Source: Mobula hypostoma (Eukaryota). From it: DNA of 64,000 nt. The stretch lies in assembly GCF_963921235.1 (NCBI RefSeq), contig NC_086108.1, positions 49,850,001 to 49,914,000 of the forward strand, given 5' to 3'. Both the position numbers and the translations under genes were made by a program. Of this stretch, positions 1-64,000 are shown piece by piece. Under the pieces are notes generated by a model. That model had not been told where the DNA came from and did no database searches. It saw only the letters and a program-made list of their open reading frames with translations. How positions within the stretch are numbered: position 1 is the first letter of the stretch; the number at the start of each line of letters is the position of its first letter.

Positions 1-587
1 TAGAAGTGAAACCAAACTTAATGACGCTTCCCATAAGAACAGAACAGACTCGAGGGGTAAATGACCAGCTTCTTAATACTGTGTTCCAATGTACTGAAAA
101 CAAATTCACAATGCCAGGACATGTAACTGGCCTGGGGCCAAACCATTAATCTAGGTTTGCAGCATCCTTCAAACAAATACTGGGCAGTATGTTGAACCAC
201 TAACAATCTGTCCATTTCCAACCTGCACAAGCATTATCATGCAAGAGACACGAACACAAAGTTAAACCACGTCTAATTAATTTGGATTTTTGGGAAACCT
301 TAAATCCTGTCATGGAACTGCAGAAAACACATCAGTACAAGACCATTTGGCTCATCAGGTTTGCGCCTGTCAAGAAAGAAACATCCAGCCTGATCCTACC
401 ATCTAATATTTGGTCCATATTCCTGCAGTTCACGTGCACTGTGAGTACTTCTGACATGTGATGAGGGCTTCTACCTCATTAAGGCTTTTAGTGCCAGACC
501 CAACTACCCTCCGAGAGAACACATTTTTTTTCTTTCATTTACCATCTAACCTTTTTGTTACTGTCTTTAACTTTATATCCCCTTGTT

Positions 588-1075
588 TCAAAGGTACATT
601 TAATGTCAGAGAAATGTATGCAATATACATCCTGAAATGCCTTTTCTTCACAAGCATCCTCGAAAACAGCGGAGTGCCCCCAAAGAATGAATGAAAGTTA
701 AATGTTAGAACCCCAAAGTACTTCCCAGTTCCCCCTTCCCACGCATAAGCAGTAGCAAAGCAACGATTCCCCCACACCCCCCACCAGCAAAAAAAAAGCA
801 TCAGCACCCGCCACCAAGCACTCAAGCGTGCAGCAAAGCAACAGCAAAGACACAGACTTGCAGTACCCCAAAGACTACTCGTTCACCCGGTATTCGACAT
901 AACACATGCTCTCTCTCTTCTAATAAGGGAGAAGGAGGTGCCTCTATTTCACAGCAAGAGGGGAGACATAACAAACAACTCGCTGGTTTACAATGTTAAA
1001 AGTCCGTTGCATCGCTTTTTCCAAGCTCTGTGCCCAAAGATCTCAGTTCTCAGAGCACACAGCTAGAGATCTTCC
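588..1075 (-). mobile_element. Non-autonomous retroelement with Rex1-like 3' tail
   Basis: Minus strand ends ...atttcaggatgtatattgcatacatttctctgacattaaatgtacctttga, resembling the tails of the Rex1-like copies at ~33070-33180 and ~34450-34520; no coding capacity. Confidence 0.45.
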
Positions 1076-1399
1076 AACTCCCAGCCCCTTAGTAAAGGTC
1101 ATTCCTACGCATTCCACCTATTGTTTTCATAATCTTACATACCTTACTTAAATCTCTTCTCACTCCAGTTCAAACAAAACAAGCCCAAACAAGGTCGAAA
1201 CTGCTAAAGATATCCAGCTGGCTAGACAGCATCCATGAAGGGAGAAACAGAGTTCTTTTTTTTTAGAGATTAAATCTTAGCATTATTTGTCATATGTGCA
1301 TCGAAACATCAAACCATACAGTGAAATGCGTGTTCTGTGTCTGAGGATTGTGGTGAGATCACATCCTTCCAGCATCAATGTAGCATGCCCACAACTTGC

Positions 1400-1800
1400 T
1401 ACACTAACCGTAGTCGTTGGAATATGGGAGGAAATCCGGAGCACCTGCAGGAACCCCATGTGGTCACAGGGAGAACATACGAACTCCTTACAGACAGTGA
1501 GGGGAATCAAATCCGGAGCACACGCAGGAACCCCACATTGTCACGGGGAGAACATACGAACTCCTTACACACAACAACGAGAAGCAAATCCGGAGCACCT
1601 GCAGGAACCCCATGTGGTCACTGGGAGAACATACAAACTTCTTACAGACAGTGACAGGAATCAAATCTGGATCACCTGCAGGAACCTCACGTGGTCACAG
1701 GAAGAACATACGAACTCCTTACAGACAGTGATGGGATTCAACACCCAACTGGTGACCACAGATAATGTAAAGCAATTGTGCTCACGGCTGCACCATCGTG
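1400..1800 (-). mobile_element. tRNA-derived V-SINE-like element with internal tandem amplification
   Basis: Shares tgggaggaaa..ggagcacc..cacagggagaacatac.aactccttac with single-copy SINEs at 12383-12555 and 41725-41940. Confidence 0.7.
1432..1739. repeat. Tandem repeat, 4 x 77 bp
   Basis: Units start AAATC(C/T)GGA at 1432, 1509, 1586 and 1663. Confidence 0.95.
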
Positions 1801-2399
1801 CCATCCTCCTGCTTAGCTCTGAGAAGGGACCAGATCAAGAGTTTTCAGGCTAGTATGGATGCAAACCATATTTCAGATCAATGATCCCTCAGCGTTCCAG
1901 GAAAAATTAAAAATAAAAGAATATTTTGACCTGCAGAAAAGGGGAGGTGACGAGCATGGGGTAGCGGTGGTTGTTATATGTGGTAAGGTGTGGACTAAAG
2001 TTAGAGAAAATATATACTTTAAATTTCAGCATTTTGAGACAAAGGAGAACTAAAAGAAAAGTAAACTGAAACTAATCTGAACCAGAGTTTATGACTGTCT
2101 TATATGACTTTAGATTTGTTGATTTGCAGTAGCTGCATGTTGCAAAGACAAATTAATATAAATTACAAAATAAATAAATAGTGCTAAAAAGGAATAATTA
2201 GGTAGTATAAATTACTACAGAGTTAAGATCAGAGAGTTAAACACGTGATCCAAAGATTGGTATGGAAGATCTGGGTTGAATTCCAGAGACATTGACACCA
2301 GTACCGGGGAAGGAGCTGTTCCAATGGGTAGGGTACCACTCAAAACTATGCTGAGACAGGGTCCTGGCAAAATGCATAACTCGGCCTGTGGATAGGGCC

Positions 2400-2998
2400 T
2401 TAAACTAAATAGTAACAGGATGGGTTCAACAACTTGGAAAAGTATGAATAAAGTAAAAGGGAAGCAGAGTGCAGGAGAGGTTACTGACATCTTCAAAATA
2501 AAGAATAAGACAAGAAGTTTAGAAAGGGATAAGAATTTAACTTCAGGCAATATGGAGACAAAATTGAAAAGAAGGGTGGTGAATGCAGGACTGAAGGTCT
2601 AATGTTTGAATGCACACAGAATACGAAATAAGGTAGATGATCTTGTAGCACAGTTAGAAATTGGTAGGTATGACACTGAGAAAATCACAGAGTTGTGGCT
2701 GAAAGAAGATCACAACTGGGAGCTTAACATTCAAGGATACATATAAGATCAGAAGTGCAGGCAGGTAGGCAGAGTGGGTGGGGGTGGTTTTGCGGGTGAA
2801 AATGAAATCAAATCCTTAGAAAGAAGTCACATAAGATCAGAAGATTTAAAATGCTTGTCAGTTGACATAAAAAAAACTGAAAGGGTTATAAGACCCCGGT
2901 GGGAGTTATATATATGTCACCAAACAGTAGCCAGGATGTGGGCTATAAATTTAACAGGCAATTGAAAACTCATGTAAAAAGGGCAAAGTTACAATGGT
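2400..2998 (+). mobile_element. CR1 LINE fragment (ORF1 end / ORF2 endonuclease N-terminus), decayed
   Basis: Translates LNAHRIRNKVDDLVAQLEIGRYD..ITELWL; colinear with the CR1 at 47960-48350. Confidence 0.8.
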
Positions 2999-3340
2999 CA
3001 AAGTTCAAAGTAAATTTATTATCAAAGCACATATATGCCACTGAAGCACCTTCAATAACTCCAAAAGACCGAGGTTTGGTAAAATACAGAAAGGCTTTTA
3101 TTCGCTCTACAATACAACCTCCACAGTGAGTGTCTGCCCCCGGACTGAGGGGGAGGGGCAAGGTGAAACACCTTTATACAGGAAACTGTGGGAGGAGCCA
3201 CAGGAGCAGTCAGCAGAGGGGCGTGTCCAGACAGTTAACCCAGTTACAACACATATATATGGTTTACTACAGCCACCATATACAATCCTGAGATTCATTT
3301 TCTTGTGGGCATATACAATAAATCCATAATAGAATAATGC
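2999..3340 (-). mobile_element. Rex1-like LINE 3' tail interrupted by a solo LTR
   Basis: caaagttcaaagtaaatttattatcaaa..atatatgccac|catatacaatcctgagatt matches the uninterrupted copy at ~34449-34545. Confidence 0.75.
3042..3271 (-). mobile_element. Solo LTR (230 bp) with 5-bp TSD GCCAC
   Basis: TG...CA ends; GCCAC at 3037-3041 and 3272-3276; TATAAAG and AATAAA on the minus strand; empty-site homologue at ~34480. Confidence 0.85.
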
Positions 3341-4579
3341 ATCTAAGCAAATAGGAAAATATATGCAAAATGGACTTCCTCCATTAACTACCAGTAAATT
3401 ACATTGATGTAGACTTTAATCATCTCCACGCTCATTTGACTGTCAGTCAATGCAAATTACTGTATGTCCATTTTACAGCCATTTCCAATCTGCTTTATTC
3501 CATTTTCTTGTATATGATGTCCTCCAGATTCCGACATTTCCCTGTACATTGCATGACAGAATATGGTGTCTAACCTTTCCATTTTTCACGGAATCTTAAG
3601 GCACAGAGGCAAAGTGATCCCTTAGAAGCCGTGCTGGCTCTTTGAAAGACCTATCTGATTAGTGACACTCCCTTCCCCTTTCTTTATAGGTTAACAATGT
3701 GATTGACTTTTAGTTCAGGGCAATTAGCACCATGCAATAAATGCCTACATCAGCAAAGTTATTGTCCAACAAAATCTTTCATTTTTCAGTGTATAGTCAA
3801 TATTCTTTGAAAATTAGTTTTGAATCTGTTTCCACTGCACTTACGTGGGTACATTTTGGATTATTACTTGCTTTGATCAAAAATTATCTCCATATCTTCA
3901 CATGTTTCAGCCTATTTTCTCAAAATACATTTAAAGCATTGTGACATTTATTCTTTAATCTAATCTATTAACTCTGATGCTTTTGGACTTTCTGAACATT
4001 TCCAGTGTTTCCTGTTATTTGTGGTCTTAAAGGACATGTTGTCTCCAAGTGAAAACAGTTCTCTTTATTGCTTGAATCCTTCTAATAACGTCTCTCTTCA
4101 CCTGCTCTACTATAATAAAATTGATAACTCCTCCAGACTGACTTCAAACTTAAAGCCATAATACATTGGAGCAGAATTAGGCCAATTGGCCCATCGAGTC
4201 TGCTCCACCATTTCATCATGCCTGATCCATTTCCCTCTCAAACCCATTCTCCTGCCTACTCCCCATAACCTTTCACGCCCTGACATATCAAGAATCTATC
4301 AACCTTTGCTTTAGATACATTCAATGATTTGACCTCCACAGCCATCTGTGGGAATGAATTTCACAGATTCACCACCCTCTGGCTGAAAAAAATTCTTCCT
4401 CATCTCCATTCTAAATGGATGTCCCTCTATTCTGAGGCTGTGTCCTCTGGTCCTAGAGACTCCCCCACTACAGGAAACATCCTCTCCTCATCCACTCTAT
4501 CTAGGCCTTTCAACAGGAGATAGGTTTCAGTGGAATTCCCGTCATTCTTCTAAATTCCAGCAAGTACAGGAGCAAAGCC

Positions 4580-6255
4580 TTCTTGGATACGCAATTGGTG
4601 CCCCCTGTTTTGTTGAGTGTGCATATGATGTGATTGCGTTGTCAGATCACGCACCTATGAAACTAACTTTGGAATTTTCTGATAATATTTACAGACCTCA
4701 GTGGAGACTTAACATTTCATTGTTACAAGATTCAATTTTTGTAAATTTTATTAAAGAATAAATTTCTCTATTCTTTGAATTGAATACAACTGAGGGAATG
4801 TCAGATTTGGTTATTTGGGATACGATGAAATCTTTTCTTAGGGATAATTTCATATTCAGTAGGTTTAAGAAGGAAAACTAAGGCAGAACTTTTGCTGATC
4901 ACTAATAGGATTAAAGAAATAGATAAACTCTATTCAGTAACGCCTAGTGAAGATCTCTTTAAGGAACGGGTGGAACTCGAAGCACAACATGATTTGCTTT
5001 TGACTTTTCCTATTGAACAGCAATTTTTTAAATCCAAAAGCCAATTTTATATACACGGAGACAAATCAGGCAAATTATTGGCTGGTCAGTTAAAAGCAAG
5101 TATGGCTAGAAGACAGATCCTGAAAATAAGAAGACCTGACAGAACTACAACGGTAGATGCTCATGAAATTAATAAGACATTTATGGATTTCTACTCTAAT
5201 CTTTATGAGTCTGAATGTTCAGATAATATTACTTTTATGAATAGTTTTTTGCAAAAAGTGAATATACCTAAAATTTCTATTCAAGCTATGAATACATTAG
5301 ATGCACCTATTAAACAAGAGGAAATAGCAAGGGCTATATCCTCTCTTCAATCAGCTAAAGCTCTGGGACCAGATGGATATAAAGTGGAATTTTATTTTAC
5401 TGATATACTTATACCTTATTTATGTCAAATTTTCACTAACTCTATATCCTCTGGTACTCTCCCAAAAACTTTCTATGAAGCTTCAATCTCTTTAATGCCT
5501 AAAAAAGATAAAGATTTATCTGAATGCGCCTCTTATAGACCAATTTCTCTATTGAATGTGGATTTTTAAATTCTCTCCAAGATTTTGGCTAATAGACTTG
5601 AGAATATTTTACCTACTGTTATTTCCAATGACCAAACTGGATTTATTAAAAATAGATATTCACATTTTAATATTCGAAGATTATTAAATATTATTCACCA
5701 TCTAAAGAATCTGAATGTGTTATTTCTCTTGATGCAGAGAAAGCCTTTGATAGGGTGGAGTGGTCTTACTTATTTGAGGTTTTGGAAAGATTCAATCTTG
5801 GCCCGGGATTTATTTCCTGGATTAAATTGATCTATCATGCTCCCATGGCTGCTGTTATAACTAATAATCAAAAATCTCCCTATTTTAGATCATATAGGGG
5901 TACTTAACAGGGATGCCCTCTTAGCCCTTTATTATTTAACCTGGCCTTAGAACCCCTTGCTATTGTTCTTAGAGATCCTAACACTTCAGGGTATTAAGAG
6001 AGGGGACAAAGTACACGAGGTTTTATTATATGCTGATGACCTGTTAGTTTACATTTTGGATCCTAGGAAATCTATTCCTTCTATGTTATCTATACTTTCT
6101 GAATTTAGCAGTTTTTCTGGCTATAAATTAAATTTACATAAAAGTGAGTTATTTCCTATTAATAATTACTCGGATCCAAATCATCAAATACCTTTTACTA
6201 TTGCGAAAAATTATTTTACCTGTCTTGGTATTAAAATTACTAAAAATTTTAAGAA

Positions 6256-6304
<49 letters not shown>

Positions 6305-8216
6305 TTTCCATTAATTGGCTACTCCAAACAAATGCTTTCTAAATGGTCTCCTATGACATTATCATTAATAGGTCAAATTAATGCCATTAAAATGATAGTT
6401 TTACCAAAATTTTTATATATATTCAGGCAGTTCCCTCTTTTGTTCCTAAAAAGTTCTTTGACAGAATAGATTCTGTAATTTCATCTTATATTTGGAAAAA
6501 TAAAAATCCTAGATTGAGTAAACCCTTATTGCAGAAATTAAAAAAGGATGGTGGTATGGCTTTGCCTAACTTTAGAATGTACCATTGGGCAATCAATATT
6601 CAATATGCTAGTTTTTGGATTCACTATTTAAACATACAGGAATGTCCTTCATGGTTGGATCTAGAGGTAAACTTGGTGAAAGGTTTCTCTTTGGCCTCTT
6701 TACTGGGAGTTCCTCTTCCCTTTTTGTTTTCTAAGATTAGTAGACAAGAATTTAATCCCGTTATTAAACACACATTAAGAATTTGGTTCCAGTTTCATAG
6801 ATTTTTTGAGTTTAATAATTTTATTCTTTCTAATAATATTTATCTTAATTATTTTTTAAACCATCAATTTTGGATAAGGCCTTTTTAATTTGGAAAACCA
6901 AGGGAATGATAACTTTTTCAGATTTGTTTTTAGGGGACTGTTTAATGTTTTTTTCTCAGCGGATAAATATGATGTATCGAATGTACACTTTTTTAGATAT
7001 TTACAAATTAGGAATTTTTTACGTGGTTTGTTACCAAGTCACCCTTCTGCCTATCTACCTAATACGATAGATGTTCTCTTTCAGTTTAAACCATTTCAAA
7101 AAGGGTTGATAGCTATAATCTATAAACGGTTATTGAGTTTACGAATGATGTCTAACGATAAAATTAAACGCGCTGGGACTTGGAACTTCAAGAGTCATTT
7201 TCAGATAATCAAAGGAGTAAAATTTTTCATTTGGTTTCCAACTCATCTATTTGTGCCCGTCATTCCTTGATACAGTTCAAGGTAGTGAACCGGGCCCATA
7301 AGTCAAAGGATAAACTAGCACATATTTTCTCCAGTATTAATCCTATTTGTGATAGATGTAATACTGAGTTAGCCACTTTAACTCATATGTATTGGTCTTG
7401 TATAAAGCTAGATAACTTTTGGAGAGATGTTTTTAAAACACTATCAAGAGTTTTGGATTTGGATCTACAACCTCACTTGCTTACGGCAACTTTTGGGATT
7501 ATCCCATTGGAAGCAGGAAATATTCCTGTTTCCGCTCAACGTATGATAACCTTTTCGACATTACTGGCTAGGAGAGCCATTTTATTGAAGTGGAAGGATT
7601 CTAATCCACTGCTCACAATATTCCCTGTGAGGCCTCACTAATGCCTTATAAAGCTTCAGCATTACATTCTTGTTTTTATATTCTCGTCCTCTTGATAAAA
7701 ACATTCTTGTTTTTATATTCTCGTCCTATTGGCTCTCCTCCATCATGTCCTTAAAATAAGTCATCAGACATGTGATACATCCTTTAAATTTGAACAAATA
7801 CGGTGACCTTTTATCCAATATTTTCAGTTAATTTGATTTATTACTCTTTCAAGTTTTTTTTCGAGGTTTTAGATTTGATCAGAAAGTTTTTCTCTCCTTT
7901 TTTTTGGTTGTATCCTCAAAATGGACTGCCCAGTCCCTTTTTTTTTGTTTTGTTTGTTCTGTTTTTTTAATATAGTGTAGTGGTTTCTTTTCCTCTCTAT
8001 TTAAAACTTAATTTTTCTCCTTTCTCCTTTTAACTGGTAAGAGGAGAATTCTATTTTTCTTTTTTATATTATATATTTTATACTAGTTTAACAATATCTA
8101 TGATTTTGACAGTGCCTATTTTAATTTTGGTTACTGATATATATACTTGAACTAATTCTCCTCTTGATTGTATTTATGTTTTTTTAAATCAATAAAAAGA
8201 TTAATAAAGAAAGAAG
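4580..8216 (+). mobile_element. L1-clade LINE, 5'-truncated ORF2 pseudogene (EN end, RT, C-terminal zinc finger, T-rich 3' UTR)
   Basis: IALSDHAP (~4633), GDKSGKLLA, KALGPDGY, SYRPISLLNVD, QGCPLSP, YADD (6029-6040), CDRC..LTHMYWSC; frameshifts; ends aataaaaagattaataaagaaagaa; degenerate TSD ggagcaaagcc (4569-4579) / ggaccagagcc (8217-8227). Confidence 0.93.
6258..6299. repeat. (TA)n microsatellite inside L1 ORF2
   Basis: Direct reading; accounts for the YIYIYI run in ORF 5957..6469. Confidence 0.95.
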
Positions 8217-9004
8217 GGACCAGAGCCATCAAACACTCCTCATATGACAAGCCTTTCAATCCTGGAATGATTTTTGTGAACCTCCTTTGAACCTCTTCAA
8301 AGTTAGCACATCCCTTCTTAAATAAGGGGCCCAAAACTGCTTACAATCCTCCATGTGAGGCCTCACTAATGCCTTATAAAGCTTCAGCATTACATTCTTG
8401 TTATTATATTCTCGTCCTCTTGATAAAAATGCTAATACTGCATTTGCCTTCCTCACTACCAACTCAATCTGCAAGTTAACTCTTAGGGAATCCTGCACGA
8501 GGACTCCTAAGTCTCTAAGTCTCTTTGCACCTCAGTTTTTTTAAATTTTCTCTCCGTTTAGAAAACAGTCTATGCTTTTATTCCTTCTACCGAAGTGCAT
8601 GACCATGCACTTCCCAACACTGCATTCCATCTGCCACTTCTTTGTCCATTCTCCTCATCTGTCTGTCTTTCTGCAGTCTCTCTGCTTCCTTAACACCTCC
8701 TGCCCCTCCACCTATCTTCATATCCTCTGCAAACTTGGCTATCAATTCTGTCATGCTGACTTTTGCCTATTATAATGTGCCTCCAAGTACCCCAAAAACC
8801 TCATCCTTAATCATTGACTCCAACATCTTTCCAACCACTGAGGTCAGGTTAACTGGCCTATAATTTCCTTTCTTAGGTCTCCCTCCCTTCTTGAAGAGTG
8901 GAGTCACGTTTGCAATTTTCCAGTCCTCTGGAACCATGCCAGAATCTAGTGATTCTTGAAAGATCACTAGTAATACCTCACAATCTCTTCAGCCACCTCT
9001 TTCC

Positions 9005-9488
9005 AAACCCTTGGGTATAGTCCATTTGGTGCAGATAATTTATCTAGCAAACCCTTGGGTATAGTCCATTTGGTGCAGATAATTTATCTAGCGAACCCTT
9101 GGGTATAGTCCATTTGGTGCAGATAATTTATCTAGCAAACCCTTGGGTATAGTCCATTTGGTGCAGATAATTTATCTAGCAAACCCTTGGGTATAGTCCA
9201 TTTGGTGCAGGTAATTTACCTAGCAAACCCTTGGGTATAGTCCATTTGGTGCAGGTAATTTACCTAGTGAACCCTTGGGTATAGTCCATTTGGTGCAGGT
9301 AATTTACCTAGCAAACCCTTGGGTATAGTCCATTTGGTGCAGATAATTTATCTAGCAAACCCTTGGGTATAGTCCATTTGGTGCAGGTAATTTACCTAGT
9401 GAACCCTTGGGTATAGTCCATTTGGTGCAGGTAATTTACCTAGCGAACCCTTGGGTATAGTCCATTTGGTGCAGGTAATTTATCTAAC
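9005..9488. repeat. Minisatellite, 11 x 44 bp, derived from CR1 ORF2
   Basis: Unit RAACCCTTGGGTATAGTCCATTTGGTGCAGRTAATTTAYCTAGY every 44 bp from 9005 to 9445. Confidence 0.97.
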
Positions 9489-10832
9489 GTTGGACATTTC
9501 ACCTTCCAAAGCACCTTCTGCCTTGTAATAGCAACTGCACTCACTTCTGCCCCCTGACTCTCTCCCACTTTCGGCATGCCGCTGGTGTCTTCCACAGTGA
9601 AGACTGATGCAAAATACCTATTCAGTTCATCTGCCATTTCCTTGTCCCCCCATTACTACCACTACAGCTTCATTTTCAGTGGTCTGATGTCTACTCTCAC
9701 CTCTCTTTTACTCTTTATATAATTGAAAAATGTTTGGTATCCTCTGATATTATTTATATTTCATAGTTTCAATCATTATAGCTTTTTTAGTTGCCTTCTG
9801 TTGGATTACTTCCTGCTCAACTTTTGCTCTATTGTATGCCCTCTCTTTTGTTTTTATGGTGTCTTTGGCTTCCCTTGTCTGTCATTAGTTGTATCATCCT
9901 GCCTTTGGAGTACGACTTCTTCTTTTGGATGTATCTATCCTGTGCCTTCTGAACTGGTTCCAGAAACTCTAACCATTGCTACTCTGCCATCATCCCTGCT
10001 AGTGTCCCCTTCCAATCAGCTTTGGCCAGCTCCTCTCTCATCCCTCTGCAATTCCCTTCATTCCACTGTAATATTGATACATCTGACTTTAGCTTCTCCC
10101 TCTCAAATTGCAGGATGAATTCTACCATATTATGATAACCATCTCCTAAGGGTTCCCTTACCTTAAGCTGCCTAATCAAATCCAGTTCATTACACAACAC
10201 CCGATCCAGAATAGCTGATCCCCTAATGGGTTCAACCACAAGCTGCTCTAAAAAGCCATATTGTAGGCATTCTAAAAATTTTCTCCCACTGAATCCAAAA
10301 CCAGTACCAACCTGATTTTCCCGATCTACCTGCACATAGACATCTCCCCATGACTATAGTAACATTGCCCTTTCGACATGCATTTTCTATCTCCAGTTTT
10401 AATTTGTAGCCCACATCCTGTGCAGAGGCCTGTATATGACTTCCATTCGGTTCTTTTTTACCCCTGCAGTTCTTTAACTCTATCAATGATTCTACACCTT
10501 CAGATCCTGTGCCACCTCATTTTATGGAGGTTATTTCATTTTTTAACCAATGGAGACTTGCCATCCCCTCTGCCTACTTGTCTGGCCTTTCAATACAATG
10601 TGCATCCAGCCACGACTCAGTGATGCCCAGAACGTCATACCTGCCGATCCCTAACTGCACTACAAGATAATCTACCCTATTTTGTATACTGCTTGCATTC
10701 ACCCCTGTATTTGTCATGCCTTTTGATTTTGTTCCCCTGTTACACTGCAGCTCATTCCACTGAAAGCAATTTTGCCCCATCACCTACCCGTCCTTCCGTC
10801 CTTCCTAACAGTCTCACACACAGCCTCTGCTT

Positions 10833-11029
10833 CTCATTCTTGATTTGACTGGGCTGCCAGAAAAAAAACACCAAAAGCCCACAAACACTCCTGCTTAAAA
10901 TCCCACTCACAGACCCGTCTGTAGCCTCCTCTCTCACTCCCGATTCGACTGGGCTGCCAGAAAAACGCGAAAAGCCTGCAAACACTCCTTTTTAAAATCT
11001 CACTCATGGACCTGTGAGTAGCCTCCTCT
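10833..11029. repeat. Two diverged ~98-bp tandem units at the 5' side of the CR1
   Basis: gactgggctgccagaaaaa..aaaagcc...aaacactcct..ttaaaatc.cactca..gacc.gt..gtagcctcctct occurs twice. Confidence 0.8.
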
Positions 11030-12382
11030 TTTGTTCCCAGTTCTGCAAGTTGTGCAGCAAATCACGTCCTCCTTGGCCAAAAACGTTTCCATCTCTACAG
11101 GGAGAACTGACAACTGTAGGCACAAAAGGACATGCATGCATTGCCTTGCAGTGGCCTGCTGATCTGATTGAAATTGATATCCCCCAGACTCTGTGCAATT
11201 ACTTTAGTAAACAATTATTACAAATAATTTGAATCAAATTGCTAATTATTGTAACACATTAATAACATAAATATTGAAATTCACTATTCTCCTACATCCC
11301 TCACACAACCATCAGTACTCTTCATCACTGTTCTATCAGAAGGATACACACACTAAAGTTGGTGGCACAGTGGTATACAGTCAACAAGGAGTGGCCGAGA
11401 GTCCCCAGTAAGTCCAATATCCCAGATTTGTCAGATGCTTATTTGACATTCATAAACAGCTGGGCATATGATTATCACCCTTCACAACATAAAATCACAT
11501 AACATGTTGATCTGCAAATTCATTGCCCTTCCTTCATCATTACTGACACAAGAAACAGGAAACTCCTAAACTAGCTGTACTGCTTGGGTGTTGCTTTGAC
11601 ACAGGGGTTGTTACTATTAAGAAAGGTGCCTCCTCACTCGAAGATAATTAGCAATCAGAATGACGAGTCATTGAGTTCATAATAGTAAATGAACAAAAAC
11701 ATACCTTTTCCTGTCTGGGAGGCTATTTTATGAGCCTTAAAGTGTTTTTTTAGGAGCATTATGTTTTCAAATTACTCTCTAAGGAAATACTGCAGGTTTG
11801 CTCATTATAAACTCTCAGTAAAATAAATAAGATGCCACAGCCTTTATGAAACCATCCCATTTTAACTGAGTTGCAAACCTGGCTTCAGAACTCTCTCTCT
11901 CTCTCAAGCTAACCACCATTAAATCCTGTCAGAATAGAATGAAGAGATTTAATTGTATTTATATTGCTGGAATCTATATACCACCACCCCTAACCTTGCT
12001 ATAATTCCATATTTCAAAACCCAAGAGTCCAGATAAACAAAGTGCTTATGTACCTTTTCAGTTCAGAGTCTTACAATAAAATGCAAGATCTTACAATATA
12101 TTTTCTGATGATAGCCCCAACTGCTGCAGTAAGGATGACTAATTGTATCACTAAGTCATGGAGCAGGACAGTTTTTATTTAAATGGACCTTCACTTGGTC
12201 ACATGTAGCAGAAAATTTACACTTCCATTCCTTTATGCCCTTGAGATTTCACAGAGGAAGAATTTATGAGGGATGTACCAAGCAATGAGGGTCTTGTCTT
12301 TAATATTGTTTGCTCTGTGAAAGATGGTTAGCTGCAGCTACTAAACACGTATACTGCACTGAAACAGGGACCACTGCCTCAT

Positions 12383-12555
12383 CACAGGACAATTTACAAT
12401 GACTAGTTAGCATACTAACCGGTATGCTTTTGGAATGTGGGAGGAAACCCGAGCACCCGGAGGAAACCCACACACTCCTGGGGAGAATGCATAAACTCCT
12501 TACAAACTGCACTGGAATTGAACCCTGAACAACAGTTCAATTCACTACCATGGCA
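12383..12555 (-). mobile_element. V-SINE-like element
   Basis: tttggaatgtgggaggaaacccgagcacccggaggaaacccac..gggagaatgcataaactcc; B-box-like GGGTTCAATTCC on the minus strand. Confidence 0.7.
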
Positions 12556-12914
12556 CTAATTATACAGTCATTAACCACTTATTAAGATATGCAGCAAACT
12601 CCATTCCACATACCTAGCCCTAGCTCAGCATCACCATCTGATCGCAGCATGTAGCTGTCACCAGATCAAGATCCCCATTCCCTATTACTGCCCTGCTACT
12701 CTCTCCAACAGCAACATCCTAAAGTTGACACCAGTATAATGTCTGAAGTCTCTTCTGCATTGCCATTTACTGAGGCAGGTAGCAAGGTTCAAACTCTACG
12801 TGCCACTGGAGTCAATACAGCATTGATTCACAAAACCGATCCTTGGGATGAGCCAATCGTCTTCTGAGCAAAGAATCCAGTTTATAATTCAACAATGTAA
12901 AGGTAAGCCAATCA

Positions 12915-13185
12915 CAGACAAAAGATGCTGGAAATCAAAGCAAACATAGAAACATAGAAAACAGGTGCAGGAGTAGGCCATTCGGCCCTTCCAGCCTGCA
13001 CCGCCATTCAGTATGATCATGGCTAATCATCCAACTCAGAACCCTGTACCAGCCTTCCCTCCATACCCCCTGATCCCTTTAGCCACAACACACACAAAAT
13101 GCTGGAGGAACTCAGCGGGCCAGGCAGCATCTCTGGAAGAGAGTAAACAGTTGACGTTTGGAGCTGAGACCCTTCATCAGCACCT
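12915..13185 (-). mobile_element. Penelope-like 3' fragment with a CR1 3' end (~12944-13086) nested in it
   Basis: gatgctggaaatcaaagcaa|..|cacacacaaaatgctggaggaactcagc is contiguous in other copies; the insert has acatagaa tail repeats and a CR1 3' UTR. Confidence 0.7.
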
Positions 13186-14624
13186 GAATTCAATGGGAAG
13201 TAAGTTCGTAACTATAATATCAGAAACCAAAGGTTTATAAATACAAATAATGCAGAATTGGGTTGTTAAGAATTGATATTGTAGATAAATAAAAAGATGG
13301 AGTAACCTTTTCCCAAAAGCAGTTCCTCAGAAGATGAAATGATATGTGAGGCCACACTAGCAAACAATGGAAAATGGGTTGTCATAAGGTTTTATCTCCA
13401 CCACGAAGGAAATATGTAATGGTTGTCAGAAGGACGGAGGGCCTTGTGGTAATGGAGCTTTTGATCCACAAACAATATTGCCATGGTGATGCCTTATCAC
13501 CAGCTGCTGCACCCACCAGGAAACATTTAAAATATATTCAAACACTCAAAATAAATTTCAGGCTTATTTTTAATCACCCAGACTGCGGCAGATTTGCAAT
13601 CCATTTCATAATTCAGTTTTTATATATGTAAGTGGTTTATAATTATGTCTTGCCAACATCTGAAAGAAATCAGTCATAGAGCAATTTGTGTATTCTTTAG
13701 GTAGCAAACGTAGATCAGAAAAAGATGAGCACAATGAAAGATTGGACAAAACTTCATTAGAAAGGACCATGCTCGAAATTTAATGCTAGAACCGGCATTC
13801 TGTGCAAAGAGAAGTTAAAACATTTCAAGATCATGTCAGGGCCACAGAGGGATATAAGGTTTTTTAAGCCTGGACAGAGACAGGTACTGTAAAGGCAAAC
13901 ACCAGAGATTCTGGAAATCTGAAATAAAAAAGAAAATGCTGGAAATTTTCAGCAGGTCAGTTAGCATCTGTAGAGAAGCAAACAGGCAACAAGTTGATGA
14001 CCTCTCACCTGAACTGCTAAAAGTTAGAAACAAAATAACAGTTTAATTTCTGTCTTCTCCTCCTTACACCTTCCCCCCTCTTTCTTTCCTTTGTCACCCT
14101 CTTCTAGATGACTCCTGGGCTGTTGTGATATATAAACTGCATGCATTGCACCCACCTCATCTCTGTTTGAAATATCCTATGTAAGCACCAGAAAGCTCAA
14201 GGTACTGGGGAGAAGAATGGCTGTCAATGTCAGTTTTCAGATCAGAAAATGAGATTGCCATCGCTGAAGATTTTATTAAAATCTCCAATACAATCTTACG
14301 CTTAGCATATTCAACTGGACCAACAGGATCTTTTCACATGCTGTCATCATCTCCTGAACTGAACGCCATTTGCATTTGAATAAGGAACACTATTGTGTAG
14401 AAGAGCTGTTGTCAACAGCCCCAGAGGATTGGTAAATGTCTAACTCAGTATCAGGTTCTCTTCAAATTTCTCTTCTCCACAATCAACCAGTAGCTTTAAA
14501 AAATAGCAGCTCCAAATAAAATAATGATTAATAAATGAGAAGAGAAAAGCTGAGCTCTGAAAAGAAATAGCCTTTTTACAAATAATACAAATTTGTAGTA
14601 GTGAATGCCACTTATTCAGTCCAT

Positions 14625-15135
14625 TTCAGAATCTGTATCAGGTTTATTACCACTGACATATGTTGTGAAATCTCTTCTGCAGTAGTACAGTGCAAAACAT
14701 TAAAAACCTTACTCTAAGTTACAATAAAAAATAAAATAAGTAAATAGCGTAAAAAAGGATTAGCGAGGTAGTGTTCATGGATTCATAGACCATTCAGAAA
14801 CCTGATGGCGGAGAGGAAGAAGCTGTTCCTAAACTTTGAGTGCCTGTCCAGATGTTGCCCCTCCTCCCCGATGGTAGTAATGAGAAGAGGGCATGTCCCA
14901 GATGGTGTGGGTCCTTAATAATGGATGCCATCTTTTTGACACACTGCCTATTGAAGATATTCTCACTGGTGGGGAGGCTTGTGCCCGTGATGGAGCTGAC
15001 TGAGTCTACAAACCCCTGCTGCCTCTTTCACCTTCTGTGCTTTGGAGCCTCCATGTCAGGTGGTGATGCAACCAGTCAAAATGCTCTCCATGGAATCTGT
15101 AGAAATTTGCTGGTCTTTGGCGACATGGCAAACCC
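14625..15135 (-). mobile_element. Rex1/Babar-type LINE 3' part
   Basis: Minus strand: MASIIKDPHHLGHALFSLLPSGRR-type C-terminus plus tail; homologous to 30700-30990. Confidence 0.75.
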
Positions 15136-15999
15136 CTTTAGACATAAGGCTTTGTGGCACAAATGAAGAACAGTATAATTTATTGCTGACAGAATTTAAT
15201 ATTTTAATCATTACCAATAGAATCTAAGAATTATTTTATTTAATTCATAGCATGAGCACATTGTTGGCAGATTCAATGCCCTTCCCTAGTACCTTGATAT
15301 TTGTCCCACCAATTGGTACAACTGAGCAACTTGTAAGGCCCCTGAGGGCGAGTCAAAATCTCAGTATTGTTACTGTGGGTCAGGTGTGCATTGAGATCAG
15401 ATAGCGTAGAAAGGAAGATGCCTTCATCAAAGAACATTAACCAAACAGTGGGTTTCTATTGATTTCAGTTGCGAGATCTTAGGGAAAAAAGTTCAAAATC
15501 TTTTTGATATTCCCATATATTTTGACTTATTTTTGGAACTGGAGAGACAGGGAGTAAATGTTTAGCTTTGTGGATCAGATACCAATCAAGAACTTACTCA
15601 GATTGGACCTTCTCACAGGAATGTTGATTCTATACTTCATCTGAATGGCTTTAATTAATAGTGTGCATATCTGCATGTAGCTAGAGAGAGCCAACAACCT
15701 ACTTAAACAGAGGTAGCTTCGCAACTAAGGCTACATCCACACTAGACCGGATATTTTTGAAAACCCCGGTTTCACGTAAAAACAATAGACGTCCACACCA
15801 GGTGTTTTTGAGAATACCTCTGTCCACATTAAAACGGGTATTTGGGCGAATCTCCTCCTGCTGGGCATGCGCAGGACACATCTACAGAATTCACCCACTT
15901 CGACGAGTACACCCAACTCCAACAGTTTGGACCAAGCAACAGGTGATGGCTGCGACATGTTTGGTGTCAAATCTCGCTGTGAAAGACTTAGTGCGTGTT

Positions 16000-16339
16000 T
16001 GTCCAGTTACAGACTAGAAAAACTTAAAAAGGAAATTGCCAAACAACGGACAGCTGTTGGCTCTCACGCAGAAGAACTTAAAACTAAATAAAACAAATAC
16101 TGGAACATATGGAGGCAACCGACAGGGAGTTCATAGACAGTATGACCCAGCTGACGATGAACATTGAAAAACTGACTAACTCTGCTGCAGAGGGATTTGC
16201 AGTGATGAGGAATATGATGGCTCCCCCCCCCCAGTACTTTTCACCGCCACAAAACCAGCCTCACAGCCACTACAATAGCTATACATACGGATACACAGAC
16301 CCCCGGGTGGCCCCACCAACATCTTCCTCATTCCCATAG
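16000..16339 (+). pseudogene. Harbinger accessory (Myb/SANT-type) protein C-terminal remnant
   Basis: KRKLPNNGQLL...MEATDREFIDSMTQLTMNIEKLTNSAAEGFAVMRNMM plus a Pro/Tyr-rich tail; lies inside the TIRs, convergent with the transposase remnant. Confidence 0.55.
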
Positions 16340-16851
16340 AGGGGTCAGCCTGGAAAAATTTCTTACAGCCATAGTCTCTTCACCGATGAAAGGGACAACA
16401 GCTACAGCTAAGTGCAATAAGGTTTGTTACTGGGCAAAAGTGAAATTTGCTGTTACCTCATTTGTTTGACTTGTGCAATAAAACGAGTTACTGGGCAAAA
16501 GTGATTTTATTTTTACCTGAGTAAACGTGAAACTTACAAGTTTCCTTTATTGGCCTTAACATTTTCACGTCTATGCCAAACATAAGCTACTACTTAAAAA
16601 TGACATTTTGGAAGTAGTGACAATTGCATATATTGAATGTTTGCACAAGCAATACATTAATAAAGCACCTTGCTAAATGTATAAAATACGTCTGCATCAG
16701 TGTTATCTTGTATTTCCACACAATGTTACATTAGGCTGTTACACTTCTACTGTCAGAGAGGTACTTGCATAAGTAGGTAAACCACCTTCATACAAGCAAG
16801 GACAGAAAACAGGGCAAAGTGAGTATACTTATTTATTCAGTATTCAGTAAG

Positions 16852-17004
16852 TTATAGGTCAAAGTATTTGGTGAGTACATTTCTAACTCTTCTGGCTTCT
16901 GTCTTGCTGCCATATGTCCTGAAATTGTTAGGTTGTATGGGGGGGGGGGTTGAAATTAACATAGACAATAAAGTAAACAACACACCCATGAAGCTGTCCG
17001 CCAT
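16852..17004 (-). pseudogene. Harbinger transposase N- and C-termini fused, catalytic core deleted
   Basis: MADSFMGVLFTLLSMLIS joined to ..EARRVRNVLTKYF (Harbinger-type A.RVR..L..YF end). Confidence 0.6.
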
Positions 17005-20000
17005 TGTCGTTGTGGTGTTGGAGGTTGCGTTCAAGAAAACAATGGAATACCGCGCTGCCATCACCATCTGTTCTGGCACGTCATGACAGCGTTTTTAAAG
17101 AGAGCCGGTTACACCGGCCATTAGGCGTTTTCAGATTTACTCACTCTGGAGAGCGTTTTTGAAAAGCTCTGTTTTCGGGGTAGGGAAACGCTGTTTCAGT
17201 GTGGACGGAGGGTCAAAACGAAGAGTTCCGGATTTATTCGGTCTAGCGTGGACAAAATGACCTGTCTTCGCAGATATATATTCTGCAGCGATAGTGAGGT
17301 TGGGCCATGTCTGCCTCCACATCAGAGTCTAGGGATACCATGTGAAACCTTGTCAATATTTCAGGTTGAAATGTTGACTGTACCTTTCCCCTGTACGGCC
17401 TGCTGAGTTCCTCCTGCAGTTTGTTCCTCCAGATTCAAACATCTGCAGTCTCTTGTATTTCCTGAGCTGACTCTAATTACTTCCACCAAATAAAGTCAAC
17501 GATTTTAGTACGTACTGGGCTCTGAGCTTTGAACCAGCTTGACAGTATATTTACCCATGCCCAAACACAGACACCACCGGATCCCATAGCAAAGGGTGCA
17601 ACTTGTCATAATTATATCCACGGTAGGCTCGCATCTCCTACTGAAACACCCTGGAGTAGTTTTCAATCACCTGGTGAAGGGTCTCAGTCCCTGGATGAAA
17701 TTAAATTTGCGTCACTCTGACAACTTTGACAGTGTCTAATGCATTCTTGCTTCTCTTAGCAGGTTTGATTTGCATGTTATGCTTAGGAAAAAATAATAAG
17801 AACTGGATTTTGTGATAGGAAAGCCTGCACTTGCAGATTTCTGGTAACAATACACATCACTTTCCTTATCATTGCAAACAGCTTTGACTGAAACCTTTTT
17901 GGTCGGCTCATGGAGAAACACTATGCCCTAATGCAGGTGTAATAATATCAGAAAATGTTGGAAATATTCAGCTGGTCAAGCAGCATCTGCGGAGAAAGTT
18001 CAGGTCTGGTTAATAAATTTTCATGAGAGAATGTTAAAAAAAAATCATGTTTTAAGTTGTAGTGGAGAAGTAAGAATGGGTAAGGAAAAGATGGAATGCC
18101 TCTGGTACGATGGAAAGTGAGTAAGGCTGAGAGAGAGTGGTGAACGCTGGTCAATGGCAGTGTAGGACATGCTTAGAAAGGAATTAGTGTTGCCAGTAAA
18201 GGAGAAGATAATGCAAAAAGAAACACTGCATTTGCTGGAAAATAAAATAAAAGAGAACACTGAAAATACCCAGCAGGCGAGGCGATAGCAGGTTGCTTCT
18301 CTGACAACCTGCCAGCAAGCATTATTTCCCTCTAATGAACACGGATATTTGAAAGCACCAGAAAGGCTGTGCAGGCTCCTGTCACTGGGACTCCTTTATC
18401 TCACAGCGTTCTTCATTTCAACCGCATTGGATGAAATGCAGGAAATGAGCTGCTGATTTCAGTTCAGCTGAGCTCAGGGCACTTTCCCTGCTCCATCGAT
18501 TCCTGCTCTAGCGGAGATCGTTCAATCTTTATATCATTAAAAACCAACACAGAACCAGCTGCAGTATTAGCAATTTTAATCAGTGTGACAAAGAATTTTT
18601 TTTGTAGTGGGGTCTACTTTTGAAAAAAAACCAAGGTCAAATGCCTTCTTGTGAGGTGGCAGCACGTTCAGGGGCCAACCAAAGCTGTTTTTGTCTTTTT
18701 TAAAGACAGTAATTGTCTTGGACTTTTCTTTTGCTATCATAAGACCCCATTGATAATGTAAACTACCTCGAGTTTGCTTCCTTTGTTTATTGGTGAGCTG
18801 ACAGCAGGGGAACGACGTGGCCTCGGTTGTAGTGAGGACTACAACTCAAGCTGCCAGCTTGCCTGCTGCAGCATCCCAGGAGAGGAAGCAGTGTAGGGTG
18901 TGTAACGTGGCACCCATGCTGAGCTGGGGCCGAGCCTCTCCCATCAGTGTTTCCCCGCTGGAAGTCAAGCTTGACTGCATGTGCACGTGCTACATTCATC
19001 CGTAGACTGCTGAGAACCGCTCATTCTTAGCGATAACACCTACGCATCATCAATTTACTTGATGCGTCAGTCAGGGGCTTAGGCTATATGTTTTTTTTGT
19101 GTTGCTGTATGTTTACTGTTATCTTATATGTACTATATGTACCTAGTGCTGTGTCTGAATTTTGGTACTGTGTTTTGCACCTTGGCCCAGAGGAATGCTG
19201 TTTCATTTGGCTGTATTCATGAGTATTCATGTATGGTTGAATGAATCTGAACTTGAAATGTTTATTGTGTTATGTGCAGAACAGTTCCCACTTTCTGGCT
19301 TCCAGCCAAACTTTTCAACAGACCAGTGTCAAACCAAAGTCCTTTATCCATTGTCTCCTACTGACAATCATGCCTCCAAATGCTATTTGCACCAGAACTG
19401 CCCAGCACAGAGTAATCCTTTTAGTTCTTGACCTTCAGAACAAGGTGAGCATTATTGATATCTCTTTCATGCTCTCACTGAATGACCATGGACATGAGCT
19501 TCAGACAGGGGTCAGAATAAAATTTTTAGGGGGTGCTAGAGAATAGAAATTCTTATTGAAAGCAGAAGTGCACAGCCAAAATGAAAACTCTGGTTTATAA
19601 TTCAGCGCTGTTGGTTTCTAACTTGCTCTAATAAAGCAGGGCTGAATGTCAAATGATCTCCTGCCAGACAAGTTTAAATGGTGCAAGCAAACGCAGCCTA
19701 ATATCACTTGACTATCATTGATATTCCGAAAACAACTTCAGAAATTGAAATGTGTCAGTTGTAAAGTGTTATAGATGGTGCCCAATGAGAACATGTTAAA
19801 GGTGCCAATCGTGGCTCAGGGATAACACAAAATCTCAAAGATGCCAGCTTTAGATTACACATTTGAATGCAGACACTCTGAAACAGATGTAAAAGATGGC
19901 TTGGCATAATGTTGAACCTTATCCTGCCTAAAGTGTAGCCTTCACCAACATCACTAAAGAACAATGATTTGGTTATTGTTTTATTACTTTATGTAGGACC

Positions 20001-20379
20001 TTACTGTGAAAACTGGCTGCTACGTTTCCTATGCTAAACAGTGACGACAATTCAAAAGAATTAAATCAGTTGCAAAACACTGAGGTTGTAAGAAGTTTTG
20101 GCTTTTCAGTACAAAGTTGTGTACATGCCCGAGTTATTCAATAGTCTAAATTGCTGATCTTACAGAAAAGGTTTTCAACTGAGATTTCACTTAACATTCG
20201 GCATGAAAATAAATCACCTTTTAAAAGGTTTGTCATTGTTAGGAACATAGTGAAAAAAATTATGGTAGGAAGTAACAGTGAAAGGGAGTATAATTCCAAG
20301 TGTCTTGCAAATAAGATTGAACAAGCTTATTCTCTATAGACCAAAGAGTAAATGGCCAAAAAAGAACAATATAAAATAT

Positions 20380-20810
20380 GCCTTCAACCAGACAGCATGA
20401 AACACTGCTCTAACTTCCGGTAATTTCTCCCCCTTCTCCCTTCTGCCCCCCCCCCACTCTTTCTTTTCTCCTCACCTGCCCATCACTTCTCTCTGGTGTC
20501 CCTCCTCATTCCCTTTTTCCCACACTCCTGTCCTATCAGGTTTCTCCTTCATCAGCCCTTTACCTTTTCCACCTATCACCTCCCAGCTTCTTATTTCATT
20601 TCCCTTCCCCCGCCCACCTACTTTTCCTCTCACCCGGCTTTGCCTATCACTTGCCAGCTTGTACTCCCTCCCCTTCCTCATTCTGGCTCCCCCTCCCCCC
20701 CACTCCTTTCCAGTCCTGATGAAGGGTCTCAACCCGAGATGTCGACTGCTTATTCCCCTCCATAGATTCTGCCTGACCTGCTGAGGTCTTCCATCATTTT
20801 ATATGTTACC
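20380..20810 (+). mobile_element. Penelope-like element 3' end (GIY-YIG C-terminus, pyrimidine-rich UTR, hammerhead motif)
   Basis: LQPDSM...SNFR* then a CT-rich UTR, then cagtcCTGATGAagggtctcaacccGAGAtGTCgactg. Confidence 0.75.
20711..20748 (+). ncRNA. Minimal type I hammerhead ribozyme motif, degenerate (GAAA>GAGA)
   Basis: Stem I cagtc/gactg, core CUGAUGA, stem II GGG/CCC, GUC triplet. Confidence 0.65.
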
Positions 20811-21536
20811 ATAAAATATTAGGGAGTAGCAATACTCTGATTGTTTTTTCAGACCTGGCACATGAGCAGGACTAATGAACATAGCAGGCAGAAAAATATT
20901 TGAGGAAGAAACGAGGATGAAAGTTAAATAACAGTTGATATTACCATTGTGACTTATTCATAATTAATGCTTTTATTGTGATGTACTTATTTTAGGAACT
21001 CAATGAATATTGAGTAGTAGTCAATTGTAAGCAATTCCAAAATTATGCTGTTGGCAGCCTGTGAATAGATGGCTGTAAGATTTTGAACATTTTTAAGGTT
21101 TATTGAAATAATTTTTAAACTGCTTTTTTGCTAGAATTTTGTCCCATCAAACACAATTTGTGTGAAACATGTTACTATAGCCGTTCATATTGTGAAAATA
21201 ATGTTCCCTTTAAAATTATTCAGACTTTCAGAAGCATCTATATCTAACAGTGCAAAGTGAAATGATTACAATTTTTTTCTAAATTACACTTCAGTGACCT
21301 AAATTAGGCGATATTAAACTATGCTCCAGATTTGGTGTTTACAACCTCATTAATGTGCAGGGCAAAGCTCTGCTGTTACTGACTGTTGTGTCAAAGTAAC
21401 CATGGTATTTTAATACACAAATGACATTCCAATGTCTGCAATAATGATCAAAACAATTTATTTAAAATCTGGCATAGAGAAATTATGGATATATCAAACT
21501 TGGCAATCCTAAATAGGTCAGAAGGCAAAAAAAAAA

Positions 21537-21795
21537 TTGGCTCCTCCCACTTTCTCCAGACTGGAGGGGTTGCTATGGGGACCTGCTTGGGCCCCAGCTA
21601 TGCCTGCCTCTTCATTGGCTATATAGAACAGTCCATAGTCAAAGCTCCCTTCCTTTCTAGTCCTGAAGAAGGTTCTCGGCCTGAAACGTGGACTGTTTAT
21701 TCATTTCCATAGATGCTGCCTGACCTGCAGAGTTCCTCCAGCATTTTGTGTGTGTTGCTTTGGATTTCAAGCATCTGCAGAATTTCTTGTGTTTC
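21537..21795 (+). mobile_element. Internally deleted Penelope-like element: RT motif B fused to the hammerhead-bearing 3' end
   Basis: SSHFLQTGGVAMGTCLGPSYACLFIGYIEQ (PLE RT Q..G.AMG....P..A.LF) followed directly by tagtcCTGAAGAaggttctcggcctGAAAcgtggactg. Confidence 0.85.
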
Positions 21796-22382
21796 TCACT
21801 CCTAAGCCCATTTTCAAAGGCTATTTTACTTGGCCATCATTGATTCAATATAAGGTGTGGGGAGATGGGAAACAAAACATTTGTTAAATGTAATAGTTTA
21901 GAAGGATCAAAAAATTAAAGTTCACAGCAACAGCAATCCTAGTGCCTTTGGTGAAAATAGACATGAAGAAACATAACTTCGACTACATTTCTTCTTATTC
22001 CACCTCCTTTCAATATGCCTTCCTCATCACCTTCTCTGCTGCATTTGCTTTTCAAGTTGAGGCTTTCCACACAGGACTTGTGAAATGTCTTCAATGAATG
22101 TGGCTTCTCCTACCATAGTTGATGGAACTTCCAGTTTTACCCTATTGAGACATCCCCTCCCCCACCCTATCTGCAGCTTTAAAAGCATCTTTTTTAAAAA
22201 AATCTTTTTTTCCCCAATTGTGATGAAGGGTCTCTAACCTGAAATGTTGAGTCTACTTCTCTTCCCATGAATGCAGTCTCACCTGATCAGTATTTCCAGC
22301 ATTTTCTGTTTCAGTTTTGGCTCTGCATCACCTGATGATATTCTTAGTATCAACTGCATCAGATGACAATACTTTTACATTG

Positions 22383-22591
22383 TGTTATGTTTTGTAACTG
22401 CAGAAACTAATCAAAAGGAAAGCACAGGAGTTGGGACACTTTGCTTTCTTGTGAGGCGCTCACATACGGCGTGGTGGCGTAATAACCTATGCCATTCACC
22501 TACTTCTTGTATATTCTTGATTAACAATGCTTAATCAAACAATACGTTTACCAAATTACTCAAATATTACTAAAATATTGAATACGCTACA
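22383..22591 (-). mobile_element. Solo Gypsy LTR, same family as 55968-56179
   Basis: Reverse complement starts tgtagcgtattcaatattttagtaatatttgagtaat and ends gttacaaaacataaca, matching both ends of the 55968 LTR. Confidence 0.75.
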
Positions 22592-23239
22592 CAGGGATTC
22601 TTCTAAAGCTTTTCAGGGATGAGACAAATCAGAACAATGATGGAGATTGTGGCAGAAATATGTGATTGCTTAGTTTATGAGGGAGTTGTGAAGGGCAGTT
22701 GAATGAAAGAAAGGTCTCAGGGAGGGGGACGGGAATCAAAGGACCCTAAGGTTCCACAAAGCCTTTCTAACCCAAGGTTTATACACAATGCTACAAATGA
22801 TAAATAATTAATCATATCAGTGGTTGTGTTGCATTAATTTCCAATTAGCGGCAAGCCCATTTTCAGGCTCCATCTGCCTCTGAAACCAGCTGTGCACTGG
22901 AAGTATCTTTCATTAAAACAGACTGGAGGGTAGATTTTCACCTTAGCGTTAATCGGTCGGGCAGATTGTTTATTAATTTGAATGGAATGAAAATCATGAG
23001 CGGTCTATCAGAGATGCATCAATCTGTCCACTAGATTTCATCCAGCTAGTAAGGATGAGACTTGGCCTCATTCTGATTCTGCAGCATCCAAATAACGATG
23101 AATATTACCTGTATATCCATATAGAACTTAATCAGCCAAAATAACAACATAGAATATCCAACTGGAGGATTAATCTTAAAGTAATTACTAAATCTCTCTA
23201 CTCTGAAATGCTGTGGATACTGATTCACACTGTACGGTA

Positions 23240-24130
23240 TTTACTACAGAAGACATGAAAATGAGTCTGGGGAACTAATAATGGAATATAAACAGATGGC
23301 AAATGAATTGAACTGGTATTTTGCATTACTGCAGAGGATGCACATCACAACCAGAAATAGCTGTAAATTGGGAATTGAAAACAAGGGATAAACTTATATT
23401 CACCAGGGCAGAGGCACTGAACAAATTGTTGAATATGAAGACTAACAAATCTTCATGTCCTGATAGACTTCATCCTAATAGCTTAAAAAAAAACAGCCTG
23501 TGAGATGGTTAATTGTTTTTAAATTGTCCTAAATTTTGTAGATGCCAGGAAGGTTTTATTCAGTTAGAAAACAGCAAAAGAAAAGATGCAGAGAGCAGGA
23601 AACCGCAGGCCAATTATCTTAACATCTGTCACAGGAAAAAATGTGAAAAAATTATTATTAAGGACATTATACCAGGACATTCAGAGAAATTCAGCATAGT
23701 TTTCTGAAAGGGAAATTACGTCTGACCAATATATTGCAGTTTGTGAAAGTACATGATATTCTGCGGATAATAGAGTACAAGTGAATGTCTATACTCAGAT
23801 TTTCAGAAGGTATTTGATGAGCTACCACATCAAAGGTTATTGTGTAAAATAAATGTTCATGGTGTAATAAGTACCTTACTGGAACAAAAAGATTATCTAG
23901 ATAACAGGAATCAGAGAATAAGCATTTATGAGTCTTTTACTGATTAGCAAGTTGCAATGAACGAAGTGTCAGAGGGAATAGTGCTGGGACCTCAATTTTT
24001 TCAATTCATATATTATTGACATATGAAGGATCCAAAGGCAAGATTGCTTACTTTGCTTGTGACACAGGGCTAGCTAAAGAGTAAGCTGTATAGAAGACAT
24101 AAGGAAACTACAAAGGGATATACAGTTACA
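23240..24130 (+). mobile_element. Old CR1 ORF2 (RT) fragment; its 3' end probably resumes at ~26410-26680
   Basis: MANELNWYF, NKSSCPDRLHP, DFQKVFDELPHQRLL, GIVLGPQFF. Confidence 0.75.
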
Positions 24131-24144
24131 GAGGGATTTTATAG

Positions 24145-26405
24145 ACCATAAGACAAAGGAGCAGAATTAGGCCACTTGGTCAATGAGTCTGCTCCATCAT
24201 TCCATCATAACCAATTTATTATCCCTCTCAACCCCATTCTCCTGCCTTCTCCCCATAAACTTGATGTCCCAACGAATCAAGAACCTGCCAACCTCTGTTT
24301 TAAATAAATCCAATGACTTGGCCTCCACAGCTGTCTGTGACAATGAATTCTACGGATTCACCACCCTCTGGCTAAAGAAATCCCCCTTCATCTCTATTCT
24401 AAAGGGGTGGCCTTGTACTCTGTGGCTGTGCCCTCTGGTACTAGATCCCCCCACCATAGGAAACATTTTCTCATTATCCACTCCATCAAGGCCTCTCAAC
24501 TTTCAATAGGTTTCAGTGAGGTCCCCTTATTCATCGAAATCCCATTGAGTAAATGCACAGAGCCATCAATCGCACCTCCTACGATAAGCCTTTCATTCCC
24601 TGAATCATTCTCATGAATTTCCTCTGAACCCTCTCTATGTCAGAACATCCTTTCTTAAATAAGGGACACAAAACTGCTCACAATACTCCAAGTGAGGCCT
24701 CACCAGTGCCTTATAAAGCCTTAGCATTATATCCTTGCTTTAATGTTCTAGTCCTTGTGAAATGAATGCTAAAACTGCATTTGCCTTCTACACCACCAAG
24801 TCAAAATGGAAGTTAACCTTTAGGGAATCCTGTATGAAGACTCCCAAGTCCCCTTACACCCTAGATTCTTGAATTTCCTCCCCGTTTAGAAAACAGTCTA
24901 TGTTTTCATTCCTTCTACCAGGGGCATGACCATACACTTCCTGCAACTCTATTCTATTTGTCCATTTTCCTAATCTGTCCTTCTGCAGCTCCCTGCTTCC
25001 TCAACATTACCTGCCCCTCCACCTAGCTTTGTGTAGTCCACAAATTTGGCCACAAAACCATCGACTTCATCATCCAAATCATTGATATACATTGTAAAAA
25101 GAAGCAGTCCTGATACCAACTCCTGCAGAACACTATAGTCACCAGCAGTGAATCAGGAAGTGCTCCCTATATTCCCACTCTTTGCCTCCTGACAATCAGC
25201 CAATGTTTGATCCATGCTAATATCTTTCCAGTAAGATACCAAGCGCTCTTATCTTGTTAAGCAGCCTCATTTGTGGCACATGGTCAAAGGACTTCTGAAA
25301 ATCCAAGTGCACAAGATCTACTGATTCTCTTTTGTCTACCCTGCTTGTTATTCCTTCAAAGAATTCTAACAGATTTGTCAGGCAAGATTTTCCTTTAATG
25401 AAACCATCTGACTTTGGCCTATTTTATCATGGGCCTCAAGTACCCTGAGACTTCATCCTTAATAATCGACTCTAACATCTTCCCAATGACTGAGGTCAGG
25501 CTAACTGGCTCATAATTTCCATTCTTCTGCCTCCCTATCTTCTTGAAGAATAGAGTGACATATGCAATTTTCCAGTTCTCTGGAACCATACCAGACTCGA
25601 GTCATATTTGAAAGATCATTACTAATGCTCCCACAATCTCTTTCAGAACTCTGTGGTGTAGTCCATCCGGTCCAGATGATGTATCTACTTTCAGACCTTT
25701 TGGTTTCCCAAGCACCTTCTCCCGAGTAATAGCAACTGCATTCACTTCTGCCCCCTGACTCTCTCGAACTTCCGGTGTACTGCTGGTGTCTTCCACAGTG
25801 ACGACTGATGCAAAATACTTACTCAGTTCATCCACCATTTCCTTGTCCCCCTTACTATCTCTCCAGTGTAATTTTCCAGCATTCTAATATCTACTGTCAC
25901 CTCTCTTTTACTTTTTATATATCGGAAAAAACGGTATCCTCTTTGATATTGTTAGCTAGCTCTCTTCTGTACATCTATTCCCTCCTCATGGCTTTTTGTT
26001 GCCTTCTGTTCTTTTTAAAAATTTTCCTAATGGTCTAAATGTTTGCTCTGTTATACCCTTCCCTTTGCTTTTATGTTGGCTTTGATTTCTCTTGTCAGCC
26101 ATGGTTTGTTATCCTGCCTTTTGAATACTTCTTCTTTGGAATATATCTATCCTGAATTGTTTCCAGAAACTCCAGCCATTACTAGTCTGCCGTCATCCCT
26201 GCTAGTGCCCCCTTCCAATCAACGTCGGCCAGCTCCTCTCTGTAATTCCCTTTACTCCATTGTAATACTGATACATCTGACTTTAGCTTCTCCTCTCGAA
26301 TTGCAGGGGGATTTCTATAATATTATGATCACTATTGCCTAAGGATTCCTTTACCTCAAATTCTCTAATCAAATCCCATTCGTTACACAATGCCCAATCC
26401 AGAAT
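24145..26405 (-). mobile_element. CR1 LINE ORF2 plus 3' UTR, 5'-truncated
   Basis: Colinear with the CR1 at 4160-10820 and retains the RT core that copy lost; MVDELSKYFASVVTVED, SSGPDGLHHRVLKEI. Confidence 0.9.
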
Positions 26406-27054
26406 AATGGTAATGCATCGGGGAGGACAAGCAAGGCAAAGGATTCATAAGATACAAAGGAAAATAAAGGAATGGAGGTGTCCACAGATCCCTGAAGATA
26501 TCAGGTTAAGTTATTCATGGGACAAAATAAATTTGCTTGGCTGGGGTTAATTTCTTTCAGGGAAAATTTAATTGCAATGTTTAAAATTAAGGAAAGCCAA
26601 GTCAACGTACACTGGAAGGATCTGTTCCCACTAGCGAAGAAACTAATAATGTGGAATTAGATTTAAATTAATTGGCTTGGAGGAGGTAGGTACCCAGAGA
26701 ATCATAACCCATAAGACAAGAAATTAGTATCTTAAAAATGAGATTAACATAAATATTTCCATTTTAGCCAGAATGATTATGATGTGCTGATTAGCCTCCT
26801 TTCTGTGATTAAAATCTTAAATATACATAACAATTTAACTTGAATCAAACAGGTTTCACCAAATAAAAGTCAATTAAGAGTATGTTAAGACAAACACCAT
26901 ATAACATGTGCTGATCCTTATGAAAAGTAACAATGGATATATAATTAACTCCCAGATATTCATCTCTGCATGCCCCACTACATGTTATTCAGGTCTGTGT
27001 GGGCACTGCTGAACTGCTTGGAAATGATGGTTGATTTGTGTGTATCTACTTACA

Positions 27055-29410
27055 CCCTAAGATACAGGAGCAGAATTAGGCCATTCAGCCCATTGTGTCT
27101 GCACCACCATTTGATCATTTCTGATTTATTTTCCCTCTCAAACCCACTCTCCTGCTTTTCCCATTAACCTTTAATGCCCTTACTAATCAAGAACCTATCA
27201 ACCTTGGCATTAAATAGACCTAATGACAGCATCCACGGCAGCCTGTGGCAATGAATTCCACAGATTCACCATCCTCTGGCTTAAGATACTCCCCTTGACT
27301 TCTGTTCTAAAGAGATATCCCTCTATTCTGAGGCTTTGCCCTCTGGTCCTAGACTCTCCCACTATTGGAAACATCTTCTCCATTTCCATTCTATTTAGGC
27401 CTTTCAATATTTGGAGCTTTTAAAGAGATTCCCACTCATTCTTCTAAACCATGCTGACTTTGGCCTATTTTATCATATGCTCCACGTACCCCAAAATCTC
27501 ATCCTTAATAATGGACTCTAACATCTTGCCAACAATTGAAGACAGGCTGTCTGGCCTATAATTATCTTTCTTCTGCCTCCCTCACTTCTTGAAGAATGGA
27601 GAGACATTTGCAATTTTCCAGTCCTCTAGAATCATGCCAGCCACTAGTGATTCATGAAAGATCATTACTAATGGCTCTGCAATCACTTCAGCTATCTCTT
27701 GCACAGCCAGGGCGTATAGTCCATCTGGTCCAGGTGACTAATCTACATTCAGACATTTCAGATTCACAAGCACCTTCAGTTTCTGCTCCTGACTCTCTCG
27801 AATTTCTGGCATGTTGCTGTTGCCTTCCACAGTGAAGACTGACACAAAATATTTATTCAGTTCAACCGCCATTTCTTTGTTCCCCATTTCTACCTCTCCA
27901 GCATCATTTTCCAGTTGTCCAATGTACACTCTTGCCTTTCTTTTACTATATATATATATATATATACACACACACATACATTTAGCATCCTATTTTATAT
28001 TAATTTATGAATATTAATATTTTTCTCTCCTTGTTGCTTTTTTAATTGCCTTCTGCTGGATTTTAAAAGCTTCCCATTCCTCTAGCTTTCCACTTATTTT
28101 TGCTATATTGTATGCCCTTTCTTTTTGCTTTCATGCTGTCCTGGACTTCCCCTGACAGCCACAGTTGCCTCATACTCCCTGTAGAATGCTGCTCCTTATT
28201 TGGGGTGAACCAATCCTGCTTCTTATGAATTACTCCCAGATATTCCAGTCAGACCCATGTTTCTGCAAGATTAAGTACGCTCAGTGTCTCAACTCACACT
28301 GGATCAGCGCCAGATGAATACAAATCAGCTTGTCTCATGCTGGGTCATCCACAGACGATGCCAGTCCAGGGAGAGAACAATGGAGAGCAGGCCCCGACGG
28401 GAGAGCTGGCCTAGGGGAGCCAGCCACCAAACCAGTATGGATTCCAGCGGACACATCGCTTCTCTATTCTTTCCAACAGTGTTTCCAGCGCTGTAACAGG
28501 CAATTCTGTGGCATGAGGGCCTGGTCCACACAACATCCTAGCCAATGCAGCACCCCCCACCCCCTGCCAGCAGATTCACCAACGAACCAGTGAACTGGAC
28601 TTACACTGCTTTATATTACCAATGTCCAACAGGGTCTTGTAATCACAAGAAAAACATTTAAGAGACACATTTCATCATGTGTTGGACCTAGAGAGGTGGC
28701 AGCACTGCACGTAAATGTACTCAGTGGTGGGGAACGCGTTGCCTGTGATGGACCAGGCTGTGTCCACCACTTTCTGTAGCCTTGTCCATTCCTAGGCATT
28801 GCTGTTTCCATATCATGCCTTGTACTCTTGCAGTTTCTTAACTCTACCCACGAGGACTCTACATCTACTGATCCTATGTCAGTTTTTTCTAAGGATTTCA
28901 TTTCACTTTTTACCATCAGAACCACCCCACCTTATCTGCTGTCCTTTCATAGGATGTATATCTTTGGATGTTATACTCCCAGATGTGACCATCTTTCAAC
29001 CTTAACTCTGATGCCCACAACGTCATACCTGCCAATTTCTAATTGCATTACAAGATCATCTGCATTATTTCATATATTACTGCATTCAAATATAGCAACT
29101 TCACCACTCTTCTTTTCAATTTTATCTGTTTCCTGAAGTTAAATTCTTATCCTTTTCTAAACTTCCTTATTCTTTATTCTGTTAGACTTCAATAACCTCT
29201 CTTGCATTATCCTTCCCTTTTACTGTATCCATTCTTCTCCATGCTACTGAACCCATCCCCTTACTACTTAGTGCCTTATGCATAGCCTGAATTATGGAAT
29301 TACTCAGGAGCTGGTCTTAGCATGGTTTAAATGGAACCTGCCCGATCAGAATAGATCCCTCCTCTCCAAATACTGGTCCCAGTTTCCCATGAATACAAAT
29401 CCATTCAAAA
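27055..29410 (-). mobile_element. CR1 LINE with RT deletion (~27448) and a foreign segment at ~28250-28815
   Basis: MFPIVGESRTRGQSL, MAVELNKYFVSVFTVE, DVESSWVELRNCK. Confidence 0.85.
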
Positions 29411-29484
29411 GCAAATTCAATCAATTTCAAAAAATTAGTTGACACTTGTCAAATAGGTGTAATATGTGATGTTGCAGTCGCTGA

Positions 29485-30990
29485 GAGATAGACCTCTGGC
29501 ATTCTAGATCGATGATCCAGAACTCCGGGTACAACCTACAGAAGGCTATCTTACGAGTGAAAGATAGAGTGAAGTCAGAGACAGAATTAGATGCTTGTCA
29601 GCTCTGGCAGGGTTTGCAGTATATTAACTGCTGCAAGACAAAAATTAAAATCATAAATGGCTATGATGCTTCACTCCCATACGAGCTCAACACCTTTTAC
29701 AGTATGCACGCTTTGAAAGGGAGAATAAAACTACACTTGTGCGAATCCCTGCAGCATCTGGTGAACCTGTGATCTCTGTCTCAGAGGCCGATATGGAACA
29801 CCTTTCAAGAAGGTGAACCCTTGTAAAGCATTAGGCCCTGATGGTGTACCTTGTAGGGCACTGAAAACCTGTGCAACCAATTGGCTGGAATGTTAAAGGA
29901 CTTCTTCAGTCTCTCATGACTGCAGTCGGAGGTTCCCACCTGCTTCAAAGGTGCACCAGTCATACTGGTACCCAAGACCAGCAGGGTGGGGCAGCTGCCT
30001 CAAAGACTATTGTCAAGTTGAACTCATATCTGTGATGAAGAAACTTTGGGAGATTGATTGTGGCTATAATTTATCCTGTGTAAGAACATGGATGCAATGC
30101 AATTTGCCTACTGCTGCAATAGGTTTGTAGCAGATGCAACCTCACAGGCTCTTCATTCAGCCTTGGACTGCCTGACCAGCAGCAATAACTACATCAGGCT
30201 GCTCTTTATTGATTACAGCTCAGCATTCAACACCATCATCCACTCAGTACTAACCAACAAGCTTCAAAACCTCCCTCAGCTACTGGATCCTTAACTTTCT
30301 CACTGGGAAGCCACCATTAGTGTGGATCAGAAATAACATTTTCCCCTCGCTGACAACCACACCGCACCTCAAGGAGGCATACAAGAGTGAGACAGATTGG
30401 CTGGCTGAGAGGTGTTGCAACAACAATTTTGTACTCAGCTTCAGTAAGATCAAGGAACTGATCGTGGACTTTCAAAGGGAACACACACCAGTTCTCATTG
30501 AAGGATCAGCAGTAGAAAGGTTGAGCAGATACAAGTTCCTGGGCATCAACATCTCTGAAGATCTATACTGGCCCCAACATATTGATGCAATCACAAAGAA
30601 GGCATGCCAGCGACTATATTTCATTAGGATCACAGGAAGATTGGGTATGTCACCACAGACTCAAGCGAATTTCTGCAGATGTACTGTGGAGAGTATTCAA
30701 ACAGGTTGCATCACTGTCTGGTATGGAGTGGTCACTGCACAGGATCGGAAAACCTGCAGAGGGCTGTAAACTCAGCCAGCTCCATCATGGGCACCAGCCT
30801 CCACACCATCGTGGACTTATCTTCAAAAGGCAATGCCTCAATAATGCAGCAGCCATCATTAAGGACCCCACCAACCAAGACATGCCCTCTTCTTATTACT
30901 ACCTCCAGAGGGAAGGCAGAGGAGCCCGAGGACACACACTCAACAGATTAGGAATAGCTTTTTCCCCTCCACCATCAGATTTCTGAACAG
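29485..30990 (+). mobile_element. Rex1/Babar-type LINE, decayed RT with the FADD region deleted
   Basis: QLWQGLQ, ALGPDGVP.RALKTCA, MQFAY..NR, YIRLLFIDYSSAFNTII, KELIVDF, YKFLGINISEDL. Confidence 0.88.
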
Positions 30991-31969
30991 AAATAGTTTC
31001 AAAACCTTAACATTTCAGTCCATGAATCAAAACATGTAGATGCCAAACAAATGCACAGACTTCAGTGGCACAGATATTTCAAATGTATGATCCTCGATTT
31101 AAAGAAAAAACAATCTGTAACATCATTTCAATGTGCTCTACTTTTTCCCCACACCATTGCAAAGAATTTAGCTCAAATTGTAAGAAAATCCTTCACTCTG
31201 GAATTGCATTTCATAAAGTGTCTGCAAAGCAAGTAAAATAATATGTATAAGATTAATATTTCCAATTGTACATATTTAATGTGGAAGGTTGAGGCACTAA
31301 ATATTTGGGTTCTCAAAATGCAATTGACCCACTTCAGTGTCATTGCAACACTTCGCTTTATCACACCTTTGTGAATCAATAACACTGCCAAACTCTGCAT
31401 CACAGGAAGCAACAAATTAGTGAAAAGCATAATTAAGGGAGAGAGTAAACCTTCCAAATGTATTCTCCAGCATTACAACATACATCAAATAAGTTCTGGC
31501 AGAAAAAAATGCAGCCTCTATTATTGCTGTCTAGTTTACACGTAGGAGAAACTACACTGGACATGAAAACCAAGATTCTGTCTGATCTCACGCAACAAAA
31601 CTCTCAAGTTACACATTCTACAGCCACACTGCACAATGCCTTATTCTAGAGCCTCATTAACTGGAAAACAGTTATGAATGCTCGTCTCATAATGACCTGA
31701 AAGGATATCCTTCCAGACAATAAGCTGCCTAACTCAGTTAGATCACTTTCAGATAAAGCAAAGCAGCAGTGACAGATAGACCCTATGACATTAAGGGAAA
31801 TAAAATAACCTTCTGAAAGTTAAAATTCAGTGTTTTTGAATGACCATAACAATTTGTAGCTGCAAACACACATACCCATGGCATTGCAGCCAGCATTTGG
31901 GATGCCCAGACATCTCACTTGGGCAACGAAAGTGGTCGTTGTAGCACGGGTACCTGCTGCAAAGCCCGA

Positions 31970-32140
31970 GGCAAGGAGAAAGGGAGGAGGGGGTGGGAGG
32001 AGTGGGGGAAGGAGTGAGAGTGAAGAAAAGAAATGGGAGAATGAGAGAAAGAAAGAGAGATAGAGAGATGGGAAAGGGAAAACAGAGAGAAAACAAAAAG
32101 GTAGAAGCTGGTAGGTGGGAAGGAAAGCAAATAAGGAATT
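31970..32140. repeat. Purine-rich (GA) low-complexity tract
   Basis: Almost exclusively G/A on the + strand. Confidence 0.8.
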
Positions 32141-34448
32141 GATATGTACTTGATTGGATCAACATTACAAAAGTACTTCAGCTGAATGTTTTCAAGGATA
32201 AGTTACTGCTCCAGAGTGACGAGAAGAGTTAATTGCTCCAGAAAAACGAGTACAAGAAACAAAGATTATTTTTGTGGCATTTTTGACAGTGAAATGATTA
32301 TCATTAATGCACTTGCTTAACAAAAGAGAAATCTGGCCTGATTAGGAGGTAAATACATTCAGGCAGCTGGACCTCCTCTTGCTCTATTTGCAGCACTTGC
32401 ATCACGTTCACAGGGTGAAGATGCAGTGGGAACAGCACGATGGTAGTATAGGGAAAAGTGAAGACTAATCTGTAGCACGAGTCAGGCTTTAAGCAATTGG
32501 ATCATTGCTATTTTTCTTTTGTTCATAACCAGGATAAAAGTTAAAGTATCTCATTTCTGTCAGCCTTTCTAATTAAATGGATGAGAAACAGAATCATTCT
32601 TAGATTGAGTTCTGCTTTCATCCTGACATTTTCAGAACAGACGACAGAGTCCTTGGTTTCATTATCAAAACAAACAAGTTACACACCAGATCTCTGTTTA
32701 GATATTTATTATAGCAAACAGGAAGACATTTATGTTGTAGCAAGGTGATGTGACGCAGGTAGCGGGAAAATTAAACAAGCTATAGTCCAATTGTCTCAGA
32801 GCTACAATTTGTAATGTGATTTCCACTAATAGAAACATAGAAAACTACAGCCCACAATGTTGTGCCGACCATGTAACCTACTCTAGAAACTGCCTAGAAT
32901 TTCCCTGCCACATAGCCTCTATTTTTCTAAGCTCCATGTACCTATCTGAGCCTATTATATCTGCCTCAACCACCTTCACAACGCACCCACTACTCTCTGT
33001 GTGAAAAACTTACTCTGACATCCTCCTTGGACCTGCTTCCGAGCACCTTAAAACTATGCCCCCTTATGATATGGTTATTATTCTATAGATTCATTGAGTA
33101 TGTCCACAAGAAAATGAATCTCAGGGTTATATATCATGACATCTAGGTACCTTGATAATAAATTAACTTCGAACTTGAACTTTTACTGTTTTTATGCTGG
33201 GCTAGATTATTCAAAGGATGGCCTAATGTCTTTGTTGGCTGTCTACCCAACTGCAACAGGTGCTTCTGAATGTAACTGGCTGCATGAAGTTATCTCTTAA
33301 TCAGAGGCATCTGGTTGGATGGGACATTACATTATTACATCATTATTGGCTCTCAAAGACTGATAACCAGTTTTTAAATATCTTTGACTTAGTCACTGTT
33401 ATTTGGATCTCCTTTCAAAACTATAAGATTAGATCCAAATAACTCTACAATTAAGAAACTAAAATATTATGTTAATTTTTTTCCTAATTGAATTAATGCA
33501 GAGTCTTACAGCCTGGAAATAGGTCCTTTGGTCCAATTGGTTCATGTCAAACAAGATTCCCATCTAAGCAAGACCTTATTCATTGAACACTTAAGATGTG
33601 GGTGTCACAAAGGTAATCTCTGGGGTAATGGTGTTCACTGGAGGTGAAGTGTTTCCAGCTCCTCACCTCAACAAATCCCTGCTCCATTATCATGGCCAAC
33701 GGTGAATGCAACAATGGAGCAGATAGGCAGATATACTGGTGACTGTCATCTGCCCTCTAGTGTATTGTCAGACAGCAGAAGTGCAGACACCAGGGGCATG
33801 AGTGGCTCATAGCAGATGCTTCCTTGTGGAACTGTTCAGTCCACTCCAGTTTTGTTCTTCCATTCCATGTCACCTCTGATCTAAGTCTGAATGTGGAGAA
33901 GATGAAGAAAATGATTGTGAACTCTCCTCCATAGAGAAAGTTAAGGGTGCCAAGTACCTGGGAGTTCACATCTTCTCCTGTTCCCTCAATATCACTTCCC
34001 TGAATAAGAAGGCACAACAATACCTCCACTTCCTAAGGAGATTGCAGCAAGCAATGATCCCCTAACCATCTTAACTGAATTTTCCCTTCTGGTATGGGAG
34101 CAGCAGAGTATCTGACCGGGAGTCTCTACAAAGGGCTGTGAGAACGGCTGAGATGATCAAAGGGGTGTCCCTACTATCCATCGGGGACATTTAACAGGAG
34201 CGCTGCATACACAGGATGCACTCTTCTTCAACTGTATGCATTAGAGTCCAGGACGGTTTATTCATCACTAAGTATAAAGGACAGGCTCATCCATCCATCC
34301 AAATCTCCGATTCCTCATTGCACACAAAAGTAAACTATTGTAATTGAAAGCCATTATTTTGATTAAATGACCATAAAGATTAGCAATAATTTCCACCCAC
34401 TATCCAGTGCAGTAGAACACTAAAGTCCACTGTCTGACTGCCAATGTT

Positions 34449-35640
34449 CAAAGTTCAAAGTAAATTCATTATCAAAATGCATATATGTCACCATATACAA
34501 CCCTGAGATTAATTTTCTTGCAGGCATACTCAATAAATCCATAAAAGAACAATAATCATAATAAAATCAATGAAAGATTGCACCAACTGGGCATTCAAAC
34601 AGTGTGCAAAAAACAAAAAAAACTGTGCAAATGCAAAAAGAAAGAAATAATAATTATCAATAAATAACAATAAATATCGACAACATGAGATGAAGAGTCA
34701 TTGAAAGTGAGTCCTTAAGTTGTGGAAACATTTCATTGATGGGACAAAGGAAGTTGCATGAAATTATCCCCTTTGGTTCAAGAGCCTGATGGGTAGTAAC
34801 TGTTCTTGAACTTGGTGGTGAAAGTCCTGAGGCTCCTGTACCTACTTCCTGATGGCAACAGCAAGAAGAGAGCATGACCTGGGTGGTGGGGGTCCCTGAT
34901 GATGGATGCTTCTTTCCTGTGACAGCACTCCATATGTGCTCCATGGCAGGGAGTGCTTTAGTGTGATTGACTGAGCTGTATCCACTATATTTTGTAGGAT
35001 TTTTCATTCAAGGGCATTAGTATTTCCAAACCTGTCTGTGATGCAGCCAGTTAATATACTCTCCACTACACTTCTTGTCAAAGTTCTAGATGTCATGCTG
35101 AATCTTCACAAACTCCTAAGGAAGTGTTGATGCTGCCGTGCTTTCTCGTAATTGCTGGGTCCAGGAAGAGGTCCTCTGAAATGACAACACCAAGGAATTT
35201 CAAGTTGATGACCTTCTCCACCTCTAATGCTCTGAAGAGGACTGGCTCAGGGACCTCTGGTTTCCTCCTCCTGAAGCTAATATTCAGCTCCTTTGTCTTG
35301 CTGACGTTGAGTAAAACATTTTTGTTGTAGCACCGCTCAGCCAGATTTCAATCTCCCTCCTATATGCTGATTCATCACCACCTTTGGTTCGGTCTATGAC
35401 AGTAGTGTTGTCAGCAAACCTGAATATGGCATTGAAGCAGTGTTTAACCTCACAGTCATAATTGTAAAAGTAAGCAGAGCAGGAGGCTAAGCACACAGTC
35501 TCGTGGCGCACCTTTGCTGAAGGAGATTGCGGAGGAGATGCTGCTGCCAATCTGAAATGACTGGTTCTTGAAGTGAGGAAATCAAGGATCCAATTGCACA
35601 AGGAGGTGTTGAGGCCAAATTCTTGAAGCTTATTGATTAG
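34449..35640 (-). mobile_element. Rex1/Babar-type LINE RT to 3' tail
   Basis: CNWILDFLTSR, IFRFADNTTVI..GGDESAYRREIE; caaagtt tail repeats. Confidence 0.85.
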
Positions 35641-36159
35641 CCATCACCCCAGCTGAAATCAGCCACCTCCAGTTCTGAACCAAATTATATCAAACTCTGG
35701 CTAATGCATTTGACAGGTGACTCAGCAGGATATCTATGTGCCTAAGTTTCAGTTAAAACCGATATGTGAGCAACTTGTTGCAAGAGATAATAATCACAAC
35801 CACACATCTTTCCAGCAATACATACAAAAAATGAATAAATATAATCAGAGATGTACTAAATTGATACCCCATGAGAAGCAGAGATAGTTTTGCGTTAGAC
35901 CTCAGCACTAAAATTCTACCGTGCACAAGGCCCAGGGAGCTCTGTACTACAGGGCCACCCTTGCACAGAACACCGTGTACAGAGGACTTTCCTTTGTGAA
36001 CAGTGGAAATCATAGGGGTGGAGATACCAGGATAGTTGAAAGGAAAAAATTTAATGTGCTTCATAAAGGTTTTGTCATTGGCCCCATTAAATCTATGCAG
36101 CTAGTTAAGGAATAACACTTAACTTCAGATCCTCCAGTGCCTAAATAACACCAAATGCT

Positions 36160-36690
36160 GATGGTGTATCTTGCTGTGGTAACTGCTCTGCTTGTGACTG
36201 CAAGCAACTTCAGAAAGTTGTGGACACAGCTCAGCACATCATGAAAAGCTGCCTCCCCTCCATGGACTCTGTCTATACTTCTCACTGCCTTGGTAAAGCA
36301 GCCAGAATAATCAAATACTCCATTCACCCTGGTCATTCTCCTTTCTACACCTTTCCATTGGGAAGAAGGTGCAAAAGCCTGAAAACACATATCACCAAGT
36401 TCAAAAATGGCTTCTTCCCCACTGTCATAAGATTATTGAATTCTTTCCTAGTACGGTACATTGGACTCTTAACTTCACAATCTACCTCATTACGTTCTTG
36501 CACCTTATTGCCCACCTGCACTATACATTCTCTGCAGCAGTCACACTTTATTCTGCACTCTTATTCTTTTACCTTGTACTACGTTGATACATTGCTGTAA
36601 TGATTTCAACTGCACAAACAGCGTGCAAGATAATGTTTTTCATAGTGCCTTGGTACATGTGACAATAATAAGCCAATTCCAGTTCCAATA
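36160..36690 (+). mobile_element. Rex1-type LINE 3' end
   Basis: KAARIIK...HPGHSPFYTFPLGRR..SLKT..TKFKNGFFPTVIRLLN; tail gtgacaataataagccaattccagttcca. Confidence 0.8.
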
Positions 36691-37204
36691 TTCACAATCT
36701 CATCAGTTAAAACGTTGCTAAAGTCAGTATGGAATAGATCTTTAATACACTCTCTTACTACAATGAAGGACCAAAAAGCCAAAGTAGAGCAGCATTAACG
36801 CCTGATCCACTGTCAACAGCTCCATCCATCCCCTCATCCAACATGACAAATGTGAATTAGTGCCAGTTGCCTGAGGGCCTCCTAGTTCCTAGATCCTCAG
36901 AAATGAAGCACAAAGCTTTGGTTGAATGCGCAATTTTAAAAAAGAGCTCAAAGAAATAGCTTGGACAAACAACTGTGAGGCATTGAATGTTGGACTGAGG
37001 AATCTTTCAAAATCTTCACATCTTTAAGTCTTAGGAATTTCACTGCAAGGTAGTACCCAGACAATTTCCTAGGAGCAGGTTCACACAGACTCAAAGTGTG
37101 CTCTAACAGCAGACACCAAGAGAAAGTCGTTTTAGAAAAGAAAAATAGGTTTCAAAACTGCAGTTAATAATTCTCCAACAAACCTTATCCATCCTAGCAG
37201 CTAG

Positions 37205-37535
37205 TTTTTAAAAAAATCATAGAGTTCACTAGGGAAACAAATCTGTGCCTTCTGCTGTTGAAAGGGGCAAGACCATCTGGTACATGGAACACCAGCACCT
37301 GTGGGTTCAGCCCAACTTGAAAATCATCCTGACTTGGGGTAATTTATACTCTTTCATTGTTTCTGGGTCTATCTCCAGGAACTCCCTGTCCACCAGCCCC
37401 GTTGGTGTACTTCCACCAGAAGGAATGCAGCAGTTCAAGGCGCAGCCTCTCCACCACTTTCTCAAAGGCAATTAGAGACGAGCAATAAATATTGGCTCTC
37501 CTGCTGACACCCACATCCTGTTCATAAATAAAACA
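37205..37535 (+). mobile_element. LINE 3' end (CR1/L2-like tail)
   Basis: cagcagttcaaggcgcagcctctccaccactttctcaaaggcaattag..caataaat..cccacatcc..ataaataaaa. Confidence 0.55.
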
Positions 37536-37544
37536 CAAACTCAC

Positions 37545-38600
37545 TGAAAATTTACAACACGGAACAGGCCATTCAGCCCATCATACCTGTATCAATCGTA
37601 AAATAAAACTACCCAGTCTAAACCCATTTCCTGTCAGTTTAGGCTACACATGGCTCTTTAAGTGCACATCAAAAGATTTTTTTAAAAATATGACGAGAGT
37701 ACCTGACCACTATTGCTTTCCTCATTGCCATTCTAATCCTTTAACAATTACCTAAATCTGTTCCCCCCGCCCCCGGGGTCTGTGACCACTCTGCTAAAAA
37801 AAAAAGCAGGTCCTTCCTAATTAGTCTACCTTGACCTTTCATAATGTAATATGCTGCAATTAAGATTTCAGCTTTCACTGTGCCAGAAAAAACAACCACA
37901 GCTTATCCAGTCTGTCCTCATAGCAGCAAATTTCCAGTTTAGGTAACATATTTGCAAATTGCCATTACACCATCTCCGGAACATCACATTTTTATGTAAT
38001 GTGGTGACCAGAGCTGTACACAAAATACAAACTGCGACCTAACTAGTGTTCTACACAGTTCTAGTATAACCTCCCTGTCCTTATCTCCTTTGCCTTAGCT
38101 AATAGCGTTCATATTTAATCATGTTATTGGCTGTTCTGCTCTGGGAGCAGGCATTCTGAAGCCCTCTGTTCCTCCATGCCATTCAATATTCCTCCAGTTA
38201 TTGTTTGTCTAGTCTTTTGCTTTGTTGCATTTTGCCAAATGCATTACCTCACACGGCTCTAGACTGAGTTCAGCTCGTCACTTTTTGTTGATGAGACCAG
38301 CCTCTGTGTCTCTGGTTAATCCATGGGTTTCTAAATGACGCAAATACCATCCCTCAAAAATTGATTCCATTAAGTTTCCCTTTACTGGAGTTCAACTAAC
38401 TGACTTATACTTACCCCTTCTTTTTCTTGCTTCATTCCTTTGCCTCATTTTAAACAATACTAGCAATCCCTCAATCTTCTGGCACAACTCCATTATACAA
38501 GGATGATTAAAAAAAAACACAATCTGAGCCTCTGCAATTTCCTATGGCGCTTTTTGATAGGCATGAGTTATATTTTATCTGGGCCTGCCTGATTATTAAT
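37545..38600 (-). mobile_element. Old CR1 3' region
   Basis: acaacacggaacaggccattcagcccatc 3' end; gtggtgaccagagctgtacaca and ccaaatgcattacctcacac match CR1 RT C-terminal segments. Confidence 0.6.
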
Positions 38601-39599
38601 TTTCAAAGATCCTAACCGAAATAGGGAAGAAGAAATCCTGTCTTGGTAGGACCTTGCAAGGTTACTCACGAAACAGAATTGGCCATCACCACAAGTAAGT
38701 CAGAAAAACCAGTGCCAGGAAAAATTTAACTTGTAAAACAGTAGCAACCATGTGGCCACCAGCCATAAAATATACCCTATCCAAAAGTAAGGTCATCCTA
38801 TTTGACAGGCTAAAGAGGTGATGTATTTCGTGCTGACAGCCAATCAGGAGACCCGCTATACCCCTCCTCCACACCAAATGTGGGAAAATATGCTTTCTTA
38901 AAGAAATGTCAGTGTGCCTTTTGATCTCTATGTTAAAACATGACCTGTATAGTTCCTGACTGCAGCTACCTCTGAATATTTCAGCTGCCATTGTGTTTGT
39001 TGGTGAGTTTTATGGGAAGTGGACTTCAGCTTTAAAGAATGCTCTCTATAGCAGCCACAGGTCAGTAAGATAAAAGTAGGTAAATGTGAGAGAAAACTCA
39101 GTGGGTTTGGAGGGGCGGGGAGAAGCACATTATTCCATATCCAATCCTTGAGATCCCTGGTGTAGATCAAGTCCTACTGTGAAGCACAAGCTCACTGCCC
39201 TGTGCAAACCACAACGAGTATCTGCTATGTCCACCTACAGTGAGTACGGTTAGACTCAGCAATAGTCTGTGAAAAGTGTGCAGCAGAAACGGCTGAGGTG
39301 GCACACTGATACTCAGATCTCCCAGTCAACTTGTTGCAGGGTTTGCTCCTGTTTTTAAAGAGTTCAAAGTGAAGGTTGAAGGTTTTACATTACTTCTCCA
39401 GCATACGTAGGTACACTAGAGATAGCAATGTGTATCATGATCACTTTATTATGTATGAAAAAGCAAATTTTACCTGGAAGTGCACTGTCCAGTTTCATAG
39501 AAGATGGATTTTCAGCAAGAAATCACCACAATTACATTAAAATTGTAGAAAATGGGTTTAATGTGTTCATTGTTCATGAAAGTGGAGCAAGCAAATACA

Positions 39600-41440
39600 A
39601 TTTTTATCCTTGAATACATTCAGTGGAGGGTGGAATTACAAAAATTAGCCTCCATCTTAAATAGTCATCCCCCTATTCTGAAACAATGTCCTCTCATTTG
39701 TGATTCTCTCAGCATCAATCTTGAGAAAACTCTCAGAATCTTATTTGTCTTGTTGGTCACTTCATACTTCTAAGTTCCATTAAGTGTGCACCCAAATTGT
39801 TCAGCATATTTATAAGTCAACTCCTTCATCCAGGAAGGGATTAGTTAACCTTCTCTGAACCGTGTCCAGTGAAAGTACATAAGAAAGCCAGAACTACATG
39901 CAACACACACAAGATGCTGGTGGAACGCAGCAGGCCAGGCAGCATCTTTCGGAAGAGGTACAGTCGACGTTTCGGGTCGAGGGGGTGTGTGTGTGTGTTC
40001 CTTGAATTTCCAGCATCTGCAGATTTTCTTGTGTTTGCCAAAACTACATGCATGTGTTACATCATCCATTCCCTGAACAGTTGTACCAAGATTTCATGTA
40101 TATGCTTAGCCAGAATTCTTCATACAGCAATATTCTGTGGACTTTTTCTATTTGTTCCTTTTATATTCTTCCTACTAAAGTGGATAAATTCACATCACCA
40201 CACTTATATTCCACATATCACAACTGTGCGCACTTGTTTCACCTATTGCCCTTTAACGGACTCTTCACAACTTGCTTTCTTGTCTAGCTTTTGTATCATT
40301 AGTAAATTTGGCAACAATGTACCCAAAACCTTCATTAAATCATGAATACAGGTTGTAAATAGTTGAGTCTTCAACAATAAGACCTTTGGCTTCCCGCTAA
40401 CTCTTGCTTGTATACTAAAAATAACCAGTGTGTCTGAACTCACATCGCTGCAGGTTATCCAAAGCTTTTTCCATGTCAATATATTATACCAAAACATATC
40501 CCCAAGCCACGAGCTCACACTTTGTGCAGCAAACTTTCATATGGCTTTTGGTAACCCAAGCACACATTTACTGGTTTTGCTTTGTCAATGATTCTTTTTC
40601 CTCAAAGAACACTAATAAATCTGTTAAACATTATTTCCCTTTCCTAGAACCACATTATTGGCTTGATTAGCTTGTACTATTCCAAATGTCCTGCCACCAC
40701 TGCCTTAATACTGTAATGGATTCTCACATTTTCTCAATGCTAGAAGTCAGCCAATTGGGCTGACAGTTTCCTGACTGTTGTTTTCCTCTCCTACTCAGTA
40801 GAGCTATGTTATTTATGGCAGTCCAAATCCACTGGACCTTTCCAGCAGTCACTTCACTTGACACCATCGATTGCAGGCTCTCAGGTCCAGTTGTGTTGCT
40901 AGCATCAGTATTGTCAGTGTGCCTAGTATCCTTCCTTTAGTTTTAAGTTACTCCTTCCCTTTTCCACCAAGATTGGAATATTTCAGTGTCTTCTACCATC
41001 ACAACATATACAAAATATCTGCTCCAAGTCTGAAATTTCCCTACTTCCCATTATTAATCACCCAATCTCATCCCAAAGGCCCACATTATCTTCGATATTA
41101 TCTTCTTATACCATTGTAGAATAACTTAATTCTTGTTTTTATATTTCTTCTTCATATTTTCTCATGAACTGCCTTCTTTAGGTCATCATTTACCAATTTC
41201 TAAATGTTCTCTCTCTTCTGCCCTTTGATTAAACTTTGCAACATTAAATGCCCTTTCTTTCAATTTGTTACCATCCTTAACATTATTATTTCAGTAGTTT
41301 ATTAGAAGAATCTCCTTCCTCTTTGAACTTTATTTCTCTGTGGAATGTATCTTTGTTCAGAGTTATGTAAATCTCTTGAAATGTCTCCAACTGTTTACCT
41401 TTGAGTGTAACTATTAATCCCAGTCTGCTTTCAACAGTCC
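39600..41440 (-). mobile_element. Old CR1 ORF2 fragment hosting a Penelope-like insertion
   Basis: tttgtatcattagtaaatttggcaac (reverse complement encodes VAKFTNDTK); ccaaagcttttt (DF.KA region). Confidence 0.65.
39903..40036. mobile_element. Short inverted Penelope-like insertion with 16-bp TSD
   Basis: gccagaactacatgca (39887-39902) / gccaaaactacatgca (40037-40052); antisense 3' segment joined to a sense tail. Confidence 0.85.
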
Positions 41441-41724
41441 AATTGACTCAGTCGTGTAAGGAATATAGAGAGACACAGACCAGCCAAAATGACAAGCTTT
41501 GTTCAGATATTAGAGGGTCAACAGGCAACACAAAAAAATCCTCCAGCATTATAAGATGCAATTAAGACAAAATCCTCTGGTCACAGAATAGCAACAATCA
41601 CAGCCTACTGTGGTTGCTTGGTGATACCTTGATCCCTGTACATAACAGCAATCCTGTTCTTAATGATGTACTCATTCAGGTTTTTGTGTTTTGAAAGGAA
41701 TTGATAATATATATATTTTTTAAT

Positions 41725-41940
41725 TGAGATACAGTGTGGAATAGGCTCTTCTGGACCTTTGAGTCACGCCAACCAGCAAACACCTGATTTAATACCAGGC
41801 TAATCACAGGACTATACAATAACCAACTAACCTACCAACCGTTATGTCTTTGGACTGTGGGAGGAAACTGGAGCACCCAGGGAAACCCATGCAGTCACGG
41901 GGAAAAGGTACAAACTCCTTACAAGCAGTGGTGGGATCAG
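41725..41940 (-). mobile_element. V-SINE-like element
   Basis: tctttggactgtgggaggaaactggagcacccagggaaacccatgcagtcacgggga. Confidence 0.7.
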
Positions 41941-42365
41941 CAGCTAAAAGATTGCCTCAAGACATTTCAAATAGTTCAATTTAATATCAGAGGATGTATA
42001 CAGTGTGCGACCTGAATACCTACCTGGATTTTTTTTGGCGCCAGCATGTGTGCTGTTAATTGTGATTTATGAGAAAAAGCAGGGAATAAAATAATTACGA
42101 TTTATATTTAACCACCAGCTTACAAATCTTGTTTCCATTACTTGCATTCAAAATTAATACAGCAGAGCATTTTTACTAAACTTATAGCATCACACCATAA
42201 GATATTTAAAGTCTTACTCTCTTCCCCAACCTCACAAACTTATTTGCTTCATCTGAAATTCTCGGAAAATACTGAAAAAAAATTAACAGACTCAATTTAT
42301 GTCATATTGCCCAAATCATCTCCTTGAGGAAAAAATATTTTTAAAATCATTTAAGTTATCTGTCA

Positions 42366-42566
42366 CCAAAGTTGCTGATGAACGCAGCAGGCCAGGCAGC
42401 ATCTCTAGGAAGAGGTACAGTTGACGTTTCAGGCCGAGACCCTTCGTCAGGACTAGTCCAAAACGTTGACTGTACCTCTTCCTAGAGATGCTGCCTGGCC
42501 TGCTGAGTTCACCAGCAACTTTGATGTGTGTTGCTTGAATTTCCAGCATCTGCAGAATTCCTGTTG
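42366..42566. mobile_element. Palindromic Penelope-like insertion with perfect 16-bp TSD
   Basis: tttaagttatctgtca at 42350-42365 and 42567-42582; arms ~42367-42430 and ~42461-42523 are near-perfect inverted repeats. Confidence 0.92.
42418..42455 (-). ncRNA. Minimal type I hammerhead ribozyme motif with intact core
   Basis: Minus strand tagtc-CTGACGA-agg-gtctcgg-cct-GAAA-c-GTC-aactg; one mismatch in stem I. Confidence 0.7.
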
Positions 42567-42714
42567 TTTAAGTTATCTGTCATGTGTTTTGTTAAATGCA
42601 ATTACCTGTATTCCAGTTAGTAATTCTTCAACATTTGGAACTATCTGGAAGTTTCAGTTAGATACTAAGTGGTCATGGTATAGCTTACTGTTCCTTAGGA
42701 AGACCATATTGAGG

Positions 42715-43120
42715 GGAAATTTGAGCATAACAAAGCCAAAGACCAGCAGTTGGAAGAGCAGTGCCAGAGACAGGGACGGAGGGCACGATGTGAGCCTTTA
42801 GAGGTTTTGCTGGTTGCTTGCCGTGCAGAACTTATTCTCTCCTTGGCATTACGGGGTAGGGCGGGTAGGATGCTGCAAAGAAAAGCACTACCAGGACCGT
42901 CATTGAGCCTGCTGAGAAAGCCTCCAAATGGTTATGGGTCAGGAGGTGTGACCTGTGGACCAAGCTGCTGGGACATAAGCCAGGGCCTGATCAACCCTGG
43001 CTGGGCCCCCTGGGTGAGGGTGCCTGATGTTGAAAGACCCAAAACACCCGATGCCCCCAGGTTACATCACCTGGGATGATGTGTCCCAACGCATCCTAGG
43101 ATGCATCCCAGCATCAAGTG
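42715..43120 (+). mobile_element. Hero/R4-type non-LTR retrotransposon 3' end (restriction-like endonuclease C-terminus plus 3' UTR)
   Basis: KAKDQQLEEQCQRQGRRARCEPLE/GFAG....RTYSLLGITG/AEKASKWLWVRR across frameshifts. Confidence 0.75.
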
Positions 43121-45064
43121 ATTACTTTGTAGAATCCAAACACTGCAGTTTCAAGTTGAAGACTGACACGTTGTTTTAATCATTCCTAGTGGAAATTATT
43201 TTTATGAATCCATAAAGCTTGAAATGGTTGACACGGAATCTGTACAAAGGAGTGTTCTATGTCTAATGCACTTTTCCAAGCATATACCTTAAAGATACGT
43301 AGCAATCAGAAAAAGCGAAAGGTGAATAGGAAAAACAGAAATGAAATAACCAACTGTTCATAGGTAGTGGCCCAGACTGAGGGGGAGGGGGATCTTTTCA
43401 ATATGTCCCTTCCCTTCCCTTCCCAAGTCCTTTGAGGAATACAATTTTATTTTAAAGATTGAGAACATAAGAGTTTAATATGTCTATAAAACATCTTTCA
43501 ATCCAAGATCTGATCCAGTAGTGAGGTGAGTGTAGCAAGTGTAAGTTTTACTCTGTTAGTATTAGATGTACTGTTCTCCATTTCCTTTAATTACACAATT
43601 CATCTGATTACTGATATCGTGTTATTATTAAAAGTGTGCATATCCTTCTCTTTCCAACAAAAGAAAAAAATTACTTATTTATTTTACTTATATCTGTCAG
43701 TAATCCTTCAGTTCACTATCAGTCATTGGATCTCACTACCTTTCAGTACATTTGTCACTAACATACAAAAGAATTCACCACAGAAAGCGCTCCAAGACAA
43801 TCATGGAGAAAATGGCAATGATGTGATTTAGATAGTGCCCTGACGAAGGGTCTTGGTCCAAATCATTTTCTGTTCATTTGCTGCCTGACCCACTGAGCTT
43901 CTTCTGCAGGGTCTGTGTGTTGATTTCACTGGGAAACTTTCCTCTCTTAAGAGAGCAGACACTTCTTTTTTCCAACCTATTTATGTTCATGAGTGACATA
44001 CAAACCAGGGACACTTGCTGGTTTTAGTCACTCTACTCTGATATTGAATGTGAAGTTGCTCTTCCAATTGGAAGTTGAAAAGTTCAAAAATATTGAGTTA
44101 CCTTCCTAAGAAGCCAAAATATACTATCTTTGTGCAAATGTGAAATTTCAGCCGAATTTGTATCTATGCCAAATGTGTTCACACATAGCAAAAGGTTTGC
44201 CTTTGGCTCAACCCCCCCCCCCCCCCACCCAGCTTGTCCACCCTGATTACTAAGGGCAAGTGTAAGCAGGGCAAGGTGCTGTTCTTCTCAAATAAACACA
44301 AAATGTATGTTCACTGGGAGATTATAGAAGAGTATGTATGGCTCACTCTGTGACATTAAGGATACGTACATGCCTCCAAAGTCAGCAAATTTAAAGTCCT
44401 CTGCATAGCATTGCCTTTAAAGCAGATACAGTAAGCAGAGATTAATCATTAACTGCATGGCTTCCTATTACAGAACTGTCAGCTAAACAGCAGGATAACT
44501 GTGTGAAGCACTTTGCATTTTTTTAAACTTTTAGTTTGGATTAAAGAAAATGTTGTGAAGGAGATAATTGTTGTAATTCAGTGGAATAGCAAAAATGAAA
44601 AACGGTTTGAAAGAGAGAACAAAATCTTGAATAATTTCTTATGCACAGCCGACGTGATGGAGGAACTGCACACAGCTCTGAAAATGGGGCTGGGTTTTTA
44701 GCATTATCTATAGTTTATCCAGGAATGCATACTCATCTTACGCAGCTTGTGATCAACTCCTTTCAAAATAAAAAGCACGAATATCAGAGCATCATTAAAA
44801 AAAAACAACACATTTCCCAAGGAGTGGGTTTTAAATTTGTGATCATACCTTGTCTCAATTTTCAACTGGAATTTTTATGTGGTGAACTGAACCTAACGGC
44901 TTTCATCAAAACCAGTGAGTAGCAGATGTGGTCTCTCTATATCTGAAGATTTTTGAAACCTAATTTAGCCCATGAAACCTGATCATACATGTTCACAATA
45001 TGCACACAAATTAGGAATTTTTCATATTTACAAAGTTAATGAAAGACTCTTTATAAGAACACAA

Positions 45065-45660
45065 GGACTGAAGAAATAAGAAGCAGGACGCAGCCTTTTA
45101 GCCCTTTATTTCCGTTCCACAATTGAATGAAATGATGGCTAATGTTTTATCTCAGTGCCACCTTCCAGAAATAGCCTCATATCTCTTCATTCCTTTAACA
45201 TCTAGACATTTCTACCTTGAATAAACTCAGTGCCTAAGGCCGTTTAGATAGGGAATTCCAAAGGTTTGCAACCCTATGGTTGAAGAAATGTTTCCATATC
45301 CAGGTTATGAATAATGATCCATTATGTTGAGACTGTGAGCCCTGTTTCCAGACGTCCCAGCCAGGGAAAATATTATTGTGGCATTTCTGTAAGAATATAT
45401 ATATTTCAATCAGATACCATTTCATTCTCAATGCAGAAATATGGGCACGGTCTGTCTGAACTCTCCTCACAGAACAAACACCACAACCCAGGAACTTTCA
45501 TTGCACTCACTATCACAAGTCATGTCCTCACTTAGAAAGATCAGACCCATACCCAATATTGCAGGTGCAGTGCTCTATATAATTGCAGTCTGACATGTTA
45601 TCTCCCCATTTCTCCTTCCTAATTGCTTGCTGTACCTGCATGTTAGTTGTTGGTAAATTA
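45065..45660 (-). mobile_element. Old CR1 3' end
   Basis: Minus strand HFFNHRVANLWNSL; CR1-type 3' UTR. Confidence 0.7.
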
Positions 45661-46739
45661 ACAACTCTTCAGCAAGTGAATTTCCTTTAATTTAAATACA
45701 GCAGAATAACATTCATAACATATTTATTAGAATCACATAATTTTCATACAACTTGGGAGCTCTGCAGCAGCATTGATTATTTAAAAAGTGACTCCTGTTT
45801 AAAATGACATCAAATCACAATTAACATTATTGTCATGGTTATATTTTTCTCTCAAGAAAATTTCTTTACTGAAATTGCAAACAGACTTTGCTTAACGGAT
45901 TTCCTTTTCAAGATTGTACGCTTTAGAGCAATTGAAGCAAATGAGTTCAAGAGCCCTGTTTCCAATGAATACACAAGGCAGAAAAACAACATTGAATGAC
46001 GACTACACTGTAATGCCAGCAAGAGTTTTAAAAACTGTAAACTATCCTTTAATGGTGAAAGGATTGTTTAAAATAAAAAAGAAAAAGAAAAAAGCCATCC
46101 TGGTGATGCCCGCATATAACGATGAAAGAAATCAATGTGTGTGAAAATCATTGAGGGCCTGCAGTGTTGGCTTTACGATATTACACTCAGGTTTTCAATA
46201 ACAAAGCGAAACAAAGGTCTTTATAAATGCAAAACAATGATTGAAGCATAAATAGGGGTCTCACTTCACCACTTTCAATTTGTTACGTGCAAGACCCCAG
46301 ATGGAGACAAGATTTTGGGAAAAGGCATTACTGTGTTTTGTGCCATATGTGCCAGATGACTAAAAGCCTTCTTGTGGGTGGTGGCATTTACCAAGGTGAA
46401 AAGTGGGTGTTGGTTGAAGAATGTTTTATATACATGTCAATTTCCCATGATTGATGAACATTATTCTCATTAAAGATAAATGGAAAGGATCTCTTGGTAT
46501 AATACAGAATAAAATATAAATGAAACCACAGTAATGCTAAATACCAAACCAGCTCAATAATTTTTAGGGCAGAGAAACTGCTAGATGCTATTCTAGTCCT
46601 ACAATATATGATTGATTCTTAATACCACCAAGGCAAGAATAGCATAAAAGTAAATGTAGTCTTGCCTCATTTCTTACATTCTTGGAATATATAAAGAATG
46701 ATATATAAATTTTCTTTTGCTTATATACATCAAAGCAAA

Positions 46740-48705
46740 TGGGGTTTGAGTAGAGTGGCCATTGTGTGAGAGGACAGTGTTAGAGTGGTCAGGCTTTGGC
46801 AAGAACAGGTGCCGGCTAGAACTTAAGTTTGAGAAGTCAGAGGCATAACAAGTGTAGGCAGGGTGGTAGTTCGGGCATTGGAATGCTCCTCCTGTGAGAT
46901 ATGGGATTTCCTGCTACCTAATGGTCTCCCTGATGACCACAACTGAAGGAAATACAACCAATTTCAGCTCCTGACTGACAAGGTCAAGGAAATGGAGCAG
47001 GAGCTGAATGCACCAAGGACCATTAAAGAGGCTGAAAACTTCATACATGAGTCTTTTACTGAGGTGGTCACACTCAGAGTGCAGGCTTCAGATAGGAGAT
47101 GGGCCATCACCAGGAGAGGTAATGGGAATAAGCAGACAGTGCAGGGTTCCGCTGTGGCCATTCCCCTCAGCAACAAGTATAACCCTTTGGATACTGCTGG
47201 GCGGGATGATCTATCAGGGCACAGCAGCAGCAGCCAGGCCAGTGGCACTGTGGCCAGTTCAGAGGGTCAGCAGGGAAGGGTAAAGTCAGGCAGAACGGTA
47301 GTGATAGGAAACTCCATACTTAGGGGGACAGACAGTGGATTCTGTGGCCGTGAAAGAAAAGCCAGGATGGTGTGTTGCCTCCCAGGGGCTAGGGTCCAGG
47401 ATGTCTTACAACAGCTGAAGAAGATTTTCAAGAAGGAGGGTGAAAAGCCAAAGGTCATGGGGGCATATTGGCACCAATAACATAGGTAGACAGGGAGAAC
47501 AAGGTCCAGGCAATTAGTATGGGGAGCTAGGAAAAAGGCTGAAGAGCAGGAACTGAAAGGTGGTAATCTCAGGATTGCTGCTAGAGAGGACAGGAACAGC
47601 ATGTTAGAACTGATGAATGAGTGGCTGAGAAAGTGGTGCAGGGGGCAGGGTTTCAGTTTTATGCATTATTGGGATTTCTTCTGGGGAAAGTATGACCAGA
47701 ACAAAAAGGATGGGTTAGACCTGAACCCAAGGCCACCCAATATACTTGTGGGAACATTTGCTAGAACTATTGGGGAGGGTTTAAACTAAGTTAGCATGGG
47801 GAAGGGAATCAGAGTGATAGATGAGGCAGTTGGTATACAAGTCGCTGCAGTGTATAGTGAGGATGGGCATGCAGATGATAGGGCAAAATTACAGCTGGTA
47901 GTATGAGTTGAAGTGTAACATTGGGGAAAAATTGAAAATGGCGATGAATACAGGACATATTTGAATGCACGCAGTGTACAGAATAAGGTAGATAATTTTG
48001 CAATGCAGTTAGAGATTTGCAAGTATGACATTGTAGGCATCACTGATGTGTGGCTGAAGGCTGAAAGAAGATCATTGTTGGGAGTTTTAACATCCAAAGA
48101 AACCCCTTGTATTGAAAGGACAGGCAGGCAGGCAGAGGGGGTGGGGTGGCTCTGTAGGTAAAATATCAATCAAATCATTAGAAAGAGGTGGCATAGGATC
48201 AGAAGATGTAGAATCCTTGTGGGTAGAGTTAAGAAACTGCAAGGTTAAAAGACCCTGATGAGAGTTATATACAAGCTTCTGAACAGTAGCCAGGATGAGG
48301 GATACAAGTTTCAATGGGAAATAGAAAAGGCATATAATAAGGGCAATGAAACGATAGTCATGAAGGATTTCAAAATGCAGGTAGATTGGGAAAATCAAGT
48401 TGGTGCTTGATCCCAAAAGAGGAAATTTATAGAATACCTACGAGATAGCTTTTTAGAGCAGCTTGTAGTTCAGCCCTCTCGGAAAAAGTCATTTCTGGAT
48501 TGAGTGCTGTGTAAAGAACCAGATTTGATTAGGAAATTTAAGGTAAAGAAATACTTGGGAGGCACTGATTATAATATGATAGAATTCACACAGCAGTTTA
48601 AAAGAAAGAAAACAAAAGTCAGATGTATCAGTACAAAATGGAACAAACAAAATTACAGAGGTATTATAGAGGAGCTGCCTAAAGTTGATTAGAAGGGCTC
48701 ACTAG
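46740..48705 (+). mobile_element. CR1 LINE 5' half: ORF1 (zinc-finger remnant plus SGNH esterase-like domain) and ORF2 endonuclease, decayed
   Basis: ECSSCEIW; IPLSNKYNPL; VVIGNSILRGTD..FCG..RMVCCLPGARVQDV; DGLDLN; LNARSVQNKVD..YDIVGITDVWL. Confidence 0.9.
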
Positions 48706-48789
48706 CAGATCCAGAAACACAGGAGCTGGGATGTGTGTGTTTAATTCCTTTTATTTATTGAAGCACTCACATATGAGTGCAGGAGGCGA

Positions 48790-49416
48790 GACGAAGATGG
48801 TGGCGCGACGCAGCGCACGCAGCCGCTCCGGAATGATATCGGTATTTGTTAAGTAGGTACCGTGCACAATTCTGAATTGATGGAGACAGACGTGGGAAGC
48901 ACGGAGGAACATCTGGAGAAACCTCTGAAATGCCCGCTTCGCTGCCGCTGCTACTGTGCAGTTGAGAATCTCTGGAGGGGAAGGCCCCAAATCCTCGGCT
49001 TTGCCTATTGCTTGGCGGCCGGGGACGGGGTCAGAGCGCTCGACAGAGATGGTACTCGGTGCTCGGTGTTGGAGGGCTGGTCAGAGGCTCAAAGTTTTCA
49101 GATGGACTCAAGAGTCAGCTGTGGTCGGGTGCTTCCAGGGTGCGGCATCGGCAAGTTTGCAGCACTGGAGGTTCATGGCAGGAAGAGTTTTCTTCCTTCT
49201 ACTGTCTGCGTGAGATGATGGGACTTCCGAGAGACTTTGAGACTTTTTTTTTACCGTGTCCATGGTCTGTTCTTTATCAAATTACAGTATTGCTTTGCAC
49301 TGTTGTAACTATATGTTATAATTATGTGGTTTTTGTCAGTTTTTCAGTCTTGGTTTGTCTCGTGTTTCTGTGATATCATACTGGAGGAACATTGTATCAT
49401 TTCTTAATGCATGCAT
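48790..49416 (+). mobile_element. CpG-rich non-autonomous interspersed element (SINE-like), family not determined
   Basis: Sharp CpG-rich start aagatggtggcgcgacgcagc, then a T-rich tail; sits between two other TE fragments. Confidence 0.45.
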
Positions 49417-49419
49417 GTC

Positions 49420-49790
49420 CTCATAATCTAATCTAATATGACATGGTAGCATTATGACGTACACTATCACATACTTCTTACATACAAACCGAAATAAATT
49501 ATGTAAACAAAGAATGCTTAATCAAACGATATATTTACAATATTACTCAAATGCTACTGAAATATTGAGTACACTACCCTGCTTAGCTATAAACTCCAAA
49601 TCAATATAGACTGCATCTCTACTCAAATAAATAATGTATTGCTCTCTTGTCACCATATATATATAGTGGATGTTGAATGTTAGCAGGTTCCTCGGTTGTG
49701 AAGTGCAAACTTGAGCAAATCCCTAACCTTTCCTCATCGCCTGTACTGTAAGGGATTACTTCATGGCAGAAAATAGCCAGAGCCATCATT
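49420..49790 (-). mobile_element. Gypsy 3' internal region, PPT remnant and partial 3' LTR (family of the 55968 LTR)
   Basis: Reverse complement ..gctaagcaggg|tagtgtactcaatatttcagtagcatttgagtaatattgtaaatat matches the LTR start at 55968. Confidence 0.7.
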
Positions 49791-50194
49791 GAGTCACAGA
49801 GCGATACACCACAGGAGGAAGCTCTTTGGCCATAAAACACCATTTACACCAAACCTACTCTTACTTATTTTATTTTCCCAAATTGCCATCAGCCAGCTCC
49901 GGATTCTACAAGTCACCAACACACTCGAGGATATTTATGGTAGGCAATTAACCTACCATGCTGCACAGCTCTGTGACGTGAGAGGAAACCTATGCAGGCA
50001 CAGAGAGAATGTGCCTGCATTCTACATAGACAGTATTGAATCTCAGGACTGAACGCCAGTCTCTGAGGCTGTACCAACTGGACCACCATGCCATTGCCAT
50101 ACACAAACAGTAACATATACTGTATAGGCCAAGTAGTATCATCCACCTGCTCAAAAGGTTTGCCTTCAAGTTACACACAGCAGCTAGACGCCAA

Positions 50195-50812
50195 TTTGTG
50201 ATGGGATGCTGAGGCTTCGTAAGGCACAGGTGAGGCCTCACCTTGAGTATTGTGAACAGTTTTGGGCTCCTCATCTTAGAAGAGATGTGCTGGCATTGGA
50301 GAGGGTTCAGAGGAGATTCACAAGGATGATTCCAGGAATAAAAGGGTTATCATACGAGGAACTTTTGATGGCTCTGGGTCTGTACTCACTGGAATTTAGA
50401 AGGAAGAGGGGGGGGATCTCATTGAAACCTTTTGAATGTTGAAAGGCCTGGACAGAGTAGATATTGAAAGGATGTTTCCCCATGGTGGGAGAGTCTAGGA
50501 CAAGAAGGCACAGCCTCAGGATAGAGGGCTGTCCATTCAAAACAGAGATGTGGAGAAATTTCTTTAGTCAGAGGGTGGTGAATTTGTGGAATTTGTTGCC
50601 ACATGCAGCTGTGGAGGCCAGGTTGTTGAGCGTATTTAATGCAGAGATTGATAGGTTCCTGATTGGACATAGCATCAAAGGTTACGGGGAGAAGGCCGAG
50701 AAATGGGGTTGAGGAGAAGAAAAAAAGTATCAGCCATGATTAAATGGTGAAACAGACTCGATGGGCCAAATGGCCTAATTCTGCTCCTATATCCTATGGT
50801 CTAATTGTCTAA
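50195..50812 (+). mobile_element. CR1 3' end, relatively well preserved
   Basis: VRPHLEYCEQFWAPHLRRDVLALERVQRRFTRMIPG; FFSQRVVNLWNLLP; tail ctcctatatcctatggtctaat. Confidence 0.92.
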
Positions 50813-51648
50813 TGGTTTAATTTTTCTTGCCTTTTGAAAACTGGGGAAACACATGGGAAAAGTTACCTGCTCTCAATCATATACAGGGTAGCCTGGGACT
50901 CCGTTTCTCATATAACTGTAGCTCACTAAATGGAACACAGGCCAACATCAGACTTCCATTAATATTGCCTTTTAATAACAAAGTTCTTGAATGTTTTTTG
51001 CTTGGGGTGATGGGTGCTGACTCCTTCCAAACGGAGCCAGAAGGGGTTCTGAATGTACATAAAGATAAACTTTATTTTTCACAGATATATCGAAACATAC
51101 AGAGAAACGCATCCGTTGCATCAACAACTGACACAGTTCTGGGATGTGCTAGTCTCCATGTGTTGCCATGTTTCTGATACCAACATGTGTCACTTAGAAT
51201 TTAGGTGTCATACAGATATTCTGGGTCCCTGGGTCCACATAATTAATTGGCCTTAATAATCTGAAGTTTGCTTCCTTCAGAATCAAGCAAGAGGCAAGCC
51301 CACAACTGTTGTTTAGCTAGAGAATTAAGTGAATCAGAGCAGCTAGGAATCTCACCGAGATCCTTTCAGTCAATCCATTTTCTGAGTATTTCTTAGGTGT
51401 TGCTGCAATCACTTTTCACTCAGACTGGGAAGAGCTAACAACAAAGCATGATTATTGAAGATAGAAAATATACCATGGCACTTCTGCCAAAGAAACACAA
51501 AGAAATCACTAATATGCAATAAATTATACCATCAGTTAGCTACTCACCCATAGGCAATCTCAAGATTTATGCTATAAATTAACCAGATGTAAATTTATTC
51601 AGTCTTTTAGTCTCCTTGACTACAGAACCTTAAGACTGAAGTAATATA

Positions 51649-52477
51649 CATTCGATTCTGGTTAATTTGGACACATCGGAACCATACATTTTGGCCCAAT
51701 TAAGCAGCTGTTCCATTTACATTTACATTTAAGGTTTCATGGAAGCCTTAAAAAGTTAAGAAGGTATTAAAAGACAAACTACCATTTAGCTGAGTAACAC
51801 ATTATGTATTTAAATGAAATACAGTGCAAATTAGGACACCAGCAATATGACTACAGTACTATTAAACTGAGCATTGGTTACTAATCATTATCGACAGAGG
51901 AATTCATGCAGTGTACACTGCCATGTTCTTTTGATTGTCTGTAAATAAACAAAATCAGCGCAGACACCCAGTACAGATAATGGACTGCATTCATACAATG
52001 CTTTCAATGATTGCATCCTCCAAATCTTCATTTTCATTGCAACATTCAAGATTATTGTCAATACCTTTAAATTCTTCCTAGCTGAAGTAATGAAATTATT
52101 GTTATTGTTATTTCTGGCATCTCCATGCTTGAAACTGCAGTGAACAAAATGGTTCTGAACTGTCTTGCTGCTTACTTCTCATCAACTATCAGTGACAAAA
52201 ATTAATGCTTATTGAATACAAAAACATGCAACTGATGCTATTTAAAAACTGCTTGCCCTAAGCAAGGTGTACTGTCTAATGGCCATGCTAGCACATGTGA
52301 CTGACACTAGTTAGAAACTCTTCAGCAACAGTCTCCTGTTTCAATTAAGTGGCACTGTGTCCCAAATAAACAAATGGAATCCTGGCTACTTTATCGATTG
52401 GTTTTTGTTCTTTAAAATTTGTCCCAAATAAGCGACTGCCCTGATTAACTGATTGTCCAATTAACCAGAATCCACTG
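51649..52477. mobile_element. Tigger/pogo-type non-autonomous DNA transposon
   Basis: TA flanks at 51647-51648 and 52478-52479; TIR cattcgattctggttaatttggaca vs reverse complement cagtggattctggttaattggaca; acidic transposase-tail remnant on the minus strand. Confidence 0.85.
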
Positions 52478-54524
52478 TATTTAGCTAATCATTATATAGT
52501 ATAGTATATATTCTTCCTCCTATATTACTATACAAATGCCTCTCTAACTAAACATAACTATAAATACTTGGTATTACATATTTTCTGAATAACAACAATT
52601 TTCATCAAACTTAACACTATTTAATGCATTACTAAATATCATAACAATATCTACTTTGGCTGCCTTTCAGTATTCCCTCCTCTTCCCTTTGTTTTTAAAG
52701 TTGTCTTATAGCACGATGTCTAGCTCATAAACAGTGCTTCTCCCTTGTACTTCTTTTCCTTCCTATTTTTGCAGTGTGGATCCAGTCACTGCTTTCCATT
52801 CGGTGGCATGTCCCTCAGCCAGGTCACGGCCCCTCCAGTCCTGCTCTGTGAGAGCACCCAAGATGCACTGTTTGCCTAGGACTTGACCTTCCAGTGCAAA
52901 GATGAAGCTGCTTGACTTGTTCTTTCTTTTGTGGATTAGATGGTCACAATCTGAAGTGCCCTGATCAACACAGTTCAGACATAGTACTGGCAGGTAAAGT
53001 CATTGTCCTCTTTAAAATTCCATTATTTTCCCTTTGCCAGCTCTATGCTTCCACTGGCCTTTTTATCATTCTCCTTCATAACCAGGCTGCAGAGCTTGGT
53101 GCAGAGTGAGAAGGCTGTGAGGATTTTGAATTTCCACATAGCACAGGGAATTTTTTAAAGAATGCCCATACTAACCACAGTCTAGCTTGGGCAGAAGAGG
53201 GTTCACCCAGGTCTGGTTTGCAGGGACAGAAATACAATGTAGAAGACACTGAGGCTTTGGCAGCAACAGCAGCAAAATGGTATCGATAAAGTCATTTTCC
53301 AAACCAGTATTTTATTGGTCTTATTCTGTGAATAGGTTTCATTTCCAATGTAGAAAAAATAGAAAAAAGATGAATGGGGAAAATGGACCCAAAAGCTTAC
53401 TTCAGTTCAAAAAAAAATTAACAAGACATTTAAAAATGTACAGTTGAACTGACAAGCCACAGATAATTAGACAATTCTGAAACCTCACCATTAGATTCCT
53501 GATTGACAAAGACAAGTTGTATAAACTAGAAGCAAAGTTGACGAATACCCCAGCATTCCAGGCACTAGAAAAATTACTGCTGGTGAATATGTAAACAGGA
53601 GATATAGGGGCCTTCACAACACTACCACTTTAAGCATCATGTTTCAAATGTGGCTAACAGTTTTTAATTTTTTCAGATGAACAAGTTATCCCGCAATTAA
53701 TGATCTTAGTGCTCAGGATCCCTTCAGCAGTATTAACAATGTTGGTTTGCTAACATCCTTACTGAAAGAATACAATGGTTATTCTGAGATGTTCCAGATA
53801 CCTTTAAAATTACTTCTTTCCTTGAATAAAATTGGGTCCAGAGAGGCAGTGTTTGCAAATGTTTGGGATGATGCATGAGCAATTCCATACTGGGTGTTTC
53901 CAAAAACTCAAATGGTTTATTTTAAGATTTTTTTAAAATTGAAAGCAAACTTGTTTTCTTTCACCAATCCATTTCTCAACAATGTGACTGGGTACTATAT
54001 CCACAAAATCATTACAAATTCATTTTGAAGTTCCCAAGGCATTTTCTATCCCGTAATAAATGAATTGCATCTCCAGGGCAGTTAGAATGTGCTGGACTTT
54101 AATATACCGCTTTGCCTGACTGAAAATGGTAACTTAAGAAAAACATAAATAAATGAAAATATACAGGGGATATAGGCCCCAAGAGTCAAAACACAGAGCT
54201 ACTGGAGTTAGAGGACATTTACAAACAGAACAGCCAAGAATGCTCAAGCATCATATAATTAATAAAGAGAATCAGCAAGAGTTTTAGAAAACATTATATG
54301 AATTTATCTATTTGATCACCAAACAATGGTGGCCTGGGAAGGAGATAATAGAAATAAAAAGTTCTGCAATTTGAGGTTCATGGATCAGACAGTGTTCTAA
54401 CATTTGTAGTACTTTTCAGTAAATAAGAGATGACTGGAATCCAAGATGGTGGTCTGGCAAAGAAGTAATTATCTCCTTCACCACATTTTAAGAACGGAAG
54501 TACAACTTACTGCATAGTCAGATT

Positions 54525-55350
54525 AGTTGGACTTCCTAATGAGTGGATCCCAGACAGTCAGGATACACAAACGCTCCTTCCTCCCCGTCATCCTCAACAT
54601 AGGTGCCCCCCAGGACAGAGTGCTGAGCCCATTGCTGTATACTTTGCTTACATATGACTGCAACAGCCTATCACCCAAGCAATGACATTGTCCAGTTCGT
54701 CGATGACACGACAGTGGTGGGGCTCATCAACAATGATGAGACAACTTACAGAGAGGAGGCGGAGGAGCTAAAGGCCTGGTGCCAGGCAAATAACCTCTTC
54801 CTTAATATCAACTGGACAAAGGAGATGGTTACCAACTTCAGGAAAACTCATACCACTCACACCCTTGCTTACATCAGGAGCACAGTAGTGGAAACTGCAG
54901 GCAGTTTCAAACTCCAGGGCATGCAGATTACACACAGCCTCTCATGATCCTAGAACACATCCCACACAGTCAAGAAAGCTCACCAATGCCTCTAATTTCT
55001 GAGGAGTCTGAAGAGACCTCAACTTTGCACATCTATACTCATGTCATTCTACAGCTGCACGATAGAGAGCATCCTAACATGCTGCATCATTGTTTGGTAT
55101 GGAAACTGCACTACACTGCACAGGACGGCTCTACAACGGGTAGTCAGAACTGCCCAATGCATCACTGGCACCAGCTTACCTGCCATCAAGGACATATATG
55201 CAGAAAAGGGGTAGTAACATCCACACACCTTGCTCATGGACTGTTTGTCCCACTGCCATAAGGGAGAAGGCTACGCAGCATTCTCAACAGGACCACCAGA
55301 TTGAAGAACGGTTACTTTCCCCAAGCAGTGAGGCTGATCAACACCTCCAC
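54525..55350 (+). mobile_element. Rex1/Babar-type LINE RT fragment
   Basis: GAPQDRVLSPLLYTL, IVQFVDDTTVVGLINNDETTYREE, TKEMVTNFRK. Confidence 0.88.
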
Positions 55351-55480
55351 CACTACTTTATTTCCCATCAGTCACCTTATCACTTTATAACACGGGCTTC
55401 CAACATTTTTCTATGCCACGGACTTTAAGAAACTGAAAGCATGATTGAAAATTGTAGCTTATATGAAGTGTAAACACCAC

Positions 55481-55483
<3 letters not shown>

Positions 55484-55516
<33 letters not shown>

Positions 55517-55523
55517 TACTACT
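55484..55523. repeat. (TTA)n microsatellite
   Basis: Direct reading. Confidence 0.9.
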
Positions 55524-56871
55524 CATTCATGCATGGACATGAGTGTCACTGTTGAGGGAGGCAAATACTGGCCTTCTTTAGTTGCCTGAGAAGGAGGCAG
55601 GCCACCTTCCTGCAATAATTTAATGCAGCAGAAAGGATTGCCAAGTCATTTCCTGGACACTCAAGGCCCAACAGCACCTTTCTTATTCTAAAAACAATTT
55701 GCAAAAAGTATTTGCATTCTCATCACCTGCTACTGAGATTTGTGCTCTTCATGTTGTGTTTTATATCACAAAATCCATGCCAACTGAGCCATCACATACA
55801 GGCAAACATATCCAATTTTTGTCTGTATAATTTCCTGCCAGAACCCCCATATACCTTAAGGACTTGTGGAAACGTGGAAATGATATTTTCCCAAATACAT
55901 TCTATTCGTGAAGATCTCCATTAAAACTTAAAGAAAATTTTCCTCTCTGCAAATCAGATTTTATTAGTGTTGTGTATTTAGTATTTCAGTAGCATTTGAG
56001 TAATATTGTAAATATTAAGCAGCCTTGTTTGTTTGAATAATTCATTACAGGTTATATGATAAAATAAGTGAATTGCTCATGTCATGACACTACCACGTGA
56101 ACAAACTAAGACCTGCATCTCTCGGCTCTGTCATTTTTCTTTGTATTAGTTTAATGTTTTGGAGTTCCAAAACGTAACAGTTGCGATAAGGAAGTTTTAA
56201 ACAAACCCACAACAGCTACCTGTCTGTTGAAGTGCAGTGAGATGTTTGAGTTTTAAAAAAAAGCACAGTGAGGAATGGGTAAGTAAAAAATAATCACAGC
56301 ACGTGTTCTTCAGAAGGGGAGAACACACTCAAGTTTAAAAAAGGCAGAAAACAGACAAAGTCACAGGTTCATAAACAGTAAGTAGTGGATGGTAATAACC
56401 ATAAAAAGAGAGCAGAAACAGTTGGCCACATCGGAAATATTGACAAGTTTGATTACACAACAGATAACTGGATTTTGTATACTGAATGAATTGAGCAGTA
56501 TTTTAAAGCAAATGGAATAGCCAATGAGGAGTGAGGGCCAATTTTGCTGAGTACATTGGATTTAAAGGTATAGTTTGCTTGGGAGTTTGAGTGCTCCAAC
56601 CAAAGCAGCAGAAATGATCTTTGCTGATATTGTGAAGGTACTGTAGGAGCAATTAGAACCAAAACCATTGTTCTTTACAGACCACATTAGGTTTCATGAT
56701 CAGAATCAAAAAGAAGTGGTGTTCATTTCAGCATACATGACTGAACTGAAGAGATTATCCAAGCATTGTCAATTCAATGATGGGCTTAATGATGCACTAA
56801 GAGATCATTTAGTTTGTGGAATCTTACAAGAAAGCATTCAAAGACAGCTCCCAACTGAAGCACAACTTATT

Positions 56872-58467
56872 CAGGTTTCCACCGCCATCCGAAGGTAGAG
56901 TGTTCCTATGAAACAGATCATAAGCCAGAATGTCGTAAAGTGAAGAAGCAATTACCATTTATTTATATGGGAAAAATTTGTGAGCGTTCGCAGACCCAAA
57001 AAATAACCTACGAAATCATGCCAAATAACACATAAAACCAAAAGTAACAGTAACATGTAGTAAAAGCAGCAATGATATGATAAATACACAGCCTATACTG
57101 TTTAAAGTAGAAATACTTTTCTACAATCATTGCTGCACTGTTCTCCGTAGCGAAAATCTCATGCAAGCACTCTCAGCAGAAACACACTCTCCAGTAACCT
57201 TTAAGCTATGAAGCTGCCACATCATACCAAATAACGCATAAAAATACACAACTTACATAAAGTAAAAATAACGTATTTACAGTGTAGTATCACTTACCAT
57301 AATCGGGAAGACAGCGCCGAGCACACTGATGATGGTGTGTTAGGCTAAGTCGTCGGAGATTGGGGTGGTGCAGTGGTCCCCAACCTCCAGGCAGCGAACC
57401 AATACAGATCCGTGGAGAATACAGCGAAGCACATCTTTAAGAAAAAAGCTGAAATAAACAAGCTAATTAATTAGGTGCCACTCAACACATAAATGTCGGC
57501 CCAGATCAGAGGTGACACACCGACATTTACGTGCCGGGCGGCACCTAATTAATTAGCTTGTTTATTTCAGCTTTTTTCTTAAAGATGTGTTGGGTGCATC
57601 CCGGCTACCACTGCATTCTCCGCGGCAATGTATTGGTCCGCGGCCCGGGGGTTGGGGTGGTGGGACACTGGGGTGTCATCTCATCGTCGTCTGTTTCCAT
57701 CAGGGCAGGGAGGTCATCTTCTTCTATATCTGCCTGCCTCGATGTTGAAGGTCGAGGTTCATCGTCTGCTGTGGCTGATGTGGAAGGCTTGAAAACGACA
57801 GTATGCTTGACTGCTTAGCCTCGCGCATTTTTCTATCATACAGTTCTTTGTAAGCACTCAAACCATCCTGCAAATATGCCCTAAAGCTACGTATCCTTTC
57901 AAAATTAAAGTCGTACTTTTCTACAATCATTGCAGAGAAAATCTCATGCAGTTGCTTCACGTTCAGTTCCTGGATGACTTCACCTTTGGTCCGTTCGCTA
58001 CTGCATTCGGTTTCCATTTTTATCCTTTCCTCTCCCAATTTCCTCAGCTCTTCATCTATCGGTTCTTAGTCATGGGATGCCAAAACCTCTTCAACATCAT
58101 CTCCGTCAACTTCCACAAGCCAAACTCACTTTGTCTTTACTTCGTTCACCACGATCGAACTGCTTAATTACGTCTAGTTTTACGCAAAGTGTAACACCCT
58201 TATGAGCTCTTTTAGGCTTTTCCGATACCTTAGAACTCATCTTGCTAACGGCTGCTCACAGGCATATGTTTAAGCAATGCCGGCTAGAATGCAGTTCCGA
58301 ATCTGGGGAGGAGCTTGGCTGCTCGGGGTGCACGGTGCTTTTTTCGCACGCTGCCTTTTTTTGTAACAGTGAAAACATCTTCTGTTAGCGAAAACAGGTA
58401 ACTAATGTAGGTCTTTCGTAACAGTGAGGTTTCATAAAGCGAACGCTCGAAAAGTGGGGATCAGCTG
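56872..58467 (-). mobile_element. Tigger-type non-autonomous element inserted in Gypsy gag
   Basis: Interrupts gag between EAQL and FKR..KIAVSMETA; CAG..CTG ends followed by TA; minus strand MSSKVSEKPKRAHKGVTLCVKLDVIKQFDRGE fused to EVDGDDVEEVLASHD*EPIDEEL (TIGD-like N- and C-termini). Confidence 0.85.
57371..57670. mobile_element. Fold-back hAT(Charlie)-like MITE inside the Tigger element
   Basis: Starts cagtggtccccaacc; perfect 44-bp inverted arm cacatctttaagaaaaaagctgaaataaacaagctaattaattag with its complement at ~57545-57589. Confidence 0.65.
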
Positions 58468-59311
58468 TATTTAAAAGAGGTGTTAAAATTGCTGTATCAA
58501 TGGAAACAGCAGAGGCTCAAATGGGTTGTAGTCAGGAATGAAAGTGAGGATAAACAAAATTGCAACATCTAAACAGAAACCAGCCTGGCCAAACAAATTG
58601 TGTTGTTACCATTGTGGTGTCAGCTCACATACACCAGCCTAATGCAGATTTAAAGTCAAAACTTGCAAAAAATGCAACAAAGTAGGACACATACAAAGAG
58701 AACGTCGGGTAGACAAAAATAAATGGACTGAACAGGGAGGAGAAAAAGATAAAAAGTCAAAGTGCAGTGTCAAAAAGAGCACAAATCTGTATACTGTTGA
58801 TGAAAATACTGATAATGACGACAGTGACACAGGACTGGCTAACATTAAGGTTGTCAATGTGAAAACTAACAATGGACAAGCAACATGGCTTACACTAGAG
58901 GTGAACGGCAAGTTAATTAAAATGGAATTGACCTCTGGCTCGGCTGTTTCAGTCATTCAACAAAATGAGTTCGAACCGCATTTCAAAGATACAGAAATTG
59001 AAACCTGGAGGTATCCATCTAAGAACTTACACTGGAGAAAAGATAACTCCTGTGGGAATGACATTCATAACAGTGAAATCCAACAACCAACAAGCCACAT
59101 TGAGCTTGTATGTGATTAAAAACAAGAGGGCCATCACTGTGGGGGTGTGATTGACTGAAACAACTATAACTTGATTGTTGATTCATCCACTATTTATATG
59201 CCACACCCCTTGCAATAGAGTCATCTAAAAGTGAATTAAGAAAGATACTGGATGATGCCACAACTGTCTCTGTGCTATACATCATGAACCTTTGTCCAAG
59301 AGAGTAAACAG

Positions 59312-59860
59312 GTGTTGGAGCCGACCTCTCTGTTTCTCTGATTGGAAAGCACTGGACCTGGAAGGACCATGCTGCTCAGAGAAATCGTGAAAGTAACAAA
59401 AGCAGTGGTCCAAAGGCAACAGTTTTAGTAGGCAACATATCTGACAAAGCTTCTGGTATGATAACCAGGCAGTTACTTGCAAAATGTGTCTTGGTTTTAA
59501 ACTGGGAGAGAATTCAAGGAGCTTCAGGAAAGTTGCAAGCATTTAGCTTTTGTGAGTATAAAGAAACCAGAATCTACTCTGTTTGCATTAAGGTTATTGC
59601 ATGAACTTCAAGTGGGAGACAAAAAGCTGTTTATAGAAGTAGATGCAAGGACCAAAGCCCAGCTGGATGAATGGAAGGCAAAAAAGAGAGGAGTCAATGG
59701 AGATACGAAAACAGAGAATTCGTCAGATGATGTTGTGGTTGAGGAAACAAAAAGGAGAGATCAGATCGTAAAGGCAGCAATAGAAGGATTAGTAAGAGAA
59801 TACTCCAGTGAACTAAATACACTTCTCAAGATCAAGATGCACAAACTAGGAGAAAAAGAA
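59312..59860 (+). pseudogene. RBM25: Processed fragment of RNA-binding motif protein 25 (RRM and following helix)
   Basis: GPKATVLVGNISDKASGMITRQLLAKCVLVLNWERIQGASGKLQAFSFCEYKE/PESTLFALRLLHELQVGDKKLFIEVDARTKAQLDEWKAKK..EETKRRDQIVKAAIEGLVREYSSELN matches the vertebrate RBM25 N-terminus as I recall it; intronless, frameshifted. Confidence 0.93.
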
Positions 59861-60156
59861 AGGTGTTCAGAGCTGTCAGAACCACTTCCTGCAGTCTCAG
59901 AGTCAACTCCCAAAACCACCACGGAGGAGACTCCGGAACCTGAGGTTGTTTTCATGGCCATAAGTCTCACCTGGCAAGCAGAGTGACCCCCTTGTCAGGA
60001 AAGACGTTATCCCACAAGAGTAAGAAATCCTCCACAGCAATTAAATCTTTTAGCCTGAATGGGACAATTTAAAATTTACTCTGCTGCGGGCGCACTTATG
60101 TGGTAAGTTGTATTTTATTTAATATTATGTGTATATAATTGATCAATTCTCTATTG

Positions 60157-60648
60157 CAGGGTTTCTCAGCTGGGACTCCAAGGGTGCCGGGGGTTCTGCA
60201 AGAGATCATGATTTAAAAAAATAAACATCGTTTTTTGAATTTCACATGATACGCAATGCGAGTGCTTGCAGTGGTGGGCAGTGACCGAGCGACCCCCTTT
60301 AGTAATTTCATTAGAGATTTAGTCGAGTCCATTCTCAGTCTTTGACGTGAGATGGGGAGGCCGTTGATAATCGGTGAGGGGAGGGGAGGACGGTAGGCTG
60401 ATAAGGAGTATGAAGTGCGTTTTCCAAGCATTGAATGGACTTGCCCAACTTGGGCTGTGACATCAGTTCTCCCTCCCAAATTACCTCCCCCAACTTCCCC
60501 TTAAGCACCGTCATATCCAGAAACAAAAGGCCTGTTTTGGAGGAACTGTATTGGCACCTGTACTGATGGTGCCCCTTCAGTGGCTGACTCCATGCAAGGT
60601 TTTGTTTCTCTTGTAAAAAAAAAGAAAATCCTGACATTGTCAAAATAA
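60157..60648 (+). mobile_element. hAT (Charlie/Buster-type) left end plus transposase fragment
   Basis: Begins cagggtttctcagctggg (Charlie-like TIR); 60520-60645 reads ETKGLFWRNCIGTCTDGAPSVADSMQGFVSLVKK/ENPDIV. Confidence 0.75.
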
Positions 60649-61599
60649 CTAAACCACAAAACATGCAGCAGTCATTCCTGCCCTTATGACAGCCCATCTA
60701 CTTCACACTGTAGTCCTGGAACCAAGGGCGTGACAGAGAATATTCTAGAAAATGCACCAATTATTTGCATGTGAAGAACTGTAGATTAGATGCAGCATCA
60801 AGATCGTGTTACTGAACCATAACCCACAGCCCAAATTTGGAGTAATGAATATATGAGTGATGTATTACACATTTTAGTTTTTCCCTCTGATCTGAAAGAA
60901 TTGATCAAAAATAATCATAATGATATTTATAGATAACCAAAGACCTAAGATGGTAAAATAAAAGCATTTTTTAAAATTAGAGCATGATTTCAAGATCATC
61001 CCCATATGATTCCAAGCATGGATCAACGGCCATTCCATTGAGAAATCAAAATGTAGAGCCTTACATAATAAACTGGTCTGCAGTTTGATTTCTAAATGGA
61101 CTGCCTTAAACTACAATTCCAATCTAAGGCATTGGCTTCAACATCATGGTTGATTTTCAGGCCATGCCATCAGTCTGTCTTCCCATGTAGTGCCAAATTA
61201 TTGAGGAGTTTCTCCAAACCTAAAAGCTAAAATGTAGCATGTGTGAAGAATCTTGGGTGGAAAGTATTTTTCCATCTGTTCTAAACTTCACTTCAGACAT
61301 AGAGAGCAGGATTCTCCTTTGGTTTTCTACACATTGCCCTTCCTTTCTGAGTCTTGACATCAGACAAACGCCTTTCAGAACAAAATCTAAAAAACTTCAG
61401 AACAAGTATTCCCGAACTTTACAACATTGTTTAACTTTTTATAAAATTCAGCTATAATTCTTATAGAAGATGTCTTTCATTTATTGAGAAAGTTTTCAAA
61501 CAGTTTCAGTTTCATGTCAGTGGTATGGTACAAACATAGATGCGATGTGTAGGAAGTCTGTGAGGAAGGATATGCAGTTGACAGAGCAAAATTTCAGTC

Positions 61600-62812
61600 A
61601 GTGGGATTGGTTAAAATGTGTCTATTTTAATGCAAGATATATCAGGTGATGCACTTAGAGCATGGGTCAGTTCCTGGAACTAACAATGTTGTGCCCATTA
61701 CAGAGACTTGGCTGTCATAAGGGCAGGAATGACTGCTGCATGTTTTGTGGTTTAGTTGTTTCAAACAGGACAGGGAGAGAGGTGAAAGAAGTGGGGGAGT
61801 GGCATTGCTAATCAGGGCTAGTATCACAGCTGCAGAAAGGGAGGATGTCAAGGACGGATTATCTGCTGAGTCAGTGTGGACGTAAGTCAGAAATGGGGAA
61901 TAGAACAGCAGCAATCACTCCATTAGGAGTATTCTATAACATCAGAGACACTAAAGAACAGATCAGGAGGCATTTTTTGGAAAAGTGCAGATATAAAAGG
62001 TTTGTTGCTATGGCGGGGGGTCTTCTATTTTCCTAACTTTGATTGGCGCCTCCTTAGTGCAAAGGTGTATATGGGGTCAGAATTTGTTAGGTGTGCCCGG
62101 TAAGGATTACTGACTCAATATGTGGACAGGCCAACTAGGCGAGAGGCCATATTGGATTTAGTATTAGACAATGAACCAGATCAGATGTCAGATCTCTCAG
62201 TGGGAAAGCATTTCAGAGACAGTGACTACAAATCACTAACCTTTACCATAGCCTTGGAGAGGATATGGGAAAGTATTTAATTGGGGAGGGAGACTTGTAA
62301 TGCTATTAGGTAGGAACTGGGGAACATAAATTGATTGGGAACAGATGTACACAGGGAAATGCACAACAGAAATGCGGGGGTTGTTTAGGGAGCACTTACT
62401 GAGAGTTCTGGATAGGTTTGTCCCAATGAGGCAGGAAAAGGATAGTAGGCTGAAGAAACAATGGTTGACAAGACAATGTGGAACATCTAGTCAAGAAGAA
62501 GAAAGCAGCTTAAGAAGCAAGGGCTAGATAGGGCTCTAGAGAGATACAAGCTAGCCAGGAAGGAGCTGAAGAGCTAGAAGGGGGCATGAGAAGATCTTGG
62601 TGAGTAGGATTAAGGAAAGTCCCAAGGTGTTCTACACATACATGAAGAACAGGAGGAAAGCCAGAGAGAGAATAGGGCTGATTAGAAAATAGAGGAAGCA
62701 TGCAATCAGAGTCAGTAGGGTGAGATCCTTAATGAATACTTTGCTTCAGTAGTCACCAGTGAGAGAGACTTTGATGTTCGTGAGGACAGTGCAAACTGGC
62801 TGAAATACTTAA
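61600..62812 (+). mobile_element. CR1 ORF2 endonuclease/linker fragment (second subfamily)
   Basis: YFNAR, VVPITETWL, GGVALLI, PTRREAILDLVL, HFRDSDY, ILNEYFASV. Confidence 0.8.
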
Positions 62813-63790
62813 ACAGCATCCTGATGTTTGAGGGGGAAAGGGGGACCTTCCTCGACAGTATGTTGTTCCATGTACCAAACCATAAGTAAAAGAGACGTCG
62901 CTGTTGTTGATGCGTAGGGTGGATTTGTATTTCATTACGGTCTGAATATCCACCACATGTGCCCCGTGTCTCTACTCTCATAGTAATGGCTGTATATTCT
63001 CTGCGAATAATCTTGTTTTGTCTTCCTGATGGTGCCAGAAAGCGCATCTCTTGCTGACCTGAGAGCTGTGTTATTGCCCAATCTGATAGCAGTAACCCGA
63101 TGTTTCAGCCATGCCCGGGCCTCGGCTGCCAGCCATGGCTTCTGATTTGCCCTCACGAAGATGCATCTAATAATGGTGATGTCCTCAAGGCACTTCTCTA
63201 TATAGCCAGTCACAGATCCTGCATATTCACCAGTGTTAATACGATGGTTACAGGTAGCTGCCTTCCCACGCTCCTGTGCATGTTTTCAAAACAGTCCCGC
63301 AATACTGCAGTTGCTCCTTCTGGCCAGGGAGTTGGTACAAACTAGGTCTAATGTGTTCTCACCTATGGTAGCAAAGTCCACATTCTGATAGGATTTAGGT
63401 GGGACTGTTTTTTTAAGTTTGCATGGTTGAAGTTGCCAGCAACAATTATAAAACCACTGAAGTATGTGACGTGGAGGATACTGATGGCATCGTATGGCCC
63501 AATGTGCTTCCCCAGCATTAGCCCATGGGGGGGGGGGTGGTATAGACAGCCACAATCACAACAGCATTGAACTCCCTCCGTAAATAGAAAGGCCTGAAGC
63601 TCACTGTTAAAAACTCTACCAGAGGCGAACACTACCGAGGCGCTCACACACCAGTTCTTTTTAACGTAGATACATTAACCTCCCTGCAGGTCACGGGATT
63701 TCTGTCTGCCCAAAAGCTGATGGAACCCTCTAGATGGCCGCTTTAGGGATGGTTTCCTGGAGCCTTGTTTCTGTCAGAATGCTTCATCAC
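62813..63790 (-). mobile_element. Rex1/Babar-type LINE endonuclease region
   Basis: FIIVAGNFNHANLK, TIGENTLDLV, GYIEKCLED..RANQKPWLAAE..IRKTKQDY. Confidence 0.8.
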
Positions 63791-63834
63791 TCGGCGATTC
63801 AGTTACAGACACAGATAATCTGGTTTATTTTCCA

Positions 63835-63980
63835 GTAATTTTTGTGTAGTAGGAGAATTAAGGGTTATGGAGAAAGGGCAGGTAGGCGGAAATGAGCCAT
63901 ATCAGCCATGATCTTATTGAATAGCAGAGCAGGCTGGACTGGCCAGATGGCCAACTCCTGCTCATATTTCTTAGACTTTT
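63835..63980 (+). mobile_element. CR1 3' UTR
   Basis: aagggttatggagaaagggcagg..atcagccatgatcttattgaatagcagagcagg..ctcctgctcatatttctta. Confidence 0.75.
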
Positions 63981-64000
63981 ATGTAATCAAACACTGGAGA

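What the first reader, a model, noticed from the sequence alone, without database searches (positions are those of the whole stretch)
13148..43870. Dispersed Penelope-like short elements carry a minimal hammerhead ribozyme
Seen: consensus cagtc-CTGA(T/C/A)GA-agggtctcggcc(c/t)-GAAAC-GTC-gactg, i.e. stem I cagtc/gactg, hammerhead core, short stem II, palindromic ACGU stem III and a GUC site. Copies lie at 13148-13183(-), 20711-20748(+), 21658-21695(+), ~22220-22255(+), 42418-42455(-) and ~43838-43865(+), with half-motifs at 39961-39980 and 42457-42472. Each copy has different lesions (GAGA, CAAA, GUG), so the consensus is intact. The same repeat is attached to a PLE RT motif (21540-21635) and a GIY-YIG-type C-terminus (~20380-20425). 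Known: PLEs encode minimal hammerheads thought to cleave as dimers. Inference: a very high-copy ribozyme family in this genome.
Basis: partly seen in the sequence, partly recalled or inferred. Interest (0 to 1): 0.72.

Follow-up and report, generated by a model that had tools for sequence, protein, structure and literature searches.

The report
Penelope retrotransposon ends with minimal hammerheads
These scattered motifs are the cut-short, mutated end pieces of an extremely abundant Penelope-type jumping gene that carries an already described minimal "hammerhead" self-cutting RNA motif, which likely cuts weakly and only in paired or protein-bound copies of the parent element, so the finding is real but ordinary.

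Summary
All six motifs and both half-motifs lie at the stated places. They are not a separate short element. They are 5'-truncated 3' ends (pLTR pieces) of an RT plus GIY-YIG Penelope-like element with a Neptune-type linker, and near-full copies carry the same motif about 300 nt after the stop codon. The genome has 68,462 exact 25-nt cores against 0 in the control, and roughly 0.5-0.6 million remnants by sampling. The motif matches the minimal hammerhead of PLE pLTRs described in PMC4209133. Every window copy has a lesion. Cleavage was not tested. Three details argue for weak or dispensable cutting. Copies show no excess of starts at the cut site. The largest young subfamily lacks the usual G10.1-C11.1 pair (37,833 vs 5,621 copies). 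An A6C-core sublineage amplified to 4,507 matches. Copy starts cluster inside the motif, about 5-fold above upstream, often at fold-back junctions. This scan has noted the same thing in at least 23 genomes. Verdict: new member of a known kind, low interest.

The parts
13085..13183 (-). 5'-truncated pLTR end, beginning at the hammerhead (13148-13183; CAAA lesion, stem I broken) and ending at the short 3' end
   Evidence: E 3e-27
13899..13978 (-).
   Evidence: E 1e-5
17367..17452 (+).
   Evidence: E 2e-8
17949..18000 (-).
   Evidence: E 3e-4
20380..20815 (+). Old PLE 3' end: last codons of the ORF (about 20380-20422), pyrimidine-rich 3' UTR, hammerhead 20711-20748 (GAGA lesion), tail
   Evidence: 60% over 449 nt, E 6e-16
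21537..21636 (+). Fragment of the PLE reverse transcriptase (GVAMG..GPSYA motif), joined almost directly to the pLTR; about 1.4 kb of the parent is missing between them
   Evidence: 81% over 100 nt; tblastn E 9e-15
21644..21795 (+). pLTR end with hammerhead 21658-21695 (GUG at the cut triplet) and the long tail
   Evidence: E 3e-38
22214..22345 (+). Old, diverged relative of the pLTR end; hammerhead about 22220-22255 with C3 lost; 3' limit uncertain
   Evidence: E 4e-8
39887..40051 (.). One inverted-pair insertion: minus-strand copy 39981 to about 39902 beginning inside stem II, plus-strand tail piece 39990-40036, flanked by a 15-nt target duplication with 1 mismatch (39887-39901, 40037-40051; read by eye)
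42350..42582 (.). One inverted-pair insertion: minus-strand copy with core-intact hammerhead 42418-42455 (G1.1 to A) and short 3' end; plus-strand copy from 42457 with half motif and long tail; exact 16-nt target duplication (42350-42365, 42567-42582)
   Evidence: predicted hairpin -129 kcal/mol
43836..43930 (+). Decayed pLTR end; 5' half of the hammerhead at 43838-43865 (CAAA, 3' half deleted)
   Evidence: E 3e-8

Best explanation
The motifs are mutated 3'-end fragments of a very abundant endonuclease-positive, likely Neptune-type Penelope-like retrotransposon whose terminal repeat holds a minimal type I hammerhead that is predicted to cut after GUC only weakly, as a pair or with the element's protein. 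Shown: the parent ORF (RT, C-x4-C-xx-C linker, GIY-YIG), the motif about 300 nt after its stop, partial tandem copies, inverted pairs, two 3' ends and target duplications. Inferred: reverse transcription starts at one of two sites about 65-70 or about 105 nt past the cut site. It often stops or folds back within the hammerhead, which gives the short and inverted insertions. The template is mostly uncut RNA, and each insertion then decays. Two motifs in a tandem transcript would pair ACGU with ACGU to build helix III. The window copies are likely inactive debris.
For: Near-full ORFs of 641-934 aa: 14 of 15 fetched loci have the motif in sense downstream of the ORF; L052 has none there; the L055 one is about 2.7 kb away. 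RVT_1 (E 1e-5) and GIY-YIG (E 9e-4) on L043, both below Pfam cut-offs. Atlas neighbours at 0.98 carry RVT_1, HTH_animal and GIY-YIG. L048 is a partial tandem with a 1.19-kb repeat and two motifs 3.5 kb apart. 34 of 91 young copies have the long tail and 57 do not. 26 of 91 adjoin an inverted copy. These are the PLE hallmarks in PMC8557442 and PMC11167929. In 68 sampled copies, stem I and core columns outside CpGs are 0.83-0.96 conserved, N7 0.46, and the flanks either side 0.44-0.83. PMC4209133: monomeric min-HHR inactive, dimers weakly active. PMC11167929: the anole PLE hammerhead cuts only with protein.
Against: No cleavage assay and no raw RNA reads. The downstream tail is as conserved as the core, and the profile used there was built from motif-bearing copies, so conservation does not single out catalysis. 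No compensatory stem I family was found: 182 U-A versus 66,749 C-G, and the 182 look like double point mutants. The monomer fold is no better than shuffles (z -0.3 to +0.8). In the young subfamily an upstream pyrimidine tract is predicted to sequester the core (stem I probability 0.017). The largest young subfamily lacks G10.1-C11.1, and an A6C sublineage amplified. Clade assignment rests on the linker motif, not on a tree.
Confidence: 0.8

Rival explanations
1. The hammerhead-shaped stretch is kept mainly as a structural cis-element (protein binding, reverse-transcriptase arrest or fold-back site). Self-cleavage has become dispensable or lost in these lineages.
For: No peak of copy starts at the cut: 1,181 transversion-flanked matches there versus 945 and 824 at control positions, and 14 of 30 inspected are point mutants. 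Starts are enriched 5.4-fold at -11 to -40. A6C core in 4,507 matches versus 717 for A6G, with shared flanks in the loci read; A6C cut Mg2+-dependent cleavage about 10,000-fold in one ribozyme in PMC7151607. U11.1 dominates 37,833 to 5,621. Hammerhead mutants did not affect insertion in vitro for the anole PLE.
Against: All core positions and the GUC triplet are intact in the youngest, most successful subfamily. The one core variant seen to amplify, A6C, is a natural variant that keeps some activity. Cut RNA may simply not serve as template.
Confidence: 0.3
2. The short copies and inverted pairs are an independent non-autonomous family (retrozyme- or SINE-like) that is transcribed, self-cleaves and is copied as a unit by the PLE protein.
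For: Short TSD-flanked insertions are common. The preprint 10.64898/2026.07.22.740005 reports hammerhead retrozymes derived from PLE ends, including in one chondrichthyan genome.
Against: 5' starts and inversion junctions differ from copy to copy, as expected of independent truncation. No head-to-tail array of short units occurs in the window. Inverted pairs are predicted to bury the motif in a long hairpin.
Confidence: 0.07
3. Dispersed copies act as single, host-useful ribozymes that cut host transcripts.
For: About 18 core-intact copies per 400 kb would place many inside introns.
Against: No helix III in a monomer. All window copies have lesions, many of them CpG-type. Monomeric min-HHRs were inactive in PMC4209133. 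Forward and reverse counts are equal genome-wide, though no gene model was available to test orientation in introns.
Confidence: 0.03

Closest known systems
Minimal type I hammerheads (min-HHR) in pLTRs of metazoan PLEs, including fish Xena, Poseidon and Neptune (Cervera and De la Pena 2014, PMC4209133)
   Same: CUGANGA core, extra nucleotide before stem II, 4-5 bp stem I, palindromic 15.2-16.2 with no loop III, location in the pLTR, mostly single dispersed truncated copies, opposite-strand pairs.
   Different: Stem II is short (4 bp; the S. mansoni families in the paper have 7-8 bp). The largest subfamily lacks G10.1-C11.1. Copy number (at least 68,462 exact cores) exceeds the 4,000-9,000 given for coelacanth and Xenopus. 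Cartilaginous fish are not named in the parts of the main text read; supplements not seen.
Neptune-clade EN+ Penelope-like elements (Craig et al. 2021, PMC8557442)
   Same: Single ORF with RT, CX2-5CxxC linker and C-terminal GIY-YIG; 5' truncation; partial tandems; inverted 5' copies; optional 30-40 bp tail.
   Different: No tree was built. The linker is shared with Nematis, which the 2026 preprint did not find in its vertebrates.
Poseidon_Ac of the green anole (Frangieh et al. 2024, PMC11167929)
   Same: Hammerhead in the pLTR; two 3' ends downstream of it, matching two internal RT start sites; no sign of RNA or copies ending at the cut.
   Different: Different clade. There the ORF starts inside stem II; here the motif has no in-frame ATG at that place. 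The region at the 3' ends here is GU-rich on the sense strand, versus the AC-rich stem-loop described there.
Non-LTR retrozymes of animals (bioRxiv 10.64898/2026.07.22.740005)
   Same: Type I hammerhead derived from PLE ends; reported in one chondrichthyan genome.
   Different: Retrozymes are head-to-tail tandem units; the window copies are single or inverted with variable starts.

Membership tests
min-HHR of PLE pLTRs | Core CUGANGA, GAAA and UH | tested here: met
   66,749 exact genome matches including stem I, control 0; only 1 of 6 window copies (42418-42455) keeps all three
min-HHR of PLE pLTRs | Stem I of 4-5 bp flanking the core | tested here: met
   AGUC/GACU plus C-G or U-G, 5 bp in 3 of 4 copies modelled; no compensatory change shown
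min-HHR of PLE pLTRs | Palindromic 15.2-16.2 without helix III, allowing a dimer | tested here: met
   ACGU; self-duplex only -1.7 kcal/mol
min-HHR of PLE pLTRs | [quoted passage not shown] | tested here: met
   A in 46 of 48 sampled copies; in U11.1 copies it could instead pair with that U
min-HHR of PLE pLTRs | G10.1-C11.1 pair (described as highly conserved) | tested here: inconclusive
   Met in 5,621 and not met in 37,833 otherwise identical 34-mers; 24 C versus 27 T of 53 sampled copies
min-HHR of PLE pLTRs | Located in the pLTR of a PLE, sense strand | tested here: met
   two motifs bracket the ORF in L048
Hammerhead ribozyme (functional) | Self-cleavage after UH | not testable with these tools
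   Only contig-level runs were listed
Rfam hammerhead families | Match to a curated covariance model | tested here: not met
   No hammerhead family at E up to 1 in the window; minimal forms lack helix III
EN+ Penelope-like element | One ORF with RT and C-terminal GIY-YIG | tested here: met
   (both Pfam hits under gathering cut-off)
EN+ Penelope-like element | Partial tandem or inverted pLTRs, optional tail | tested here: met
Neptune clade | CX2-5CxxC linker before the endonuclease | tested here: met
   C-x4-C-xx-C in L043, L044 and L045; definition
Neptune clade | RT phylogeny | not tested
   No named reference set was at hand
Non-LTR retrozyme | Tandem short units each with a hammerhead | tested here: not met
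   Window copies are single or inverted; the genome was not surveyed for arrays

The most novel reading that the evidence does not exclude
In this PLE radiation the hammerhead fold is mainly a reverse-transcription arrest and fold-back signal that produces the inverted pLTRs and short insertions, and cutting has become dispensable. Subfamilies with a weakened stem II base (U11.1) or an A6C core amplified to thousands to tens of thousands of copies, forming a natural allelic series for asking what PLE hammerheads are for.
Probability: 0.25. Interest if true: 0.5.

Novelty: new member of a known kind. Interest (0 to 1): 0.22.

Why it matters
The role of PLE hammerheads in vivo is open: PMC4209133 found low activity, and PMC11167929 found protein-assisted cutting that is not needed for insertion in vitro. 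A family with about 87,000 young copies matching one tail pattern is a large fossil record of where reverse transcription starts and stops relative to the motif, and it offers natural core variants to assay. The motif, its host element type and its dispersal as truncated copies are all published, and this scan has logged it in at least 23 genomes.

Tried and rejected
Rfam scan: no hammerhead family; the mir-5681 hit at 42409-42481 is the inverted-repeat hairpin, 33 bits against a gathering score of 88, rejected. Monomer folding gave no stability above shuffles. Search for a compensatory stem I family found only apparent double mutants. The search for an A-U stem II version found 112 copies, but the pattern imposed the pairing, so it is not covariation evidence. 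Sequencing runs: no RNA holder listed. Four runs laid were contigs only, which cannot show RNA ends, strand or circles; no conclusion drawn. Automated target-duplication scan gave a convincing result for 1 of 7 window insertions; a second was read by eye. Hypothesis that copies start at the cut site as a fossil of cleavage: not supported. By alignment 0 of 91 start there; by eye up to 3 of 91 do (L158, L170, L152); there is no genome-wide peak. Pfam on the 40-aa RT fragment alone found nothing. Earlier-finding look-ups by sequence and by place were empty. The host species was not determined.
Full report
Observation. The window is G000:C50:49850001-49914000 of a 3.48-Gb genome. All six motifs and both half-motifs are at the stated coordinates. 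The bare pattern is not significant alone (2 hits, 12 of 100 shuffles reach 2). A profile of the repeat end finds 12 pieces in the window and none in the reversed window, three of them new (13899-13978, 17367-17452, 17949-18000). Each listed copy has a lesion; only 42418-42455 keeps the full core, and it has a mismatch next to the cut and sits in a predicted -129 kcal/mol hairpin. Rfam has no hammerhead match.

Parent element. The RT fragment at 21539-21658 drew 21,696 first-look candidates, of which 150 were scored. I fetched 15 with long open frames. They hold ORFs of 641-934 aa; 14 of 15 have the motif in sense downstream, 13 of them about 300-700 nt after the open frame. Pfam gives RVT_1 and GIY-YIG below cut-off, and the Atlas neighbours carry the same domains. 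A C-x4-C-xx-C linker precedes the endonuclease, which PMC8557442 (passages read) gives for Neptune and Nematis. L048 is a partial tandem with two motifs 3.5 kb apart. The window pieces align to this element's 3' end. The two composite insertions at 39887-40051 and 42350-42582 are inverted pairs with 15-16 nt target duplications. The host is probably a shark or ray; this rests on earlier scan notes and on my recall of similar repeats, not on a test.

Copy number. 68,462 exact matches to the 25-nt core pattern, control 0, and 66,749 with stem I and UH. In 40 stretches of 10 kb taken at round coordinates of the larger contigs there were 59 tail hits and 68 repeat-end hits, with 0 in reversed controls, which extrapolates to about 0.5-0.6 million remnants. 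Of 23 core-pattern hits in that sample I read 18 as family members, 1 as an older relative and 4 as chance (control 4), which gives about 150,000 core-intact copies.

Anatomy against the literature. PMC4209133 (text parts 1-2 of 4 read; supplements not seen) defines the min-HHR: no helix III, palindromic 15.2-16.2, an extra base before stem II, conserved G10.1-C11.1, in PLE pLTRs including fish Neptune, mostly single truncated copies, inactive as monomer and weak as dimer. The motif here fits, except that the commonest young 34-mer has U at 11.1 (37,833 versus 5,621). Four other CpGs are intact in both patterns, so this is a subfamily trait and not decay. PMC11167929 (parts 1-2 of 4) shows protein-assisted cutting, no need for it in insertion in vitro, and two internal RT starts that make the optional tail. 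Here 34 of 91 young copies have the long tail and 57 do not. The preprint 10.64898/2026.07.22.740005 (part 1 of 5, passages and Discussion; supplements closed) reports hammerhead retrozymes in one chondrichthyan. PMC6155905 was seen as passages. Searches for a paper on shark or ray PLE hammerheads found none: 1 paper, shark only as the name's origin; 0; 0; 12 listed, not read apart from the preprint. The library lacks most subscription papers and Repbase.

Is the motif under selection? In 68 sampled copies, stem I and core columns outside CpGs are 0.83-0.96 conserved, N7 is 0.46, and the flanks at -14 to -5 and +33 to +38 are 0.44-0.83. Against reading this as selection on catalysis: the tail further down is equally conserved, the profile was built from motif-bearing copies, and no compensatory family was found. 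An A6C core occurs 4,507 times versus 717 for the A6G transition. The 10 loci read share one tail type, so it was inherited from an active master. PMC7151607 (abstract and Results) shows A6C is a natural variant that cuts well in Mn2+ and poorly in Mg2+. Folding predicts the hammerhead's stem I at probability 0.017, 0.26 and 0.68 in three subfamily examples, because an upstream pyrimidine tract competes.

Where copies begin. A tail-only pattern has 87,119 matches. I fetched 80 regions covering the first 90 of the 100 listed rows (first 3.3 Mb of C1; the last 10 rows were left out) and scored 91 copies. Starts relative to the cut: 0 at or after it, 3 at -3 to -10, 27 at -11 to -40, 24 at -41 to -280, and 37 longer. 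By eye the three nearest could begin at the cut. The rate is 1.2% per base inside the motif versus 0.22% upstream (5.4-fold, p 7e-9, though paired copies are not independent), and about 3-fold without inverted copies. 17 of 30 copies starting inside the motif adjoin an inverted copy, versus 9 of 61 others (p 6e-5). Genome-wide there is no peak at the cut: 1,181 versus 945 and 824 at two control positions, with patterns of unequal strictness. Of 30 inspected, 14 were point mutants, 14 were flagged as inverted joints (two of these are a short tandem duplication), and 2 were other. The template therefore appears to be mostly uncut RNA. Whether starts cluster because RT stalls or folds back at the structure, or because transcripts begin there, is not resolved. 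I had planned this test; notes e1-9927094 and e1-9897000 report a similar pattern in other genomes, with a sharper start spot than I see here.

Verdict. A real, very abundant, published kind of element. The window copies are likely inactive debris. New member of a known kind, interest 0.22. The details worth keeping are the U11.1 and A6C subfamilies and the clustering of junctions inside the motif.

Noticed in passing
window 59501-59986 (+): 161-aa open frame that resembles, from recall, a piece of the splicing factor RBM25; possibly a processed pseudogene fragment. No Pfam or PDB match.
   Followed up: partly
window 4387-7641 (+): Broken LINE-type ORF2 spread over several frames, L1/Tx1-like by recall; the 4829-5566 piece had no Pfam match.
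   Followed up: partly
window 9004-9489: Tandem array with a 44-nt offset, about 96% identical units.
   Followed up: no
window 21537-21795: RT fragment joined to the pLTR with about 1.4 kb of the parent missing: an internal deletion or template jump.
   Followed up: partly
L048 1854-6553: Partial-tandem PLE with a 1.19-kb repeat and two hammerheads bracketing a frameshifted ORF; the arrangement that would allow a dimer.
   Followed up: partly
L055 6247, L082, L085, L093: A further subfamily with a different stem II loop (UCCG for CUCG) and different flanks but the same core and stems.
   Followed up: no
window 30254-30986, 34657-35007, 35284-35643, 36145-36600, 54806-55261, 62935-63285: Several fragments of a LINE-type RT family (Rex/Babar-like by recall); 30254-30766 has a weak ALKBH8_N hit, E 3.5e-4.
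   Followed up: no
window 57471-57548: Inverted repeat with a weak mir-15 match (25 bits, gathering score 57); likely chance.
   Followed up: no

What the first reader, a model, noticed from the sequence alone, without database searches (positions are those of the whole stretch)
55968..60156. Spliced RBM25 mRNA fragment captured inside a Gypsy LTR retrotransposon, replacing RT/RNaseH/integrase
Seen: order is LTR, PBS, gag, protease, start of the RT linker (KILDDATTV, ends ~59268), then a co-oriented intronless RBM25 segment (59312-59860), then the pol C-terminal tail (RRYPTRVRNPP). The several kb of RT-RH-IN expected between them is missing. There is no poly(A) or TSD around the RBM25 piece, and the right junction falls in a purine run (agaaaaagaaagg) that could serve as microhomology. 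Known: LTR elements can capture host mRNA by template switching during reverse transcription, a route distinct from LINE-made retrocopies. Inference: this is such a capture, and it may belong to a non-autonomous RBM25-RRM-carrying family. This copy is decayed.
Basis: partly seen in the sequence, partly recalled or inferred. Interest (0 to 1): 0.85.

Follow-up and report, generated by a model that had tools for sequence, protein, structure and literature searches.

The report
Retrotransposon family carrying spliced RBM25 exons
This is a dead copy of a jumping gene whose copying enzymes are replaced by an intron-free piece of the host splicing-factor gene RBM25, likely picked up in one copying error long ago, and the hybrid now sits at more than a thousand places in this genome.

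Summary
Confirmed and extended. The window holds a decayed Gypsy-type element (5' LTR, gag, protease, pol tail) whose RT-RNaseH-integrase core (up to about 3.2 kb in parent copies) is replaced by spliced RBM25 exons. The intron-bearing host gene was found; no copy keeps intron flanks (0 of 100). The capture starts at 59256, not 59312: a 7-nt microhomology joins pol in frame to the end of one RBM25 exon and a 48-nt cassette exon. Longer copies show the first capture ran about 1.07 kb over eight splice junctions to a 9-nt microhomology; the window is a short deletion derivative that also lacks its 3' LTR. The left junction occurs at 1,009 loci (control 0; about 1,800-2,000 estimated), with different 5-bp target duplications, about 18% pairwise divergence, neutral decay, and matches in three other organisms' runs. 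Best reading: one template-switch capture, then spread in trans as a non-autonomous family. The mechanism is known (Tan et al. 2016); the scale is far above the examples I read. No sign of selection on the cargo. The scan found this same family before, at ten other places listed for this genome.

The parts
55968..56179 (+). 5' LTR (TG...CA, 212 bp, shortened by deletion against about 245 bp in sister copies)
   Evidence: 69% over 246 columns to the 3' LTR of sister copy L059
56180..56191 (+). decayed primer-binding-site-like stretch directly behind the LTR
   Evidence: same position and similar letters in sister copies; the priming tRNA was not identified
56380..56869 (+). gag, 5' part (start approximate; broken by stops and frameshifts)
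   Evidence: matches sister and parent copies; family-wide open frame reaches at least 1,289 nt upstream of the junction
56872..58468 (.). later insertion with terminal inverted ends and a 70-nt internal inverted repeat; looks like a Tigger/pogo-type DNA transposon (label recalled, not confirmed by a call)
   Evidence: absent from sister copies, which join 56869 to 58469; ends; inverted repeat; no family named by Pfam or the Atlas
58469..59255 (+). gag 3' part with zinc knuckle (58658-58702), protease and start of the RT linker, frameshifted
   Evidence: zf-CCHC E 0.01; aspartyl protease hits E 0.003, below cut-off, in the matching part of parent copy L187
59256..59262 (+). left switch point: 7-nt microhomology TGCCACA shared by pol and the end of an RBM25 exon, same reading frame in both
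59263..59265 (+). last 3 nt of RBM25 coding exon 'E2' (my working numbering)
59266..59311 (+). RBM25 48-nt in-frame cassette exon (46 nt left here)
   Evidence: host 109368-109415 of the fetched gene, AG...GT bounded; 83% identity
59312..59481 (+). RBM25 exon 'E3' (start of RRM)
   Evidence: 86% to host exon
59482..59539 (+). RBM25 exon 'E4'
   Evidence: 88%
59540..59701 (+). RBM25 exon 'E5' (end of RRM)
   Evidence: 89%
59702..59843 (+). RBM25 exon 'E6', 5' four fifths
   Evidence: 90%
59844..59861 (+). purine remnant: start of exon 'E8' fused to the 9-nt right microhomology of exon 'E9'; E7 and most of E8 deleted
   Evidence: comparison with long, medium and short copies
59862..60058 (+). 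pol C-terminal tail (ends RRYPTRVRNPP...stop); out of frame with RBM25
   Evidence: continues integrase in parent copies
60059..60156 (+). 3' untranslated stretch up to a cut polypurine tract; 3' LTR lost
   Evidence: sister copies go on into a 3' LTR about 30 bp further; none here

Best explanation
This is a decayed copy of a Gypsy-type LTR element whose RT, RNaseH and integrase are replaced by spliced RBM25 exons and which is present at over a thousand loci; it likely arose once, when reverse transcriptase switched from the element's RNA to a co-packaged RBM25 mRNA and back, and was then likely copied by enzymes of intact parent elements. Shown: spliced cargo including a cassette exon, replacement of up to about 3.2 kb of pol, 7- and 9-nt microhomologies at the two primary junctions, one shared left junction, independent insertions with 5-bp target duplications, a series of long, medium and short forms differing by deletions in the purine-rich RE/RD-repeat region, and neutral decay since insertion. 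Inferred: the template switch, mobilisation in trans, the order long to medium/short, and that the cargo is a passenger. The founding element would have encoded a Gag-protease-RBM25(RRM) fusion, since the left joint is in frame; whether that protein was made or mattered is untested.
For: Host gene with introns found at G000:C1; 0 of 100 unique copies carry any of 11 intron flanks tested. 40 of 40 scored hits to 59150-60160 cover most of the query at 79-84%, window aside. Exact 18-nt chimeric junction at 247 loci and parent-type junction at 618, controls 0; 24-nt exon-exon junction with up to 3 mismatches at 1,009 loci, control 0; that probe finds 20 of 40 and 10 of 18 sampled copies, hence about 1,800-2,000. 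Spacing from pol anchor to exon E3 is 58 nt in 38 of the 55 measurable copies (of 100) and never 10, the value without the cassette exon. Microhomology of 7 or more and 9 or more nt arises in 7.3e-4 and 1.1e-4 of 400,000 random breakpoint pairs. 6 of 16 copies with both outer ends have a 5-bp duplication at 4-5 of 5 letters, all different; a seventh fits after a 1-nt shift. Parent-type copies hold RNaseH then integrase in the replaced span, which measures 1.6-3.2 kb in the 11 of 18 where the tail was found. No near-fixed difference between 38 chimeric and 31 parent copies over 1,454 gag-protease columns, largest frequency gap 0.62. Private changes N/S 3.14 against 3.3 expected from opportunity; near-star tree, terminal 9.66 against internal 0.50.
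Against: Sequence cannot tell a template switch in the particle from microhomology-guided recombination of an RBM25 cDNA with an element. This copy lacks its 3' LTR, so its own target duplication cannot be read; 9 of 16 two-ended copies show no clear duplication (decay or wrong pairing). 22 of 24 near-fixed differences from the host exons are synonymous, more than the 13 private synonymous changes per copy (Poisson p 0.03; 0.10 without hypermutable sites): not explained. The commonest spacing across the deleted repeat keeps the same frame in short (44 nt, 14 of 39), medium (4 of 6 measurable) and undeleted forms, a weak hint (about 1 in 9 by chance) that the cargo frame was not indifferent.
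Confidence: 0.85

Rival explanations
1. The capture happened as above, but the in-frame Gag-protease-RRM product (or the RBM25 RNA stretch itself) helped the element to be packaged, exported or escape silencing, so the cargo was selected during the burst.
For: Left joint in frame; frame 0 has no shared stop for 1,289 nt upstream against 48 and 31 shared-stop columns in the other frames; stop-free runs from protease into RBM25 survive in L043, L054, L051, L038. All forms keep the RRM and lose the RE/RD repeat; modal deletions keep the frame to the same stop. Slight synonymous excess against the host.
Against: An in-frame joint has a 1-in-3 prior. The few changes that differ between forms are mostly non-synonymous (4 of 5). 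Parent-type junctions outnumber chimeric ones 618 to 247, and parent copies with RBM25-free internal deletions also recur, so shortened elements spread without cargo. Purine repeats delete easily. None of the 150 listed best hits to P0001 exceeds 85% identity.
Confidence: 0.12
2. An RBM25 cDNA (made by any reverse transcriptase) recombined with an integrated or free Gypsy DNA through the two microhomologies; the product then spread as a non-autonomous element.
For: Gives the same junctions and the same replacement.
Against: The right-hand purine site is reused by RBM25-free deletion forms (L123, L129; L181, L188) and L140, as expected of an RT switching hotspot; Tan et al. describe such a site for BLASTOPIA (PMC5131818, section 5 read). 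The cargo is in sense orientation.
Confidence: 0.07
3. A LINE-made RBM25 processed pseudogene inserted into a Gypsy element, and a later deletion removed its 3' end, poly(A) and most of pol.
For: LINE-like fragments are common in the window (frames; label recalled). A secondary deletion could hide the hallmarks.
Against: Microhomology at both primary junctions; cargo is an internal mRNA piece ending far before the 3' end; no copy seen with more RBM25 than exon E9's first 31 nt joined to the tail, or with pol between the junctions.
Confidence: 0.04
4. Assembly artefact or segmental duplication of one locus.
For: None beyond the two top P0001 hits lying 1.2 Mb apart on one contig.
Against: Copies on many contigs, 11-28% diverged pairwise, each with its own flanks and target duplication; junction-bridging contigs in independent runs.
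Confidence: 0.01

Closest known systems
LTR-mediated retrocopies of animals (Tan et al. 2016, Genome Res, PMC5131818; abstract, 12 passages, section 5 and Discussion read)
   Same: Partial spliced mRNA replaces internal ORFs; microsimilarity at both switch points (their median 6 bp); no poly(A) or duplication round the cargo; sense orientation; secondary retroposition with shared switch points; a reused switch-back site.
   Different: Their cases are young and few (18 insertion sites for nine fly retrocopies; 5, 4, 8 and 3 loci in zebrafish, chicken, mouse, human); this one has 1,009 counted loci, is old, is shared by several organisms, comes in nested deletion forms and has an in-frame Gag-protease joint. 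No cartilaginous fish was in their set.
Maize Bs1 (as described in PMC5131818, Discussion; primary papers not read)
   Same: Non-autonomous LTR element with spliced host exons, all copies sharing switch points.
   Different: Bs1 has one to five copies, three parent genes and a reported hybrid protein; here one parent gene, over a thousand copies, none seen conserved.
HERV-K capture of FAM8A1 (as cited in PMC5131818; primary paper not read)
   Same: Vertebrate LTR element with host mRNA and microsimilarity, now a pseudogene.
   Different: Retroviral (ERV) rather than Gypsy carrier; described there as a single case.
Histone H3 amplified by a hAT transposon in Pseudocercospora (PMC6710886; abstract read)
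   Same: Housekeeping gene captured once and amplified to hundreds of dead copies, shared by related species.
   Different: DNA transposon, fungal, no RNA step implied by the carrier.

Membership tests
LTR-mediated retrocopy (Tan et al. 2016) | Cargo is spliced host mRNA | tested here: met
   Five junctions in the window, eight in long copies; introns of 1.1-6.1 kb absent; 0 of 100 copies with intron flanks
LTR-mediated retrocopy (Tan et al. 2016) | Cargo replaces part of the internal ORF rather than interrupting it | tested here: met
   Parent span up to 3,030-3,240 nt with RT, RNaseH and integrase hits is absent
LTR-mediated retrocopy (Tan et al. 2016) | Microsimilarity at both switch points | tested here: met
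   7 nt left (in the window), 9 nt right (clear in long copies; decayed in the window); chance 7.3e-4 and 1.1e-4
LTR-mediated retrocopy (Tan et al. 2016) | No poly(A) or target duplication round the cargo | tested here: met
   Read from the sequence
LTR-mediated retrocopy (Tan et al. 2016) | Both LTRs present in the product | tested here: met
   Met for the family (16 of 39 sister copies with both outer ends); this copy has lost its 3' LTR
LTR-mediated retrocopy (Tan et al. 2016) | Secondary retroposition with shared switch points | tested here: met
   1,009 loci with the left junction; distinct 5-bp duplications
LTR-mediated retrocopy (Tan et al. 2016) | Co-transcription from the LTR | not testable with these tools
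   No run on record as RNA was listed; only contigs of guessed RNA runs
Ty3/Gypsy LTR retrotransposon (parent element) | Domain order protease, RT, RNaseH, integrase | tested here: met
   RNaseH (E 3.5e-14) precedes rve (E 1.5e-10) in L189; RT (E 0.0035) and protease (E 0.003) hits are below cut-off
Ty3/Gypsy LTR retrotransposon (parent element) | TG...CA LTRs, PBS, polypurine tract, 4-6 bp target duplication, no env | tested here: met
   About 245-bp LTRs, 5-bp duplications, purine tract before the 3' LTR, about 130 bp between pol stop and LTR
Ty3/Gypsy LTR retrotransposon (parent element) | RT phylogeny placing it in a named Gypsy lineage or Repbase/Dfam family | not tested
   No repeat library on hand; no RT tree built
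LINE-made processed pseudogene | Intact 3' end with poly(A) and own target duplication | tested here: not met
   Cargo is internal and ends in exon E9 at a microhomology
Domesticated retrogene | A conserved, open copy under purifying selection | tested here: not met
   Best 150 listed hits (150 scored of 5,555 candidates) are 64-85% identical to P0001, most with stops; window copy frameshifted; N/S neutral

The most novel reading that the evidence does not exclude
A vertebrate retrotransposon family that put a host splicing factor's RNA-binding domain where its reverse transcriptase had been, made a Gag-protease-RRM polyprotein, and was favoured for it (better packaging or escape from silencing), trimming the RE/RD repeat while keeping the frame; its roughly two thousand copies could also have fed RBM25-matching small RNAs back on an essential splicing gene.
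Probability: 0.12. Interest if true: 0.8.

Novelty: new member of a known kind. Interest (0 to 1): 0.5.

Why it matters
It shows that a single LTR gene-capture can become a major repeat family in a vertebrate: about two thousand copies against a handful in the published cases I read. It gives a large natural series for asking whether host cargo is a passenger, a dated fossil of an RBM25 splice isoform with a 48-nt cassette exon, and a marker older than the split of at least four related organisms. Practically, it will confuse RBM25 mapping and annotation, and pipelines that drop repeat-overlapping candidates or demand a 3'-end junction (as in PMC13320880, methods passage read) would likely miss it.

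Tried and rejected
Pfam and PDB searches with the window's own broken RBM25 frames found nothing; a sister copy was used instead. PF01480 (PWI) in the genome gave three hits, none at the RBM25 locus; a protein query found it. A search for annotated fusion proteins with a 244-aa protease-linker/RBM25 frame of L043 returned 109 proteins, none aligning over more than 84% and the named ones all RBM25-type or hypothetical; only lengths 134-427 were searched. No 3' LTR in the window or 30 kb beyond. Expression: no RNA holder listed; contigs of a guessed RNA run (X20) cover the stretch and one bridges the right junction, but DNA may be in it, so it is no evidence of transcription. Inclusion of the cassette exon in RNA reads remains untested. 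Only 3 of the 7 other organism labels (B, C, F) were laid; run kinds are guesses. The inserted element at 56872-58468 got no family name. Literature: RBM25 + retrotransposon + Gypsy gave 0 papers; RBM25/stingray/elasmobranch/retrocopy terms gave 2 listed, neither mentioning RBM25; searches listed no report of this family (listings only). Repbase, Dfam and subscription journals were not searched; no supplements were read, and supplementary retrocopy tables (PMC13320880, PMC5131818) might bear on copy numbers. Rows dropped: 5 duplicate loci of 105; 12 of 100 copies below 85% cover or 80% identity for the site analysis; L184 left out of the parent set (wrong strand fetched); 23 of 39 sister copies lacked one scorable outer end.
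Full report
Observation. The window (G000:C50:49850001-49914000) shows, on the + strand, an LTR at 55968-56179, a decayed PBS-like stretch, gag, a protease region, an RBM25-like stretch and a pol C-terminal tail. The frames are broken. A 1.6-kb insertion at 56872-58468 is absent from sister copies, which join 56869 to 58469. The element stops at 60156 inside its purine tract; no 3' LTR lies in the window or the next 30 kb.

The cargo. A better-kept sister copy hits RRM_1 and RBM25 proteins, best a shark isoform P0001 at 86%. The host gene lies on G000:C1, minus strand. Its exons match P0001 at 14 of 14 and 54 of 54 residues in two exons, so the host is likely a cartilaginous fish. The window aligns to a 48-nt exon and four further exons at 83-90% with the introns (3,425, 1,738, 2,778 and 4,824 nt, and 5,805 nt before the 48-nt exon) gone. 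The 48-nt exon is AG/GT-bounded and in frame; it is present in P0001 and absent from the six bony-fish and frog proteins I read, so I call it a cassette exon; its inclusion in RNA was not tested. None of 100 unique copies holds any of 11 intron flanks. Exon numbers E2-E9 are my working labels.

Junctions. Of the 29 best other hits to the protease region, 14 continue into RT and 15 into RBM25. The two types part after TGCCACA, which also ends RBM25 exon E2 three bases before its donor: a 7-nt microhomology, in the same frame in both genes. Of the 29 best other hits to the tail, 19 carry RBM25 by BLAST and two more carry short remnants by eye. Long copies (L085, L093, L099, L100, L139) run through E7 and E8 into E9 and switch back at GAGAAGAAA, shared with the pol tail of parent copies. 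The first capture thus spanned about 1,072 nt of today's mRNA and eight splice junctions. Random breakpoint pairs give 7 or more matching bases in 7.3e-4 and 9 or more in 1.1e-4 of 400,000 trials. The replaced span is 1.6-3.2 kb in the 11 of 18 parent-type copies where the tail was found, the longest 3,030, 3,033 and 3,240 nt, with RNaseH then integrase hits above cut-off and a weak RT hit.

Forms. Among 88 copies analysed (of 100 unique), 9 are long, 13 medium and 66 short; the sample is biased to short by the query, and in the set chosen by the left junction alone the split is 2, 6, 14 of 22 classed (30 fetched). Medium and short forms lack E7 and parts of the purine-rich RE/RD repeat. The window is short. 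The order long to medium/short is inferred from nested content.

Copy number and spread. The exact 18-nt chimeric junction occurs 247 times and the parent-type one 618 times, controls 0. A 24-nt probe across the E2/cassette junction, which cannot match the intron-bearing gene, occurs at 1,009 loci with up to 3 mismatches, control 0. It detects 20 of 40 and 10 of 18 sampled copies, so about 1,800-2,000 copies keep this junction (estimate). The left joint is the same throughout: spacing 58 nt in 38 of 55 measurable copies, never the 10 expected without the cassette. Of 16 sister copies with both outer ends, 5 have an exact and 1 a near 5-bp target duplication, all different, and one more fits after a 1-nt shift: independent integrations.

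Age and selection. Copies differ 13.5% from the host exons and 18.4% from each other; LTR pairs of 15 copies are 77-86% identical over aligned columns. The tree is nearly a star. Private changes are neutral (N/S 3.14 against 3.3; rates 0.11, 0.10, 0.09 by codon position). Near-fixed differences from the host are 22 synonymous and 2 not, most simply host-gene drift under purifying selection since the capture; the count is somewhat above the 13 private synonymous changes per copy (p 0.03 to 0.10), which I cannot explain. Chimeric and parent copies show no fixed difference in gag-protease, so they spread from the same source at about the same time. No conserved retrogene appears among the best 150 listed hits to P0001. 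Contigs from runs labelled organisms B, C and F hold the intronless stretch in many variants; pieces cross the E4/E5 joint in all three and one in C bridges the right junction. The family therefore likely predates their split; I give no date in years.

Reading frame. The junction frame has no shared stop for 1,289 nt upstream, against 48 and 31 shared-stop columns in the other two frames, so gag, protease and RBM25 formed one frame. At the right junction RBM25 runs into a different frame of the pol tail and stops after about 50 codons. The commonest spacing across the deleted repeat keeps this frame in short and medium forms; chance is about 1 in 9. Against selection: 4 of 5 sites that differ between forms are non-synonymous, parent-type junctions outnumber chimeric ones, and RBM25-free deletion forms recur at the same right-hand site.

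How it works. Best reading (0.85): RT switched onto a co-packaged RBM25 mRNA at the purine site and back at the 7-nt site, giving a two-LTR element without enzymes; it kept LTRs, PBS, purine tract and gag-protease, was copied in trans by its parent during one burst, shed the unstable repeat, and decayed. Shown: structure, junctions, copy number, independent insertion, decay. Inferred: switch, trans-mobilisation, passenger status.

Known kinds. This meets the features of LTR-mediated retrocopies in Tan et al. 2016 (PMC5131818; abstract, passages, section 5 and Discussion read), except co-transcription, which I could not test. Their secondary amplifications are small, and Bs1 has one to five copies as cited there. 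A hAT-borne histone H3 reached hundreds of copies in fungi (PMC6710886, abstract). My searches found no paper on this family (listings of 34, 49, 50, 64, 65, 68), but repeat libraries were not searched. The scan's own notes describe the same family at ten other places in this genome; I consulted them only after my analysis and they are not independent support.

Verdict. New member of a known kind, unusual in scale; interest 0.5.

Noticed in passing
L123, L129; L181, L188; L140: An RBM25-free deletion form of the parent joins the integrase zinc-finger region to the same purine site in the pol tail that ends the RBM25 capture; L140 joins the cassette exon straight to it. Looks like a switching or deletion hotspot.
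   Followed up: partly
G000:C1:99832586-99832633 (minus strand; in L110, L200): 48-nt in-frame RBM25 cassette exon whose last 14 residues match shark P0001 exactly and which is missing from six bony-fish and frog RBM25 proteins read; possibly a conserved cartilaginous-fish isoform.
   Followed up: partly
window 56872-58468: Later insertion with inverted ends, a 70-nt internal inverted repeat (57430-57589) and a 112-aa frame on the minus strand (57724-58065); looks like a Tigger/pogo-type DNA transposon (recalled label); also seen near L054 and L066.
   Followed up: partly
window 49481-49577 and 22523-22591 (minus strand): Further fragments of the same LTR family in the window.
   Followed up: no
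window 60157-60400: Another repeat begins exactly where the element is cut in its purine tract; multi-copy in laid runs; a 65-nt inverted pair lies at 60630-60694 and 61710-61774.
   Followed up: no
window 54500-55350 and 61700-63750: Decayed LINE-like reading frames flank the element (label recalled).
   Followed up: no
L204 and L205 (G000:C96:22.42 Mb and 23.61 Mb): The two best intronless hits to P0001 lie in opposite orientation 1.2 Mb apart with near-equal scores; possibly a segmental duplicate pair.
   Followed up: no
RBM25 part of 88 copies against host exons: 22 near-fixed synonymous differences against 13 private synonymous changes per copy; 12 go host A/T with element G/C and 7 the other way (all 24 sites). 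Unexplained mild excess.
   Followed up: partly
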